Source: Candidatus Aenigmatarchaeota archaeon
Lineage (GTDB): Archaea > Aenigmatarchaeota > Aenigmatarchaeia > QMZP01
Assembly: GCA_026397335.1 (NCBI GenBank)
Contig: JAPLVB010000006.1
Coordinates: forward strand, 1 to 46,852
DNA: 46,852 nucleotides
Reading direction: 5' to 3'
Shown here: positions 1-46,852 of the stretch, piece after piece
How positions within the stretch are numbered: position 1 is the stretch's first letter
How the letters are laid out: each line of letters opens with the position of its first letter
Position numbers and translations under genes: made by a program
Notes under the pieces: model-generated
What the model was told of the DNA's origin: nothing
Database searches by the model: none
What the model saw: the letters and a program-made list of their open reading frames with translations, nothing else

Positions 1-481
1 CAACACTCTGCGCTGTGGTTTCCCCCCAGTTCTGTATGGTCATTTGGATTGTTTGGGATCCTGTTGGGTTGGAATATGAGGTGGGTGTCACGGAGGTGAT
101 GATGGATGGCGGAAGCTTTATATCAAAGGCGGAAGAAGTTCCGGAATCAGAGTAAGGAACTGCTGAGACTGCGGATATGGTCTGGGCTGAGAATTTCTGG
201 TCAGCGATTACGGTTGTCCAGGAAACGCTTGTGGTCCCTTCGCTGTACGTTTTTGTGGAGTTCTCAGAGGAGGAGAACACGCTGGAGTTCTGGAGCGTGG
301 TAAGGGTGACGCTTCCTGAGCCCTCCAGGCCTGAAACAGTTACAGTAAATGGTACCCCTTTCATAACGCTTCCTGAATCAGCCCCGAACTGGGAGACAGA
401 AACGGTAAGGGCTGCGGAAGCGCTGGAGATTAGCGTGATTGAACAAAAAACTGCGGCGAACAAAATTATATCTTTCCTCAT
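1..481 (-). CDS. Secreted Ser/Thr-rich surface protein, 3'-truncated by the window edge (not in the ORF track)
   Basis: Manual translation from ATG at 481 gives MRKDIILFAAVFCSITLISSASAALTVSVSQFG..., open to the window edge. It has a Sec-type signal peptide, and the ATG directly follows the TAA of the upstream gene (TAAATG). Confidence 0.8.
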   Translation of the reverse strand, partial: MRKDIILFAAVFCSITLISSASAALTVSVSQFGADSGSVMKGVPFTVTVSGLEGSGSVTLTTLQNSSVFSSSENSTKTYSEGTTSVSWTTVIADQKFSAQTISAVSAVPYSDSGTSSAFDIKLPPSIITSVTPTSYSNPTGSQTIQMTIQNWGETTAQSV

Positions 482-3400
482 TTAAATCACTCTGAACCAC
501 TTGCCCGTGGTCTCCGAATTCCCGTTATAGGTCGTCTGGATGTCAACCATGTACTCCCCGGACCAAGTCTGCAGGGGGATTATGGTAAGTATCGCATAGC
601 CATCGCTGTTCGTGGCGCTCACGTTGGCTGCCAGGTTATAATGCTCTCCCTGGTTGAGCTTTATGAAGCCCATGCCCATGTTTCCTTTTATTGCAGACAC
701 GCTCACATTCGCTCCTGAAATCGGGCTCTGGCTGAAGTTATATGCCCTCACAAGAAGGGTTATGTTTCTTCCGCTGTTTATCTGCCACTCATCCTTTAGC
801 AGAAGCATGTCTGTATTGTTGTATTTCTCAATACTCCACTGGGGCTGCTGCTCCCAGGAGCCATTCGTCTGCTCCCCGAACCATATGTTCCCCTGCCATA
901 TGGAATTCGGAAGGTTTGACCGCTTTTCAACCATCCCTGTCTCACTGCTGTAGAAATCCTCCCTCAGAGACTGGTTGGTTGATTCAGACCACCACTCCTC
1001 TGTTATCTGAAGGTCATCATCCACTATTATCTGGGTAAGATTCTGCATGCCGTCGTCCATGTCATCATAAGCAACAGCATAGAAGATGTCTGTCTTGTCT
1101 CCGTCCATGTTAAGGTCAATGTTCAGTGAGCTCTCGTTGAATATCCCATAATAGCTGGTGGTGCTGCTCTTTACCCTGACATCCACGGCAGGCCGCGGAA
1201 GGTCCGTCATGCTGCTGAAGTCTGCTATGCTTACGCCGTCCCACGGACCCGGGCCCACCTTGGTAAGATAATAGTAATCCGTGAAGTTCTCGCCTGCCTT
1301 CACGCCAACGGCCTGGGAGAAGTTGCTGTTGTTCACGAGCCAGGCCTTTTTCGCGCATTCCTGCATGTTCCAGACCGCGCACATCGGATAATCGTCACTG
1401 GAGTTGGAGAGGATGGCGTTGTACGTTGTCCCGTTTACGTTTATAGACATTATCCTCCATCTCGCCGAGGCCGCCTGGTCGCCTCCCCCCCACGTGCTCA
1501 TGTGCAGCGGCTCTATGTCATCGCTGAACTGGGAATCGTTTATGCCTATCACGACCGTCCTGTTGTCCATATCCGCGTCCAGCAATCTCATGTAATATAT
1601 CCTCGCCTCGTTGTTGATGTTTATGGCATCGCTTACATTGGTCGCTGACATGACGTCGCTGAAGTTGCAGCTTCCCTGTTTTATCCAGACCTTGCTTGCA
1701 TTCGAGGCGGTCATGTAAAAATAATACTGCGGATTTCTGAGCTCGGAGCTCAGATGAAGGCGAGGACTGCCTTGTAGTACTTGCCGGCCTGCGTCCAATT
1801 GGCCGTGTAAAGTTCTTTTATCTCCCCTTCGTAAGTCTCCCCATCATACCTCGTTATGGGAAACTGCCTGAATCCTGATACGTAGGCGGCCTGGCCAGTG
1901 TAGCCGTCCACAAGGAACGTCCTTGGGGATGCCCGTGGCCATTTCCATTCCTCAAGCATCTCGGAATTCTGCCCCACTGTTGCGCGCACCTCGAAAACAT
2001 ATTCACCTGAACCCAGGCTGTACTGGCCTATGTTGACTATCCTCACTTCTCCCGCGCCTGTTATGGTTGCGTTCGGAACGGATCCTGGCAGGCTGAAAAT
2101 CCTGTTCACGCTGCTTCCTTTGACCCTGATATTATTTATGGACGCGTTCGCTGAAGCTGAGCTGCCGTTGGGGCTCCTTACAATAATCGGAACGGACACG
2201 TTACCGTCCATCCTGAAGTCTCCAAGGTCAGCCCAGTCGCCCATTTTGTCCGAATAGAACCTTACCCTGTCTGCCCTGGGGTCTATGCTCAGTAGCGTGA
2301 CCCTGTTTGAATTGTTCAGGCCGAACTTCCTGTTGTTCACGTTAGGATCGCTGACCGACAATGCCGTAGAGAATGCGTTGTTTCCTGTGGCGTTGAAAAA
2401 GAAGAATGTGTCGTAAATCCCGGCTGTCTGGCTGTCTGATATGGCTATGTAGACAGTCCCATTGGTCAGGCTGTCGTTATCCAGGTCAAGCCCTCTCTGG
2501 TTGCCTGTCTGTTTGTCCCATCCTCCGAGCCTGAACTCTTCCAGCCATCCTATCTTTATGACGCCGCTCTTTGACTTTGAGACGTTTGTGTATGCACCGC
2601 TGCCTGCAAGCACGTTAAGCCCTACTATGTTTATCTTGTTCTTGCTTATGGAATTCACTTTCCACTGACCCCCATAGGAGTCGTTGAATGTTCCGCTTAC
2701 ATTGTAAGGGCCTCCCAACTGCGTCATGTTCGAGGCGTTCGTTGAGACCCACAGATAGCTGGTATTATGGTAGAAATAAAGCGAGCGTGTCTGGTTGCCT
2801 GAAAGCCTGCCGTTGTACTGGTTCTCCGACACAAGGCTGTCCAGGCGGCCGTGATAGAAGGTCGTGTGACTCCCTGGAGATGCCATCATATATCCTACCT
2901 GTTCGCATCCTTCCATGCCGCAGTTTATCGACATCTCGCCGCATATCGTATTGTTGCTGAGATTCAGGCGGGGCTGCTGCCCAGCGGATACGACTGTCCA
3001 GTTCTTTCCGCCAAGAACGAAATAACCGCCAACCACATGAGTAACATTATTCACCATCAATACGCTGCTGTTGGCCCACACTGAAGCCTCAACGCCAGAT
3101 CCCGTGCACGATCCCTGGCGCCATTCTCCGCTGGATTGGACGCAGAACGTTCCTGTGCCATCTCCTGTGTCTGGCGGGCCCATCCACATGATGCCTATGC
3201 TGTTATCGCACCTGTCCCTGTCATTGCCTATATCAACGTCTTTGGATGCAGTGTCCTGGTTCCCTACCCAGGCTTCCTATATGCTCGGAATGCCCACGAT
3301 GAGGTTCTGCGTCTGTGTCATTTATCGAGTATTCGCCTGAATACCACCCGGAAGAAAGGGATGAAAGCGGGGTTGAGATTATGCATGCATTTTCTGTGCA

Positions 3401-6400
3401 GTTTGTTACTGATGTGTTGATCCTTATTGGAGTGTCTGTCTTGTCGTTATATATAGCCCTCAGCTTGGAGCCTGCCTGGCTCAGGTTGTGAGGTTGCGGG
3501 GGGTCGCCAAAATCCATTGCTGTGAATGTGACTGTAAGGTTCTCTGAAGAGGAGAAAGGAGATTTCCATTCATCCATTCCCCTGTAAGAAATCTCGATGT
3601 TGTACGTGGAGAGCCCAAAGAAGAAGCTCCCTATGTCAGAGCCCTTGCTGGTGGTCACCCTGGCATCAGCCTGGAATTCCCCGTCCTTGTCCAGGCCTGT
3701 TATGTTAACGACATATGGGTACCAAACCGCCTCCGGGGGCAGCCATTCAGCATACACCCTTGTGCTGTTGGAAACTGAGGTTGCCACAGAATCTGTAGAA
3801 ATTTCGGTAGGCGGCCATCCTGCCATCCATTTTATGCTCTGCAGGGTGGCTGAGGATATGGAAAGCATGTCTCCTGTGGAGGGATCCCTGGCAACCAGGG
3901 CGAACGCGGCTGAGCCTCCTTTTTCAAAAACCGGTCCCATATCCCGGGAGACGAAAAGGGCTGTCCCGTTGTCTGTTATCTTCATGGTTTCCACGTAGAA
4001 GTTCCTTACCTCAAATCCGCCCCAGCCGAAATACGTGTTGTCTGTGTCTGCGAGATCTGTCACTATAAGGTCCATCCCGTACCAACCACTCTGCATCTTC
4101 GGGCTGAGCGGTATTATCGTGATATTGGTGGTCGCGTTCGCAACCATGCCCACGGAAACATTGAAGTCCACCCCTTTGACCATCTCCTTCATGAGCTGGT
4201 CGTTCCTGAGGGAGCCCACGTCCACCACAAGGCCTTCGCAGTCGGTACAGGTGAGGGAGCTTGTTCCCTTGCCCATCTGGCTCATCATGCTTCCCTGGTC
4301 TATGTCCACCACGTTCACCGTGAGCGTCACGCTTTTATTTAGACCCGATATGCACTGGCCTCCTTCCTGGCTGCACTGCGGAGTTGCCCATATCATGTAC
4401 TTCTTGAGTTGGAAGAATGCGTTCCCTATTCCCTCCTCCATTGCTCCATTAACATAAGCCTTGAACTTGAACTTCATGGAAAAGAATCCCTCTGCATCAG
4501 GCGCATTGAAAACAAGGTTGCCGTTCTGGACCGACTCGTTCGCAGAGGCCCTGAAGCTGGCTGTGAAAACGTCCTGGAAATCCGGGAACTCCTTGTACAT
4601 CTCTATTATCTTTGCGCCTGTTATGTTGTTTGCAGGCAGGTCCTCCCTTGTGGAAAGGTCCTTTATCTTGAGCTTTATCTTCATGGTCGTGTTTGGCGCA
4701 AAGAACCAGTAGTCATCCCCTTTGGAGTCCACGGAAGCGCCTTCTGCATAAAACCTCTGTATGCCGAATGTTGATCCTGCCTTCTTTATCTCATTGTTGT
4801 AGTTTATCTGCGCCACTGCCTTATACGTGCCTGTCCTGTTCGGAGCTGCAAAAATTATCACGCACTGCCTCATGACCTCCTGGGGCGGCTGCTCTTCCAT
4901 GGACACTCCGGACATGGCTATTGCCCTTGACAGGTTCATTATAAGCGCTCCTGACACGCTCACTGACATCCCCCTGTCATCCCTCAGCTCCACCAGAGAG
5001 ACAAGCGTCCCGCACTCGTCCGTTCCTGTGGTGCTTCCATTGTCTATGTCTATAAGGCCCATTCCCTCAGGGCCCTTGGACATCATGCCTCCTGCGGATA
5101 TGTTTGAAAGGAAGACCATGAGGGTGACATTATCTGAAGGAGCGAAAGCATTCACCTCTCCGGCCCCGCTCTCTGCCTGGTCTATGAAATGCATGTTCAT
5201 TGCCATGAGCTGCAGGGAAACGGACTCCACTGAGAACCCTGTTATGAATTCCTGGCTGCTGTCCCCGTATCTTCCGACAACCTTGACCTGGTAGTTTCCA
5301 GTGACGCCGCCTATTGAAAAATCATAATAATAGACCCCTGTCTCGCCTTGCGTAAGGCTGTTTGTAGCTGCAGTGCCATTGGGGTAAGTCAGCCTGGCAG
5401 AGCCTGAGGTGAGGTTCACCGCGTTCCCGCTGGCGTCCCTGGAATTCGCATATATCCTTGCAACGGAGTTGGGAGAGAAGGAATATGCTGGGTTGCCGCT
5501 CAGGTCCGTGACCTTTCCTGACAGCTTGAATGACTCCACTGTGAAGTATTCTATTCCTTTGCTGTTGTTGAGGTCTATTGCATACGTGCCTGCAGTGGAA
5601 GGGGCTGTGAAATTGGATATGAAGAATCCCATGCTGTTGGTTGTGTTTGTGATGGTTGCCAGAACTCCTTTGGAGGAGTTCAGGAGCCTTGCCTGCACAT
5701 TCACTCCTGGGACAAAATTCCTGCTGGAATCCTTTGCCATGACTATGAAATTCACAGCAGAACTTGGGGAATATACAGAAGACCCTTTTGGCATCCCTAG
5801 GAATACCCTGTTTCCTGTATTGAACTCTATCTCCCCTATCATGTAGTCCCCGAATTTCTGCCCCTTATGCAGAACCTTTTCCGCGCTTGAGTTCTGCCCG
5901 GTGTCCTCTGTGTCATTATAAAGCTCAAACCTTATGTCATCATCCACGTACAGAGTGTCATAAGTCTGGTTGTAGTTCTGGTCTACAAGGACAAAATGGT
6001 AAAGCCTGTCCAGGGTCAGGTTCCCATAGTGCAGGGTCCCTGATATGGAAAGGTCCCTGAGCTCCGTGAAGTTCCCTCCCATGGAGTTATCTGTTGTTAT
6101 TACTGCGCTCGTATCCACGGGCTTTATGTCCTGCGCATTCATCAGGTGGGCCTCCAGGTAGGTTATCTGGGAAACAACCTCAAAATTCATGAATATGGTT
6201 GACTGCCCGTCCGTTACGCTTGCATTATAGGTTCCGACAGGCACCCCTGAAAGGGATTGGGAGAAAGAGAATATGTTGGAGCCGCTCGTGTTCAGGCTCA
6301 TATTTGTAACGATTATCGGGGTGGAATTTGAGGTTATGAGGGTCATGTTTATCTGGTTCATGTAATTGGTTATGTTTCCTATTACAGACAGGCTCTCGCT

Positions 6401-6517
6401 GGTTGTGTATACCAGCTTGTTTGCATGGGCATAGAAAGAATACGCGCCAGCAGGGGAGGACAGAGCTAATAGTGAAAAAACTAAACAGAGAACCAGAACT
6501 AAACTCTTACCACCCAT
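482..6517 (-). pseudogene. Giant secreted surface/S-layer-like glycoprotein (~2000 aa) interrupted by two frameshifts and one in-frame TAG (ORFs 3233-6517, 1750-3189, 482-1798)
   Basis: Only the first ORF has a signal peptide. All three ORFs share beta-rich, N-x-S/T-rich composition. Frames switch near 3320-3290 and near 1755, with an in-frame TAG at 3277-3279. Confidence 0.7.
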
Positions 6518-6652
6518 TATTTAATATTTGTGTAGAAGTTGTATAAATGCCTTGTTTAAACAACATGCCTGTTTTTCATTTTCTTATATTAATTATTTTG
6601 TAATAATAATTCATAATTCCAAGCATTTTAACCTAGGAAACAAATCTATATC

Positions 6653-7042
6653 ATGGCAAAAAAAGCCCAGATGTTCATAATAACAACGCTTTTCCTTATA
6701 GGCCTGATTTTTTCTGTCCAGCAGCTGACTTTTCAATACACAGCCCTGGACTTATCCGCTCCCTTCAGGGAGAACAACATCTATCTTCTCCAGAACACAA
6801 AGGATATAATTAACAAGACCATCAGGACTACACCGGATTGCACTGATTTCGCGGCAAACCTGAGGGAGCTAAAGGATTTCCTTGACAAAAGAATCCCGAG
6901 AGGTGGCTACAGCCTTTCCCTTGGCTACAGGTTGAACTGCACCAACTGGCAAAGTTCTACAAATCCCCCGCTTAACCTTACAATCCAGATAGTTGGAAAG
7001 AATGCGGACACCTCTGCAAGGGTTTATTTGTATCACAAATAA
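6653..7042 (+). CDS. Class III signal peptide (type IV pilin-like) protein
   Basis: N-terminus MAKKAQ-MFIITTLFLIGLIF: K-A-Q motif followed by a hydrophobic helix. Confidence 0.75.
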   Translation: MAKKAQMFIITTLFLIGLIFSVQQLTFQYTALDLSAPFRENNIYLLQNTKDIINKTIRTTPDCTDFAANLRELKDFLDKRIPRGGYSLSLGYRLNCTNWQSSTNPPLNLTIQIVGKNADTSARVYLYHK

Positions 7043-7110
7043 CTGAATGCGGAAATTTTCCATAATCAAAAACCCACCATTTTATAAGCCTGCTGAAACA
7101 ATAACTAAAT

Positions 7111-7719
7111 ATGCCTAAAAGGGGTGCGATAGAGCTCAGCCTCGGTTTCATAGTGGCTGTTGTTTTTGCAGTTGTGCTGCTTAGTCTGGCTATTTTGTGG
7201 CTCCAGGGAATCATAGGAAACATTGGTGGCCTTACTGATGATCTGACGCAGCAGGCGCAGAGCAAGCTACAGGAGACATTCCAAAGCACTCAGAACAATT
7301 TTGCCATATGGCCTGACAGGTACAATCTTGACAGGACTCGAGAGCTCAAGATGTCTGCTGGCATAAAGAATGATGCTGAAGACGGGCAGAACCACCAGTT
7401 CATCGTAAATGTTATACCTGCAGCAGCAAGCAGGGCGCCATGCGCATCCGGCGATATAAACTCATGCACAGGACCTGGAGGAAAATCCCTTAAAGAGTTT
7501 ATGCAAGACTGGGCGTCTTGGGACAGTGAGCCTGGAGTTGTCCAGATAAACAGGGTTGGTTACAGAACAATAAGCGTGAAGGTTCCTGCAAACGCTGTGT
7601 CAGGAACATACATATTCAATGTGATTGCATGCATGGATATTTTTTCTTACACTGAATGCACCCCGCAAACACTTAACTGGGGCGGCAGCGCGCAGCAGCT
7701 TACAGTAACAGTCAAATGA
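7111..7719 (+). CDS. Class III signal peptide (pilin-like) protein
   Basis: MPKRG-AIELSLGFIVAVVFAVVLL; TTTATAAG TATA-like box at 7081. Confidence 0.75.
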   Translation: MPKRGAIELSLGFIVAVVFAVVLLSLAILWLQGIIGNIGGLTDDLTQQAQSKLQETFQSTQNNFAIWPDRYNLDRTRELKMSAGIKNDAEDGQNHQFIVNVIPAAASRAPCASGDINSCTGPGGKSLKEFMQDWASWDSEPGVVQINRVGYRTISVKVPANAVSGTYIFNVIACMDIFSYTECTPQTLNWGGSAQQLTVTVK

Positions 7720-7764
7720 GCTTTTCTGCAGAATAATATATTCCAGCTAACCAAATAGTATTAC

Positions 7765-8247
7765 ATGGACGTGTCTCTCATATTCGGCATTATTTTCACT
7801 ATTATTGTGATGGCAGCGCTTCTTGTTTTCGGATGGGACCAGATTGCCAATCTTTTCGGTTTCGGAGGGGAGGCCCAGACGCTCAGAACCGTAGACAATC
7901 TCAACAAAAAAATAGATTACATTTACCGCAATGCTGAAGGCTCCAGAGCAGAATTCACCCTGGCTTTTCCCAAAGACTACAAACTGTGCTTTTTCAATTC
8001 TTCTAGCCCCACCGCGAAATTCTATTCAGACAGGTCAAGGACATGGGATCCTGACCAGACAACCAGGTTCAGGATAAACCAGAGCGGATTCAACTCATGG
8101 TATTACAGAGGTAATGATGATGCGCAAGGACACGGCTATAAATTTTCTTATCTTGACATCCCCACTGAAAATAATTTTTGTGCGCTGGGCGGAACAAAAC
8201 TTTCTATAGTTAACAGGGGCTATATGGTTGAGGTAGAGCCTGCCTGA
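7765..8247 (+). CDS. Pilin-like membrane-anchored protein (no basic leader)
   Basis: N-terminal hydrophobic helix MDVSLIFGIIFTIIVMAALLVFG, then a small Cys-paired globular domain. Confidence 0.65.
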   Translation: MDVSLIFGIIFTIIVMAALLVFGWDQIANLFGFGGEAQTLRTVDNLNKKIDYIYRNAEGSRAEFTLAFPKDYKLCFFNSSSPTAKFYSDRSRTWDPDQTTRFRINQSGFNSWYYRGNDDAQGHGYKFSYLDIPTENNFCALGGTKLSIVNRGYMVEVEPA

Positions 8248-8263
8248 ACCTGCATGGTGAAAT

Positions 8264-9382
8264 ATGCTTGCCGTACATAGAATCTTCCAGATGATTTTCG
8301 GGATAATTGTCTCATTCACGATTTTGTATTTCCTGATCACATACTCAGGAGATTATGCAGGCGTGCAAAAGGACAAGCAGCGGGCTGAAATACTTGTGAG
8401 CTTCAGCCATGATGTAAGGAGCGTTTACCTGACAGGCATATCCACAAACTTCACCTACTTTTCACGATATGATTTCTCCTCCTGCTTTGTAAATGCAACG
8501 GAAAAGAGCATACCTGAAATAATCTGCCTGGATTCAAGAGTGTCAAGAATCCCCATAGAGACTCCTGTAATTTTCAAGCCAGGTCAGCAGGTTTACATAG
8601 GACGGGATTCTCTTGATTACGGGTGGTGGATTTGCGGATTTGCGGAGGCCATTCCCAGCACCACATTCGTTTTCGCTCCAGAGAATACGGATGAAGCCTG
8701 GGAAGTGATGACAAATATTGTGCAGCACCTGCCTGACACCTCGGATGACTGGAGTGTTGTAAAAGTTACATTCGCTTTCTGCGACGGGCCCCAAATTCTT
8801 TACGTGTGCGGGGGCCGCCCCTGTGACAAGAGTGATTTCCTTTCCATTCTCAGCTCAGGGCCTTTGGGTGCAAGCTTTTCCCCATGCACAGCAGACCTCA
8901 AAGGAAAGAGACTTGTGACCATATCCGGGTCATGCGGCTCAGAGAAAGGCGTCTGCATTAATCCTCCCAATTCCAAGGGTGTCGGGAACGCGTTTGTTGA
9001 GGGCTCCGGGAAAACCTATGTCTATAAAGACCCGCTTGACCTTGTTGCGCTTTCCGTGGGCGGGAGCGAAAAGGATGATTTCGGCAGGACGGAAGCTGAG
9101 AAGATTTATGGGTACAAGAATTCTGTGCTCATGCCAAGGATCTCGCTTGCAGCAGAGGTTATGTCCAAGAGGTCTGTTCTGATTGCAGGAGACATCCCTG
9201 AAGAAACGGGGTGCGGTGCTGTTTACATAGAGCTTTCCCAGGTTCTTGACAGGATTTCACCATCCATGGATTACACAAGCGTTTCGGATATGTACAACCT
9301 GAACGATAATCTGAACAAAGCGAAAGAGATTTACCAGAGGCTTGTTGATTTGGGATGTGAGAGGAGCGAATATGGCGTATAA
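8264..9382 (+). CDS. Membrane-anchored Cys-rich hypothetical protein (pilin cluster)
   Basis: 372-aa ORF with an N-terminal TM helix and multiple Cys, operonic spacing. Confidence 0.7.
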   Translation: MLAVHRIFQMIFGIIVSFTILYFLITYSGDYAGVQKDKQRAEILVSFSHDVRSVYLTGISTNFTYFSRYDFSSCFVNATEKSIPEIICLDSRVSRIPIETPVIFKPGQQVYIGRDSLDYGWWICGFAEAIPSTTFVFAPENTDEAWEVMTNIVQHLPDTSDDWSVVKVTFAFCDGPQILYVCGGRPCDKSDFLSILSSGPLGASFSPCTADLKGKRLVTISGSCGSEKGVCINPPNSKGVGNAFVEGSGKTYVYKDPLDLVALSVGGSEKDDFGRTEAEKIYGYKNSVLMPRISLAAEVMSKRSVLIAGDIPEETGCGAVYIELSQVLDRISPSMDYTSVSDMYNLNDNLNKAKEIYQRLVDLGCERSEYGV

Positions 9383-9857
9383 AGGCCAGTCAGAAATAAT
9401 GGAATACATCCTTATGGTGGTTTTCATAGTTGCAGCAATAATAGGAATAATAATCTTCCTTACATGGTGGAATCTCCAGCAGTTCCAGATGGACGCATTC
9501 AAGAACAGGCAGGACAGGATTATCGGGATAGGGCAGTATATGATGGGTGATTACATGTTCACAAACGGGGATTCCGTGTTTGATGATGCCAAGCTAACTG
9601 CAATAAATGCAAGCATGAATTGTGATGATTTGCAGAAGATTCTCGGGACAAACTGGTATGTGAAAATAAAGGCCCTGGATATGGAAGGAGAGAAACCGTG
9701 CAGGTGGAATGATTACCCAAATTGCAATGTCTGGAGCATATGCGGTTACAAGGAGAATGCAAAGGACCGGTTTGGCCAGAATTTCCCTGTGAATGTTTAC
9801 AGGAAGGTTTCGGACAAGACGGCTTTGGGAGTCCTGTATGTGGAGGTTTACTCATGA
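9372..9857 (+). CDS. Class III signal peptide (pilin-like) protein
   Basis: GAGGAG RBS at 9361 and ATG at 9372: MAYKGQ-SEIMEYILMVVFIVAAII. Confidence 0.75.
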   Translation: MAYKGQSEIMEYILMVVFIVAAIIGIIIFLTWWNLQQFQMDAFKNRQDRIIGIGQYMMGDYMFTNGDSVFDDAKLTAINASMNCDDLQKILGTNWYVKIKALDMEGEKPCRWNDYPNCNVWSICGYKENAKDRFGQNFPVNVYRKVSDKTALGVLYVEVYS

Positions 9858-10492
9858 AATCACAGTGCATAAATGATTGTTGTGATAGAAGGTCTTATTC
9901 CGCAGGAAGTCGCAAAGCGACTTCATTCTCCAATCCACCTTCCATTAAACAATTGGAAAATAGGCCTAATCTGAAGGCGCAAAGCAGCATGCTCCTGATA
10001 ATAATTGTAATCATGATATTTGTAGGCATGGTTGTTTTCCTTCTGGGGATTGCAAGCACGGTAGGCGGAAATGAATTCACAGGCCTTTACGTGAACAACC
10101 TTTTGCTTTCTGTTATGAGGACGGATACAGGATATACGGATTCCAAGTGCAAGCTTGTTTCCGACCTTGTCTTTTGCGCATATTTCACGCCTGAATGGCA
10201 GTGCGCACAGGGTGTGCCCAACTGCCTCGAGCTGGCCAATAATACAATAACAAGGTACATGACAATCTTTGGAAACCAGACAAAGAGCATGAAATACCTT
10301 TTCACAGTAACTCCGGCATTTGTTGCGCGGGATGTTTCAGGCGAGCCAATAAGCCTTGACATGGGTGACAAAGCCCTCAAAAAATCCAAGGCAGAGAGCC
10401 TGAAAATTTATTCCCACCCTCTTGTTATAAGCAAGACTGTTGGTTCTAACCAGTACACCCTGAAAATCCAGCTCATAGTTTCAAAAAAGTAA
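9854..10492 (+). CDS. Class III signal peptide (pilin-like) protein with an unusually long, palindrome-encoded leader
   Basis: GGAGGT RBS and ATGA overlap with the upstream stop. About 40 aa of hydrophilic leader precede LKAQ-SSMLLIIIVIMIF. Confidence 0.7.
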   Translation: MKSQCINDCCDRRSYSAGSRKATSFSNPPSIKQLENRPNLKAQSSMLLIIIVIMIFVGMVVFLLGIASTVGGNEFTGLYVNNLLLSVMRTDTGYTDSKCKLVSDLVFCAYFTPEWQCAQGVPNCLELANNTITRYMTIFGNQTKSMKYLFTVTPAFVARDVSGEPISLDMGDKALKKSKAESLKIYSHPLVISKTVGSNQYTLKIQLIVSKK

Positions 10493-10548
10493 ACTGATAT
10501 TGCAGGAATTCCTCATATTATATATACCAACACTGACAAATATTTAGT

Positions 10549-12384
10549 ATGGCTAAAGGCCAGACTGAGATTGTTGTGGTTTTGGGGATTGTGATTGTTG
10601 CTATTGTTGTTATTCTATATGCCGTTCCAAATATTCTTCCTTCTGATGTGCCTGCGGGAATAAAGCCAAAATATGATGCTGTGAAAGCCTCTTTTGAGAG
10701 CCTTGTCATGGATGGCGCGCAAAATACCATTAGAAAGCTCTCTCTTTATGGTGGATATCTTGACAACTCCTCTTTCCAGATGGGTTCTGTGACTTTTCTT
10801 GGGAAGGAAGTCCCGTACTGGCAGTACAATGGCCAAGTGAAATACCCGAACGTGAAGGATAATTTCATCCAGGGCCTGAGGGATTACCTGGCAAATAACA
10901 AAGATACTGTTGCTGAAAGCCTGAAAATGAGCGGAGTTGCTTTGGGAGATCCGCAGGTCTCTGCAAATTTCCTGAACAATAAAATTGTGATAACTGTAAA
11001 CATGCCTGCCACAATAGACGGGTATAAGATATCCAAGCCGTATGCTGTTGAAGTTCAGACAAGACTGAATGAGATAGATGAGTTCGCAAAGGGGCTTGCA
11101 TCCTATGATGCGAGCAATAGGCCGTTCGAATACTATACACTCTCCTCAATGATGATAAGCCCTATAGAACAGGATGTGCACACAGTTCCGATGTTCATAT
11201 TCCTTACAGAATGTGGAGATTATGTCTTCAAGAGCTGGTGGGATTTGAAGCCTGCGATGGAGAATGTGATAAAGACCACGCTCGCCCAAACCTATATGCC
11301 GGGGAAAGCCCCCCTGAACACCATGATGAGTTCTGGTTCTCCCAAATACAGCCTTGTTCCTGTAAACGGGAAAAGATACGAGAGTCTCGATGTCGCCTTC
11401 CATCTGCCTGATGATTTCAGTCTCACGCAGGCGGACTTCCAGTTCTCTCCTGACCCCATAATGGTTACGTCCAAAATCATTCCCATGGTGGGTCAGTGTC
11501 AATCAGACCCAGTTTACGTGAACTATTATGTTTCCTATCCTGCGATAGTAAGGGTGAAGGACCCCCTTACCCAGAACGTCTTCCAGTTCGCCCTTCATGT
11601 TTTCATAAAGGACAACAAGCCAGGAGTCTGGACCGAATCAGGGTATGAAAGTGATGTCCAGAAGCAGATATGCTCCAACCCGCAGTGTGCGGCTGACATC
11701 TCCCTGAAAGACAGCACAGGTAAACCGGTTGACTTCGCTTCCATAACTTTCATGGGATGTGATCTGGGAAGGACAAATTCACAAGGAGTTTTAAGAGGGC
11801 CTGCCCCATGCGGCCTGGGCCCGCTCCAGATATACAAGCAGGGTTATGATGCTTACAGCAGGATGGAATCCTCAGACCGCCTGGCCGGCCTGACAATCTC
11901 GCTTGTGAAGACCCCTGCAATAAATGCACATTTCTATGAGGTGATAATCCAGAACCTTTCCCTTAACGGCAAATATGACATCTCGCAGAACGCGGTGAAC
12001 GTCATAGAAAGCGGCCATATTGTTTACATGAATTTCTATGACATGGCAAGCATCAAGTCTTACCAGATGGGCTACAATATGAGGGGCGGGCAGATTAATG
12101 GAATGCCTGCCGGGTATTATGTTATCGGAGGGACTTTGCTCTCCAAGGGCAATGAGCTTGGCGCATTCATTATCAATTATACATTATCCGAGGGTCTTGA
12201 CGGGAAGGACCTGTACATATATCTTCCAAACGAGCTTGGCTATCAAGGAATAACAGACACAGCCCAAAAGGCCGGTGCAACAGTCACCCTGACTAATGTG
12301 TTAATAAAATGCGGTCTCGGTCCGGTCTCTCTCTCGGAAATAAAGAACTTCAAAGGGTGTTCGGTGGGTTACAATGAAGTTTAA
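10549..12384 (+). CDS. Large class III signal peptide (pilin-like) protein, 611 aa
   Basis: MAKGQ-TEIVVVLGIVIVAIVVILY, followed by a long extracellular region with paired Cys. Confidence 0.75.
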   Translation: MAKGQTEIVVVLGIVIVAIVVILYAVPNILPSDVPAGIKPKYDAVKASFESLVMDGAQNTIRKLSLYGGYLDNSSFQMGSVTFLGKEVPYWQYNGQVKYPNVKDNFIQGLRDYLANNKDTVAESLKMSGVALGDPQVSANFLNNKIVITVNMPATIDGYKISKPYAVEVQTRLNEIDEFAKGLASYDASNRPFEYYTLSSMMISPIEQDVHTVPMFIFLTECGDYVFKSWWDLKPAMENVIKTTLAQTYMPGKAPLNTMMSSGSPKYSLVPVNGKRYESLDVAFHLPDDFSLTQADFQFSPDPIMVTSKIIPMVGQCQSDPVYVNYYVSYPAIVRVKDPLTQNVFQFALHVFIKDNKPGVWTESGYESDVQKQICSNPQCAADISLKDSTGKPVDFASITFMGCDLGRTNSQGVLRGPAPCGLGPLQIYKQGYDAYSRMESSDRLAGLTISLVKTPAINAHFYEVIIQNLSLNGKYDISQNAVNVIESGHIVYMNFYDMASIKSYQMGYNMRGGQINGMPAGYYVIGGTLLSKGNELGAFIINYTLSEGLDGKDLYIYLPNELGYQGITDTAQKAGATVTLTNVLIKCGLGPVSLSEIKNFKGCSVGYNEV

Positions 12385-15300
12385 ACTAATCGCGATAGAG
12401 GTGTTTGCAATATTCGTCTCATATCTAGTTTTCTCTCTAACTGTGACTTCTGCGACTGATGTGAGCATAATGTTCAACGGCCAGATTCAAGAAACGGCAA
12501 AATACGAGCAGGAAAAGCTTGTTAACATGCTCATAACAATGCACCACGAATCAAATGACATCACATGGACAAACGTGAAGCTTGTTGTTAACCTGAACAG
12601 CGCGAGCCTTGCAAACAGCATAAAGAAGATATACCTTTACAAGTGCAGGTCACAGACTCCCACGGAATGTGTGCGCTCCGCCCCCCAAGTATTTGACAAT
12701 TATGTGGACACAGAGCTTCTCTGGAAGGACATCTCGGAGAAGACCACCGCAGCCCAATACCCCCAGATAGCAAACCTCCTTTTCATTGTGAAGCTGGAGG
12801 ATACTAACAAGAAGGAGAACTGGGTGGGATTCTTCACCCAGACCAAACGAACGAGTTACAACACATTTGACACCACCCAGCTCTCTATCCAAGGGATTGA
12901 GCTTCATGCAAAATCCCTTTACCTTGTGGAGCCCATAAAGGCCTACATAGAGAACAAGATGATGATACCGTTCAAATGGGCAACCAAAGTCGTTTTCTCC
13001 GGTGCGAACCCGCTCTATGGGATAGGCGCCTCCGGCCAGGAAGCAGACTCCCACAATTTCCAGACAGCTGTTGTTCCTGTGAACGAGATAACAAGCATAA
13101 ACAAGGATTTCTATTTTGTTTTTCCAAAGATAAGTTCCGGTATTGCAAACCCGATTGTCCTGAACCTAAACCCCTCATTCAGCTGCGGAAACGGGATTTG
13201 CGAATCAGACATAGGAGAGACTGCAGGCTCTTGCTGTTATGACTGCGGCTGCGCTACAGTCCAGTACTGTGATACAGCCTCAAACATAAACCTGAGCACA
13301 TGTAAAGCCGATAATATGGCTCTTTCTGTTATCTCAGCAAACACAGAGCCAATCTCAGACTGTGCCAGGGGATTCAGTGCAAACATATCAGTCCGTGTGA
13401 GCAACCCTCCTGTAAGCCTTAGCTCACAGATATCAGGGACTGTGAAGCTTAACAATACAGTTTATAATGTGATGTGCTCAGGCAGCTCAGGCTCATATGA
13501 ATGCACAATCCCGCTTACCTCAAGCATAAAATGCGGTGAAGGCTCATATGTAATCGGCCCCGGGATTCTAAATCTTACAGCCAGCTACAAGGACGGCCCA
13601 AATGCAGCTACCAAATCCCTCAGCACCTCCTTCTCCGGAGTGGCCGTGAACTATGACTGCAAATGCCAGGAAGGCAGTTATTGCGACTCGATAAAGAAGA
13701 CCTGCCAGTCAGAAGGTGCAATCACCCTTGGCATAACAAGGATTACCTCCTATCTTGACAATTATAACCCAGGAGACAGGATATACCTTAGCGCAAAGAT
13801 ATTCAATCCTCCCGCAGGCCTTGTTCTTGTTGACAAGAGCGCAATCATGAACCTCACGAATGGCCAGGTCTCTCCAGGCACGCCAGACTGCTCTCCACCC
13901 AGTCCGCAGTTCGAGTACAACTGCTCAATACCTTTCCAGATTTCTGGCTACACAAATGAAAAGGCATATACATTCAGCCCGAACACGCTTTCTTTCACAA
14001 TAACCTACAATGACGGCCCGCTTGCAAAAACCAAAACCATTTCCGCTCCTTTCGGCCCCGTGAGCATACCCTCCCGCCTGTGCGGGGACAACCAGTGCAA
14101 CATGGATGAGTCACAGGAGAACTGCTGCCTGGACTGCGGCTGCCCGAGCGCGAACCAGTTCTGTGACAAGGTGGCTGGCTGCATAGACCAGGATTCTGTC
14201 TCTACCTCTGTGAGCTCCATCAACCCTGTGAACTTCACGGACTGTAGGCAGGAGCACACAGTCTCCATTGGCGTCACCGTGAATAACGCTCCCACGGACA
14301 TGAGCCTTGACTACTCAGCTTACTTGCAGAATGGCCTGGTAAAGGGCTGGAACCTGCACTGCGAGAAGTCCTCTGTCAATCTGTTCAACTGCACTCTTGT
14401 TATCCCCCCGCTCGAGAGCGAGGGCTGCTCCCTCCCCTACAAGACCATAACCGGCAACTCCATAAACATGACAATCTCCTTCCCCAACGGGAAGAGCAAG
14501 CAGATAACCAAGCACCTTAACGCTCCCTTCCAGGACATTTTCGTGATTCCTGTATATCACTGCGGCGATGGCACATGCGAATCCTCGCTTGGCGAAAGCC
14601 CATCAAACTGCTGCTATGACTGCTCGTGCAAGGACTCCCCCGCCTTTGGGGAAAACTTCTACTGCGATTTTGACCCGCAAACCTTCCTAGGCGGATGCCT
14701 CCCGAAGGCTAACATCTTGCTTGTAATAGACTCTCCCACAGCTCCTGTCTCCCTTTCCAGCTGCGAGCTCACGAACAGCGTGAACATAAAGGCCCACATA
14801 ACCAACCAGCCCAAGAACGCAAGGCCTGAATACTTTTACGCCTCCCTGAACGGCTCCAATGCGGACATGATACACTGCGACCAGCAGCAGGTCACGCAGG
14901 GCTCCAATTATACCTTCAACTGCACCTTAATGATTCCCAAAATCTACCAGTGCTCCCAAGGCCAGACCTACACGTTTGACCAAAACTCCCTTTCCGTCCT
15001 GCTAAGCTATGAGAACGGCAAGCAAAAAACTGAGACCCAGACTCTCTCAGCCTCCCTTCCAACAATCACAGTCAGGCAGGGCATCAGAACCCTTTATGAT
15101 ATCACGCAGGAAGGGATAAGGAAGATGCAATCCAAGCTTAAGGACACCATGCAGACTGCACGGGACATGCTTGATGCATTCAAGAGCTGCATGGAGACCG
15201 TGAAGACCATAGGATACATGACTCTTATAGCTGCCATTGCTGGCGGAATATGGGCCGGCACAAGCAGCCCCACAACAACCACTACCTCTACGCCGCAAGC

Positions 15301-16555
15301 CATCACGTCAACCACACAAAGCAAAATTGCTACAGGCGTGAGCACGGCTGTCCAGATCGGCCAGCTTGGGACCAGCCTCATGTCTGCATACGGGAAGATG
15401 TGCGAATACCTGAACACCATGTACCAGATGGGCCTGCAGGTCCAGCAGCTGGAGATGAAGATGATACAGATGGACATGTGCATGGAGAGCAACCAGCACA
15501 TGCTGGACATAGGCCAGTGCAATGGAAGGGAGCAGTCCTGCTTCCAGTCCATGGTTTCCTGCGTCAACTTCAATGACATCCAGTCCTGGGCAAGCCAGCT
15601 CAGCACAACAATACAGAGCGGCAACAACGCCCTGGCAGGCATGAATACTGCCCTCACAAATGCGGGAACCATAGCCGGGACGCTTGGTGGAAATGGGTAT
15701 GGAATAATGCAGATAGGATGCGGCGGCAAGGAGATACCTAACGGCGGAAAATGCTGTGGATCCAATGGCCCATCAGGTTCGGTCACATCTGCGACAGGCG
15801 TAGGTTATACTTCGTGCTCATATATTGATCTTGAAATAAGAACTGTTCAGAACACGCAATATTGTTCAGGAAATTACATGATTCTTGTAGATGGCAGCAG
15901 AGTGACTACAAATGTAATGAAAGGCGACAATATCCAGTTCTTTAATGACAAGACGCATAGCTTCGCGCTTTATTGTGATTCGAACAAGAACGGCATCATA
16001 GATTCAAATGAGTTGGCCATAGGCAGCGGCCTCCAGGCAACCCTTCTTAGGCCAAATGTTTACAATGCCGCAAGCCAGCCCTGTGAGTGTACCGGAAGTG
16101 CTGGTAATGCTTCTACATCTGCTGGCTGTTGTTATATTAGCACAAGCAATTGCCAGGAGGCGGTGTATTTGGATGCATGCAATAATCTTAAAGGTACGCT
16201 GAAACCGGATGTTTCCTGCGCCGCAGTTCAAGGATGTCCCCAATATAATGGAACTGCCAGCGTGACGGCAACCTTGACTGCAGATAAAACTCTGATTAAG
16301 CCGGGTGATATAGTGACTTTCAATTGTAATGGTATTGCAAGCGGAGGTGCAACCATCAACAATTATGTGCTGGATTATGGCGACGGTGGGGACTATTCCT
16401 CTACAACACCGATAATAGGTTCCTACAGGCAATATGACTGCTCAAACAAGAGTTCGTATGCAACTACTTGCACAGTAAAAGACACGACAAAAACACCAGT
16501 TTTAACTGATACTAAAACAAATACAATTCAATGTGATTATTCTGGTTTGAGTTAA
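12374..16555 (+). CDS. Giant secreted Cys-repeat protein with an internal hydrophobic helical hairpin and a C-terminal PKD-like domain
   Basis: Signal peptide; CG(N/D)xxC...CCxDCxC modules at 13184, 14081 and 14561 (partial at 13658); hydrophobic segment IGYMTLIAAIAGGIWAG; C-terminal VTFNC...YVLDYGDG PKD-like motif. Confidence 0.8.
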   Translation: MKFKLIAIEVFAIFVSYLVFSLTVTSATDVSIMFNGQIQETAKYEQEKLVNMLITMHHESNDITWTNVKLVVNLNSASLANSIKKIYLYKCRSQTPTECVRSAPQVFDNYVDTELLWKDISEKTTAAQYPQIANLLFIVKLEDTNKKENWVGFFTQTKRTSYNTFDTTQLSIQGIELHAKSLYLVEPIKAYIENKMMIPFKWATKVVFSGANPLYGIGASGQEADSHNFQTAVVPVNEITSINKDFYFVFPKISSGIANPIVLNLNPSFSCGNGICESDIGETAGSCCYDCGCATVQYCDTASNINLSTCKADNMALSVISANTEPISDCARGFSANISVRVSNPPVSLSSQISGTVKLNNTVYNVMCSGSSGSYECTIPLTSSIKCGEGSYVIGPGILNLTASYKDGPNAATKSLSTSFSGVAVNYDCKCQEGSYCDSIKKTCQSEGAITLGITRITSYLDNYNPGDRIYLSAKIFNPPAGLVLVDKSAIMNLTNGQVSPGTPDCSPPSPQFEYNCSIPFQISGYTNEKAYTFSPNTLSFTITYNDGPLAKTKTISAPFGPVSIPSRLCGDNQCNMDESQENCCLDCGCPSANQFCDKVAGCIDQDSVSTSVSSINPVNFTDCRQEHTVSIGVTVNNAPTDMSLDYSAYLQNGLVKGWNLHCEKSSVNLFNCTLVIPPLESEGCSLPYKTITGNSINMTISFPNGKSKQITKHLNAPFQDIFVIPVYHCGDGTCESSLGESPSNCCYDCSCKDSPAFGENFYCDFDPQTFLGGCLPKANILLVIDSPTAPVSLSSCELTNSVNIKAHITNQPKNARPEYFYASLNGSNADMIHCDQQQVTQGSNYTFNCTLMIPKIYQCSQGQTYTFDQNSLSVLLSYENGKQKTETQTLSASLPTITVRQGIRTLYDITQEGIRKMQSKLKDTMQTARDMLDAFKSCMETVKTIGYMTLIAAIAGGIWAGTSSPTTTTTSTPQAITSTTQSKIATGVSTAVQIGQLGTSLMSAYGKMCEYLNTMYQMGLQVQQLEMKMIQMDMCMESNQHMLDIGQCNGREQSCFQSMVSCVNFNDIQSWASQLSTTIQSGNNALAGMNTALTNAGTIAGTLGGNGYGIMQIGCGGKEIPNGGKCCGSNGPSGSVTSATGVGYTSCSYIDLEIRTVQNTQYCSGNYMILVDGSRVTTNVMKGDNIQFFNDKTHSFALYCDSNKNGIIDSNELAIGSGLQATLLRPNVYNAASQPCECTGSAGNASTSAGCCYISTSNCQEAVYLDACNNLKGTLKPDVSCAAVQGCPQYNGTASVTATLTADKTLIKPGDIVTFNCNGIASGGATINNYVLDYGDGGDYSSTTPIIGSYRQYDCSNKSSYATTCTVKDTTKTPVLTDTKTNTIQCDYSGLS

Positions 16556-17316
16556 TCTATTATTTGATATAATTCTTTTCCTACGGGTATTTGACCTATT
16601 CTTTTGAGAGCTTTAAGTCCTTCTTGATCTTTTTCTTCAAGAATTTTTGTGGTATTCGGACCTGGTGCACATCTAACCACCGTCCTCTCCTTCCCATCAA
16701 TCACCATCTTCATCACATCGGGACCGTGTTTTTCATTCTGCAACCTGCTTCCTCTGGGAGGGGTTCTTCTATTTATCAGATATCCTGCCATATCGCTCCC
16801 CACTTCATCCAGCATGGGATCTGGAAACATCCTTGAATCCCTCTTGTATGTTTTTCCGCCTGCCAAAGACTCGTTATCTTCGTATTGTATGTTCAGTTCT
16901 ATAGAATCGAACGGAAGGTCCATATAACCTGTGCGCATCTGGGGATCCTTGTATTTGTAATTGAAAGTTCCTCTGATTATTATCGTGTCATCAGTCACTT
17001 TGTCAGACCTTGTGATAACTTTTACTCCCTTGTTTCTCAGGATTGTTGCCAGCTTCATGGGTATTTGCCTTTCGACATTCTGGTAAAGACCTTGAGGCAA
17101 ATCTCCAGCAACCTCAAAATTATCTATATACACGCTCACTCCATCCTCCGCCCACGCCTCCATCTGCTTGAGGAATCCTTCCCCGAAAATTGCAGCTCCT
17201 GCCAATCCTGCGGCGCCTTTCAGGAATTCCCTTCTTGAGATCCCTTCCGAGAGGTAGGCCTGGTTGTCGAGCTGTTCCCCTTTCAGATAGTTTTCTGTTG
17301 GATTCTTAGTGGACAT
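16552..17316 (-). CDS. Tat-signal exported hypothetical protein
   Basis: ISRREFLKGAAGLAGAAIFG twin-arginine motif and an AWA cleavage site. Confidence 0.7.
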   Translation of the reverse strand: MSTKNPTENYLKGEQLDNQAYLSEGISRREFLKGAAGLAGAAIFGEGFLKQMEAWAEDGVSVYIDNFEVAGDLPQGLYQNVERQIPMKLATILRNKGVKVITRSDKVTDDTIIIRGTFNYKYKDPQMRTGYMDLPFDSIELNIQYEDNESLAGGKTYKRDSRMFPDPMLDEVGSDMAGYLINRRTPPRGSRLQNEKHGPDVMKMVIDGKERTVVRCAPGPNTTKILEEKDQEGLKALKRIGQIPVGKELYQIID

Positions 17317-17431
17317 TTTCCCACCATTTAGTAGTCATCATATAGTAGTTAATTGTTATATTAAAATTTGGGAGTTTGGGGTTTATAAAGGTGACGGTAT
17401 ATATAACAGTCCCTGGTCACAATATTAAACC

Positions 17432-18859
17432 ATGAAATTATTTTTCTTGGGATTTGTTTTGAGCCTGGTTCTCCTAACAGGCACAGCCCATGCCCTTCGC
17501 CTAACAGACGGCCTTTTCTTCACAGTCGCTCCCAACTCCACCGGGGAGGTGTATTTCATCCTCCCTGATGATGTGGGCGCGGGACCTGGAAAGGCTGATT
17601 ATTTCATAACCACTATGACAAACTGGCCTGTGGACCTGACCGAGCAGACTGTGACTACAGAGGAGAACAACACAGCAATAATCCCGATAAAATTCTACTC
17701 ATCAGGCAGGAAAGAAGGAGACTGCTCCAATTACACTGTTACCATTTCTGCCCCGGGCCTAAACCTCTCCAGAACATGGAAAGGAGGGGTTTGCCTCTCC
17801 AAGTATGCTGATGTTGACATCTCCAAATCAGGCGGGGACGCGAAAAGCGTCCTTAACAATAATGTGGATCTCTTTAGCGCGGGATTCAGGACTTACACAA
17901 AGAGTGCCAAGCCAGGCGAGACCGTTCAGGTAGAGGTCCTCATACAATCGCAGGCAAGCCTTATGATAGACGTCACCCTCCAGTCCCAGGCCTTTCTGGA
18001 CAAAAGGAGCTTTGTGATCCAGACAAGCCAGAACTCTGAATACAAAGGCCTGATTGTTAATGCGAGTGCCGCTTCCTCAGGGAATTATGACATAATCCTG
18101 ATAGCAAAAGCCAGAAACTGCTCCCTGACCTCGTGCACAAAGCAGAGCTCCATGAAGTTGGTGGTTTCTGGAACAGAGTCACAGGAAGGATTCGCGGTTT
18201 CCGTCTTCCCGGAGAACCTTGCCATAAAGAAGCTGGAGCCGGTAACATACTCATTCACGCTTCAGAACAACTATAAGGATGAGGTTAATTTTATCGTGGA
18301 TGTGGAGAAGCCGCTGGATCTTGACAGCTCCTTCGTGCTCGGGAATTTCACTGTTCCGGGCCTCTCGGAGAGGACTGAGAATTTCACTGTCACCCCGCAT
18401 AACTCCACAGGATTCTATGAGATAAAGGTCCGCGCCAGCATGAATGATGTCGAGAAGATTATTTCTGCATACCTCTCAACGAATGAGATGGTTTCTGATG
18501 TTTACAGGAATGCGGATGATGTGCTGGCTGGCGCGAATTCGTCTGTCCGGGCGGTTGTGGACAGTAACGTGAGGAACTGGTACAGCTCCTACTCAAAAAA
18601 CGAGTACGGCTCAAACATTACAGGATATGCAAACCTGCAGGAGACGCTGGATGCTGCAAGGAAGCAGAACGCCTCATCTGTCCAGCCCAAGCCGCCTGCC
18701 AACAATACATATGTCCCTGCTGATGGCACAGAATCTCAGCCCAATCCTTTGCAGTGGATTGTTATACCCATAGCTCTGGGTGGGGCGGTTCTTGTGGTCC
18801 TTATGCTTTTCAGAAGGAAGAAAGATAAAGGTGAAGAATTCCTGGAACTATCCAGATAA
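17432..18859 (+). CDS. Surface protein with signal peptide, beta-rich (Ig-like) domains and a C-terminal TM anchor
   Basis: N-terminal signal ending AHA; C-terminal WIVIPIALGGAVLVVLMLF-RRKK. Confidence 0.8.
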   Translation: MKLFFLGFVLSLVLLTGTAHALRLTDGLFFTVAPNSTGEVYFILPDDVGAGPGKADYFITTMTNWPVDLTEQTVTTEENNTAIIPIKFYSSGRKEGDCSNYTVTISAPGLNLSRTWKGGVCLSKYADVDISKSGGDAKSVLNNNVDLFSAGFRTYTKSAKPGETVQVEVLIQSQASLMIDVTLQSQAFLDKRSFVIQTSQNSEYKGLIVNASAASSGNYDIILIAKARNCSLTSCTKQSSMKLVVSGTESQEGFAVSVFPENLAIKKLEPVTYSFTLQNNYKDEVNFIVDVEKPLDLDSSFVLGNFTVPGLSERTENFTVTPHNSTGFYEIKVRASMNDVEKIISAYLSTNEMVSDVYRNADDVLAGANSSVRAVVDSNVRNWYSSYSKNEYGSNITGYANLQETLDAARKQNASSVQPKPPANNTYVPADGTESQPNPLQWIVIPIALGGAVLVVLMLFRRKKDKGEEFLELSR

Positions 18860-18880
18860 CAATTGAATAGTGGGTGTTTC

Positions 18881-20521
18881 TTAGTAGAAATCCTCATCTG
18901 AGAATTCGTCCTCTTCTTTCTCGTCACCGCCCTCTTCAAACTCTTCCTCTCCACCGCCGCCTTTCTTCTTTATGAATTTCTTGAACACAATAAATCCCAC
19001 AACAGCAGCGGCTGCCACACCCCCTCCTATCAGGGCTATGGTTGTTATGTCAAATCCGCCAGTTGGTGACGGTTCGGTGCCTCCTGTGCATATCCCGTCT
19101 GAGCAGGTTTCTCCTGCTCCTGTGCAGTCAGAACTTGTGCAGCATTGCTGGCAGCTCCCGGAGCAGCATACCCCCGAACTGCAGTCTGAGTTTGTCGTGC
19201 ATCCTATTGGAGTAGATTTCTCGCATATGTTGCTGTAAGTGCACGTCTCATCTGTATTGCAGTCAGAACTGCTGCAGCACTCCCCGCCTGTTATGCATGA
19301 GCCGCTGCAGCATATTCCTCCTGTGCAGCTGGCCATATCGCTCTTGCCTTCGCACTCTCCCGGAATAACTGCTGATGTGCATTTGAAATCAGAAGAACAT
19401 GTTTTTCCTGAAGGGCAGTCAGAACTGGAGCAGCATTCTGCCCCTCTTGTCCTGCATATTCCTCCGCAGCATATCCCGCCCAGGCAAAGCGCCATGTCAC
19501 TCTTGCCCTCGCAGGATGCTGGATTTATTGCGCCAATCACGCTGATTCTCAATTCAACTGGTATCTGCTTGATTTCTGTTGGGCCTGACAAGAGAGTCGC
19601 GAACGTGGAGATGTTTGTGCTTGACTGTATATTGTTGAGAGTGACCGTCATGTACGTGCTCTCATTCGGCTCAAGGGAGGTTTTCTTGGGGGTTATGGTC
19701 AGATAACTGGAAATCTGCTGCGGAACAGAAATGCTCAGGGCTGTGAGATTATCTGTTCCCAAATTCGTGATTTTGAAAGTCTCAATCTTGAACTCCTGGT
19801 TTGGATTTATCACAGGGCTGTAGGCTATGCTGTCTGCCTTTACATCAGGAGATCCTGTTCCCCCGCCACCGCCACCAACAACCACCCTTGCAACCCCTCC
19901 GCCGAAATCAGTGGGGCTGGTTGCAGAGAAAGCAATGTAATACTCCCCATTTGAAAGGGTTATGTTGGTGCTGTAGCCGTAAATCATGTCGTTTCTTATC
20001 GTTGTTCCGCTCTTCACCATATTGAGCCCGGCAGTATCATAAACCTTGTAGGAAATAGTACCTGTTATAGAACCTCCTGCCCAGGCTTTTATGTAGACAA
20101 TGTTTCCTGATGTGGTTATTTGGCTGCTTATCGGGATTCCTCCCACGCTCACATTAACAGATGTGGTTTGATTCTGATTGTTCTGGTTTACGGCAATAAC
20201 ATCAGTTTCATAGGGAACCCCGTAAGACGGTCCCGGGAACATGTTGGGGCCACATGTATTCGGGATGTCTGTGTTAGAAAAATAGCACACATACTTGTTC
20301 CCTACGAAATTAATGCTCCAATACCCGTATTGTACACCATAGACAATCCATTTCACGCTCACGGATTCCCCGGAGGATGCATGCGGGTCCGCGATCATGA
20401 TGAAGCTCGAGTTGACAGAAATCTTGTCCGGTATGAAAGTCACGTCAGGCGGCTGTATTGCGCTTGCACTCGGAACAGAAAGAAAAATCACAGCCAGCGC
20501 TGCAATCCAGAATGGCTTCAT
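18881..20521 (-). CDS. Type I membrane surface protein with Cys-rich tandem repeats and an acidic cytoplasmic tail
   Basis: Signal peptide, repeats CEGKSDMAxCxGGICC...CCSSSDC, TM helix, KKKGGGGEEEFEE tail. Confidence 0.8.
   Translation of the reverse strand: MKPFWIAALAVIFLSVPSASAIQPPDVTFIPDKISVNSSFIMIADPHASSGESVSVKWIVYGVQYGYWSINFVGNKYVCYFSNTDIPNTCGPNMFPGPSYGVPYETDVIAVNQNNQNQTTSVNVSVGGIPISSQITTSGNIVYIKAWAGGSITGTISYKVYDTAGLNMVKSGTTIRNDMIYGYSTNITLSNGEYYIAFSATSPTDFGGGVARVVVGGGGGGTGSPDVKADSIAYSPVINPNQEFKIETFKITNLGTDNLTALSISVPQQISSYLTITPKKTSLEPNESTYMTVTLNNIQSSTNISTFATLLSGPTEIKQIPVELRISVIGAINPASCEGKSDMALCLGGICCGGICRTRGAECCSSSDCPSGKTCSSDFKCTSAVIPGECEGKSDMASCTGGICCSGSCITGGECCSSSDCNTDETCTYSNICEKSTPIGCTTNSDCSSGVCCSGSCQQCCTSSDCTGAGETCSDGICTGGTEPSPTGGFDITTIALIGGGVAAAAVVGFIVFKKFIKKKGGGGEEEFEEGGDEKEEDEFSDEDFY
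19085..19515 (-). repeat. Three tandem Cys-rich protein repeats (two closely similar)
   Basis: CEGKSDMALCLGGICCGGIC..ECCSSSDC, CEGKSDMASCTGGICCSGSC..ECCSSSDC and CTTNSDCSSGVCCSGSC..CCTSSDC. Confidence 0.8.
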
Positions 20522-20581
20522 AAGTATATTATATTGGCCGGCTTATTTAAGTAATTTAAACCTGCGCGGTGAATAGTGATT

Positions 20582-20902
20582 ATGGTTTCGTTCAAGGAGT
20601 TCCAGGGCCTGGATTTGCGGGTTGGCAAGGTCCTCTCGGTCGAGAACATCCCGAACGCTGACAAGCTTTACAAGCTCTCCGTGGACATGGGAGAGAAAAA
20701 AATCACCTTGGTGGCAGGGCTCAGGCCTTACTACAAGCCCGAGGAGATGAAGGGGAAGAAGATAATTGTTGTGACAAATCTTGACCATGTCACTCTTAAG
20801 GGTGTGACTTCAGAGGGTATGCTGCTTGCAGCGCAAGAAGGAAACAAGGTAAGTCTGCTCACAGTGGACAAGGATGTAAAGCCTGGCTCAAAAATTTCAT
20901 AA
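20582..20902 (+). CDS. tRNA-binding OB-fold protein (stand-alone MetRS C-terminal/Trbp111/CsaA family)
   Basis: Motifs LDLRVGKVLSVE, ADKLYKL, SEGMLLAA. Confidence 0.9.
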   Translation: MVSFKEFQGLDLRVGKVLSVENIPNADKLYKLSVDMGEKKITLVAGLRPYYKPEEMKGKKIIVVTNLDHVTLKGVTSEGMLLAAQEGNKVSLLTVDKDVKPGSKIS

Positions 20903-20916
20903 ATCGAGTTGGTTCT

Positions 20917-21603
20917 ATGGAAACGCAAAAAATCATGAGAGGGGAGAAGGTTGTTATTCTGGCTGACCACAGGGAGATCGCCTCTAATGTGACAAGGCAC
21001 CTGAGGGAGCATGATGCGGACATCCGGGAGATCCAGCTAAAGGTCGGGGATTACATAGTTTCCGAGAGGGTGGCTGTGGAGAGGAAGAGTGTCCCGGATT
21101 TCCTGCAGTCCGTGATAGACCAGCGCCTTTTCAAGCAGATGGAGCAGCTTGCGGATTCTTACGAGAAGCCTGTGCTTATCCTTGAAGGGAACCCAGAGCT
21201 GCTTTTCCTGGAGAGGAACATGCACGCGAACACTGTGCGCGGGGTTCTCTCCTCAATAGCGATAGACTACAGAATCCCCATAATCTGGACACACAATTCA
21301 AAGGAGACAGCGGCCCAGATATACTGGATGGCCTACAGGGAGCAGGTCCAGGAGAGAAAGGGCCTGCAGATCCGCTGCAATAAAAGGAATCGCACCCTTG
21401 CACACCATCAGGAGTTCCTTGTGGCAGGCCTTCCCAATGTCTCGAATGTCTTGAGCAAAAGGCTGCTCAAGCATTTCGGAACTGTGCGGGATGTTTATGA
21501 TGCCACCCCGGAGGAGCTCATGAAAGTGGAGGGAATAGGGAAGGAAAAGGCCAAGAATGTATGGGAGCTCATAAATGCGGAATATCAGGAAAAAGAAGAT
21601 TAG
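20917..21603 (+). CDS. ERCC4/XPF nuclease with HhH2 domain (nuclease half of Hef)
   Basis: GDYIVS..VERKS catalytic motif; C-terminal HhH (LMKVEGIGKEKA). Confidence 0.9.
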   Translation: METQKIMRGEKVVILADHREIASNVTRHLREHDADIREIQLKVGDYIVSERVAVERKSVPDFLQSVIDQRLFKQMEQLADSYEKPVLILEGNPELLFLERNMHANTVRGVLSSIAIDYRIPIIWTHNSKETAAQIYWMAYREQVQERKGLQIRCNKRNRTLAHHQEFLVAGLPNVSNVLSKRLLKHFGTVRDVYDATPEELMKVEGIGKEKAKNVWELINAEYQEKED

Positions 21604-21635
21604 CTTGAAGTTCTAATGAACTTCTTTCCAGTGTT

Positions 21636-23339
21636 CTATTTCTTTAAGCAAGCCTCCAAGAATCCCCTGAAAAGGGGATGGGGATTTATCGGCCTGGAAG
21701 TGAGCTCAGGATGGAACTGTGTTCCCACGAAAAATCTCTTTCCGGGCAGCTCGAGAATCTGCATGATCTTTTTTTCAGGGGCGCGGCCTGAGAACACAAG
21801 ACCGTGCTTCTCAAGTGTTTCTATGTATTTGGGATTCACGTTCCACCTGTGGCGGAAGCGTTCCCTCGCGCTGTTCTTTCCGTAAAGCTTGTGAGCAAAA
21901 GTGTTTTTCTCTATACCCAGGTCAAATCCCCCGAGTCTCATGGTCCCTCCCAGACCCTTTATCTCCTCCTGTTCTGGAAGAATGAAAATCACAGGGTGGG
22001 GAGTCTCATCATCTATCTCAGTCGAATTCGCGCCTTTCAGGCCGCACACATTCCTTGAGAACTCTATCACAGCCATCTGGAACCCGAAACACAGACCAAA
22101 GAAAGGAATGTCATTCTCTCTCGCGTATCGAATGCACTCTATCTTTCCTTCGGTCCCCCTCTCCCCAAAGCCTCCTGGAACTATTATTCCATCTACCCCT
22201 TCCATCTTTTGTTTTACATTCTCCGGAGTGATGTGCGTGGCTTCTATCCATTGGATTTTGGGCCTGATCCCAAGATAGGGGGAGGTGTGCTCTATGGCTT
22301 TCAGTATGCTCAGGTAGGAATCATGCACGGATGTGTATTTCCCTACTATCCCGACTGTGACCTCCATGTTTGCTGAGTTTATTTTTTCCACAAGCTCCTT
22401 CCACTTATGGTATTCTGTCCTGTCGTTCCCGTCCCTTCTCGGGAGCTTAAGAATCTTTATTATCTCCTCGTCTATCCCTACATCCTGAAGGAAAATCGGG
22501 ATCTTGTAGATGTTATCAATATCATAGCAGTTTATCACCCTCTCAACAGGCACGTTCGAGTATATGCTTATCTTCTCTCGTATCTTCTCATTCACAGGAT
22601 TCTCGCTCCTGCATATTATTATGTCAGGCTGTATCCCTATTCCCATGAGCGTCTTGAGCCCTAGCTGGGCAGCCTTGCTCTTGTGCTCACCAAGTGAGCG
22701 CGGCTGGAGTATATATGTAACTGTTATGAAGCACACGTTCTCCTTTCCTTCCTCATAAGCCAGTTCCCTCATCGCCTCCAGGAAATAAGAATTCTCTATA
22801 TCTCCCACAGTCCCTCCGACCTCCACCATGATTATGTCTGCCTCTGATTTCACTGCCAGGTTTCTCAGAAAACTCTTTATCTCGCCTGTCACGTGCGGGA
22901 TGAACTGGACGTCACGACCGAGATATTTGCCCGCCCGCTCCTTGTCTATTATGGTCTTGAAAATCTTTCCAGAAGTAAGGTAATTGTCCTTCGAGAAGTT
23001 CGAGTTCATCATCCTCTCATAGGTTCCCAGGTCAAGGTCGCATTCCGTCCCGTCATCAAGGACAAAAACCTCCCCGTGCCTGAAGGGGTTGAGAGTGCCT
23101 GCATCATAATTCAGGTAACCGTCAAACTTAACAGGTGAGACCTTGTATCCATGGAACAGCTTGAGCAAGGTTCCTATGGAGGAGGAGAAAGTCCCTTTTC
23201 CCACTCCGGAAATAACAGTGCCTGTTATGACTATGAATTTTGTTTTCCCTTTCTCATAGCCCTTAGGAACGCTTGAAATGAACTCGCTGTCATCCGTTTT
23301 CTTGGATATGGTTTTGAACATCTCATGGGACTCTGGCAT
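21636..23339 (-). CDS. pyrG: CTP synthase
   Basis: GTVISGVGKG, HGEVFVLDDG, GLCFGFQ and QFHPE motifs. Confidence 0.97.
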   Translation of the reverse strand: MPESHEMFKTISKKTDDSEFISSVPKGYEKGKTKFIVITGTVISGVGKGTFSSSIGTLLKLFHGYKVSPVKFDGYLNYDAGTLNPFRHGEVFVLDDGTECDLDLGTYERMMNSNFSKDNYLTSGKIFKTIIDKERAGKYLGRDVQFIPHVTGEIKSFLRNLAVKSEADIIMVEVGGTVGDIENSYFLEAMRELAYEEGKENVCFITVTYILQPRSLGEHKSKAAQLGLKTLMGIGIQPDIIICRSENPVNEKIREKISIYSNVPVERVINCYDIDNIYKIPIFLQDVGIDEEIIKILKLPRRDGNDRTEYHKWKELVEKINSANMEVTVGIVGKYTSVHDSYLSILKAIEHTSPYLGIRPKIQWIEATHITPENVKQKMEGVDGIIVPGGFGERGTEGKIECIRYARENDIPFFGLCFGFQMAVIEFSRNVCGLKGANSTEIDDETPHPVIFILPEQEEIKGLGGTMRLGGFDLGIEKNTFAHKLYGKNSARERFRHRWNVNPKYIETLEKHGLVFSGRAPEKKIMQILELPGKRFFVGTQFHPELTSRPINPHPLFRGFLEACLKK

Positions 23340-23418
23340 AATATATAATACAGCCTAAGGAATAAAAAGGTTGGTTGCACAAACTCTGCTTAAAAATCTT
23401 TCTTATTTAATATTAATT

Positions 23419-23625
23419 ATGACCAGAAAAGAAAAACCCGCAGCCAATCCAGAAGATATAAGAAAAGTTATCAAAAATTATTTTGAAGAACGCAAACCGA
23501 TTCGCCCAAAAAATCTTTTTGTTAATGTATTCGGACATCTGATAAAACAAGGTTACGGAAGTTGTACAATAGGGGATTTCAGGAAAATTTATATGGAAGA
23601 ATTCGAAGAATACTATAAACACTAA
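23419..23625 (+). CDS. Small hypothetical protein (AT-rich)
   Basis: 68-aa ORF from ATG 23419 that fills the intergenic gap. Confidence 0.5.
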   Translation: MTRKEKPAANPEDIRKVIKNYFEERKPIRPKNLFVNVFGHLIKQGYGSCTIGDFRKIYMEEFEEYYKH

Positions 23626-23657
23626 TTTTTTATTAATTAAGAATCCAATTCCTTTCC

Positions 23658-23873
23658 ATGGTAATAAGCAAAGACGTTATAGACAAGATTGCTGCGCTTA
23701 TGACAGCGGCCTTCGGTCTTGTGGCAGCCCTTGCGTGGAATGACGCGATAAAAAGCTCTATACAATCGCTCGGGCTGGAGGCTTACGGACCCTGGCTTTA
23801 TGCAATAATCGTGACCATAATAGCTGTTGTCGCGACAATCTACATAGGAAGAATGGCGGCTAAGGCAAAGTAG
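23658..23873 (+). CDS. Small two-TM membrane protein (DUF5654-like)
   Basis: TAAFGLVAALAWNDAIK signature and two hydrophobic helices. Confidence 0.75.
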   Translation: MVISKDVIDKIAALMTAAFGLVAALAWNDAIKSSIQSLGLEAYGPWLYAIIVTIIAVVATIYIGRMAAKAK

Positions 23874-23906
23874 AACCTGATAGTTCGAATGAAGGGAGAA
23901 ACAGCG

Positions 23907-24194
23907 CTATTCATGAAGGTCTCTTACTGAAGTTATGGCTTTTGCAGGACAGACCTCCACGCAAATCAGGCATCCTTTGCATGTCTGGCTGTCCCATACC
24001 GGCTTGCCTTTCCAGTGTATGGCAGTATCCGGGCACATCAGCCAGCACTGCTTGCATCTTGTGCACTTCTTGAGATTCCAGACAGGCTTGAACACCCTCC
24101 AGTCTCCTGTCCGAACCTTAATAGAATTCCCGGGCTCCTCCATGTGCGGGACTCCCTTTCTCTTCTCGTACCTGAGCTGGGATTCCTCCAACAT
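23907..24194 (-). CDS. porD: 2-oxoacid:ferredoxin oxidoreductase delta subunit (2x[4Fe-4S])
   Basis: TGDWRVFKP plus two CxxCxxCxxxCP motifs. Confidence 0.85.
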   Translation of the reverse strand: MLEESQLRYEKRKGVPHMEEPGNSIKVRTGDWRVFKPVWNLKKCTRCKQCWLMCPDTAIHWKGKPVWDSQTCKGCLICVEVCPAKAITSVRDLHE

Positions 24195-24291
24195 AGTGAC
24201 CTTGGAATGAAGTTGGCTTTGCCAACTTCCAACTGATTCCTTTTTATTATTGTCAGAATTCGTATAAATTATACGGGCAATAAGTGGTCTT

Positions 24292-25812
24292 ATGAATTAT
24301 GTGAAACATCCCCTGATAGTTGAGAATTCAATAGAGTCTAGGGCTTACCAGGAGGCAATACTGGGGACTGCTGCAAAAAACCACACCCTGTGCGTATTGC
24401 CCACAGGGCTTGGCAAGACAAATATCGCCATAATGCTTGCCGCGCACAGGCTGGAAAAATATCCGGATTCCAGGATTATTGTGATGGCTCCGACAAGGCC
24501 CCTTGTGAACCAGCATTATAAAACCTTTGTCAGAAGTCTGAAAATTCCCGTGGAGGATATGGTGGCGGTTACGGGATTCATAAAGCCTGAGGAGAGGGAG
24601 CGGCTTTACGGGAAAAAACTCCTGTTCGCAACCCCCCAGGTAATTGAGAACGACCTGAAGTCAGGAATCCTTTCCCTCGAGCGTGTCTCGCTTCTTGTCA
24701 TAGATGAGGCCCACCATTCCGTAGGAGGGTATGCTTATCCGTTTGTGGCAAAAACTTATCTGGAGCAGGCTCGCTTCCCAAGAATTCTCGCGCTTACAGC
24801 ATCCCCGGGAGGGACAACAGAAAAGATACAGGAGATAAAAAACAATCTGGGAATAAATGCAGTTGAAATCCGGACTGATGAGGACCATGATGTGAGGCCC
24901 TGGATAAAAGAGAAGCAGATAGACTGGATTTATGTGGAGCTGCCTGAGAGCTTTCTGCGCATTAAGCGGTATCTTGATGAGGCGATAGAAGACAGGGCTG
25001 GAAAACTCAAGTCCATGGGCTTTCTGAAAAAACACAAACCCTCTAAACGCGACTTCCTAGAGCTGCAGGCAAAAATGCAGGCCTCCATAAGCAGGGGTCA
25101 TAAGGCTGCTTTTGGGATTTCTTCAATAGTGGCCCAGGTCATAAAGCTGGAGCATGCGCTGGATCTTCTGGAAACCCAGGGAATAACAATGCTGGAAAAA
25201 TATTGGAAAAGACTTAAGGAGGACACAACCAAGGCTGCAAAAACCATCCTGAAGGACCAGAGGGTCGCGAATGCCATGTTCCTATCCAGAGAACTGTTTG
25301 AAAGCGGCTCCAAGCACCCGAAAATGGGGAAGCTCTGTCAGATAGTGGACAGGCAATTCCGAGAGAAAGACTCAAAAATCATAATTTTTGCTAACTACCG
25401 TGAGTCTGTAAAGGAGATAGTCTCGAGCTTGAAGAATATAGAGGGGGTTAGGCCTGTGGAGTTCGTGGGCCAGAAAGAAGGTCTCACCCAGAAGGAGCAG
25501 ATAGCCCGTTTGTCTGACTTCAGGGACGGAGTGTATAACGTGCTTGTGGGGACAAGCGTCTCGGAGGAGGGGCTGGACATACCGGCAATGGATCTGGCCA
25601 TTTTCTATGAGCCGGTTCCCTCGGAGATACGCTCAATCCAGAGGCGCGGCCGGGTGGGCAGGCAGAAAGTCGGAAGGGTTATCTTTCTCATAACAAGAAG
25701 GACCCGGGACGAAGCGTACTTCTGGAGCGCCCATAACAAGGAAAAAAGGATGCACAAGACGTTGTATGGAATGAAGTCGGCAAAGCCGACTTCCAGCCAG
25801 ACATCAGAATGA
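24292..25812 (+). CDS. Hef/FANCM-family SF2 helicase (helicase half only)
   Basis: LPTGLGKT, DEAHH, TASPG, EEGLDIP and QRRGRVGR motifs; ends without an ERCC4 domain. Confidence 0.92.
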   Translation: MNYVKHPLIVENSIESRAYQEAILGTAAKNHTLCVLPTGLGKTNIAIMLAAHRLEKYPDSRIIVMAPTRPLVNQHYKTFVRSLKIPVEDMVAVTGFIKPEERERLYGKKLLFATPQVIENDLKSGILSLERVSLLVIDEAHHSVGGYAYPFVAKTYLEQARFPRILALTASPGGTTEKIQEIKNNLGINAVEIRTDEDHDVRPWIKEKQIDWIYVELPESFLRIKRYLDEAIEDRAGKLKSMGFLKKHKPSKRDFLELQAKMQASISRGHKAAFGISSIVAQVIKLEHALDLLETQGITMLEKYWKRLKEDTTKAAKTILKDQRVANAMFLSRELFESGSKHPKMGKLCQIVDRQFREKDSKIIIFANYRESVKEIVSSLKNIEGVRPVEFVGQKEGLTQKEQIARLSDFRDGVYNVLVGTSVSEEGLDIPAMDLAIFYEPVPSEIRSIQRRGRVGRQKVGRVIFLITRRTRDEAYFWSAHNKEKRMHKTLYGMKSAKPTSSQTSE

Positions 25813-25910
25813 AGGCGGAACGGGAGTGAGAAGGCGTCAAGAGACGCCTTCAATCGAAATTCCGCCTTCCAGCCAAGAACTGGGATGAGAAGGAAGCAGA
25901 GTCTTGAGAG

Positions 25911-26093
25911 TTAAAGTTGTTGCAATTTTTTGGAAACGTGATTGTATATTTCTCTTTCTTCCGAATCGAACTGGCTAAAGTGACTATATATCGCTTCTGC
26001 AGCTTCGCCAAAATTCTTTATGCATGGAATATACAGGGTTCTGCCATCTCCTGCAGCAAATCCTTCTTCAATCTTGTATATTTGTAATACCAT
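25911..26093 (-). CDS. Small hypothetical protein
   Basis: 60-aa ORF downstream of tfb; no recognisable motif. Confidence 0.35.
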   Translation of the reverse strand: MVLQIYKIEEGFAAGDGRTLYIPCIKNFGEAAEAIYSHFSQFDSEEREIYNHVSKKLQQL

Positions 26094-26208
26094 TCAAATC
26101 ATCTATAATTTTAAACTCCAATCCAACGTATAAAGGAGTAGTTTGTGCAAGCAATTATTTAAGCATATGCCGGAATCTTTCCCGGATTCCACCGAATTTA
26201 AAAACAGC

Positions 26209-27162
26209 TTACCTGCTTTCTCTCTCTTCCTCTTCCCTGACCTTCTCTTCGACCTCGTCCCTTATGCCAAGGGATTCAACCATTTCCTTGTAGCGGTTCC
26301 TGATTGTGACCTCTGTGACCCCAATCGCGTCCGCCACCTCCCGCTGGGTTTTTTTCTCCCCCTCGAGTACGGCTGCTATGTACAAAGCCGCAGCAGCCAC
26401 TCCTATGGGGCCCTTGCCAGAAGTAACATCAAAGTTTCTTGCCTCGTCCAGGACCTCCACTGCCCTTACCTGTACCCTCTCGGAAAGGTTCAAAAGTGAA
26501 CCGAACCTCGGTACGTAATCCTGCGCCTTTGCAGGAAGGATTCTGATATGCAACTTGCGAGCTATGTACCTGTACGTCTTCCCTATGTCCCTCCTGTTTA
26601 TACCGGATGCCTTGGATATCTCGTCCAGTGTCCTTGGAGCGCCTTCCTCCCTGCATGTGGTGTAAAGCAGGGCTGCTATAATGGATTCCGTGGAGCGGCC
26701 CCTGACCAGACCTTTGTTAACGGCCTGCTGGTAAAGTTTCGCGACTTTCTCATGGACTGCCCTTGAAAGGTGAAGCTGGGAAACCAGCCTCTGCAATTCT
26801 GAGAATGCGAAAGAAAGATTGCGGTCCTTTGACTTGATAAGCCTCTTGTGCCATTTTGTGAGCCTGTAATACTGCGCCCTTTTCTTGGAAGAGACCTTGA
26901 ACAATTCTCCTTTCCCCTTTCCTATCTCTGTGGTTATTCCCTGGTCATGCTTCATGGGGGTCAAAGCAGCCCCTGTTCTCACCCTGCGGGAGCGCTGGTC
27001 CTCATCAAAGGCTCTCCATTCCTGTGTCAGGTCCACCATGGACTCGCTCAGGACAGCTCCGCAGGAATTGCAAATAGTCTCGCCCCTCTCATAATCATAC
27101 CTTATCTTCTCAGAACCGCATTCGGGGCAGACTGGAACGGATTTCTGCTTTTTCTCTATCAT
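26209..27162 (-). CDS. tfb: Transcription initiation factor IIB
   Basis: CPECG..CNSCG Zn ribbon, EWRAF B-reader, two cyclin repeats, TEVTIRNRYKE. Confidence 0.97.
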   Translation of the reverse strand: MIEKKQKSVPVCPECGSEKIRYDYERGETICNSCGAVLSESMVDLTQEWRAFDEDQRSRRVRTGAALTPMKHDQGITTEIGKGKGELFKVSSKKRAQYYRLTKWHKRLIKSKDRNLSFAFSELQRLVSQLHLSRAVHEKVAKLYQQAVNKGLVRGRSTESIIAALLYTTCREEGAPRTLDEISKASGINRRDIGKTYRYIARKLHIRILPAKAQDYVPRFGSLLNLSERVQVRAVEVLDEARNFDVTSGKGPIGVAAAALYIAAVLEGEKKTQREVADAIGVTEVTIRNRYKEMVESLGIRDEVEEKVREEEERESR

Positions 27163-27232
27163 AACACACCTTTGTTACCCCCTTTCAGTGATTATGAGGG
27201 GAGATTTGAATGTTATATTTTGCACACACTCA

Positions 27233-27250
27233 TTTATAAAGTTTTCGGTT
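27233..27250 (-). promoter_or_regulatory. BRE-TATA promoter of tfb
   Basis: Minus strand reads CCGAAAAC-TTTATAAA about 70 nt upstream of the ATG; GGTG RBS before the start. Confidence 0.65.
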
Positions 27251-27431
27251 TTTTAAGCATAACTTTAAATACTTTTACCATTAGATAGTAATCCTTTTTA
27301 AAGCTAATGTTTTTGCCCGGTATTTTCCTATGAATAAAAGAAGAGGGAGGATGTCAACCTTCATTCTTGATTGAAGGTGGATGCTTGATTGACAGCCTTC
27401 GGCTGTCGTTCTTCAGTTCCGCCTTCTCTCT

Positions 27432-29096
27432 TTAATAATCTTCCATTCCGCCCATTCCAGGACCGCCGCCATGAGGCATCGAAGGCATCTTGCCGCCTCC
27501 TGAGCTTGTGACTGAAATCACGTCATCTATCCTAAGTATCATCTCAGCCGCCTCTGCTGCAGATTTTATGGCCTGTGTCTTGATTTTCAGGGGCTCTATC
27601 ACCCCGAGCTTGACCATGTCCTGAACCTCTCCTGAAAACACGTCCAGACCGAATGTTACGTTGCCTTTCTTGTCATGCTGGGACCTCAGGTTCGCGAGCT
27701 TGTCTATCGGGTCAAGGCCTGCGTTCTCTGCGAGACTTCTTGGTATCACTTCCATTGCCTCTGCAAACGCGTTTATAGCGAGCTGCTCCCGACCCTTGAA
27801 CGATTCTGCATATTTCCTGAGCTCTTTCGCGACCTCTATCTCAGAGGCCCCTCCTCCTGCCACTATCTTCCCCAGTTCCAGGGCTGCTGCTATCCCCTTT
27901 ACCGCGTCCTCCATGGCCCTCTGGACCTCATCAACCACGTGCTCTGTGCCTCCCCTTATAAGGATTGTGACAGCTTTTGGCTCGTGACACTCTTCCACAA
28001 AAATCATCTGGTCGCCTGCTATCTTCCTCTCCTCCACACGGCCTGCAAATCCCAAATCATTCTTTGAGAGGTCGTTCAGGTTGTTTACGATGCCCGCGCC
28101 AGTGGCCCTTGCAAGGGCCTCCATGTCTGATTTCTTCACGCGCCTTGCTGCCATTATGCCTGCCTTTGCCATCAAGTGCTGTGCAGCGTCATCTATGCCC
28201 TTCTGGCAGAAAATCACGTTCGCTCCGGACTTGACAACCTTGTCCACCATGTCCCTGAGCATGCGCTCTTCCTGCTCTATGAAGGCCTGCATCTTCTCGG
28301 GAGAGTTTATGGTTATTTTCGTGTCTCCTTCCAGCTCCTTTACCTCCAGGGCAGAATCTATAAGCGCTATTTTTGCCTTCTCTATTTTCTTGGGCATGGC
28401 TGAATGGACAATCTCCTTGTCTATCAGGACCCCGTTTATCAGCTGGCTGTCATTCATGGATCCGCCTTCCTTCTTTTCCAGCTTTATGTTGTCCACATCT
28501 ATGCTCACGACCGTTCCCTTGACATCGGCAATTTTCTTGATAGCCTTTACTGCAATCTCTGCCAGCTCTTTTGAGGCCTTTTCAGCAGACTTCCCTGTTA
28601 TGGCCGTGTTTGCAATCTGCTCCAGAGAAACCTCATCATTTATGTCAACCTTCCTGGAAATTGCGTTAAGGACCTCAAGCGCTTTTGTTTTGGCCATCCT
28701 GTAGCCCTTTGTTATCACAGTAGGGTGTATCTCCTGGTCAAGGAGATCCTCAGCCTTCTTGAGCAGCTCCCCTGCCAAGACAGCTGCTGTGGTTGTGCCG
28801 TCTCCAACTGACTTGTCCTGTGTTTTAGCGACTTCTACCATCATTTTCGCGGCCGGGTGCTCTATATGCATCTCCTCCAGGATTGTGGCCCCATCATTAG
28901 TTATCACCACGTCCCCCAGGGTGTCCACCAGCATCTTGTCCATACCCTTGGGACCAAGAGTGGTCCTTACCGCATCTGCCACAGCCTTTGCCGCAGCTAT
29001 ATTGGAGCGCTGGGCATCCTTGCCCCTGCTCCTCAGAGCTCCCTCTGGTAAAATCAAAATAGGCTGTCCGCCCAACTGTGCAAAACCGTTTGCCAT
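27432..29096 (-). CDS. ths: Thermosome subunit (group II chaperonin)
   Basis: [10 protein letters not shown] and GDGTTT motifs, GGM tail; GGAGAGGTGA RBS. Confidence 0.97.
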
Positions 29097-29220
29097 TTTA
29101 TCACCTCTCCTTGAATGTTAAATATAAAGCTCGGGATGCTTCTGGCTGAAAAGAGTATATATAGTGTAGCTAGTTAATTTATAAATGCTTTACTCACGAT
29201 AGATTTGAGGGATTTCAGGA

Positions 29221-29228
29221 TTTATAAC
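29221..29228 (+). promoter_or_regulatory. TATA box upstream of the hairpin array / tRNA fragment
   Basis: TTTATAAC about 30 nt before the structured region, divergent from the thermosome TATA (29178-29185). Confidence 0.5.
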
Positions 29229-29251
29229 CCTTTTTACCCAAATAACTACAA

Positions 29252-29570
29252 CTGCCGTTCTCACTATAAGGGACGTTAGTTTGAAGTCCGAATGGACTTC
29301 TTTCCAACTGAGAGTGAAGTAGCAGGGTCTGCTTCCTTCCAAATGTGAGATTGACGGCTTGAATAGATTGATTCAAGCCGTCTTTCGGACGTGAGATTGA
29401 AAGTGTCCGCGGGCACTTTCCACTGCTGGAAAATCATTTCCGGCCGTGTGCGCAGGTCTTATAAGGCCGCCAAGCGCCGCGAACGAAAGACGGAAGGCGC
29501 AAGCGCCTTCAATCGAAAATCGCGGAGGCAGCGTAAAGTTGGACGTGGCGAAGCCGCGTCTTTCCAAGCG
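29252..29570 (+). repeat. Array of at least six GAAG/GAC palindromic hairpins; candidate structured ncRNA
   Basis: Hairpins at 29283-300, 29316-339, 29353-382, 29399-420, 29493-510 and 29542-560; GTGAGATTGA twice and TCTTTCCAA twice. Confidence 0.7.
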
Positions 29571-29573
29571 CAA

Positions 29574-29610
29574 AAGCCGAAGGTCCAGGGTTCGAATCCC
29601 TGCGAGCCCA
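29574..29610 (+). tRNA. tRNA 3' half only (Val/Ile-type acceptor end; anticodon not determinable)
   Basis: AA-GCCGA-AGGTC-CAGGG-TTCGAAT-CCCTG-CGAGCCC-A followed by a T-run. No GGGCTCG 5' strand or D arm was found upstream. Confidence 0.75.
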
Positions 29611-29635
29611 TTTTTATTTTTTGATGTCTTTTGCG

Positions 29636-30067
29636 CTAGCCGGCTGCCAGCTTTTTCTTTACAGGGAACAGAACTATCTTGGCTATCTGCTCCATCAGTT
29701 TTGGCTCTGCGGCCACTATATCCACTGCCGAGACTATTCCAACAAGCTGGTTTCTTGAGATCACGGGAAGCCTTTTAACTCTCCTCTCTGTCATGGAGTC
29801 TGCCGCATCCTCAATCTCTGTTTCAGGCCCTACGGCCACCACTTCCGTTGTCATGAACTCTTCCACCTTCACCTTGGAAGGAAGCTTGTTCTTGGATACA
29901 ACTTCCCTCATTATATCGCTTTCTGTTATTATGCCTGCAAGCAGCTTTTTCTCCGTCACAATGAGGCAGCCAATCCTGAACTGTGACATCAGTTTTGCCG
30001 CCTCCTGAATGCTGGATTTGGGAGAAACAGTCTTCACATCAGCCGTCATAATATCTTTTACACGCAT
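29636..30067 (-). CDS. CBS-pair domain protein
   Basis: VKDIMT, GIITESDI, RLPVI and GIVSAVDI CBS motifs. Confidence 0.92.
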   Translation of the reverse strand: MRVKDIMTADVKTVSPKSSIQEAAKLMSQFRIGCLIVTEKKLLAGIITESDIMREVVSKNKLPSKVKVEEFMTTEVVAVGPETEIEDAADSMTERRVKRLPVISRNQLVGIVSAVDIVAAEPKLMEQIAKIVLFPVKKKLAAG

Positions 30068-30122
30068 TCAACTCTCACCCTTATGATTTTAATTGGAAGG
30101 TGGCTCTTGCCACCTTCTATCT

Positions 30123-30701
30123 CTAAATCCTCTTTCCGCTTTCCATTCTGGGGACGAATACCCGGTACCTGTCTTTGTCGTTCAGTTCGTCCATTATTCT
30201 TTTTACAACCATTTTCTCCGGATCCGGAAGCAAAGGGGTTCTCTTCTTGAGGTCCGCAAAACTCTCGAAAGGCTTGTTTTTCCTGTCCTCTATTATTGCC
30301 CAGAGGTGGCGCTTCCCTATCCCTGGAAGAAGCTCGAGCTGGTGCATCCGTGTGGTGAGCTGCCCTGATTTATTAAAAAATTCCAGGAACTTCTGCGGAT
30401 TTTCCTTTACTATCTTCTCTACAGCAGGCTGAACCTCATCCTTTGCAGCTGTCGTGAGCTCACTGAATTCCATCCTTCCCCTTATGTATTTCACCTTGTC
30501 CCTCTTCCCGTCGCCTATGTAGACTCTTTCACCTATATTCAGGTTCGAGCCTTCCCTCACTATCACTTCCAGCAGGGAGAAATACAGGTCTCCCATTACC
30601 TGGGCAACAGGCTGTGACCTGTCCATGCTGTAACGCCCGTGGGAAAGGTAATCGAGCGTGACTGCCCATTCATCTTTCTTAAGCTTCTCTTTTGGAATCA
30701 T
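30123..30701 (-). CDS. DUF655 family putative nucleic-acid-binding protein
   Basis: LTTRMHQLELLPGIGK, PFESFADL; conserved position downstream of rpo4. Confidence 0.9.
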   Translation of the reverse strand: MIPKEKLKKDEWAVTLDYLSHGRYSMDRSQPVAQVMGDLYFSLLEVIVREGSNLNIGERVYIGDGKRDKVKYIRGRMEFSELTTAAKDEVQPAVEKIVKENPQKFLEFFNKSGQLTTRMHQLELLPGIGKRHLWAIIEDRKNKPFESFADLKKRTPLLPDPEKMVVKRIMDELNDKDRYRVFVPRMESGKRI

Positions 30702-30758
30702 GAAACCACAATTCGTTCTTTTTTAGCTTTATAGAATTAGTTTTCTGTTTTAAATTGG

Positions 30759-31085
30759 TTAACTGTATTTCTTCACAATAGAGATTATCTTCTTCTTGTC
30801 ATCGTCCGAGATGTTGGCAACCTAATTCGCAAAGAGAACCCTGAGCTCCTCAAGGTCCTGAGGCATGTGGTTTATTATGGAAACAATATGCTTCTCCTTT
30901 AGCCTCTCTATCTTCCCCAGCTCTTCAGCCATCTCTGTCGCTGCTTTTTCAGACAGCTTTGAGAATTTCCTGAGATGTTCCAGGGCGTTCTTCTGCTCGT
31001 AGCTCAGCTCCTTCTCTTTCTCCTTCTTTTCAAGCGTTTTCTTTATCAAAGGCCATGCGATGAATTTCTCGTTCTCGATTTTCAT
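30759..31085 (-). CDS. rpo4: RNA polymerase subunit Rpo4 (F), with an in-frame TAG at 30822-30824
   Basis: ELSYEQKNALEHLRKFSKL. Reading through TAG gives the expected C-terminal helix VANISDDDKKKIISIVKKYS-TAA. Synteny is eL21-Rpo4-DUF655. Confidence 0.88.
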
Positions 31086-31113
31086 AAAATCACGGAATCA
31101 ATTAAACAATTAT

Positions 31114-31401
31114 TTATCTGGCAGGCTTTAAATGTTCAGGCCTGAGCATGAGTATCTTTTCTTTGTCCCCCAGCTTTATGCTCACCACATATGCCTGCCC
31201 CCTCTTTTTCACAATCACTCCTGTCTTCCCTTTGTACCTGTAATGGGGTATGTTCTTGGTTGAGGAAGGTTCCACATCTATCATTACCCTCTGCTTTGGA
31301 TGGAACTCCGTGAGATACTTCTCAACAGTAAACTTGGCCCTGTGCGGCTTCTTGAACTTCCTTCTTGTCCCGGTCCTGAAACCTCTTCCTGATCTTGACA
31401 T
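31114..31401 (-). CDS. rpl21e: 50S ribosomal protein eL21
   Basis: SGRGFRTGTRRKF, PHYRYKGKTG, RPEHLKP. Confidence 0.93.
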   Translation of the reverse strand: MSRSGRGFRTGTRRKFKKPHRAKFTVEKYLTEFHPKQRVMIDVEPSSTKNIPHYRYKGKTGVIVKKRGQAYVVSIKLGDKEKILMLRPEHLKPAR

Positions 31402-31454
31402 AACTCACACCATAACAATATACCTGGTTAATTGTATGCTTTCTATTTAAATCC

Positions 31455-32684
31455 TTATTTTGCTCGTGAGCTCCCCGCGGGAAGGTGTATTTTGACGACG
31501 TCAAGCTCCTCTGTTCTGACTGGAGTCTCCAGCACGCTTGAGAAGGATGGCCTGGTCCTTCCATTGTCTCCTGACAGAAGCTCCTTTATGTAAAGGCCTG
31601 CCTCTCCCCTTATCATGAACTCCGCCCTGTTTTTCGGGAGGATCCTCCAGGAGAGGGATTTCACTTTCTTGGCCCTTGTCATGTCCGCCCTCCGGTGCGC
31701 CACGCGTGTTGGTGTCTGCTGCCTGACCATGGAGATGGATTTGAGCTTGCGGAGTTCGGATTCTGTCACGGGTTTCCCGAAAGAGGCCAGGACCCTGTAG
31801 GTCTTGTCAGGCATCAGGCTCTTTACTGTGACAACCTCCTTCCTGTCTGAATAACTCAGCTCCGAGACCTTTACCTTTTTTGTGCGGTTTATTTCCGCTT
31901 CCATTTTCCTGAGGGGGAGGATTCTCTTTCTGGGGGATTCTATCTCCAGAACGAAAGGCCTCCAGTCCAGGCAGCGCGCATCTATGTCCTCCCTTCCGGC
32001 AGCATGCATAGAATGCGCTTTCCCTTCTGATTCGCGCATGAAAGGCTTTGCGATTATGTCCTCTACAGTCTCCTTGTACATCTCCCATTTTGTCTGCGGG
32101 ATTCCCCTCACAAGCTTCTGGTATCTCCCGTAAATGAAAAGGGGATTCACATTCACACTCAGCAAATTTTTCTCCAGGTCAAGCATTATAGTGATGTCAG
32201 GACTCTTCTCGTCCGGATTCTTTCCCGTTTTCTCAGCCACGAGCTTTCCCAGCTCCCTGTTAAGCTCGGATTTCATTGGCTCGCAATACTCTATCCCTAT
32301 ATCCTCCCAGAGATTCTCTTCATTCCGGATGAGGATTCTGCTCATGCTGCTGGAAACCAAAAAGGTCCTGTACTCCAGTGGCCTGAGCTTTTTCACAGCC
32401 TCATCAGCCCATTTTCCAAGGCTGTCAAAAAGTCCTCCGCATATTTTGCACTGCTCTTTCTCCTTTTTGGTTTCAGGCTTTACCTTCCTGAAATTGAACC
32501 CCAAGAAATTGGATTTCTCAGTGGGGAAAGGCTTTACCGCGTACTCGAGGGCGAGGGCTGTGCGGATAGCATGCCCCCTCTCCCTGTTGGTCATTCCCGA
32601 GAGAATCTGGCCGAACTGTCTTCCAAGGCAGTTATCACAAACATATCCCTTCTGGAGGATTTCCCTTGCTGTTTCTGAAATCAT
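31455..32684 (-). CDS. pus10: tRNA pseudouridine 54/55 synthase Pus10
   Basis: CDNCLGRQF, GREDIDARCL, QQTPTRVAHRRAD, GLYIKEL. Confidence 0.95.
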   Translation of the reverse strand: MISETAREILQKGYVCDNCLGRQFGQILSGMTNRERGHAIRTALALEYAVKPFPTEKSNFLGFNFRKVKPETKKEKEQCKICGGLFDSLGKWADEAVKKLRPLEYRTFLVSSSMSRILIRNEENLWEDIGIEYCEPMKSELNRELGKLVAEKTGKNPDEKSPDITIMLDLEKNLLSVNVNPLFIYGRYQKLVRGIPQTKWEMYKETVEDIIAKPFMRESEGKAHSMHAAGREDIDARCLDWRPFVLEIESPRKRILPLRKMEAEINRTKKVKVSELSYSDRKEVVTVKSLMPDKTYRVLASFGKPVTESELRKLKSISMVRQQTPTRVAHRRADMTRAKKVKSLSWRILPKNRAEFMIRGEAGLYIKELLSGDNGRTRPSFSSVLETPVRTEELDVVKIHLPAGSSRAK

Positions 32685-32737
32685 GGGTATAATTTCGGGT
32701 TATGGGAATATAAACAATTTTCAGTGTGCAACGCCTA

Positions 32738-33388
32738 TTATTTTTTTCCCATCCCGTCAATGATTTGCGTTACGATGCCGTAAACGCTTTTCATATCTTT
32801 TGCGATTTCCTGAACTGCTTCAAGCCTGTCAGCCTCTCCCAACAAATAAGTCGTGGCTGCTTCAGTATAATTGGGATAACCGTATCTCCAATCCATAAAT
32901 CCCTCATCTGTTGCGAAAATCTGCTTCTTTATATCATAACATTTTTTCAGGATTTGTTTTCCGTGAAACTTCAGATTCAGAAAGAATGGTGTTGTAACGC
33001 CTTCCTTGAACATTTCGTAGAAAGGCATGGTAGACCAAGCGCCATACAGGGTGAGGTATCCCCCGAAGTGATCGGGTATTGTCTCATTATGAAAAAAGAA
33101 ATTGTATCCTTCAACAGGCATGTCATAATAGCCGCAAGTCATTGTATTTTGATTTTCTCTTGCTTCAAGATATTTCCTGATTTTTTCAGGGTCCTTCCTT
33201 TCCAGCACACCAAGCAGATTGTCCATTGCCCTGATTTCTCGCGGAATCCATCGATATTTTTCTTCTTTACCAATCCACTCCTTGAGTTTTCCATATTGTT
33301 CCAGAAGCTCTTCTTCGGAAAATCTCCTGAGATAAAGTTCATCAAATGCCTTTATAGTTTCGCCAAGCCCGTTCATGTTTACCAACAT
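32738..33388 (-). CDS. Hypothetical protein
   Basis: 216-aa ORF, co-oriented and closely spaced with its neighbours. Confidence 0.6.
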   Translation of the reverse strand: MLVNMNGLGETIKAFDELYLRRFSEEELLEQYGKLKEWIGKEEKYRWIPREIRAMDNLLGVLERKDPEKIRKYLEARENQNTMTCGYYDMPVEGYNFFFHNETIPDHFGGYLTLYGAWSTMPFYEMFKEGVTTPFFLNLKFHGKQILKKCYDIKKQIFATDEGFMDWRYGYPNYTEAATTYLLGEADRLEAVQEIAKDMKSVYGIVTQIIDGMGKK

Positions 33389-33393
33389 TAGAA

Positions 33394-34740
33394 TTAAGCT
33401 ACTGTATCTTGCTGCTCCTCTTTCGCATCCTCAGGAACCACTATGCTCACCTTCTTCCCGCTGGTCTTGTAGATTATGTCCTCTAACTCTTGTTTCTGCC
33501 TCTCCATCTCCTTCCTTATGTTCTCCTTGTCCTTGGCAGAGGCGCCAAGTATCTTCTCAAGCGAGGCTATCTCCTCAAGAGACCGCTTTATGTTGTTCTC
33601 CAGATGACTCTTTCTCTCGACAACCCATTCATAGCGGTTCCTGTCCCTCTCCAGGTCCTTCAGCTCGTCTTCAAGCTCCTGGAAACCGATCTTGAGTTCC
33701 TTTATGTCACTATCAAGCCTTGAGATTATCTCGTCTGTCCTTTCCCTCTCTTTGTCCTTAAGGACTATTCTTTCCTCCATGCTTGCCTTTCTCACAAGAA
33801 GCAGCACATCTTTGAGCCTGTTCTCCTCATTCTTTTCAAGCGTCTCGAAAGGCCTGTTTATTATCCCGTCAAGTATGAGCTCCTGCTCCTTGATTATGGG
33901 GTAGTTCTTGCTCACTAGATATTCCAGCTTCTTAAGCGGCCTCTGTACTGAAGCGAATTCCTCCGTGACCTTTTCCTTTATTGCGGATGACTTCTTCCTG
34001 TTCTTTTCAATCTGCTCCACTATCTTGTTATACTCTGCATACTCGTGGCCTTTGATAATTTCCTCTATCTCGGCAAGATTCTTTTCAGTTCTGTTCCTCA
34101 GCTCCCTTATGCGCACCTCTATCCCGCTCTCCTCTTTCTCAACAGTGGTGAGCCTGAGCTTGAGCATGGACTGCTGCTCCTTCTTGGAATTTATGCTGTG
34201 CGCGAGCTGGATGGTCTCGCCCTCGCTCTCAAGGAACTCCTTAAGGACAGAAAGCCTCTCCTGCGTATCTTTTATGTTATCTATCACGCCCGAACTCTCC
34301 TTTCCAAAATAAGTGGAAAGCAGGTATGCCTGCTTGGGGGTTATGCTGCTCATATCGCCAAGCGCGTCCCCCGCGCTCTCCTGGAACTCATTCAGGACCT
34401 TCACGTCTATGGGCCTTCCTTGGAAACCCTGCACTGTATTCACAAGGTTATGTACCCTCTTGACGAAAAGGTCCTTGGTCATGTTCACAACCGCGCCTAT
34501 TTTCTCATCGCTCTCGAACTTTGCAGTCTCAAGCAAATCCGCAGAATCCTTTATTCTCGCGAACCCTTTCATCACTTCAGAATAGAGCTCATTCGCTTTC
34601 TCGTGCCTGTCCTTTATCTTTCCTGCCAGAGTCTGGTTTATCCAGTCATGCACCTCGTCTATGTGCACTTCAGTAGGAGCTGCTTCCTCAGGAGGCTTTT
34701 CCTTCTCCTTCTTCCTTTTGAAGAAATCGCGTATTCCCAT
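33394..34740 (-). CDS. Long coiled-coil hypothetical protein
   Basis: E/K-rich heptad composition; likely start MGIRDFFKRKK at 34740. Confidence 0.75.
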   Translation of the reverse strand: MGIRDFFKRKKEKEKPPEEAAPTEVHIDEVHDWINQTLAGKIKDRHEKANELYSEVMKGFARIKDSADLLETAKFESDEKIGAVVNMTKDLFVKRVHNLVNTVQGFQGRPIDVKVLNEFQESAGDALGDMSSITPKQAYLLSTYFGKESSGVIDNIKDTQERLSVLKEFLESEGETIQLAHSINSKKEQQSMLKLRLTTVEKEESGIEVRIRELRNRTEKNLAEIEEIIKGHEYAEYNKIVEQIEKNRKKSSAIKEKVTEEFASVQRPLKKLEYLVSKNYPIIKEQELILDGIINRPFETLEKNEENRLKDVLLLVRKASMEERIVLKDKERERTDEIISRLDSDIKELKIGFQELEDELKDLERDRNRYEWVVERKSHLENNIKRSLEEIASLEKILGASAKDKENIRKEMERQKQELEDIIYKTSGKKVSIVVPEDAKEEQQDTVA

Positions 34741-34941
34741 AGCATTCGCCCTGCAACACCTAACTATCAAATCCGTTAAGGCGGAGAAGTTGGAACTTCA
34801 ATTGAAGTTGCTTTGCAACTTCCTTCTTTAGTTGCCAACTTCGAACTAACTTTCGCCTTGTTTAGAATATGGCAGAAAGACATTTATTCGGATGCAAGGC
34901 TTTTTTCCAAGCTTTATATCAAGCCAGACCGAATAATAATC

Positions 34942-36096
34942 ATGAAATCCACGCTGCTGGACGGCAATGCTGCGGCTGCATGGGGCGGACGGCTCGCGAG
35001 AGCCCAGGTGGTTCCAAACTTTCCTGTAACTCCCCAGACAGAGCTGATAGAGAAGTTTGCTGAATGGAAGGCCAAGGGTGAATGGAAGGGTGAGTTCCTT
35101 CCGATGGAATCTGAGCATAGTGTCCTGTCTGCTGCAATAGCTGCTTCTGTCACAGGGGCGAGAGTTTTCAGCGGCAGCTCCTCCCAGGGCCTCATGCTCA
35201 TGCACGAGATGGTTTATGTGGCCTCCGGGATGAGGGTTCCTGTTGTGATGATTAATGTCTCGCGCGCTTTATCAGCCCCCATCACACTCTGGCCGGATCA
35301 TAATGACATACTTGACCAAAGGGATTCAGGCTGGCTTATCTTCTTCTGCGAGAACAACCAGGAGGTTCTGGACACTGTAATACAGGCATACAAGATTTGC
35401 GAGGATGAGCGCGTTCTTTTGCCTGCGTTTGTGAACATGGAAGGGTTCGTGCTTTCCTATACAAGGGAGCCTACGGAGATACCCGAACAGAAAGCTGTCG
35501 ACCGCTTCCTTCCCAAGTACAAACCAAAAGTCTTTCTTGACCCGAAGAAGCCAATGGCTATAGGGATAGGAGTGATGAAGGAGTATCCTTACTTCCGGAG
35601 CCAGGTTTATCTGGCGCAGAAAAATGCAATGAAGGTTATACAGGAAGTCCACAGGGACTGGAAAAAGAAGTTCGGAAGGGAATACGGGTTTGTGGAAAAG
35701 TTCATGATGGAAGGCGCCCAGATCGCTCTTGTGAGTATGGGAGCGAACAGCTCAATCGCGAAAGCTGCTGTGAAAAGCCTGCGCTCAAAAGGGATTCTTA
35801 TCGGTCTCGTGAGAATAAGGGTGTACAGGCCTTTTCCCAAAGAGGAGATCAGGAAATCCCTCCAGGGGGTGGAGGCTGTTGGTGTTATAGACCAGAACCT
35901 TTCACCCGGATATGGGGGGATTGTATATCCTGAGATAAGGGATGTCCTTTACGACAGGAAAATCCCTGTGAGCGACTTCATAGTGGGGCTGGGAGGCAAG
36001 CAGATATCACAGCAGGAGTTCGAGCAGTTCGGGATGGAAGTGCTTAAATCCGTAAAAACCAAAAAAGACGTGATTCTTTGGCAGGCTGTGGACTGA
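34942..36096 (+). CDS. porA: Pyruvate/2-oxoacid:ferredoxin oxidoreductase alpha subunit
   Basis: LDGNAAAA, FPVTPQTE, ESEHS, SSQGLMLMHE and RPFP motifs; ATG at 34942. Confidence 0.92.
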   Translation: MKSTLLDGNAAAAWGGRLARAQVVPNFPVTPQTELIEKFAEWKAKGEWKGEFLPMESEHSVLSAAIAASVTGARVFSGSSSQGLMLMHEMVYVASGMRVPVVMINVSRALSAPITLWPDHNDILDQRDSGWLIFFCENNQEVLDTVIQAYKICEDERVLLPAFVNMEGFVLSYTREPTEIPEQKAVDRFLPKYKPKVFLDPKKPMAIGIGVMKEYPYFRSQVYLAQKNAMKVIQEVHRDWKKKFGREYGFVEKFMMEGAQIALVSMGANSSIAKAAVKSLRSKGILIGLVRIRVYRPFPKEEIRKSLQGVEAVGVIDQNLSPGYGGIVYPEIRDVLYDRKIPVSDFIVGLGGKQISQQEFEQFGMEVLKSVKTKKDVILWQAVD

Positions 36097-36137
36097 CGGT
36101 TTGAATAGATAGAAGCGTGGCCATGGCCTTATGGCGC

Positions 36138-36328
36138 TTATTTCATAAGTCTCAGGAATTCCTTCCTTTCCATCCTCAAATCCTTCTTTATGATTTTGTT
36201 CAGCAGGCCTCTGCATATTTCTTCTCCAGGATGGTTTGGTATAACTGTTGTCATCCGGGGATTCCAACCACCTCTGATATGAACCACCCGTCTTCATCCT
36301 GTTCTATGATGACGTTGAATGTTTCCAT
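36138..36328 (-). pseudogene. Collapsed hicB-hicA toxin-antitoxin remnant (HicB N-terminus 36328-36251 joined to HicA C-terminus 36254-36138)
   Basis: METFNVIIEQDEDGWFISEVVGIPG* is HicB-like; TTVIPNHPGEEICRGLLNKIIKKDLRMERKEFLRLMK* is HicA-like. Confidence 0.75.
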
Positions 36329-36395
36329 ATTTTATGGTTATGTCCGCTATTTATAAAGTAATGGTATAAAAAAGTAAAGCATGCGGAGTGGTTAT

Positions 36396-37271
36396 ATGAA
36401 GTACATAGTTACCGGCGGATGCGGGTTCATAGGAAGCAACCTTGTGAAGAGGCTTTCAAGAGACGGGAATGAAGTGGTTGTTATAGATAATCTTTCCACG
36501 GGGGCTGTTTCCAACCTTCCCGGAAAATTCACTGTTCTCAAAAAAATTTCAGAGATAAAAAAGGCGGACGACGCGGACGGGATATTCCATCTCGGAATCC
36601 CCTCTTCCACGCCCTTGTACAGGAATGACCGCTCCCTTGTAGGGAAGACCATAGCTGAATTCATAGATATTATGGAATACGCGAAAGAGAATAAGATCAG
36701 GATTGTTTATGCTTCCTCTTCTTCCGTCTATAACGGCAACAAGACCCCCTACAAGGAGGACATGCCCATTCTCGCGACAGACTTCTACACAGAAGCGCGA
36801 TACGCGATTGAGAGGCTGGCAAAGGTTTACTGGGATTTTTACAAAGTCCGCTCTGTCGGACTGCGCATGTTCAGCGTTTACGGGGAGAATGAAAAAAGCA
36901 AGGGGAGGTACGCGAATCTTGTTTCGCAGATAATATGGGCCAAGCGCGAGGGAACGAGATTTGACGTTTATAACAAGGGAGAGGCTGTAAGGGATTTCAT
37001 ACACGTATCGGATGTCGTGGAGGCTTACATAAAGGCCATGAACTCTGCACTGAACTGCGAGATTCTCAATATCGGCACTGGAAAAGCATATACAATAAAC
37101 CAGATCATGCAGGCTGTTGGCCTCAAGAACTACAGGTATGTGGAAAATCCCCTAAAAAACTATGTGGACAAGACCCTCGCTGACACAAGAAAGGCTGAGA
37201 GGCTTCTTGGCTTTGAGCCTAAAACAGACCTGATGGAATACCTGAAGAGATTTGGGAGTGAAGGCGCCTGA
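36396..37271 (+). CDS. NAD-dependent epimerase/dehydratase (extended SDR)
   Basis: TGGCGFIG, ASSSSVY, YTEAR (YxxxK variant), RDFIHVSD. Confidence 0.9.
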   Translation: MKYIVTGGCGFIGSNLVKRLSRDGNEVVVIDNLSTGAVSNLPGKFTVLKKISEIKKADDADGIFHLGIPSSTPLYRNDRSLVGKTIAEFIDIMEYAKENKIRIVYASSSSVYNGNKTPYKEDMPILATDFYTEARYAIERLAKVYWDFYKVRSVGLRMFSVYGENEKSKGRYANLVSQIIWAKREGTRFDVYNKGEAVRDFIHVSDVVEAYIKAMNSALNCEILNIGTGKAYTINQIMQAVGLKNYRYVENPLKNYVDKTLADTRKAERLLGFEPKTDLMEYLKRFGSEGA

Positions 37272-37305
37272 TGGCACCTTCCAACTAATTGCTATTTTTA
37301 ATATG

Positions 37306-37395
37306 TTAGGGCTTTATTCCAGGTATGGGCAGGTAAAGCCCTATGATGTAGCCTATTATGATTCCTATTATGAATGCGATTAGTGCCTTATTCAT
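37306..37395 (-). CDS. 29-aa single-TM small protein (not in the ORF track)
   Basis: AAGGAG RBS, then MNKALIAFIIGIIIGYIIGLYLPIPGIKP-TAA. Confidence 0.6.
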   Translation of the reverse strand: MNKALIAFIIGIIIGYIIGLYLPIPGIKP

Positions 37396-37447
37396 GATAT
37401 AACTCCTTATTTGATTAACGAAAGAAGGCGGAACATAAAATCCGCCT

Positions 37448-37933
37448 TCATTCTAATATCAGCGGCTGGGAAGCCTTCATTATCTTTATGCTGTCCTCTA
37501 TCTCCTGGATTTTTTCTATCAGAGGATCTATGTCAAACCCCTTGAAGTTGGTTTCGAGCCACTGGCTCTTGAGCTTCAGGCTCTCTATATCCTTGGTCAG
37601 GGATTTCATGTTCATCCTTTTCATCTCCTCCTCCAAGGATATTATCCTGCCTATGTCCTCTTTCAGGAATTTCACTTCGGCTTCCATCCTGTCAACCGCG
37701 TGCCTGTTCTTCTCCAGGTTCTCCTTCACCTCTTTGCTGAGGTTCTGGAATTCCCTGTAGAAATCGTTTTCCAGCGTCTGGATATTGGTCTGTGAAAGTG
37801 TTGAACGCTTGAGATTCTCGATTTCTATCTGCATGTCCCTTATTTCTCTGAGAATAGCAAGCTCCTTTTCGCTGGGTCTAAGATTTTCCTTGGGGGTTTG
37901 TTTTTTGGGAGCTGGAGGGATTTTCCTAGCCAT
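37448..37933 (-). CDS. Coiled-coil hypothetical protein
   Basis: 161-aa heptad-rich ORF. Confidence 0.7.
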   Translation of the reverse strand: MARKIPPAPKKQTPKENLRPSEKELAILREIRDMQIEIENLKRSTLSQTNIQTLENDFYREFQNLSKEVKENLEKNRHAVDRMEAEVKFLKEDIGRIISLEEEMKRMNMKSLTKDIESLKLKSQWLETNFKGFDIDPLIEKIQEIEDSIKIMKASQPLILE

Positions 37934-37979
37934 GAATATAATATGGGGAAACCCATTAAAATAATCTGGTGATCCAGCT

Positions 37980-38450
37980 TCAAAATTCCTGTGTCAGAAT
38001 GAATGTACTGCAAACCCCGTTATGAATTTTTATCTCCGTGGGTGTGCCTGCCAGATTTTCGGTTATGTTGGCCTCTATTACAGCAGACTGCCCTGGCTTG
38101 AGAGGGTTGTCCGGGGTTATCCCGTTCTTTGCAGGGAAGAACTTGTACCCCGCACCTTGGATATAAATCTGGAAGGAGAAGCTGTGCAGGTTTATCTGAC
38201 CTGTGTTCATTATTTTGGCTTTTAGCCACTCACTGGACCCTGAGAAATCCCAGTCCACCCCTGAATTGCCGAATGAGGAATCAAAATCATATGCTGTGCT
38301 CTGGCATGTAATCTGGTTGTCCGCATTTCCTCCTGTATTATTCACTTGCCTGCCCGCAAAGTTTATTGCCCAGGGTCCCACAAGCCCTGCTATCACGACT
38401 ATTAACCCTATCACGATTATTGTTGACAGCAGGACTGATACAGCTTTCAT
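37980..38450 (-). CDS. Archaeal type IV pilin-like protein
   Basis: MKA-VSVLLSTIIVIGLIVVIAGLV class III signal; NTGQINL and LKPGQ pilin-like motifs. Confidence 0.8.
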   Translation of the reverse strand: MKAVSVLLSTIIVIGLIVVIAGLVGPWAINFAGRQVNNTGGNADNQITCQSTAYDFDSSFGNSGVDWDFSGSSEWLKAKIMNTGQINLHSFSFQIYIQGAGYKFFPAKNGITPDNPLKPGQSAVIEANITENLAGTPTEIKIHNGVCSTFILTQEF

Positions 38451-39160
38451 GCCTGACTCCCTTCTATTGTAAGGAAATCTGCTCCTGATTCCAAGGTAAA
38501 GTTGAGGAAATAGTTCGCATAGCTCGAGCTCATGTATGCGGAAACTGTTGCATATGGCAAATCTGTCCCGGATTCCTCCATGACTGAATAACCTGTTCCT
38601 GATTTTGAGCTGTCTGAGTTGTCAAGATTCAGCTCCAGGGACTGGAAAGGCATCCACTGGTTAAGGTCTTTCTGATATATTGCAAGCAGCAGCTGGTTTG
38701 TATTATACGCTTGGGGACTGGAGGGTGAGCCTATCTTACGGAAGTATGCTCTCACATGCTCGTTCTCAACTATGTAGGCAGGAGTTCCTTGATAATCACC
38801 CTCATATGCGCTTGTCTCTAGTTTCGAGCCTAAAACCACGTTCCCGAAGCCTGTACTAGTTCTTGGGGAAGTAATCATGGTTTCAGAGTCAAAATCCCAG
38901 TAGAGTTTGTCTGAACTGCCATTCAGGGTGAGGGTGCCTATGTCAAACCTGAGATTAACAGTCCTTTTTGAGCCATTCCCCTCAGAAGCCACATCCTCCA
39001 CTATCTTGTCCATTTCGGAAAAGACGCCCTTCATCTTCTCCACAGCCGCAGCATGCTGCATCCTCAAAACCACAGGCATGCCCGCATTATAGACTATCAC
39101 GGTCACTGCAAGCGTCAGGCCTATAAAAATGACTGCTGATATAAGGGCGATGGCTTTCAT
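38447..39160 (-). CDS. Class III signal peptide (pilin-like) protein
   Basis: MKA-IALISAVIFIGLTLAVTVIVY; ATGA coupling to the next pilin. Confidence 0.7.
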   Translation of the reverse strand: MKAIALISAVIFIGLTLAVTVIVYNAGMPVVLRMQHAAAVEKMKGVFSEMDKIVEDVASEGNGSKRTVNLRFDIGTLTLNGSSDKLYWDFDSETMITSPRTSTGFGNVVLGSKLETSAYEGDYQGTPAYIVENEHVRAYFRKIGSPSSPQAYNTNQLLLAIYQKDLNQWMPFQSLELNLDNSDSSKSGTGYSVMEESGTDLPYATVSAYMSSSYANYFLNFTLESGADFLTIEGSQA

Positions 39161-39292
39161 GAATATTATGTTGGTTATCTTGGTTAATATGAATATACTC
39201 TCACCAAATTAAGAAAGAGCGACTTGTCACCTTCACTCAAGATTTAAACCAATTATTTATTATAAGTATGAAAAATATAGGTGTGCTTTGAC

Positions 39293-40240
39293 ATGAAAAT
39301 CTCAAGATTTTTCCCCTTAGTCGGAATAGCTATTTTTGCCTACTTGTTACTGAATATTGACATTGGGAAAATGCTGCAAATACTTTCAAGAGCGAATATC
39401 GGTTTGATTCTAACAATGATAACCCTTACCACTGTTACTGTTTTGCTAAAAGCCTACAAATGGGAAGTGCTTGTCCATCTGTATGACAGGAGCTATCCAC
39501 TTAAGGATTCTGCAAAGGCATGGACTATGGGATTTTCCTTAAGCTTGGTAACACCAGGGAGGCTTGGTGACTTGTCAAGGGCTTATTATGTCAAGGATAG
39601 GATAGGAATGGGCAAAGGCTTGACAACCGTCATAATCGATAGGGTCATAGATATAGCGATACTTTTTAGCCTCGCCATATTGGGATTCCTGAGCTTTGTG
39701 ACATTTTTCACAGAATATTCCAACTTATTTTTGACGGTTTCCGTATTGTTTGTTATTTTCATTCTGGCTGTCGTCGTTTTTACAAAAAAGAAATTAATGA
39801 AAATGATTTTCAAACCGGTCTTCTATAAGATTGCCCCGAAGAAACACAGGTCAACTATTAAAATGACTTTTGATGAATTTTATACAGGGCTTGACTCTGT
39901 CAAAAAGGGGAAAAGGAATGTGATCCTGTCAATTATGATAGGCGTTCTGGTTTGGATTATATCCATAATCCAATATTACCTGCTGGCGATGGCTATAAGT
40001 CTTAGCGTTCCTTTCCTGTTTTTACTTTCTATTATGCCCATAATCTCCCTCCTTGACATGCTTCCTATATCCTTTTCTGGAATAGGAACGAGGGACGCTG
40101 CCATGATATTGTTTTTCTCCTTCATTTCCATAGGTAAGGAGTATGCGATTTCCCTTTCGCTTCTGATCCTGCTCTTTGGATACTTTATGATAGGTCTTGT
40201 AGGAGCGGCCTTCCTGCTGAGGGGAGGAAGAAGTAAATGA
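39293..40240 (+). CDS. Flippase-like multi-TM protein (UPF0104/AglD2-like)
   Basis: TPGRLGDLSRAY, DRVID and PISFSGIGTRD motifs; many TM helices. Confidence 0.85.
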   Translation: MKISRFFPLVGIAIFAYLLLNIDIGKMLQILSRANIGLILTMITLTTVTVLLKAYKWEVLVHLYDRSYPLKDSAKAWTMGFSLSLVTPGRLGDLSRAYYVKDRIGMGKGLTTVIIDRVIDIAILFSLAILGFLSFVTFFTEYSNLFLTVSVLFVIFILAVVVFTKKKLMKMIFKPVFYKIAPKKHRSTIKMTFDEFYTGLDSVKKGKRNVILSIMIGVLVWIISIIQYYLLAMAISLSVPFLFLLSIMPIISLLDMLPISFSGIGTRDAAMILFFSFISIGKEYAISLSLLILLFGYFMIGLVGAAFLLRGGRSK

Positions 40241-40257
40241 TTAATAATTAAAAGCAG

Positions 40258-41181
40258 ATGACCAATAAGTCAAAAGGTGAAATATTGAAAATATCGGTTA
40301 TTATACCCACACTGAACGAGGAGTCCACGATTGCTAGGGTAATAAGGGACTTCAAGAAAAACAGGAAGGTCTCTGAAATAATTGTTTATGACGGGAACTC
40401 ATCAGACAAAACAAGGGAACTTGCAAGGAAAGCTGGCGCAAAGGTATACGTTCAGGATGGAAAGGGAAAGGGGCTCGCCATAAGGGAGATATTCGAAAGG
40501 ATAGACACAGACATCTATGTTCTTGTTGACGGGGATGACACATATCCGGCTGAAAGGCTGGACGACCTTCTGAAACCGGTTTTGGAAAAGAAAGCGGATA
40601 TGGTAATAGGTACTAGGATAAACAAAATGAGCGAGAAGGGCTCCTTGACAAGGCTCCACAGGTTCGGGAACAGGACAATATCCAAGACCATTGGGTTTTG
40701 CTTCGGGAACAAACTGAATGATGTGCTTTCAGGCTATAGGGTTATAAACAGGAAGCTGGTAAAGAACATTGCCCTTACCTCAAGCGGATTCGAAATCGAG
40801 ACGGAGCTTACGATAAAGAGCCTCATAGGAAACTACAGGCTTAAGGAAATGCCAATCAAATACAGGAAACGCCGAGGAGAAAGTAAAAGCAAGCTGAGCT
40901 CCTTTGGGGACGGGTATCTCATCTTTTACACCATCTTTTCCATGTTCAAGGATTACAGGCCGCTTCTCTTCTTTTCCATATTGTCAATGGTGTTTGGTTT
41001 GATGGGCATCTTTTGGGGTTACGTTGTCCTGGATGAATGGTTCAGGACAGGCCTTATAACAAAGATTCCGACAGTAGTATTGTCCGCCTTGATGGTTTTT
41101 TTGAGCGTTCAATTGTTCACGATAGGAATAATACTCGATGCCATAAACAAAGGATATAGAAGGGTCAAAAACGTATTGTAA
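40258..41181 (+). CDS. GT2 glycosyltransferase (DPM1/AglJ-like) with two C-terminal TMs
   Basis: VIIPTLNEE, DGNSSD, VDGDDTY, GFEIETE. Confidence 0.9.
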   Translation: MTNKSKGEILKISVIIPTLNEESTIARVIRDFKKNRKVSEIIVYDGNSSDKTRELARKAGAKVYVQDGKGKGLAIREIFERIDTDIYVLVDGDDTYPAERLDDLLKPVLEKKADMVIGTRINKMSEKGSLTRLHRFGNRTISKTIGFCFGNKLNDVLSGYRVINRKLVKNIALTSSGFEIETELTIKSLIGNYRLKEMPIKYRKRRGESKSKLSSFGDGYLIFYTIFSMFKDYRPLLFFSILSMVFGLMGIFWGYVVLDEWFRTGLITKIPTVVLSALMVFLSVQLFTIGIILDAINKGYRRVKNVL

Positions 41182-41306
41182 TTTAATCTGGAGCAACCAA
41201 ATAAACTGCATAACGGTGCTTCAGAGCTGTGAGTCGACCTTAGAAAGAAGTTGCGAAACAACTTCAATCCATCGTATGCTTTTATTTAGTTGACTCACAT
41301 TAAAAA

Positions 41307-42527
41307 TCATTCTGACCGTAAACGCTGCGTATACATTATTGCCTTAAACCCGCGAAGCATAATCTTGATCTGCTCCACATTCCGTATCTTCAGAATTTGC
41401 TTTATAACATATTTTGGCCTGAAGTAGAATTCATTATGCGCCTTCTTATACATCTCCTCAACCTCTTCCGGCGTTGCTGTACCTGGATACGTATATAACA
41501 TTTTGCCAATGAAGAAACATGTCACATGTATGCCTTGTTTCTTTGTTAATCTGACTGCTTTTCTTACCATGTCGAGAGTTATCCCTTTTGGAATGCTGTT
41601 CAAAATGCCTTGATTGCCGCTTTCCACTCCGTAAGCTATGTATTCGCAACCGGCTTTCTTCATTTTTTTCAGAAGAGATTCAGTTATTTTGTCTACTCTT
41701 ATGCCGTTGGAGAATCTTATGTGAACTTTGATTCCCCTTTCCGAAATGAGATCAAGTATCCTTTCTGCGCGCTTTAGGTCAAAGTTAAAGCAGTCGTCAT
41801 AAACGTCTATTTCCTTTACATGATATTTTGCCACCAATTCTTCTATTTCTGCAACAACGTTTCCCGGGCTTCTTGGCCTGAACCCATGACCGAATATTGA
41901 TTTGTTGCAGTAATAGCAGTTGAATGGGCATCCCCTGCTTGTAAATATTGGAGACCATGGACGGTATTTTGTTGCTGTTGAGACATAGGGCAGATCGACG
42001 CCGTTATTTTTAAGCATGTGCCTTGCAGGAAAAGGAATTTTATCAGGATTGCAGAGTTCCCTCGGTTGATTCCTGTACATCTTGTTTCCCTTCCTGTAAG
42101 CAATTCCTTTTATGTCTCCGAACGGCTTGCCTTTCGCAATTTCCAGCATTGTGTATTCGCCCTCTCCCAAGATAACGGCATCATATCCGGCCTTTAGGAA
42201 TACTTCAGGGTATCCTGTGGCATGCGGACCTCCAGCAACCTTTATTGCTTTTTTGGGAAGATTTTTCAGGAGTTCGATTGCGTATCCATGGGCGGGGGTC
42301 ATCAAGCTTATTCCCACAATATCAAATTCTTCTCCGATAATTCCGGCAACCTCTTTTGGACTTAAATTATCGGCATTTGCATCTATTATCTCAACACCCA
42401 GCCCCTCCTTTTCCAGCACCGCAGCTATATAAGCCAGGCCTATTGGCGGGTTGACCATCCAGGCTCCGGTGTCCCTTGCACGCCTATAATTTGGCTGGAC
42501 TAAAGCTGTTCTGTGCATTAACATCAC
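41307..42527 (-). CDS. B12-binding radical SAM protein (apparent internal deletion near 41507)
   Basis: PPIGLAYIAA, GGPHAT, TSRGCPFNCYYC, GVESGN; the GLPGET...PYPGT segment is missing. Confidence 0.88.
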   Translation of the reverse strand: MMLMHRTALVQPNYRRARDTGAWMVNPPIGLAYIAAVLEKEGLGVEIIDANADNLSPKEVAGIIGEEFDIVGISLMTPAHGYAIELLKNLPKKAIKVAGGPHATGYPEVFLKAGYDAVILGEGEYTMLEIAKGKPFGDIKGIAYRKGNKMYRNQPRELCNPDKIPFPARHMLKNNGVDLPYVSTATKYRPWSPIFTSRGCPFNCYYCNKSIFGHGFRPRSPGNVVAEIEELVAKYHVKEIDVYDDCFNFDLKRAERILDLISERGIKVHIRFSNGIRVDKITESLLKKMKKAGCEYIAYGVESGNQGILNSIPKGITLDMVRKAVRLTKKQGIHVTCFFIGKMLYTYPGTATPEEVEEMYKKAHNEFYFRPKYVIKQILKIRNVEQIKIMLRGFKAIMYTQRLRSE

Positions 42528-43909
42528 TTGCTGAAAATGTAAGGGATTACGTATCTTGCGGTTCTAGCCAGCCTGGGCCATTCTCTCGGCCTGACGAGCA
42601 TCCTCATGATATAATTGGAGCTCATGTTCGTCTGCTTCAACGCCCACTTGTTCCATCTAACTATATCCTCATGGGACATGCCGGGATAATCTGCATAACC
42701 GTCCTTGAGCCAGCCGTTCTTCTCCAGAAGGCTGTAGAAAGGCGTTCCCGGATAGGGCTTGGGTACAGTGAACTGGTATGAATGGACCTTGAGCTTCCTT
42801 GCCCAAGAGACTGTATTCTTTATCGTCTCTTCCGTTTCTCCAGGCAGCCCTACTATAAAATCCGCATGTATCATCAGGTTCAATTCGTTTGCTGCTTTTG
42901 TGAAATCTTCCATGGTTTTTACAGTTGTTCCTTTGACTATGCTTTTGAGAATCCCGGGGTCCGATGACTCATAGCCCACATGCATTATCCTGCACCCGGC
43001 TTTTTTCATCATACTCAGGGTGCCATAATCCATCGAGGCGTCCGCCCTTGCATAGCAGGACCATGTCACTTTTAACCCGCTTTTTAGTATCGCCTCCGAA
43101 AGCTCTTTTGCTCTCCATGCGGGGAGGGTGTCATCCTGTATGAAAATCTCCCTTACCCAAGGCAACTCCTTTCTGATGAATTTTATTTCATCTATCACGT
43201 TTTCTATGGAACGCGTTCTGTACTGGGAATTCTTGCATATTGTAAAGGGCCATAGGCAAAATGTGCATTTCCCCCACGCACAGCCCCTGCCCGTGAATAT
43301 GTCAATAAACGGATGCAAATGGGCTGCCTGGTGATATTTTCTCAAGTCTATGTGCCTTCTGTAAACGTCCGATACAAAGGGGAACTCATCCAGCCTGTCC
43401 TTTGGCACGCTAGTATCCCCTCCGTTGTGCCTTATTTTTCCTGAATCATCTTTCCATACGAGACCGTGAATCTTTTCCGCCGGTTTTCCATCTGCCAGGT
43501 CAAGCACGGGAAAATCAAACTCCCCGTCAACAAGCATGCTCACTTTCCCTGATTTCTTCAGTATGGACTCGGGCTCTATGGAACACCACGGCCCAACAAG
43601 AACTACCTCACTGCCCGCCTCCTTTATCATGTTCGCTACTTCCAGGTCGTTCTCCATGCTTGTCGTGGTTACGTAAACAGCCGTTAATTCCGGTTTGAAC
43701 TCCTTTATGGTTTGGAATGTCCTTTCCTTGCTCAGCTTCTCGATGCCTGCGTCAAGGAGTCTGACATCATGGCCATGCTTCTCCAGCCAGCCGGTGGCAT
43801 AGGCCAGCCATATTGGAAGCCACTCGCTTCCCGCTATGCTGAAAGCTTCCCATCTCGCGTTTCTCATGAAGCCCCGCAGATATGGAGGATTGAGCATTAG
43901 CACTCTCAT
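42524..43909 (-). CDS. B12-binding radical SAM protein (HpnJ-like)
   Basis: PIWLAYA, GRGCAWGKCTFC, GYESSD, GLPGET, PYPGT. Confidence 0.9.
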   Translation of the reverse strand: MRVLMLNPPYLRGFMRNARWEAFSIAGSEWLPIWLAYATGWLEKHGHDVRLLDAGIEKLSKERTFQTIKEFKPELTAVYVTTTSMENDLEVANMIKEAGSEVVLVGPWCSIEPESILKKSGKVSMLVDGEFDFPVLDLADGKPAEKIHGLVWKDDSGKIRHNGGDTSVPKDRLDEFPFVSDVYRRHIDLRKYHQAAHLHPFIDIFTGRGCAWGKCTFCLWPFTICKNSQYRTRSIENVIDEIKFIRKELPWVREIFIQDDTLPAWRAKELSEAILKSGLKVTWSCYARADASMDYGTLSMMKKAGCRIMHVGYESSDPGILKSIVKGTTVKTMEDFTKAANELNLMIHADFIVGLPGETEETIKNTVSWARKLKVHSYQFTVPKPYPGTPFYSLLEKNGWLKDGYADYPGMSHEDIVRWNKWALKQTNMSSNYIMRMLVRPREWPRLARTARYVIPYIFSK

Positions 43910-43947
43910 AAATTCACCATAATAAAATGTAAATGCTACTTAAACAT

Positions 43948-45048
43948 TTATTTTGTCTTCTTGTACCTGCTTGTGTTTTTTGCGAACGGGTAGGAGAGAA
44001 TGGCGTAAAGAAGTATGAGGTTTATTATGAACAGTATTTTTATTTTCGAAAATATTCCGGATTTTCCGCCCCCATTAACAGGGTTCATAAGGATTGTTAT
44101 TAAAGAAATCGTGACCAGAAACACCACCAGAAAAGGATTGTAAAAAAGGTAAAGGAGGGAGAGCAAGACAAAGATGGGTAAAAGAAGCGGGATAAAAATC
44201 GTCTGGAGAACCTTGGTCGGGTATATAATTCTCCAGAACCGGTTTTTTCCGGTATATGGAAGGAACCTTAAGGTTTCCCTTATGTTTGCGCTGGCCTTCC
44301 TAGACTTGTGCTTTACCATTTCCGAGAAGGTGGAAGGGTTGCGCCTTTCCAAAGCAGTTGCCTTGTCTGTGTATATGACCTTGTAATTTTTGGAGAGGAC
44401 CTTGAACGTGGAGAACAGGTCATCCGCTATAACGTCTTCCTCGAATTTTGGAATGAGCTTCCTTCTGAAGGCGTAGGAAGCTGCAATCATGGTGGAGGAA
44501 GAAAAGAACCTGCTTTCCAGGAGCCGGAGGCGGTTGTTGGTTTCCCAGAAATCCATTTCCTCCCTGGTGGATTTTGTGGGTTTTGTGTACGCGCCCACCG
44601 CGCCTGTTTCCGGATCATTGAGTATTTTGTTGAATTCCTTCAGGGTGTTGCTGCTTATGATGGAATCCGCATCTGTTATCATCACATAATCCGTCTTCAG
44701 CTTCGGGAGGACGGAATTTATGTCGTTTATCTTTCCCCCTCGCCTAGACACAAAAAGCCTCACTCCTTTGCTGTGCCTTATCTCCTCTATTGTCCCGTCT
44801 TTGGATCCCCCGTCCACAAAAATTATCCGGAACTTGGCTTTCGGGTATTCCAGCTTTCTGAGGTTCTCTATCTTGGCCTTGACTTGGCCTTTCTCATTGA
44901 AAGTGGGAACCAGTATGGAAAAGGTTCCTGTCCTGTTTGAGCTGGCCTTGAGTGGCATCTCCGGCTTTCTTGCCAGGAATATGGGGTAGCCCAGATAGCA
45001 CCACCATATTACCAGGAAGCCAATGATATAGAAGGGCAGAAGAATCAT
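43948..45048 (-). CDS. GT2 glycosyltransferase with N- and C-terminal TMs (CESA-like)
   Basis: LVPTFNE, DGGSKDGT, TDAD and ADD motifs. Confidence 0.88.
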   Translation of the reverse strand: MILLPFYIIGFLVIWWCYLGYPIFLARKPEMPLKASSNRTGTFSILVPTFNEKGQVKAKIENLRKLEYPKAKFRIIFVDGGSKDGTIEEIRHSKGVRLFVSRRGGKINDINSVLPKLKTDYVMITDADSIISSNTLKEFNKILNDPETGAVGAYTKPTKSTREEMDFWETNNRLRLLESRFFSSSTMIAASYAFRRKLIPKFEEDVIADDLFSTFKVLSKNYKVIYTDKATALERRNPSTFSEMVKHKSRKASANIRETLRFLPYTGKNRFWRIIYPTKVLQTIFIPLLLPIFVLLSLLYLFYNPFLVVFLVTISLITILMNPVNGGGKSGIFSKIKILFIINLILLYAILSYPFAKNTSRYKKTK

Positions 45049-45128
45049 ATTCAAGCTTTGAAAGCGCAATTAATAAATTTGTAACCCGCAACCAGCCTAT
45101 TTATACCTATATGCGGATAATTTGAATT

Positions 45129-46058
45129 ATGCTGAGAGATAGGAAAATCCTCATAACAGGAGGCGCAGGGTTCATAGGTTCTCATCTTGTTAACAGGCTG
45201 GAAGACAGTAACAGACTGATAATACTTGACAATCTGAGGACAGGGAAAATTGGAAGTATAGAGCATCTTGGAAGGGCCATAGAATTTCATAAGATAGACC
45301 TGCTTAAGGATGATATATCGGAATTTTTCAGGGGAGTGAAATATGTATTCCATCTTGCTGCAGACGCTGACGTCAAAACAGACCTAAGCAGTTTTAATAA
45401 CAGCTTTGACCAGAACTTCACGGTCACAAGAAAGGTCGCTGAGGAATCAAGAAAGGCTGGAGTAAAAAACTTCTGCTTCGCATCGAGCTCGGCTGTTTAT
45501 GGAGAGGCTAAGGCTATACCCACTCCCGAAAGCTACGGCCCCCTGAAACCTATATCCATTTACGGGGCATCCAAGCTTGCATGCGAGGCTTTGCTGTCAG
45601 GCTACTCGCACTACTTTGGCATCAATTGCCTTGTCTTAAGGCTGGCCAATGTAATAGGTAATGGATGCCACGGCATTGTGCCGGATTTTGTGGCCAAGCT
45701 CAGGAAAAACAGCTCCGAACTGGAAATCCTGGGTGATGGAAAACAGAAGAAATCGTACATCTATATAGAAGACTGCATTGATGCAATGCTTTTCCTCATG
45801 GAAAAATATTCAAAGCCTTTTGACATCTTCAACCTCGGATCAGAGGATGACATAATCGTTAAAAGAATAGCTGAAATTGTTTCACAGGAAATGGGAGTGA
45901 AACCGCGGTTCCGTTATACTGGTGGTCCAAGAGGGTGGAAAGGCGATGTTCCCCTGATGAGGCTGGACATAACCAAGATGAAGAAGCTCACGTGGAAGCC
46001 TAGGCACAGTTCGGAAGAGGCTGTGAGGAGAACAGTAAAGGATATTCTGAAACCCTAA
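45129..46058 (+). CDS. UDP-glucose 4-epimerase-like SDR
   Basis: TGGAGFIG, SSSAVYG, YGASK, GDGKQKKSY. Confidence 0.92.
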   Translation: MLRDRKILITGGAGFIGSHLVNRLEDSNRLIILDNLRTGKIGSIEHLGRAIEFHKIDLLKDDISEFFRGVKYVFHLAADADVKTDLSSFNNSFDQNFTVTRKVAEESRKAGVKNFCFASSSAVYGEAKAIPTPESYGPLKPISIYGASKLACEALLSGYSHYFGINCLVLRLANVIGNGCHGIVPDFVAKLRKNSSELEILGDGKQKKSYIYIEDCIDAMLFLMEKYSKPFDIFNLGSEDDIIVKRIAEIVSQEMGVKPRFRYTGGPRGWKGDVPLMRLDITKMKKLTWKPRHSSEEAVRRTVKDILKP

Positions 46059-46712
46059 TCCCTGCCGAAGTTCATGTGATACCAGAACTTTATAAGGGCC
46101 TTTCCCATCCTGTAGCTATCCCTGTAGACTGAGACCTTTGACCTTCCGCTCCTCTTCTCCTGCCATCTTATGGGCAGCTCGAATATTGAGCAACCTTCCC
46201 GCTTTGCCCTGACTATCAGCTCCGTGTCCCACAGGAAGCCGGAAGATATGCGTGAAAACGCCTCCTTTACAGCTTCCCTCCTGAAGGCCTTCACCCCGCA
46301 TTGGTGGTCCCTTATACCTGTGCGGAAGAGCAGCCTCACAAAAGAATTGTAGGATATGCTGAACATTTTTCGCGCAAAGGATCTTTCAGCAGAAATGCCC
46401 TTTGACCTGCTGCCAATCACCATGTTATATCTGCCCAGCAGTCCCAGCATTTTCGGGATGTCTTCCATCTCCATGGGGAAATCAGCGTCTGTGAAGAACA
46501 CCCTTTCCCCGGAAGAGGCAAAAAACGCATTCCTTACGGCCTTTCCCTTTCCCAGCCTGATGCCGGAGTGTAGATGCGTTATAATCTCCCTGCCAGCAAG
46601 TTCCTTAAGTATCCTGTCCGTGCCGTCCGTGCTCCCGTCCTCAGAGACCACTATCTCGTAAGAGCTGCAGTTTTCCTTCAGAAAGGCGTCAAGATGCTCT
46701 ATGTTCTGCCTT
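46055..46712 (-). CDS. GT2 dolichyl-phosphate glycosyltransferase-like, N-terminus missing
   Basis: EIVVSEDGSTDGT, GKGKAV, TDAD, DHQCGVKAF. GT-like sequence starts abruptly at RQNIEHL without the IPxYNE strand. Confidence 0.8.
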
Positions 46713-46851
46713 GACCTAGAGTCAGCTGGTTTTGCCGGTCTACATCGTCCACTATTGTCTGCTTCTCAACATCGCCGACGCTCATGAATCCGCCGCCAAT
46801 CGCCCACAAATGACCGCGCGTATACCTGAGCCTGAGGTTCGGGATTATCCT
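46699..46851 (-). mobile_element. tnpA: IS200/IS605-family TnpA (Y1 HUH transposase) C-terminal fragment, degenerate
   Basis: Manual translation gives PNLRLRYTRGHLWAIGGGFMSVGDVEKQTIVDDVDRQ, matching the TnpA pattern LR..Y..GHLW....F..SVG......Y...Q with the catalytic Tyr position read as Asp. Confidence 0.65.
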
Positions 46852-46852
46852 G

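Follow-up and report, generated by a model that had tools for sequence, protein, structure and literature searches.

We know of no host for the Aenigmatarchaeota. According to a passage of one report (PMC11420986), it is not known from which proteins DPANN archaea build their attachment organelles. The window analysed here, a stretch of 46,852 nucleotides from a Candidatus Aenigmatarchaeota archaeon, contains a row of genes (g1 to g8) that offers candidates for such proteins. The initial annotation had assigned the DNA to a DPANN archaeon, which its source bears out, and had proposed a minor-pilin/tip complex with a giant adhesin or membrane-inserting protein. We consider it slightly better than an even chance (roughly 0.55) that the seven pilin-like proteins and g8 form the host-contact (priming) complex at the tip of a type IV pilus, by analogy with PilVWX-PilY1.

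A compact operon of pilin-like genes

We observed eight ORFs across positions 6653-16555, all co-oriented (Table 1). The gaps between successive genes, from g1 to g8, are 68, 45, 16, -11, -4, 56 and -11 nt, which confirms the tightly spaced or overlapping arrangement first described. A class III motif followed by a hydrophobic helix was present in five of the eight genes (g1, g2, g5, g6 and g7), as annotated, and these motifs are kept in the orthologues. The other two genes that had been noted for bare N-terminal helices, g3 and g4, indeed begin directly with the helix. A loose class III scan of the whole 1.05 Mb genome returned 68 candidates, many of them spurious ORFs; since five of these sit within seven consecutive genes, and different families preserve the order of the genes as well, the clustering of the motifs in g1-g7 is more than chance would give.

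A Pfam scan of the 42 window proteins assigned none of g1-g8 to a family and did not detect TadC, an A24 peptidase or a secretion ATPase, in agreement with the initial annotation, and NCBIfam gave no match near its cut-offs for the operon's proteins. A conserved ninth cluster gene, g9 (24 family members in 20 loci), usually lies immediately 3' of g8; in this window one opposite-strand ORF stands between them.

Table 1. Positions of the operon genes, the parts of g8 and the neighbouring gene g9 in the window
Feature	Positions	Strand	Description
g1	6653..7042	+	129 aa, class III motif KKA/QMF, small pilin-like protein
g2	7111..7719	+	202 aa, class III motif KRG/AIE, pilin-like
g3	7765..8247	+	160 aa, leaderless pilin-like protein
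g4	8264..9382	+	372 aa, leaderless pilin-like protein, Cys-rich head
g5	9372..9857	+	161 aa, class III motif YKG/QSE
g6	9854..10492	+	212 aa, class III motif LKA/QSS
g7	10549..12384	+	611 aa, class III motif AKG/QTE
g8	12374..16555	+	1393 aa, giant exported protein, Sec-type signal, 68 Cys
g8 N-domain	12455..13177	+	residues 28-268, conserved, avoids glycosylation motifs
g8 stalk	13178..15088	+	residues 269-905, four Ig-like repeats interspersed with Cys modules, 12 N-X-S/T motifs
g8 helical module	15092..15685	+	residues 907-1104, modelled pLDDT 81
g8 tail	15704..16552	+	hypervariable, Cys-rich
g9	17432..18859	+	475 aa, Sec signal, C-terminal membrane anchor

The operon is conserved and filament machinery is encoded elsewhere

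In one order of Aenigmatarchaeota this operon belongs to the core genes: g7 occurs in 87 of 91 genomes and g4, essentially single copy across the order, in 82. When 41 relative loci were mapped, the g1-g8 order was complete in seven, partial in many others, and kept across families, so that the conserved synteny expected among DPANN relatives was found. Family f6 and two f1 genomes have g2-g6 at a separate place from g7-g8, and there the g7-g8 pair occurs in duplicate without g2-g6. This suggests that the pair may act alone, and it counts against the pilus-tip reading.

Contigs other than that of the operon encode three FlaI/PilB-type ATPases, six matches to TadC and, on contig C7, a single A24 peptidase; one of the ATPase genes is followed by two platform genes. 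All three ATPases score below the FlaI cut-off, and NCBIfam identifies neither the peptidase as EppA-type nor an ATPase as a member of the system 1 clade. PF04021 (DUF361-type) had no match in the window and a single one in the genome, on contig C33. Type IV filament machinery is thus present in the genome; no major pilin or specific ATPase was linked to the operon, which also counts against the pilus-tip reading.

The small pilin-like proteins

Glutamine at +1 was invariant in g1 (8/8), g5 (16/16), g6 (17/17) and g7 (47/47), partly by construction, since these sets were cut at the Gln motif. The +1 residue is mostly Ala in g2 and Met in g3 and g4. Met1 of g3 is the equivalent of the mature +1 residue, and orthologues in three loci (L014, L019 and L092) keep an MKA/M leader. 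By profile, g2 matches g3 (probability 86%) and g3 matches g4 (93%, E 4e-7), and one g3 orthologue matches DUF7289 slightly below the cut-off; a PDB sequence search gave nothing meaningful for g3 or g5. Judged from these profile matches, g3 and g4 are pilin-like proteins lacking a leader, a class that motif-based finders would overlook.

The g1 gene, with eight homologues, adjoins the cluster only in some relatives. The head domain of g2 avoids N-glycosylation motifs (2 observed, 18 expected), and g5 has a conserved Glu at +6. The 212-aa start of g6 is an ATG that overlaps the g5 stop; an in-frame TTG at 9953 (about 179 aa) would yield a normal short leader.

g7 is predicted to resemble GspK and is coupled to g8

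The AF2 model of g7 (pLDDT 88.6) begins with a broken pilin-type N-terminal helix (helices 2-25 and 32-62), followed by a GspK-like alpha/beta domain and CnaB/carboxypeptidase-regulatory-like beta-sandwiches. The model matched 9hfj_A with a Z of 10.8 (rmsd 2.3, 79 aligned), and its first domain matched GspK (3ci0_K) with a Z of 6.8 (rmsd 3.3, 87 aligned), below the value of 8 that the structure search treats as common. Of the 50 structural matches listed, no other was a chain of the type IV pilin family. Against the pilus-tip reading, the same region scored higher with a gp25-like protein (Z 7.9), and the best pilin match in a PDB sequence search with g7 reached only E 0.11. The protein has no Glu at +5. 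A pilin-like fold is thus supported for g7 at a moderate Z, and the model points to a large GspK/PilX-like tip pilin.

A g8-family gene directly follows g7 in 49 of 52 cases, the remaining three being tandem g7 copies. A predicted complex of g7 with the g8 N-domain scored 0.56 (best control 0.00; partner pLDDT at least 82). Of 157 solved complexes, 116 scored at least as high, as did 2 of 215 mismatches; scores in the range from this mark to 0.60 came from only 18 of the 157 solved complexes and from both mismatches. One of the three runs scored 0.00, and the contacts agreed between runs were at least 0%. The prediction weakly supports binding of g7 to the g8 N-domain, which makes the latter a candidate docking domain.

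The resemblance to GspK, the closest pilin fold among the matches listed for g7, would also fit a secretion or uptake pseudopilus, in which g1-g7 would make up a piston like that of the T2SS or a tip like that of competence systems, and g8, with its Sec rather than class III signal, would be a secreted cargo or substrate-binding partner and not a host adhesin. We find this improbable, as the strict one-to-one coupling of g7 and g8 suits a structural partner better than a cargo, no enzyme or toxin domain was found by Pfam in 44 g8 homologues (10 full proteins and 34 post-stalk regions), and no DNA-binding domain was seen.

g8 has a stalk, a predicted helical hairpin and a variable tail

The final gene had been called a giant Cys-repeat protein, and we located three Cys modules in it, at residues 271, 570 and 730; the fourth Ig-like repeat of the stalk was modelled as Ig. 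The helical module is modelled as a pair of long antiparallel helices, at whose base lie the conserved Cys939 and Cys1010. A helix of marginal hydrophobicity (945-963) leads into a variable loop that lacks Cys, after which come the amphipathic return helix and a third helix. The tail could be aligned in only 2 of 11 orthologues, whose family carries PKD, Big, CARDB or LRR domains in this region. We also compared g8 with polymorphic toxin systems; a family search of the 44 homologues recognised no toxin domain at the C-terminus and gave adhesion-type domains or nothing.

The genome encodes AglB, and N-glycosylation sequons were counted in 30 g8 representatives. They are strongly avoided in three parts: we observed 13 in the N-domain (78+-8 expected), 4 in the helical bundle (43+-6) and 13 in the tail (94+-8), where the avoidance extends across the family. 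The sequences counted are related and so lack independence, and sequons are in any case disfavoured in helices. The stalk showed no avoidance (242 vs 218+-13), and cytoplasmic control proteins had 63 vs 72+-8.

The hairpin is a candidate membrane-interacting module that may insert into membranes. It could lie in the archaeon's own membrane with the loop in the cytoplasm. In that case g8 would be part of a bindosome-type surface scaffold with no long pilus, displayed or organised by pilin-like proteins that are anchored in the membrane or form a short pseudopilus. Between the flanking cysteines, 1671 residues from 25 orthologues contain no Cys and no sequon, as expected of a cytoplasmic loop, and loops of 275 and 332 residues likewise lack Cys. 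Eight of 25 orthologues have an anchor-like first helix (dG <=0), and in second-copy paralogues this helix is still more hydrophobic (down to -6.5); motor genes are absent nearby (42 window proteins), and the neighbouring g9 is truly membrane-anchored. However, the median dG of helix 1 is +1.7, compared with -3.8 for real anchors, and the return helix is never anchor-like (0 of 25, median +8.0). There is also no positive-inside bias, with 1.1 K/R after helix 1 and 3.35 after g9 anchors, and the second-copy paralogues do have Cys within the hairpin tip. A single-pass topology with a cytoplasmic tail fits poorly as well, since the tail is Cys-rich, PKD/Ig-bearing and sequon-avoiding. We therefore regard a scaffold in the archaeon's own membrane as rather doubtful.

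A fusexin/HAP2-like or viral-type fusogen that merges archaeal and host membranes was also considered for g8. The Cys-flanked hydrophobic segment in its long helices recalls class I fusion loops, and the g8 profile matches haemagglutinin HA2, although non-significantly (E 0.06-0.09) and over the coiled-coil stretch only. Cytoplasmic bridges of DPANN archaea are made of proteins described as still unknown in part of PMC11420986. The fold search, which covered the modelled residues 776-1112, returned Ig and generic alpha-helical matches and no specific fusogen, and every helical match fell under the Z of 13 that the tool sets for helical bundles. For the modelled part of g8, a fusogen appears very improbable.

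A paralogous operon carries peptidoglycan hydrolases

The same genome has, on contig C49, a collinear paralogous operon that encodes SLT and M23 domains, and 16 of 21 such loci carry M23, SLT, VanY or PG-binding domains. Profile matches between the two operons were clear for g3 (probability 88%), g5 (92%, a homologue of the third gene in the hydrolase operon) and g7 (96%) and weak for the g4 and g6 slots (20% and 48%). No enzyme domain occurs in the operon of the window. Since the pilins of the paralogous operon carry peptidoglycan hydrolases, a bacterial host or prey is suggested.

In a further reading, the pilus delivers g8 as a protein that inserts into membranes. From its docking site on g7, it would bind a (probably bacterial) host with its tail, and the Cys-flanked hairpin would make a pore or cytoplasmic bridge in the host membrane after the M23/SLT sister tip had opened the wall. 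The hairpin and tail would then be kept free of glycans because they must enter or cross the host envelope. We think this rather unlikely; if true, it would describe a two-tip type IV pilus machine that breaches and inserts, and a candidate for the DPANN attachment-organelle proteins.

A proposed model for the pilus tip

In the favoured pilus-tip reading, a pilus motor encoded elsewhere in the genome would assemble the tip, and the archaeon would grip its host with the pilus. The A24 peptidase would clip g1, g2 and g5-g7, with no clipping required for g3 and g4, and the small pilins would be stacked below g7, which would act like GspK/PilX. Exported by Sec, g8 would dock its glycan-free N-domain on g7, as PilY1 does on PilX, with reversed polarity. 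Its glycosylated Ig/Cys stalk would serve as a spacer. The variable tail would recognise a partner cell, and the hairpin, with its weak hydrophobicity, would thereby be brought up to the envelope of that cell. The same motors may be given alternative tips by the duplicated g7-g8 pairs and by the paralogous hydrolase-pilin operon.

The three observations on which the initial annotation had staked its proposal, namely a pilin fold, conserved synteny and filament machinery, were each looked for, and none came out against it; the fold is supported for g7, at a moderate Z. A candidate membrane-interacting module in the giant protein is also in line with the annotation. The tip complex and host binding by g8 stay proposals, and the modelled part of g8 gave no specific fusogen match that would speak for fusion. 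An operon that is near-universal in one order and has no Pfam or NCBIfam match provides concrete candidates for attachment proteins: the pilin-adhesin pair g7-g8, the 200-residue hairpin module, and the variable tails as possible host-finding probes. Homology to a wall-cutting pilin operon would tie attachment to cross-domain attack on bacteria.

Comparison with known systems

Among the alpha-helical pore formers and translocators (colicin Ia, IpaB/SipB, ClyA-type), long coiled-coil hairpins occur whose helices are rich in Gly/Ala and marginally hydrophobic and show no positive-inside bias. As modelled, the g8 module shares the coiled-coil hairpin, and it also has the Gly/Ala-rich composition, the marginal hydrophobicity and the missing bias; it matched colicin Ia (Z 9.6, rmsd 3.6, 152 aligned) and IpaB (Z 8.7, rmsd 4.6, 120 aligned). 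These scores tie with those of BAR, tektin-like and SMC coils, below the helical-bundle threshold, so they do not demonstrate homology; moreover, the main g8 orthologues have only one clearly hydrophobic helix.

As in fimU-pilVWX-pilY1 and the T2SS GspI/J/K tips, the minor-pilin row ends in a large pilin without Glu+5, and the first domain of g7 resembles T2SS GspK. As with PilY1 at T4aP tips, a large Sec-exported Cys-rich protein comes next, with one end conserved and one variable. In bacteria, PilX-PilY1 tip complexes occur in several gene clusters, according to part of one report (PMC13190605), and alternative clusters are likewise several per genome here. Unlike PilY1, g8 is conserved at its N-terminus and variable at its C-terminus, includes an Ig/Cys stalk as well as a helical hairpin, and shows no C-terminal beta-propeller (PF05567) in Pfam scans of g8 and 44 homologues or tails. 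Two of the pilins are leaderless and g7 has extra beta-sandwich domains, in which the operon also differs from T4aP and T2SS tips.

The Epd pilus of Methanococcus maripaludis (archaeal T4F system 1) shares the +1 Gln of g1, g5, g6 and g7, which EppA requires according to part of PMC4390842, and the order of an ATPase followed by two platform genes. The window, in contrast, has no peptidase, ATPase or platform gene at the locus and no PF04021 match, and it has a giant hairpin protein, of which the Epd sources make no mention in the parts seen. System-1-type pilins are scattered away from the motor in many Nanobdellati, as a section of PMC13705601 reports.

Finally, archaeal peptidoglycan hydrolases have been described by Strock et al. 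2025 (PMC12352652), whose main text does not contain the word 'pilin', and by Vigneron et al. 2022 (PMC9723730), where 'pili' does not occur. The C49 operon likewise encodes SLT and M23 domains, but there a pilin-type N-terminus precedes the enzyme in the same fusion protein, and the operon is a homologue of the one in the window.

Operon architecture and genome context

The initial annotation had described eight co-oriented, closely spaced genes (g1-g8), mostly pilin-like and ending in a giant one. We observed that the eight tightly packed ORFs are real, with gaps of 68, 45, 16, -11, -4, 56 and -11 nt. As had been proposed, five of the eight carry class III motifs and two others start with a bare helix, while the last, g8, encodes a 1393-aa protein with a Sec-type signal and 68 Cys. 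Neither Pfam nor NCBIfam gave a family for any of the eight. An assembly ATPase, TadC and a prepilin peptidase had been reported as missing from the window, and a Pfam scan of 42 window proteins agreed. The genome (1.05 Mb, 92% completeness) belongs to Ca. Aenigmatarchaeota, judging by how its close relatives are named. The filament machinery lies on its other contigs, with three FlaI/PilB-type ATPases, six TadC matches and one A24 peptidase. The available text of PMC13705601 describes motor genes scattered away from pilins as the usual arrangement in Nanobdellati.

Among the neighbouring genes, the first two ORFs at 482-6517 cluster with a single ORF of more than 1742 aa at a related locus (L013), and may thus be fragments of one giant surface gene or reflect an assembly frameshift.

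Coordinates of the operon, its neighbours and related loci (G000, this genome; C, its other contigs; L, mapped loci; f1, a family of the order)
Feature	Location	Strand	Description
Surface ORFs	482-6517	-	ORFs of 1094, 479 and 438 aa that overlap or lie close together; MG2/Ig-like
Operon g1-g8	6653-16555	+	Seven small genes and g8
g2	7111-7719		Class III protein
254-aa ORF	16552-17316	-	Twin-arginine signal; separates g8 from g9, which most relatives have side by side
g9	17432-18859		Conserved ninth gene
546-aa ORF	18881-20521	-	Membrane-anchored surface protein, Cys-rich repeats; convergent with g9; in nine f1 loci including the window
Class III genes	37980-39160	-	Two, 156 and 237 aa; the 237-aa product matches DUF7289 below threshold and also the g3 profile
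L053	G000:C49:295-4397		Sister operon; pilin-like genes with fused SLT and M23 domains
L054	G000:C30:9452-15051		Another g7-g8 pair (723 and 1145 aa); its neighbours are alanyl-tRNA synthetase and ribosomal genes; g8 hairpin more hydrophobic, Cys at tip, tail almost absent
L055	G000:C35:3835-5765		Class III protein, 643 aa or longer; hydrophobic and rich in Gly/Ala in two internal segments; no Pfam family
g3 paralogue	G000:C32:7314-7799		Solitary; 54% identity
L024	L024:9731-13237		Longer hairpin loop, 332 Cys-free residues
L044	L044:2801-8056		Longer hairpin loop, 275 Cys-free residues

Conservation of the operon

Synteny is kept among relatives: the complete g1-g8 order was found in 7 of 41 mapped loci (L012 and 40 others picked around g7 matches, with an eye to their diversity and contig size), and g2/g3-g8 were retained in several more. 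The g9 gene recurs in 20 loci, the window included. Within the order, g7 is present in 87 of 91 genomes and g4, essentially single copy, in 82. A phylum-wide g7 profile matched 81 of 310 genomes, 69 of them within this one order and most of the others weakly. In 49 of 52 cases g7 is followed by a g8-family gene, although six such partners are short (~450 aa) and tied to the family by BLAST clustering alone. The g7-g8 pair is often duplicated, as on contig C30, and stands apart from g2-g6 in family f6 and in two f1 genomes. Six f6 loci (L035, L036, L040, L048, L049 and L051) have an extra g7 copy followed by a ~450-aa gene instead of the giant; such loci often adjoin a large protein, which in one case weakly matches peptidase C25.

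Searching genome_contigs with g8 gave one locus. A profile of g8 residues 776-1112 found ~150 representatives in 1.84 billion proteins, so the g8 family is narrow. At three loci of another order (L097, L098 and L099), more distant homologues of g7 (E 1e-41 to 2e-13) are followed by genes for unrelated giant proteins; the contigs are so short that contamination is possible. One of these giants has several Gly-rich hydrophobic helices mid-chain; a likeness by eye between the L097 protein and the g8 hairpin gained no support from profiles. The ESM Atlas returned only nameless Aenigmatarchaeota and Nanobdellota clusters for g7 (0.96-0.98), a lead for wider DPANN homology, and no usable match for g8. 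Divergent DPANN dark-matter proteins near FlaI/TadC were earlier predicted as pilins, according to the text available for PMC6393860.

The small genes and the g7 model

In profile comparisons, g3 was homologous to g4 (probability 93%) and to the class III protein g2 (86%), and three g3 orthologues keep a short MKA|M leader. The leader was probably lost in g3 and g4 because the mature +1 residue is Met. The homology to g2 and the retained leaders indicate that all seven small genes are pilin-like. The g2 head domain has 2 N-glycosylation sequons against 18±4 expected, which suggests a buried or packing role; g1 and g3-g6 have no such avoidance.

The AlphaFold2 model of g7 is of high confidence (pLDDT 88.6) and has a helix at 2-25, a break, a helix at 32-62, an alpha/beta domain and then beta-sandwiches. 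Residues 30-167 match GspK at Z 6.8 (rmsd 3.3, 87 aligned), a score of a kind that the tool counts as common, and a gp25-like protein scored above it (Z 7.9). For residues 374-455, the resemblance is to CnaB/carboxypeptidase-regulatory domains (Z 10.8). Among the Foldseek matches listed for g7 there was no type IV pilin. Glu+5 is absent from g7, as it is from GspK and PilX. The operon could alternatively encode a pseudopilus for secretion or uptake, which we consider improbable.

When g7 was modelled with the g8 N-domain, the complex scored 0.56, and the best control reached 0.00. The three runs gave 0.68, 0.56 and 0.00, with contact agreement of at least 0% and a partner pLDDT of at least 82; the tool rates this result weak. 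In calibration, 116 of the 157 solved pairs pass, as do 2 of the 215 mismatched ones; at scores of 0.60 or below, just 18 of the 157 solved pairs pass, along with both mismatches.

Domains of g8 and its hairpin

The g8 protein can be divided into four parts. A conserved N-domain and a stalk, built of Cys modules and Ig repeats, precede a helical module, and the protein ends in a tail that is alignable in just 2 of 11 orthologues. Some tails bear PKD, Big, CARDB, LNR or LRR domains. A polymorphic toxin was considered and rejected, as the 44 homologues scanned held no toxin domain.

Residues 776-1112 were modelled (pLDDT 81) as an Ig domain plus three helices; a disordered loop links two of these helices, which are 57 and 65 residues long. 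Conserved Cys939 and Cys1010 flank the hairpin tip and probably form a disulfide; between them, the orthologues have 0 Cys and 0 sequons in 1671 residues. On the Hessa scale, helix 1 is marginally hydrophobic (median +1.7, at or below 0 in 8 of 25 orthologues, one of 26 rows being left out for want of the cysteine), compared with -3.8 for the g9 anchors, and helix 2 (median +8.0) is not membrane-spanning. A positive-inside bias is also absent. In the main rival explanation, a minority possibility, g8 would be a scaffold anchored by its hairpin in the cell's own membrane. The enlarged loops of L024 and L044 could be delivered domains.

In VIA-align the matches listed, among them BAR (Z 11.2), colicin Ia (9.6) and IpaB (8.7), were generic coiled coils only, all below the tool's 13 for helical bundles. 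Foldseek against PDB and viral libraries gave mainly Ig domains, with no fusogen among the matches listed, and we regard a classical fusogen as very unlikely. Both it and the pseudopilus rank below a tip complex and an own-membrane scaffold. Five alignments were searched against PDB sequences and found nothing meaningful: their ubiquitin, TIM-barrel and HA2 matches reflect repeats or composition.

Avoidance of glycosylation motifs in g8

The genome encodes AglB. In g8, N-X-S/T sequons are strongly depleted in the N-domain, the helical module and the tail; the stalk shows no such depletion. Against local shuffling, 12 orthologues had 4 sequons versus 31 expected in the N-domain, 3 versus 16 in the helical module and 10 versus 43 in the tail, with 108 versus 94 in the stalk. 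In 30 full-length representatives, partly overlapping with this set and taken from the ~150 profile matches because each covers the whole profile, the counts were 13 versus 78±8, 4 versus 43±6, 13 versus 94±8 and 242 versus 218±13, respectively; kinship of the sequences makes the significance look higher than it is, although the tails are for the most part non-homologous. Zero sequons occur in 21 of the 30 tails. Control motifs were undepleted in tail and N-domain, and the reversed motif was slightly low in the helical module (31 versus 42). Cytoplasmic proteins were neutral (63 versus 72) and other surface proteins enriched. From these counts, the tail appears to be exported, yet under selection to remain glycan-free. 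Such a tail speaks against a simple single-pass anchor and is in keeping with tight docking or with passage through an envelope.

A sister operon with wall hydrolases

Profiles built from relatives of the sister operon on contig C49 match g3 (88%), g5 (92%) and g7 (96%) in collinear order, with weak matches in the g4 and g6 slots (20% and 48%). When single C49 sequences were compared with the window families, helix similarity was all that appeared; profiles were needed to see the homology. One gene of this operon occurs in 36 of the 91 genomes. We examined 21 sister loci, namely C49 and 20 selected from the 36 on contig size, and scanned 50 of the 55 proteins listed with 220 aa or more. M23 occurs in 15 of these loci, SLT occupies the second slot in 11, and one or more wall enzymes are present in 16. 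VanY and PG-binding domains also occur in relatives. DPANN peptidoglycan hydrolases have been published (PMC12352652, PMC9723730), and the available main texts of both papers make no mention of pilins.

Comparison with known systems

Together, we favour the operon as a pilus-tip priming complex by analogy with PilVWX-PilY1, as described in the available text of PMC13190605, at slightly better than even odds (about 0.55). In such a complex, g7 would carry g8 to the host surface. The boldest form, in which g8 is a pilus-delivered hairpin that inserts into a membrane beside a wall-cutting tip, is speculative, and we give it about one chance in four. The literature searched, which covers few subscription papers, gave no published description of this operon. 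It cannot be placed with PilY1 itself, as g8 has no propeller match, nor with the Epd cluster, as it has no peptidase or motor in the locus and no PF04021 match. As judged here from genes and models, its working would be like that of the minor-pilin/tip-adhesin sets.

Follow-up and report, generated by a model that had tools for sequence, protein, structure and literature searches.

A dispersed family of GAAG hairpins in an aenigmatarchaeal genome is probably a lineage-specific mobile repeat with copies in tRNA genes

The window analysed here, a stretch of 46,852 nucleotides from a Candidatus Aenigmatarchaeota archaeon (contig JAPLVB010000006.1), carries many copies of a short palindromic repeat. 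The repeat unit is about 40 nt long, with a left flank of 9 nt ending in G-N-N-N, a hairpin of 19-22 nt and a right flank of 9-10 nt starting with N-N-T-C; the hairpin is composed of GAAG, four to five variable pairs, a loop of 3-4 nt and CTTC. We trained a covariance model on 30 copies and, with E<1e-3 as the limit for a firm locus, identified 13 firm loci (11 of them members of the training set of the model) and three weaker ones at 39205, 29869 and 27379, all within 9894-41277. The first-pass annotation had counted about 20 hairpins, a fair number once two variant hairpins and the outer shells of the nests are counted in, and the six examples that it named were all present (9906, 24209, 25773, 30096, 25830 and 21607). 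Genes were called crudely as longest ORFs.

The first unit (9894..9936, plus strand; hairpin 9906-9924, GAAG-TCGC-AAA-GCGA-CTTC; E 3.8e-7) lies in a variable spacer flanked by two conserved blocks, and its site is empty in genome G004 and differs in G001 and G003. The unit at 21595..21636 (plus; hairpin 21607-21624; E 1.5e-7) is placed at the 32-nt convergent spacer between Hef/XPF and CTP synthase, with the Hef stop codon TAG (21601-21603) inside its 5' flank. Between the starts of the ferredoxin and DEAD-box helicase genes, a divergent spacer holds the covariance-model locus 24197..24241 (minus; hairpin 24209-24229), which is filled in G000 and G003, while G001 and G002 have no hairpin and are 43 nt shorter. 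A further model locus, 25761..25805 (minus; hairpin 25773-25793), lies within the 3' end of the helicase ORF in place of the native C-terminal tail; G001, G002 and G003 are without this unit and their helicase ORFs continue into another tail. It is followed by a nested composite of 59 nt (25811..25869, plus; inner hairpin 25830-25851; inner unit E 1.4e-10) with the outer stem GAAGGCGGA/TCCGCCTTC, whose outer foot overlaps the TGA (25810-25812) that ends the helicase ORF.

Between TFB and the thermosome gene, the motif scan found a degenerate pair of foot-bearing arms (27340..27400, no strand assigned) with a weak model score (E 0.52). Two units follow at 29271..29312 (plus; hairpin 29283-29300; E 1.3e-6) and 29304..29347 (minus; hairpin 29316-29335; E 8.8e-6). 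Next to them are a copy of a sister family, GACGGCTT-N14-AAGCCGTC, with GATT...TTTC flanks (29353..29382, plus), and a foot variant read directly as GAAAG-TGTCC-GC-GGGCA-CTTTC (29399..29420, plus). The GAAAG variant is also present upstream of TFB in G001. The unit at 29481..29522 (minus; hairpin 29493-29510; E 1.1e-8) belongs to a stretch that is swapped for about 30 other letters in related strains (joint 29476-29574, runs X2-X4). The best match of all (30084..30129, plus; hairpin 30096-30117; E 1.1e-10) occupies the interval between the DUF655 stop and the start of a CBS-protein gene, where G001 has no hairpin and is 44 nt shorter.

At 34786..34842 (plus; covariance-model locus) the shell GAAGTTGG...CCAACTTC encloses the inner hairpin 34804-34822, and the divergent spacer ahead of the pyruvate:ferredoxin oxidoreductase gene has an additional degenerate outer shell. 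The same site is shorter by 57-87 nt in G001 and G004, and G003 has a different copy a few bases off. The unit at 37248..37293 (minus; E 5.5e-9), outside the training set, has a hairpin with one mismatch (37260-37281) that contains the epimerase stop codon (37269-37271). The model locus 37412..37461 (minus) is an outer-type hairpin (37424-37449) composed of GAAGGCGGA, an 8-nt loop and TCCGCCTTC. The 37448 ORF takes its TGA stop from the foot of this hairpin; G003, which is 38 nt shorter there, uses a TAA stop, and G004 is 42 nt shorter. The last two are a weak candidate in a divergent spacer (39205..39246, minus; E 0.0067) and a unit in the convergent spacer between glycosyltransferase and radical-SAM genes (41235..41277, minus; hairpin 41247-41265; E 2.9e-7). 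The location at gene boundaries and the overlap with the stop codons of Hef, the epimerase and the 37448 ORF, both described in the first-pass annotation, were thus borne out.

The family is real by its frequency. The pattern GAAG-N8-30-CTTC-NNTC matched 27 times over the two strands of the window, whereas shuffled sequence gave 4.00 +/- 2.11 matches (largest 10; 0/100 shuffles reached 27). Crude intergenic DNA (111,318 nt) had 108 hairpins, far above the 0.41 +/- 0.65 (maximum 2) of 100 dinucleotide shuffles. Among all 256 possible four-base feet the median was 3 hairpins, and GAAG gave 208; the 1.05-Mb genome has about 208-228 copies. Rfam models gave no match in the window at gathering score.

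The inner stem varies in sequence yet remains complementary. At sites unselected for pairing, the four outermost inner positions were all Watson-Crick in 59 of 131 GAAG-N13-CTTC sites and in 68 of 150 GAAG-N14-CTTC sites, and five control foot pairs gave 0-1 fully paired sites in the identical test, which agrees with the covariation claimed before. The covariation score was 0.333 in the 30-copy alignment versus 0.109 +/- 0.017 in shuffles (0/500 as high) and 0.06-0.09 for slid partners; as these copies were picked for pairing, it is a weaker test than the unselected sites. The 208 oriented copies had C at +4 in 186, T at +3 in 183 and G at -4 in 176 cases, and the consensus ahead of GAAG was TTT(A/C)G(A/T)T(T/G), with only G -4 and C +4 strongly fixed. 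The conserved NNTC and AGTTG-like flanks seen earlier correspond to these positions, and the GAC/GTC variant seen with them is the sister family, with 23 genome copies and the same GANN...NNTC flanks as the main family. Palindromic half-sites with a fixed GAAG/CTTC and an intergenic location might suggest double-stranded DNA sites for a dimeric protein, either operators or chromatin-organising sites. We consider this very improbable: a dimer reading the duplex needs neither a variable but complementary inner stem nor a spacing that ranges from 16 to 26 nt, and the nesting and 40-nt insertions described below indicate gain of DNA rather than conserved sites.

The family expanded within one genus. 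Pattern sites numbered 107, 111, 13, 74 and 54 in the five genomes of this genus; the 36 genomes from other genera had 0, and the reversed pattern gave 0 sites. When the covariance model was scanned over 91 genomes of the order as well as the window, the family was recovered with at least 69 matches each in G000, G001 and G003, 66 in G004 and 9 in G002. Of the other genomes of the family 1/42 had one marginal match, and other families of the order showed low copy numbers (1-7 matches in 5/5 genomes of f4 and 8/23 of f2). Sites occupied in some species are vacant in others. Of 65 flank-anchored comparisons, 23 had a partner that lacked the hairpin and was 24-60 nt shorter, and clean single-gap cases differed by 38-44 nt. 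These filled and empty sites support a mobile DNA repeat. Against this reading, some orthologous copies are kept between species, and no target-site duplication could be defined at the clean junctions, which carry only 3-8 nt microhomologies of differing sequence (GAATGAAG, CCTT, ATT) that may be due to chance.

Copies also lie inside one another. A complete small hairpin was enclosed in 40 of 198 long-loop GAAG...CTTC pairs, and loop lengths peaked at 39, 40 and 41 nt (12, 10 and 7 cases), with 0-6 cases at each other length from 9 to 122 nt; triple nests are present. Inner and outer stems were non-identical in the cases seen. In nests the outer stem ends with GGA...TCC, unlike the GGC...GCC of common single copies, a point against the mobile-repeat reading, and some composites may therefore spread whole and not arise by nesting. 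The stages can be compared at one place, the gene for family B DNA polymerase (PolB): it is empty in G002, G004 and G005, G003 has one in-frame hairpin, and in G000 the loop of the G003-type hairpin holds another 39 nt (13 codons), also in frame; the frame is thus kept twice in PolB, with 39 nt each time. Other copies were found within the ORFs of DNA ligase and NFACT, and mid-ORF copies occupied frames 0/1/2 in 17/12/15 cases; this screen detects only copies that leave the ORF open and is biased to frame-keeping. In-frame copies would be expected to add a 13-residue insert to the protein.

The density of copies per kb was nearly the same in divergent (1.08), ++ (1.12), -- (1.03) and convergent (1.19) spacers, and both orientations occurred, as had been reported. 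The T-rich strand was antisense in 73 of 103 copies of tandem spacers and mid-ORF positions; this orientation is not random, which a purely neutral element would have no need to show, and it is a point against the mobile-repeat reading. Could the hairpins be functional RNA signals for 3' ends, stability, processing or protein binding, recruited repeatedly for their usefulness? Several copies in the window come shortly past stop codons (21607, 25830, 37260, 37424 and 41247), tandem spacers show an orientation bias (40 vs 19), some are conserved across species, and a hairpin with the GAAG foot begins at the final base of 5S rRNA in G080 and G082. However, transcripts do not end in divergent spacers, where the density is equal, and the T-rich side is mostly antisense. 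Only four element copies in 21500-41400 passed a loose terminator scan, all with tails without a T-run, in line with the earlier remark that most lack U-tails, and G.U pairs showed no excess on the sense strand (11 vs 21). High copy number limited to one genus, variable occupancy of orthologous spacers and copies within the PolB, DNA ligase and NFACT genes also disagree with such a signal, which we regard as unlikely for the family. The earlier suggestion of an RNA processing or protein-binding signal is not supported for dispersed copies, given their equal density, both orientations, lack of G.U excess and in-frame positions. It does hold in one special setting, tRNA genes, from which the unit would have to be removed as an intron, and in another taxonomic family this hairpin type stands directly behind 5S rRNA. 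The dispersed copies probably play no general part in regulation.

In G000, G001 and G003 the tRNA-Ile(GAT) gene has a 41-nt intron at 37/38, the whole of which is one unit (9 + 22 + 10 nt), and the gene of G000 is its only one for this tRNA. The syntenic gene of G004 has an uninterrupted CTGATAA loop, and of the 15 tRNA-Ile(GAT) genes recovered from other genera of this family, 11 likewise have an uninterrupted loop. The junction (CTGATA|...|ATCGAG) has no microhomology. A compensatory change is seen between the introns of G000 and G003, which is a point against the mobile-repeat reading and indicates selection on the fold in at least the tRNA setting. The GAAG hairpin was found in 5 of 24 tRNAs predicted by ARAGORN, and by our reading the D-loop of a tRNA-Ala gene also holds a unit. 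For tRNA function these copies would have to be removed as introns. Hand reading of family f2, unconfirmed by a tRNA finder, placed GAAG-type hairpins with flanks ending in TCGAAAT in T-loops; in the G082 copy TTCG/CGAA makes up a 4-bp helix flanked by two 3-nt bulges, a good fit, and cutting would leave a normal TTCGAAT loop.

These tRNA copies might mean that the unit is a mobile archaeal intron in general, mRNAs included, cut by the tRNA splicing endonuclease and rejoined by RtcB, and spread through the splicing machinery or by DNA-level copying between spliceable sites. The T-loop copies and the TTTCGAT that adjoins the foot in about 40% of dispersed copies would agree with it. On the other hand, the isolated consensus unit, read by hand, folds with a symmetric 3x3 internal loop and no staggered bulges, and the best bulge-helix-bulge of the G000 pre-tRNA-Ile, also hand-read, has one mismatch in its 4-bp helix. 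The frame kept twice in PolB would be needless if the copies were spliced (within a screen biased to open ORFs), and sense-strand G.U pairs are not favoured. We give this general intron reading a small chance.

No enzyme could be assigned to the repeat. Y1_Tnp (PF01797) had no match in G000, G001, G003 and G004, the four genomes with high copy number; two genes over the cut-off occur only in G002, the genome with fewest copies, and model R1 found 0 element copies in 6.5 kb around them. The link to Y1 HUH transposases proposed in the first-pass annotation did not hold. Searches for Y1_Tnp, the TnpB zinc ribbon, DDE_Tnp_1 and rve gave nothing over cut-offs in G000, G001 and G003, in genomes 78-92% complete; this is a point against a mobile repeat, and it implies an undescribed mobilising activity if the repeat does move.

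Bacterial REP and REPIN elements, mobilised by RAYT (Y1 HUH) transposases whose genes usually lie between REPs, carry a conserved GTAG-type tetranucleotide at the 5' end of the palindrome. The GAAG repeat resembles the REP/REPIN-RAYT system in being a short, high-copy, mostly extragenic palindrome whose covarying stem adjoins a fixed motif, lineage-specific and variable in occupancy among relatives, and a structure-specific single-strand mechanism is a natural model for both. It differs by the lack of the GTAG head and of a cognate RAYT (PF01797 is missing in four of five genomes and the G002 genes are unflanked), by its archaeal and not bacterial host, and by copies that nest, sit in frame and form tRNA introns. 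The earlier term of an archaeal REP-like mobile palindrome thus fits the behaviour (dispersed, genus-restricted, covarying, filled or empty) and not the Y1 link. REP-like hairpins have been reported generally in Euryarchaeota and Crenarchaeota, in a 2025 survey that has no occurrence of RAYT and, in its available part, does not include DPANN among the groups met there (PMC12306157). Rickettsia palindromic elements (RPEs), as summarised in a review of MITEs, are palindromic repeats of a reduced genome that enter unrelated protein genes in frame, essential ones included, and give the product an additional translated peptide, with no transposase known (PMC10969869). The GAAG repeat is similar in its in-frame PolB copies and in those within the ligase and NFACT genes, where the peptide is predicted; whereas RPEs measure about 100-150 bp and are described as coding for a conserved peptide, the GAAG unit is about 40 nt, uses three frames, nests and serves as a tRNA intron. 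Best read, it is REP- and RPE-like and a member of neither. Our literature search of titles and abstracts found no REP- or RPE-like dispersed palindromic repeat for DPANN-type archaea.

MITEs such as Correia/NEMIS and Sulfolobus SM1-4 are likewise non-autonomous, bounded by inverted repeats, multicopy and mostly intergenic, but the four transposase families searched yielded no parent IS whose ends match, and the entire GAAG element, at 40 nt far shorter than typical MITEs, is one hairpin. It also differs from intrinsic terminators, with no sense-strand T-run and equal density in divergent spacers, and with archaeal bulge-helix-bulge introns it shares, in its tRNA copies only, a place inside a stable-RNA gene from which it would have to be removed. 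Transposition of tRNA introns was described in Thermoproteales (Fujishima et al. 2010, as cited in PMC4090602, available in part). That intron family is known solely within tRNA genes, whereas GAAG copies lie mostly outside them and show filled and empty states at one locus.

Enrichment, covariation, genus range, filled and empty sites, nesting, the PolB series, tRNA-Ile and the lack of positional logic together make it probable that the copies are a lineage-specific, non-autonomous mobile DNA repeat, a selfish palindrome that targets loops. A trans-acting, structure-specific enzyme, outside the four transposase families tested, would recognise the folded single strand by its fixed foot and G...C flank. 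Such recognition would account for a stem that has to remain paired as its sequence drifts, and for the identical flanks of the second hairpin family. New units land preferentially in single-stranded hairpin loops, such as those of older copies (double and triple nests), the tRNA-Ile anticodon loop and, by our reading, the tRNA-Ala D-loop. Copies survive where harm is small, in all spacer types, at gene ends, where they can supply a new stop codon, and at in-frame positions of proteins. Those inside tRNA genes probably survive because the splicing endonuclease can excise them as an intron.

A further and more tentative proposal is that the GAAG unit is a donor of archaeal tRNA introns, a free-living, loop-seeking 40-nt cassette that would multiply throughout the genome and leave new introns as a by-product of its spread. 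Copies that land in tRNA loops would be tolerated thanks to this excision. The family may descend from hairpins associated with stable RNA (the T-loop introns and 5S rRNA 3' flank of sister families), and mobilisation may use the splicing and ligation machinery or an undescribed hairpin-specific nuclease.

Loop targeting gives self-nesting palindromes, and the stages can be traced in the essential PolB gene from empty through single to nested. The way in which tRNA introns of archaea are acquired is a recognised open question. A 2026 preprint on Asgard tRNA introns, in its available part, put copying, mobile elements and reverse transcription to the test and left the route open (10.64898/2026.10.13.758758). 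The GAAG family is a candidate donor with polymorphic sites suitable for testing; the vacant state of the tRNA-Ile(GAT) intron is seen in one congener and in most of the genes found in sister genera.

The hairpin family is real in both the window and the genome. The window is contig C46 of genome G000 (1.05 Mb, 59 contigs, rated 92% complete) and is archaeal, encoding TFB, a thermosome subunit, Pus10, DUF655, Hef/XPF, CTP synthase and others. The GAAG...CTTC-NNTC family described by the first-pass annotation was confirmed: counting both strands, the GAAG-N8-30-CTTC-NNTC-type motif occurred 27 times in the window, where shuffles averaged 4.0 ± 2.1. Genome-wide there were 228 GAAG-stem-loop-stem-CTTC hairpins with at least three inner pairs and 208 with at least four. 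Using an intergenic map from crude longest-ORF calls (1150 ORFs, 89.6% coding), 108 hairpins lay entirely within the 111 kb of intergenic DNA, while 100 dinucleotide shuffles gave 0.41 ± 0.65, so the frequency is far above that of shuffled intergenic DNA. When all 256 four-base feet (the fixed outer arm) were compared, GAAG gave 208 hairpins, the next unrelated foot 28 and the median foot 3.

Covariation of the inner stems, also claimed earlier, was evident in a pairing-blind test. All four outermost inner positions were Watson-Crick in 59 of 131 GAAG-N13-CTTC sites and in 68 of 150 GAAG-N14-CTTC sites, and five control foot pairs gave 0-1. A 30-copy alignment from the window and its relatives showed GC/UA, CG/UA and four-way exchanges at three stem positions, with a covariation score of 0.333 vs 0.109 ± 0.017; because these copies were chosen for pairing, the N13/N14 foot-site count is the better test. 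Thirteen window loci reached E<1e-3 with a covariance model, and three others were weaker. The GAC/GTC variant noticed at first proved to be a true second family, GACGGCTT-N14-AAGCCGTC, represented by 23 copies that share the flanks of the GAAG family. A known Rfam family does not account for the repeat: there were 0 Rfam matches at gathering score across the window, and the syntenic loci of G001 and G004 likewise gave no match.

The consensus flanks of 208 oriented copies were ATTTT(A/C)G(A/T)T(T/G) 5' of GAAG and (T)TTCTAA 3' of CTTC. Position -4 was G in 176 copies and position +4 was C in 186, and the two are able to pair across a 3x3 internal loop. In an all-vs-all comparison, similarity on the left side stopped stepwise at -4, -7, -11 and -18, and on the right side at +4/+5 and then at about +19 to +25. 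These steps, together with the insertion sizes described below, define a unit of about 40 nt: 9 nt, a hairpin of 19-22 nt and 9-10 nt. A bulge-helix-bulge reading of the bare unit, examined by hand, was rejected because the bulges face each other and are not staggered.

Mobility was examined with syntenic DNA from four congeners (G001-G004), by matching every hairpin to the orthologous position. The partner lacked a hairpin and was 24-60 nt shorter in 23 of 65 flank-anchored comparisons; clean single-gap alignments of filled and empty sites gave 38-44 nt. At 24209, G000 and G003 carry the element and G001 and G002 do not; the copies at 30096 and 37424 are exclusive to G000; and a site upstream of TFB holds an element in G001 and G004 and is empty in G000, G002 and G003. 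The insertion at 25773 truncates the tail of a DEAD-box helicase, and at 37424 the native TAA stop is replaced by TGA from the element foot. No target-site duplication was definable from the filled/empty alignments. Logan contigs from four DNA runs were short, low-depth pieces; in three runs 29476-29574 was swapped for about 30 other letters, and no contig joint coincided with a single element. No element copy was present in window 1-9800. The region 482-20521 carries large ORFs of 438, 479, 1094, 372, 256, 611, 1393, 254, 475 and 546 aa, nearly without Pfam match, the sole one being an MG2 domain in the 1094-aa protein.

The elements also insert into each other. Among 198 foot pairs with a loop longer than 8 nt, 40 enclosed a complete small hairpin, and the loop lengths peaked at 39, 40 and 41 nt (12, 10 and 7 cases; every other length 0-6), a peak which is one unit. 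Nested composites lie at 25811-25869 and 34786-34842 in the window, and triple nests are present in the genome. Since hairpin loops are a tiny fraction of the genome, nesting means a strong target preference. Alternatively, some composites may spread as whole units. Stepwise nesting can be followed in the family B DNA polymerase gene (PolB, identified by Pfam), which is element-free in G002, G004 and G005. PolB of G003 has a single in-frame hairpin (HAKEGGTAAFRQ), and that of G000 has an extra 39 nt (13 residues) within the loop of the G003-type hairpin, so the inner copy arrived later; its stem is unlike the outer stem, so its source was another place in the genome. By the crude ORF map, 44 copies were mid-ORF and used all three frames (17, 12 and 15); many of the ORFs holding them are short and may be spurious. 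Genuine host genes were PolB, an ATP-dependent DNA ligase and an NFACT protein.

The unit also occurs as a complete tRNA intron. ARAGORN with long introns found only 24 tRNAs in G000, of which 20 had introns (17-135 nt), and five of these 20 contained a GAAG hairpin. Many isoacceptors were absent from the 24 detected genes, suggesting that many tRNA genes of G000 are too interrupted for standard finders. The tRNA-Ile(GAT) of G000 has a 41-nt intron at 37/38 which is exactly one unit, 9 + 22 + 10 nt. The orthologous intron is found in G001 and G003, with a compensatory stem change in G003, and in G002 the intron at this position is longer. In G004, where the locus flanks are syntenic with G000, the CTGATAA loop is intact. 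Other genera of the family yielded 20 loci, and tRNA-Ile(GAT) was recognisable in 15; the anticodon arm was uninterrupted in 11 of these and interrupted by unrelated sequence in four. Given the intact G004 loop and the 11 of 15 uninterrupted sister-genus genes, gain of the intron by element insertion is the simpler history, with loss in G004 as a possible alternative.

By our reading, a further unit lies within the D-loop of a tRNA-Ala(GGC) gene. The tRNA-Ile(GAT) gene also has a T-loop intron in G001, G002 and G004 (loci L028/L029/L030) and in G013 (L082), a genome outside the genus; within the G013 intron lies a GACGGCTT...AAGCCG-type hairpin, which ties the sister family, too, to tRNA introns outside the genus. 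At G000:C11 ~1530-1800 a short tRNA-Ile segment is inverted relative to G003, G004 and G001, and both flanks are collinear.

A tRNA-like gene in the window, at 29280-29610, appears interrupted. Its clear 3' part at 29575-29610 (+) has the T-arm GGGTTCGAATCCC, acceptor CGAGCCC and discriminator A, followed by a T-run. A matching 5' half (GGGCTCG...) is nowhere in the G000 assembly. In the syntenic region of G001 and G004 the 5' half GGGCTCGTAGCTCAGTCGGTAGAGCGCC is found at a distance of 200-300 nt, and it has no counterpart in G000. ARAGORN with long introns and Rfam detected no such gene in the five species, and a permissive Rfam scan of 29000-29800 picked up no more than a tRNA-like 3' part below threshold. 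The region represents one of two things, a heavily interrupted gene or a split tRNA gene, with the gaps filled by hairpin elements. In its middle, at 29455-29470, G000, G001 and G004 share the conserved near-palindrome GGTCTTATAAGGCC, a possible TATA-box promoter driving separate transcription of a 3' half.

The family is concentrated in one genus. In its five genomes the strict pattern matched 107, 111, 13, 74 and 54 times, as against 0 sites in 36 genomes of other genera in the same family and order. Across 91 genomes of the order, the covariance model gave at least 69 matches each in G000, G001 and G003, 66 in G004 and nine in G002. Elsewhere in the family there was one marginal match, in one of 42 other genomes, and in two other families of the order a few copies were found in 5/5 (f4) and 8/23 (f2) genomes. 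In genomes G080 and G082 a GAAG-foot hairpin starts at the final base of 5S rRNA, as identified by Rfam. Other copies among the low-copy matches were read by hand as lying in T-loop introns of putative tRNA genes, which were confirmed by no tRNA finder. A typical nested composite of the genus occurs in family f2 at the extreme start of a short contig (L035, G086:C33:1-60); it could reflect horizontal transfer or a mis-binned contig.

The reading of the copies as ordinary terminators was rejected. Copy density per kb was similar in divergent (1.08), ++ (1.12), -- (1.03) and convergent (1.19) spacers. The T-rich strand was antisense in 40 of 59 tandem-spacer copies and 33 of 44 mid-ORF copies, which is the wrong orientation for terminators; this bias may reflect avoidance of the stop codons on the T-rich strand. 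The scarcity of U-tails noted at first also held, as only four window copies passed a loose terminator scan and none had a T-run. A sense-strand RNA-level fold was unsupported by the G.U versus A.C asymmetry, since copies with a single transition mismatch had 11 sense-strand G.U and 21 A.C.

The search for a mobilising enzyme covered four families: Y1_Tnp, TnpB zinc ribbon, DDE_Tnp_1 and rve. The proposed link with Y1 HUH transposases was rejected: PF01797 (Y1_Tnp) was absent from the incomplete genomes G000, G001, G003 and G004 and found only in the lowest-copy genome, G002, where the surrounding 6.5 kb is copy-free. That locus (L054, G002:C37:5000-11500) has two Y1_Tnp genes of IS200/IS605 type within 2 kb, one with an in-frame TAG. 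In these incomplete genomes none of the other three families tracked copy number.

A 2025 survey describes REP-like hairpins across bacteria and some archaea and gives no RAYT analysis (PMC12306157), and a MITE review summarises in-frame RPEs and lists known archaeal MITEs (PMC10969869). For tRNA introns, similar sequences in Thermoproteales were presented as evidence for intron transposition at DNA level by an unknown mechanism (PMC4090602), intron gain in Caldiarchaeum has been linked to a recombinase-encoding 1.8-kb element (PMC3293823), and a 2026 preprint on Asgard tRNA introns did not find a general arrival route (10.64898/2026.10.13.758758). Titles and abstracts listed by searches of the open literature described no comparable repeat family for DPANN archaea. 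The first-pass suggestion of a REP-like mobile palindrome stands for the behaviour, which resembles that of REP and RPE, but membership tests of both were negative for the GAAG family. Self-nesting and the formation of a complete tRNA intron are features beyond REP and RPE. The interpretation that fits the GAAG hairpin family best is that of a selfish, non-autonomous palindromic repeat that targets loops.

Follow-up and report, generated by a model that had tools for sequence, protein, structure and literature searches.

The window, as we call the whole stretch of 46,852 nucleotides analyzed here, is contig C46 of the genome assembly of a Candidatus Aenigmatarchaeota archaeon (1.05 Mb, 59 contigs, 92.5% complete). 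Between a divergent thermosome gene (27432-29096, minus strand) and a convergent CBS-domain gene (29636-30067, minus strand) lies a hairpin-rich region (Table 1) that very probably comprises the leader, the two introns and the last two exons of a tRNA-Ile(UAU) gene, with exon 1 present in the organism and lost from the assembly at 29420|29421. What the window lacks of the tRNA is the 5' strand of the acceptor stem, the D arm and positions 26-29; of intron 1, it lacks the first two letters. After intron removal, TAT falls in the 7-nt loop of a cloverleaf, as seen with exons 2 and 3 in the window and with the full exons in 12 relatives and the metagenomic record L065. CCA is not encoded after exon 3. 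This is likely a kind of gene already known, a multi-intron archaeal tRNA-Ile(UAU), which appears truncated through a likely assembly error.

A first-pass annotation, made from the letters of the window, had described the region as a promoter-led hairpin array running into an orphan tRNA 3' half. Much of what it saw is present, namely the TATA box, six hairpins of one family, two linkers that each occur twice, and a tRNA 3' part running to 29610 and followed by a T-run. The supposed orphan half is another matter, as the anticodon exon and the 3' end of the 29/30 intron lie inside the array and had been missed. Half of the array consists of two tRNA introns around that exon, which had likewise gone unseen. 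ARAGORN, and Rfam at its cut-off, returned no match in the window. Two further candidates were rejected: mascRNA/menRNA (RF01684), which scored 27.2 bits against a gathering cut-off of 42.5 with the T arm as the matching part, and a permuted tRNA arrangement, no 5' half being visible by eye after exon 3.

Table 1. Features of the tRNA-Ile(UAU) locus in window coordinates.
Feature	Position	Strand	Remarks
TATA box of the tRNA gene (putative promoter)	29221..29227	+	TTTATAA; L065, G001 and G004 have the same box before their intact gene
Pre-tRNA 5' leader: four repeat-family hairpins and one local hairpin	29250..29420	+	Likely removed by RNase P; start site estimated from the distance to the TATA box
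Junction where about 45 nt are lacking (end of the leader, the 30-nt exon 1 and the first 2 nt of intron 1)	29420..29421	+	Likely assembly error
Intron 1 (position 29/30) minus its first 2 nt; 3' splice-site strand GTGT-GCGC-AG	29421..29455	+	
Exon 2 (tRNA positions 30-38), anticodon TAT at 29460-29462	29456..29464	+	Same exon in 12 intact relatives
Intron 2 (position 38/39), 111 nt, with two repeat-family elements inside	29465..29575	+	
Predicted nested inner intron, 37 nt: repeat hairpin set into the intron 2 3' splice site, with a near-copy of one hexamer on each side (GCGTAA / GCGCAA)	29537..29573	+	
Exon 3 (positions 39-73): anticodon 3' strand, variable loop, T arm, acceptor 3' strand, discriminator A73	29576..29610	+	Identical in L065 and L064
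T-run, likely terminator	29611..29622	+	Same run in L065

Intact genes in relatives

A BLAST search against 61 genomes recovered syntenic loci in G001 and G025, each with an intact, intron-containing tRNA gene with a TAT anticodon. When 47 genomes of the family were searched with a 12-nt motif around the anticodon exon, 19 loci appeared in 17 of them, namely 12 intact genes with exon 1, six chance matches and the window itself. Two more relatives, L064 and L065, came from a scan of metagenomes; the same kind of scan with a stretch of intron 1 gave 0 matches, and a 10-nt pattern run over six genomes gave background only. In the 12 family genomes, L064 and L065, the tRNA-Ile(UAU) gene is in one piece. 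L065 has the gene order of the window, from the thermosome gene through the promoter, a single leader hairpin and the intact tRNA-Ile(UAU) to the CBS gene, with flanks that are 81.7% and 87% identical. Exons 2 and 3 of the window are unchanged as compared to L065.

The ends of the 38/39 intron pair 4/4 in the central helix in all 12 intact genes and in the record L045, and in the relatives this intron is 17-60 nt long, beginning with GGCC as in the window and ending in GTAR-AA. Six relatives, two of them near-identical, carry the 29/30 intron as a second intron. Its central helix forms 4/4 pairs in all six despite changes on both sides (GTGT/GCAT, GCGT/GCGC, GCAA/TTGC, GCGC/GCGC). Of this bulge-helix-bulge (BHB) motif, a 4-bp central helix between two bulges plus an intron helix, the 3' strand lies in the window and the 5' strand in the loose end of a contig from another sequencing run (X1, below). 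The genes of other relatives contain D-loop or T-loop introns.

Two minor features of the tRNA itself were noted. The top pair of the anticodon stem (positions 27/43; window 29580) is C-A in L065, L064, G001 and G004 and U-A in other relatives, and a C-A pair is likely in this genome too. L026, L027 and L045 have a different acceptor stem, starting GGACCCG or GGACGGG, with the same anticodon intron.

Exon 1 and the reading of AUA codons

Contigs of five out of nine sequencing runs (X1-X5, of which X3 is from another study) were compared with the junction region. In X1, which may not be the source sample, a 345-nt contig with a low depth of 4.7 matched 29421-29750 with 0 differences over 330 nt. 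Its remaining 15 letters, TGGTAGAGCGCCGAG, precede 29421 and cover the last part of the D arm, positions 26-29 and the first letters of intron 1; all 15 match L065 at the same place and with the same intron start. The last 13 nt of exon 1 are accordingly joined to 29421 in this contig, while the first 17 nt are seen in relatives only. From the other side, a 151-nt contig of X3 matched 29274-29420 with one difference, its fit ending at the junction from the left with 4 letters over. Among the records listed, none bridges 29420|29421 as the window does, and we saw none that spans the whole gap in this strain. In X2, X4 and X5, no contig close to the window covers the junction. X1 also had no fitting contig for 29210-29273 and most of 29128-29209, a hole that is no proof either way.

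The size and nature of the gap can be estimated from the surroundings. Judged by eye, the last hairpin stands 11-14 nt before the tRNA in seven comparable leaders, which implies that about 45 nt are missing here if no further hairpin lay in the gap. The two sides of the junction share no letters on the side that can be checked and the assembly contains no N, so neither a simple repeat collapse nor a visible scaffold gap explains the join. Within the genome assembly (92.5% complete), we found no free 5' half, no partner with a complementary trailer, as the first-pass annotation had suggested seeking, and no second tRNA-Ile(UAU) gene. A relaxed ARAGORN run over the genome gave noise only.

True loss of this gene would probably be badly tolerated. 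In long ORFs, ATA accounts for 10039/240970 codons as compared to 4579 for ATT and 3742 for ATC, and it exceeds the other two together. TiaS, searched as PF08489, was found in 0/47 genomes of the family and 0/251 genomes of the phylum, with 4/4 archaeal controls positive. Given that AUA is the main isoleucine codon and TiaS was not found, we infer that real loss of the gene would leave no reader of AUA, which makes an assembly error likelier. Two tRNA genes with a CAU anticodon were seen in the genome, by a scan that can miss intron-split anticodons, and by their features they look like the elongator and initiator Met tRNAs, with no tRNA-Ile2(CAU) beside them.

Beyond this genome, a strict tRNA-Ile(UAU) 5' pattern occurred in 64/251 genomes of the phylum, spread over many families (reversed control 0), although it covers only genes without upstream introns and is blind to genes like the one in the window. 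Reading of AUA by a UAU anticodon thus looks like the rule in the phylum and not a rarity of a single species. Use of tRNA-Ile(UAU) without TiaS has been published for other archaea (passages of PMC3239211, PMC6000648, PMC3575796 and PMC8450103), and the cases named there include ARMAN-2, ARMAN-4 and ARMAN-5 (PMC3239211) as well as Nanoarchaeum equitans and Korarchaeum cryptofilum (PMC6000648, PMC8450103). The present genome resembles these in its TAT-anticodon gene with an anticodon-loop intron and in that TiaS was not found; like ARMAN-2, it also encodes an epsilon2-type endonuclease. It differs in its lineage, Ca. Aenigmatarchaeota, in the second intron at 29/30, and in introns and a leader inflated by a dispersed repeat. 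The geometry of its anticodon-loop intron fits 38/39, whereas the ARMAN-2 intron is given as 37/38 (PMC3239211). Among literature titles, a coverage that leaves out most subscription papers, we found none on AUA decoding in Aenigmatarchaeota.

Loss of the 5' part through a deletion artifact had been the last option listed in the first-pass annotation, and it is the one that the data support. The annotation had also named relatives or reads with an intact tRNA at this place as what would refute its reading, and these were found in the form of the relatives' intact genes and the X1 contig. A real deletion in the assembled cells would make the locus a pseudogene or a minority allele, with the working tRNA-Ile(UAU) unassembled or on other chromosome copies. 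Such a deletion would agree with the blunt join in an assembly without N, hairpin-rich DNA may delete, and a genome that is 92% complete could hold another, unassembled copy; the one mismatch in the terminal 38/39 splice site, as compared to full pairing in 13/13 relatives, could likewise be decay. We nevertheless consider it improbable, given that a contig identical over 330 nt, fast-changing introns included, keeps exon 1, that exons 2 and 3 are unchanged as compared to L065, that AUA is the main isoleucine codon with TiaS not found, and that a search of the genome revealed no second copy.

The remaining readings fare worse. The 3' halves of tRNA genes are common att sites, and a remnant of an integrated element had been among the options suggested, yet a scan of 39 proteins of the window, out of 124 ORFs, revealed no integrase, the flanking genes are the same as in L065, no other match in the same genome covers the 3' half among the matches listed, and the locus still has its anticodon exon and its two introns. 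Of all readings, this is the one to which we give the least credence. Very improbable as well is a split tRNA-Ile(UAU) whose break falls within the 29/30 intron and whose 5' half is transcribed elsewhere and joined in trans. Passages of PMC4090602 describe 29/30 introns and split tRNAs, with breaks at 29/30 in Caldivirga, and in this assembly, which is incomplete, a promoter-led 3' part with a 29/30 splice strand does look like the split halves of Nanoarchaeum equitans and Caldivirga maquilingensis described there. In contrast to those, the 5' exon here lies in cis, both in the identical X1 contig and in the relatives with the gene in one piece, and neither a separate 5' gene nor a trailer partner was found in the genome. 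The exon 1 letters joined to 29421 in X1 largely refute the trans-spliced half. The assembly-error reading teaches caution, as it means that an ordinary tRNA gene with several introns came to look convincingly, but falsely, like a "split tRNA half" or a "new ncRNA" after a small deletion in an assembly rich in hairpins.

Palindromic repeats in the leader and introns

The six hairpins share a GAAG/GACG..CTTC/CGTC foot and lie at 29283-29300, 29316-29335, 29353-29382, 29399-29420, 29493-29510 and 29542-29560. The linkers, GTGAGATTGA (29345 and 29391) and TCTTTCCAA (29299 and 29559), occur 7 and 56 times in the genome, where they flank a dispersed repeat. By a loose scan there are 48 hairpins in the window, where five Markov controls gave 8-23; the count for the genome, which includes background, is 910. 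Each of five tested elements has look-alikes on other contigs, and the same hairpins fill the introns of many other tRNA genes of the genome, including introns in D and T loops. The 16-mer at 29353 has seven further sites on five other contigs with one or two mismatches, in most cases with the complementary arm close by. Its recurrence at 36095 with one mismatch, which had been reported earlier, is present as a single arm: 36095-36110, at the end of an oxidoreductase ORF (34813-36096), is a remnant of the GACGGC hairpin type with no complementary arm.

The leader differs among relatives in the length, number and sequence of its hairpins. From the TATA box to the tRNA, the distance is 79 nt in L065, 135 in G004, 191 in G001 and at least 200 in the window, which indicates an elastic leader rather than a conserved one. 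Kept in L065, G001 and G004 are the TATA box and the sequence that follows it, ATAACTACAA. The "array" is thus a variable leader plus two introns (29/30 and 38/39) filled by a dispersed palindromic repeat. The hairpins would be passengers of this genome-wide repeat, tolerated in those parts of the transcript that are cut away.

Could the hairpin leader, once RNase P has freed it from the pre-tRNA, instead serve as a structured RNA with a function of its own or give rise to small RNAs? The whole region folds strongly (-154.6 kcal/mol, z -6.6, 0/100 shuffles as good) and stands downstream of a conserved promoter. The first-pass annotation had considered both a new structured ncRNA with a tRNA-like end and an array processed into small RNAs, and had noted a possible closing helix of CTGCC and GGCAG. 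The pair probability of that helix does not exceed 0.02, and of 5000 stretches of 330 nt drawn at random from the genome, 36% contain GGCAG. Leader structure and length differ among the window, L065, G001 and G004, every tested hairpin has look-alikes elsewhere in the genome, and no Rfam family matched the region at cut-off. A functional leader consequently seems highly unlikely to us, and we retain the reading of the hairpins as copies of a dispersed repeat. Like the REP/BIME-like palindromic repeats of bacteria, the hairpins are short and dispersed, have a fixed foot and gather in non-coding DNA; the present repeat differs in being archaeal and in also entering tRNA introns and an RNase P RNA gene.

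Between one and three introns interrupt most tRNA genes of this genome (on C6, C8, C29, C39, C41, C42, C47 and C48), in many cases within the T loop, and the longest genes reach about 280 nt (C6:261, C48:23490). A second type of repeat, a poly-T/poly-A hairpin exemplified by CTTTTTCAAGAAAAAG, recurs in several of them, and many of these intron-bearing genes escape standard tools. The gene for RNase P RNA (C42:23692-24179, minus strand; L066) is likewise enlarged, with 488 nt as compared to the 288 positions of the model, and contains inserted hairpins of the repeat family, some of them nested.

Splicing machinery and a predicted intron within an intron

Components that could mature such a transcript are encoded in the genome. 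The RNase P RNA was matched with an E-value of 8.4e-19 at 67 bits, below the Rfam cut-off of 84; Pop5 and RtcB are present, and a search for an RNase P of the HARP type gave no match. An epsilon2-like EndA of 409 aa with three units (C6:1028-2257; L042:859-2088) matches 4FZ2, which we take to be the ARMAN-2 epsilon2 enzyme, over its full length with an E-value of 3.7e-93. According to passages of PMC3239211, the ARMAN-2 enzyme cleaves strict as well as relaxed motifs, and excerpts of PMC5829648 treat endonuclease types in DPANN archaea and undetected disrupted tRNAs. There is also a second EndA, a single-unit protein of 225 aa on C41 (L041:1474-2151, minus strand). This small genome has two tRNA splicing endonucleases, both of which adjoin tRNA clusters.

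Maturation may then proceed from one transcript of about 400 nt starting near 29250. RNase P would remove the hairpin-filled leader, and the epsilon2-type endonuclease and RtcB would remove the 29/30 and 38/39 introns, probably after a 37-nt inner intron had left. The resulting 74-nt tRNA plus CCA would read AUA.

The inner intron is suggested by the 3' splice site of intron 2. The terminal 38/39 splice strand reads GCAA in the window as compared to GTAR in 13 relatives, a single mismatch, and the central helix for removal in one step (exon positions 33-36 with the intron end) has 3/4 pairs here and 4/4 in 13/13 relatives and L065. Forcing the terminal pairing costs 11.8 kcal/mol. A perfect GTAA strand lies 37 nt upstream of the terminal one. 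Enumeration of two-step routes gave exactly one in the window, in which removal of 29537-29573, with both flanking helices at 3/3 pairs, restores a perfect outer site. The inner 4-bp helix, GCGU/GCGC, has a pair probability of 0.88-0.98, and elements similar to the 37-nt insert occur elsewhere in the genome.

Other features of the model fit less well. The bulges of the inner motif measure 4 nt rather than 3 nt. Its closing helix has a probability below 0.01 in the ensemble owing to alternative pairing and takes 3.2 kcal/mol to enforce, and the outer central helix after inner removal reaches 0.001 in the isolated fragment. In L064 (500-610), a related tRNA-Ile(UAU) has a GAAG..CTTC hairpin inserted where the window has its own, in the 3' splice site of the 38/39 intron, and does not show the hexamer duplication; enumeration for L064 gave no one-step or two-step route with perfect helices to a mature tRNA. 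Splicing of the outer intron first was rejected for the window, as it leaves a second site with 3/4 pairs and no intron helix. On balance, a 37-nt nested intron with the inner cut made first is a plausible prediction.

How such an intron may have arisen is a more tentative matter. A mobile palindromic repeat could have inserted itself into the bulge at the 3' splice site of an essential tRNA's intron, with duplication of a hexamer that is self-complementary over its first four letters (GCGU/GCGC); the insertion would thereby have made its own splice motif. This would amount to an intron within an intron, the de novo birth of a BHB intron with obligate inner-first splicing, and we rate it as a possibility somewhat short of even. 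Multiple and nested archaeal BHB introns are known (Sugahara 2007 and Tocchini-Valentini 2009, as cited in passages of PMC3978253), and ordered removal is also described in excerpts of PMC8450103. The present case is like them in its non-canonical positions and, if the prediction holds, in that one intron must leave before the next motif can form. It differs in that the predicted inner element lies wholly inside the outer intron, has 4-nt bulges and is a recognizable copy of a genome-wide palindromic repeat, with a near-copy of a self-complementary hexamer on either side; this arrangement hints at its origin. Mobile elements have been proposed as a source of introns, and passages of PMC4033280 name the way in which repeats create BHB introns as an open question. 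Literature titles, most subscription papers lying outside their coverage, included none on palindromic repeats that form archaeal tRNA introns. If the nested intron is real, it offers a short, synthesizable substrate for testing the creation of BHB introns by repeats.

Elsewhere in the window (1750-6517, 10549-16555 and 17432-20521) lie large ORFs of 611, 1393, 475, 546 and 479 aa without a Pfam match, along with a 1094-aa ORF whose one recognized domain is MG2. The 546-aa ORF contains short direct repeats at 19124-19447.
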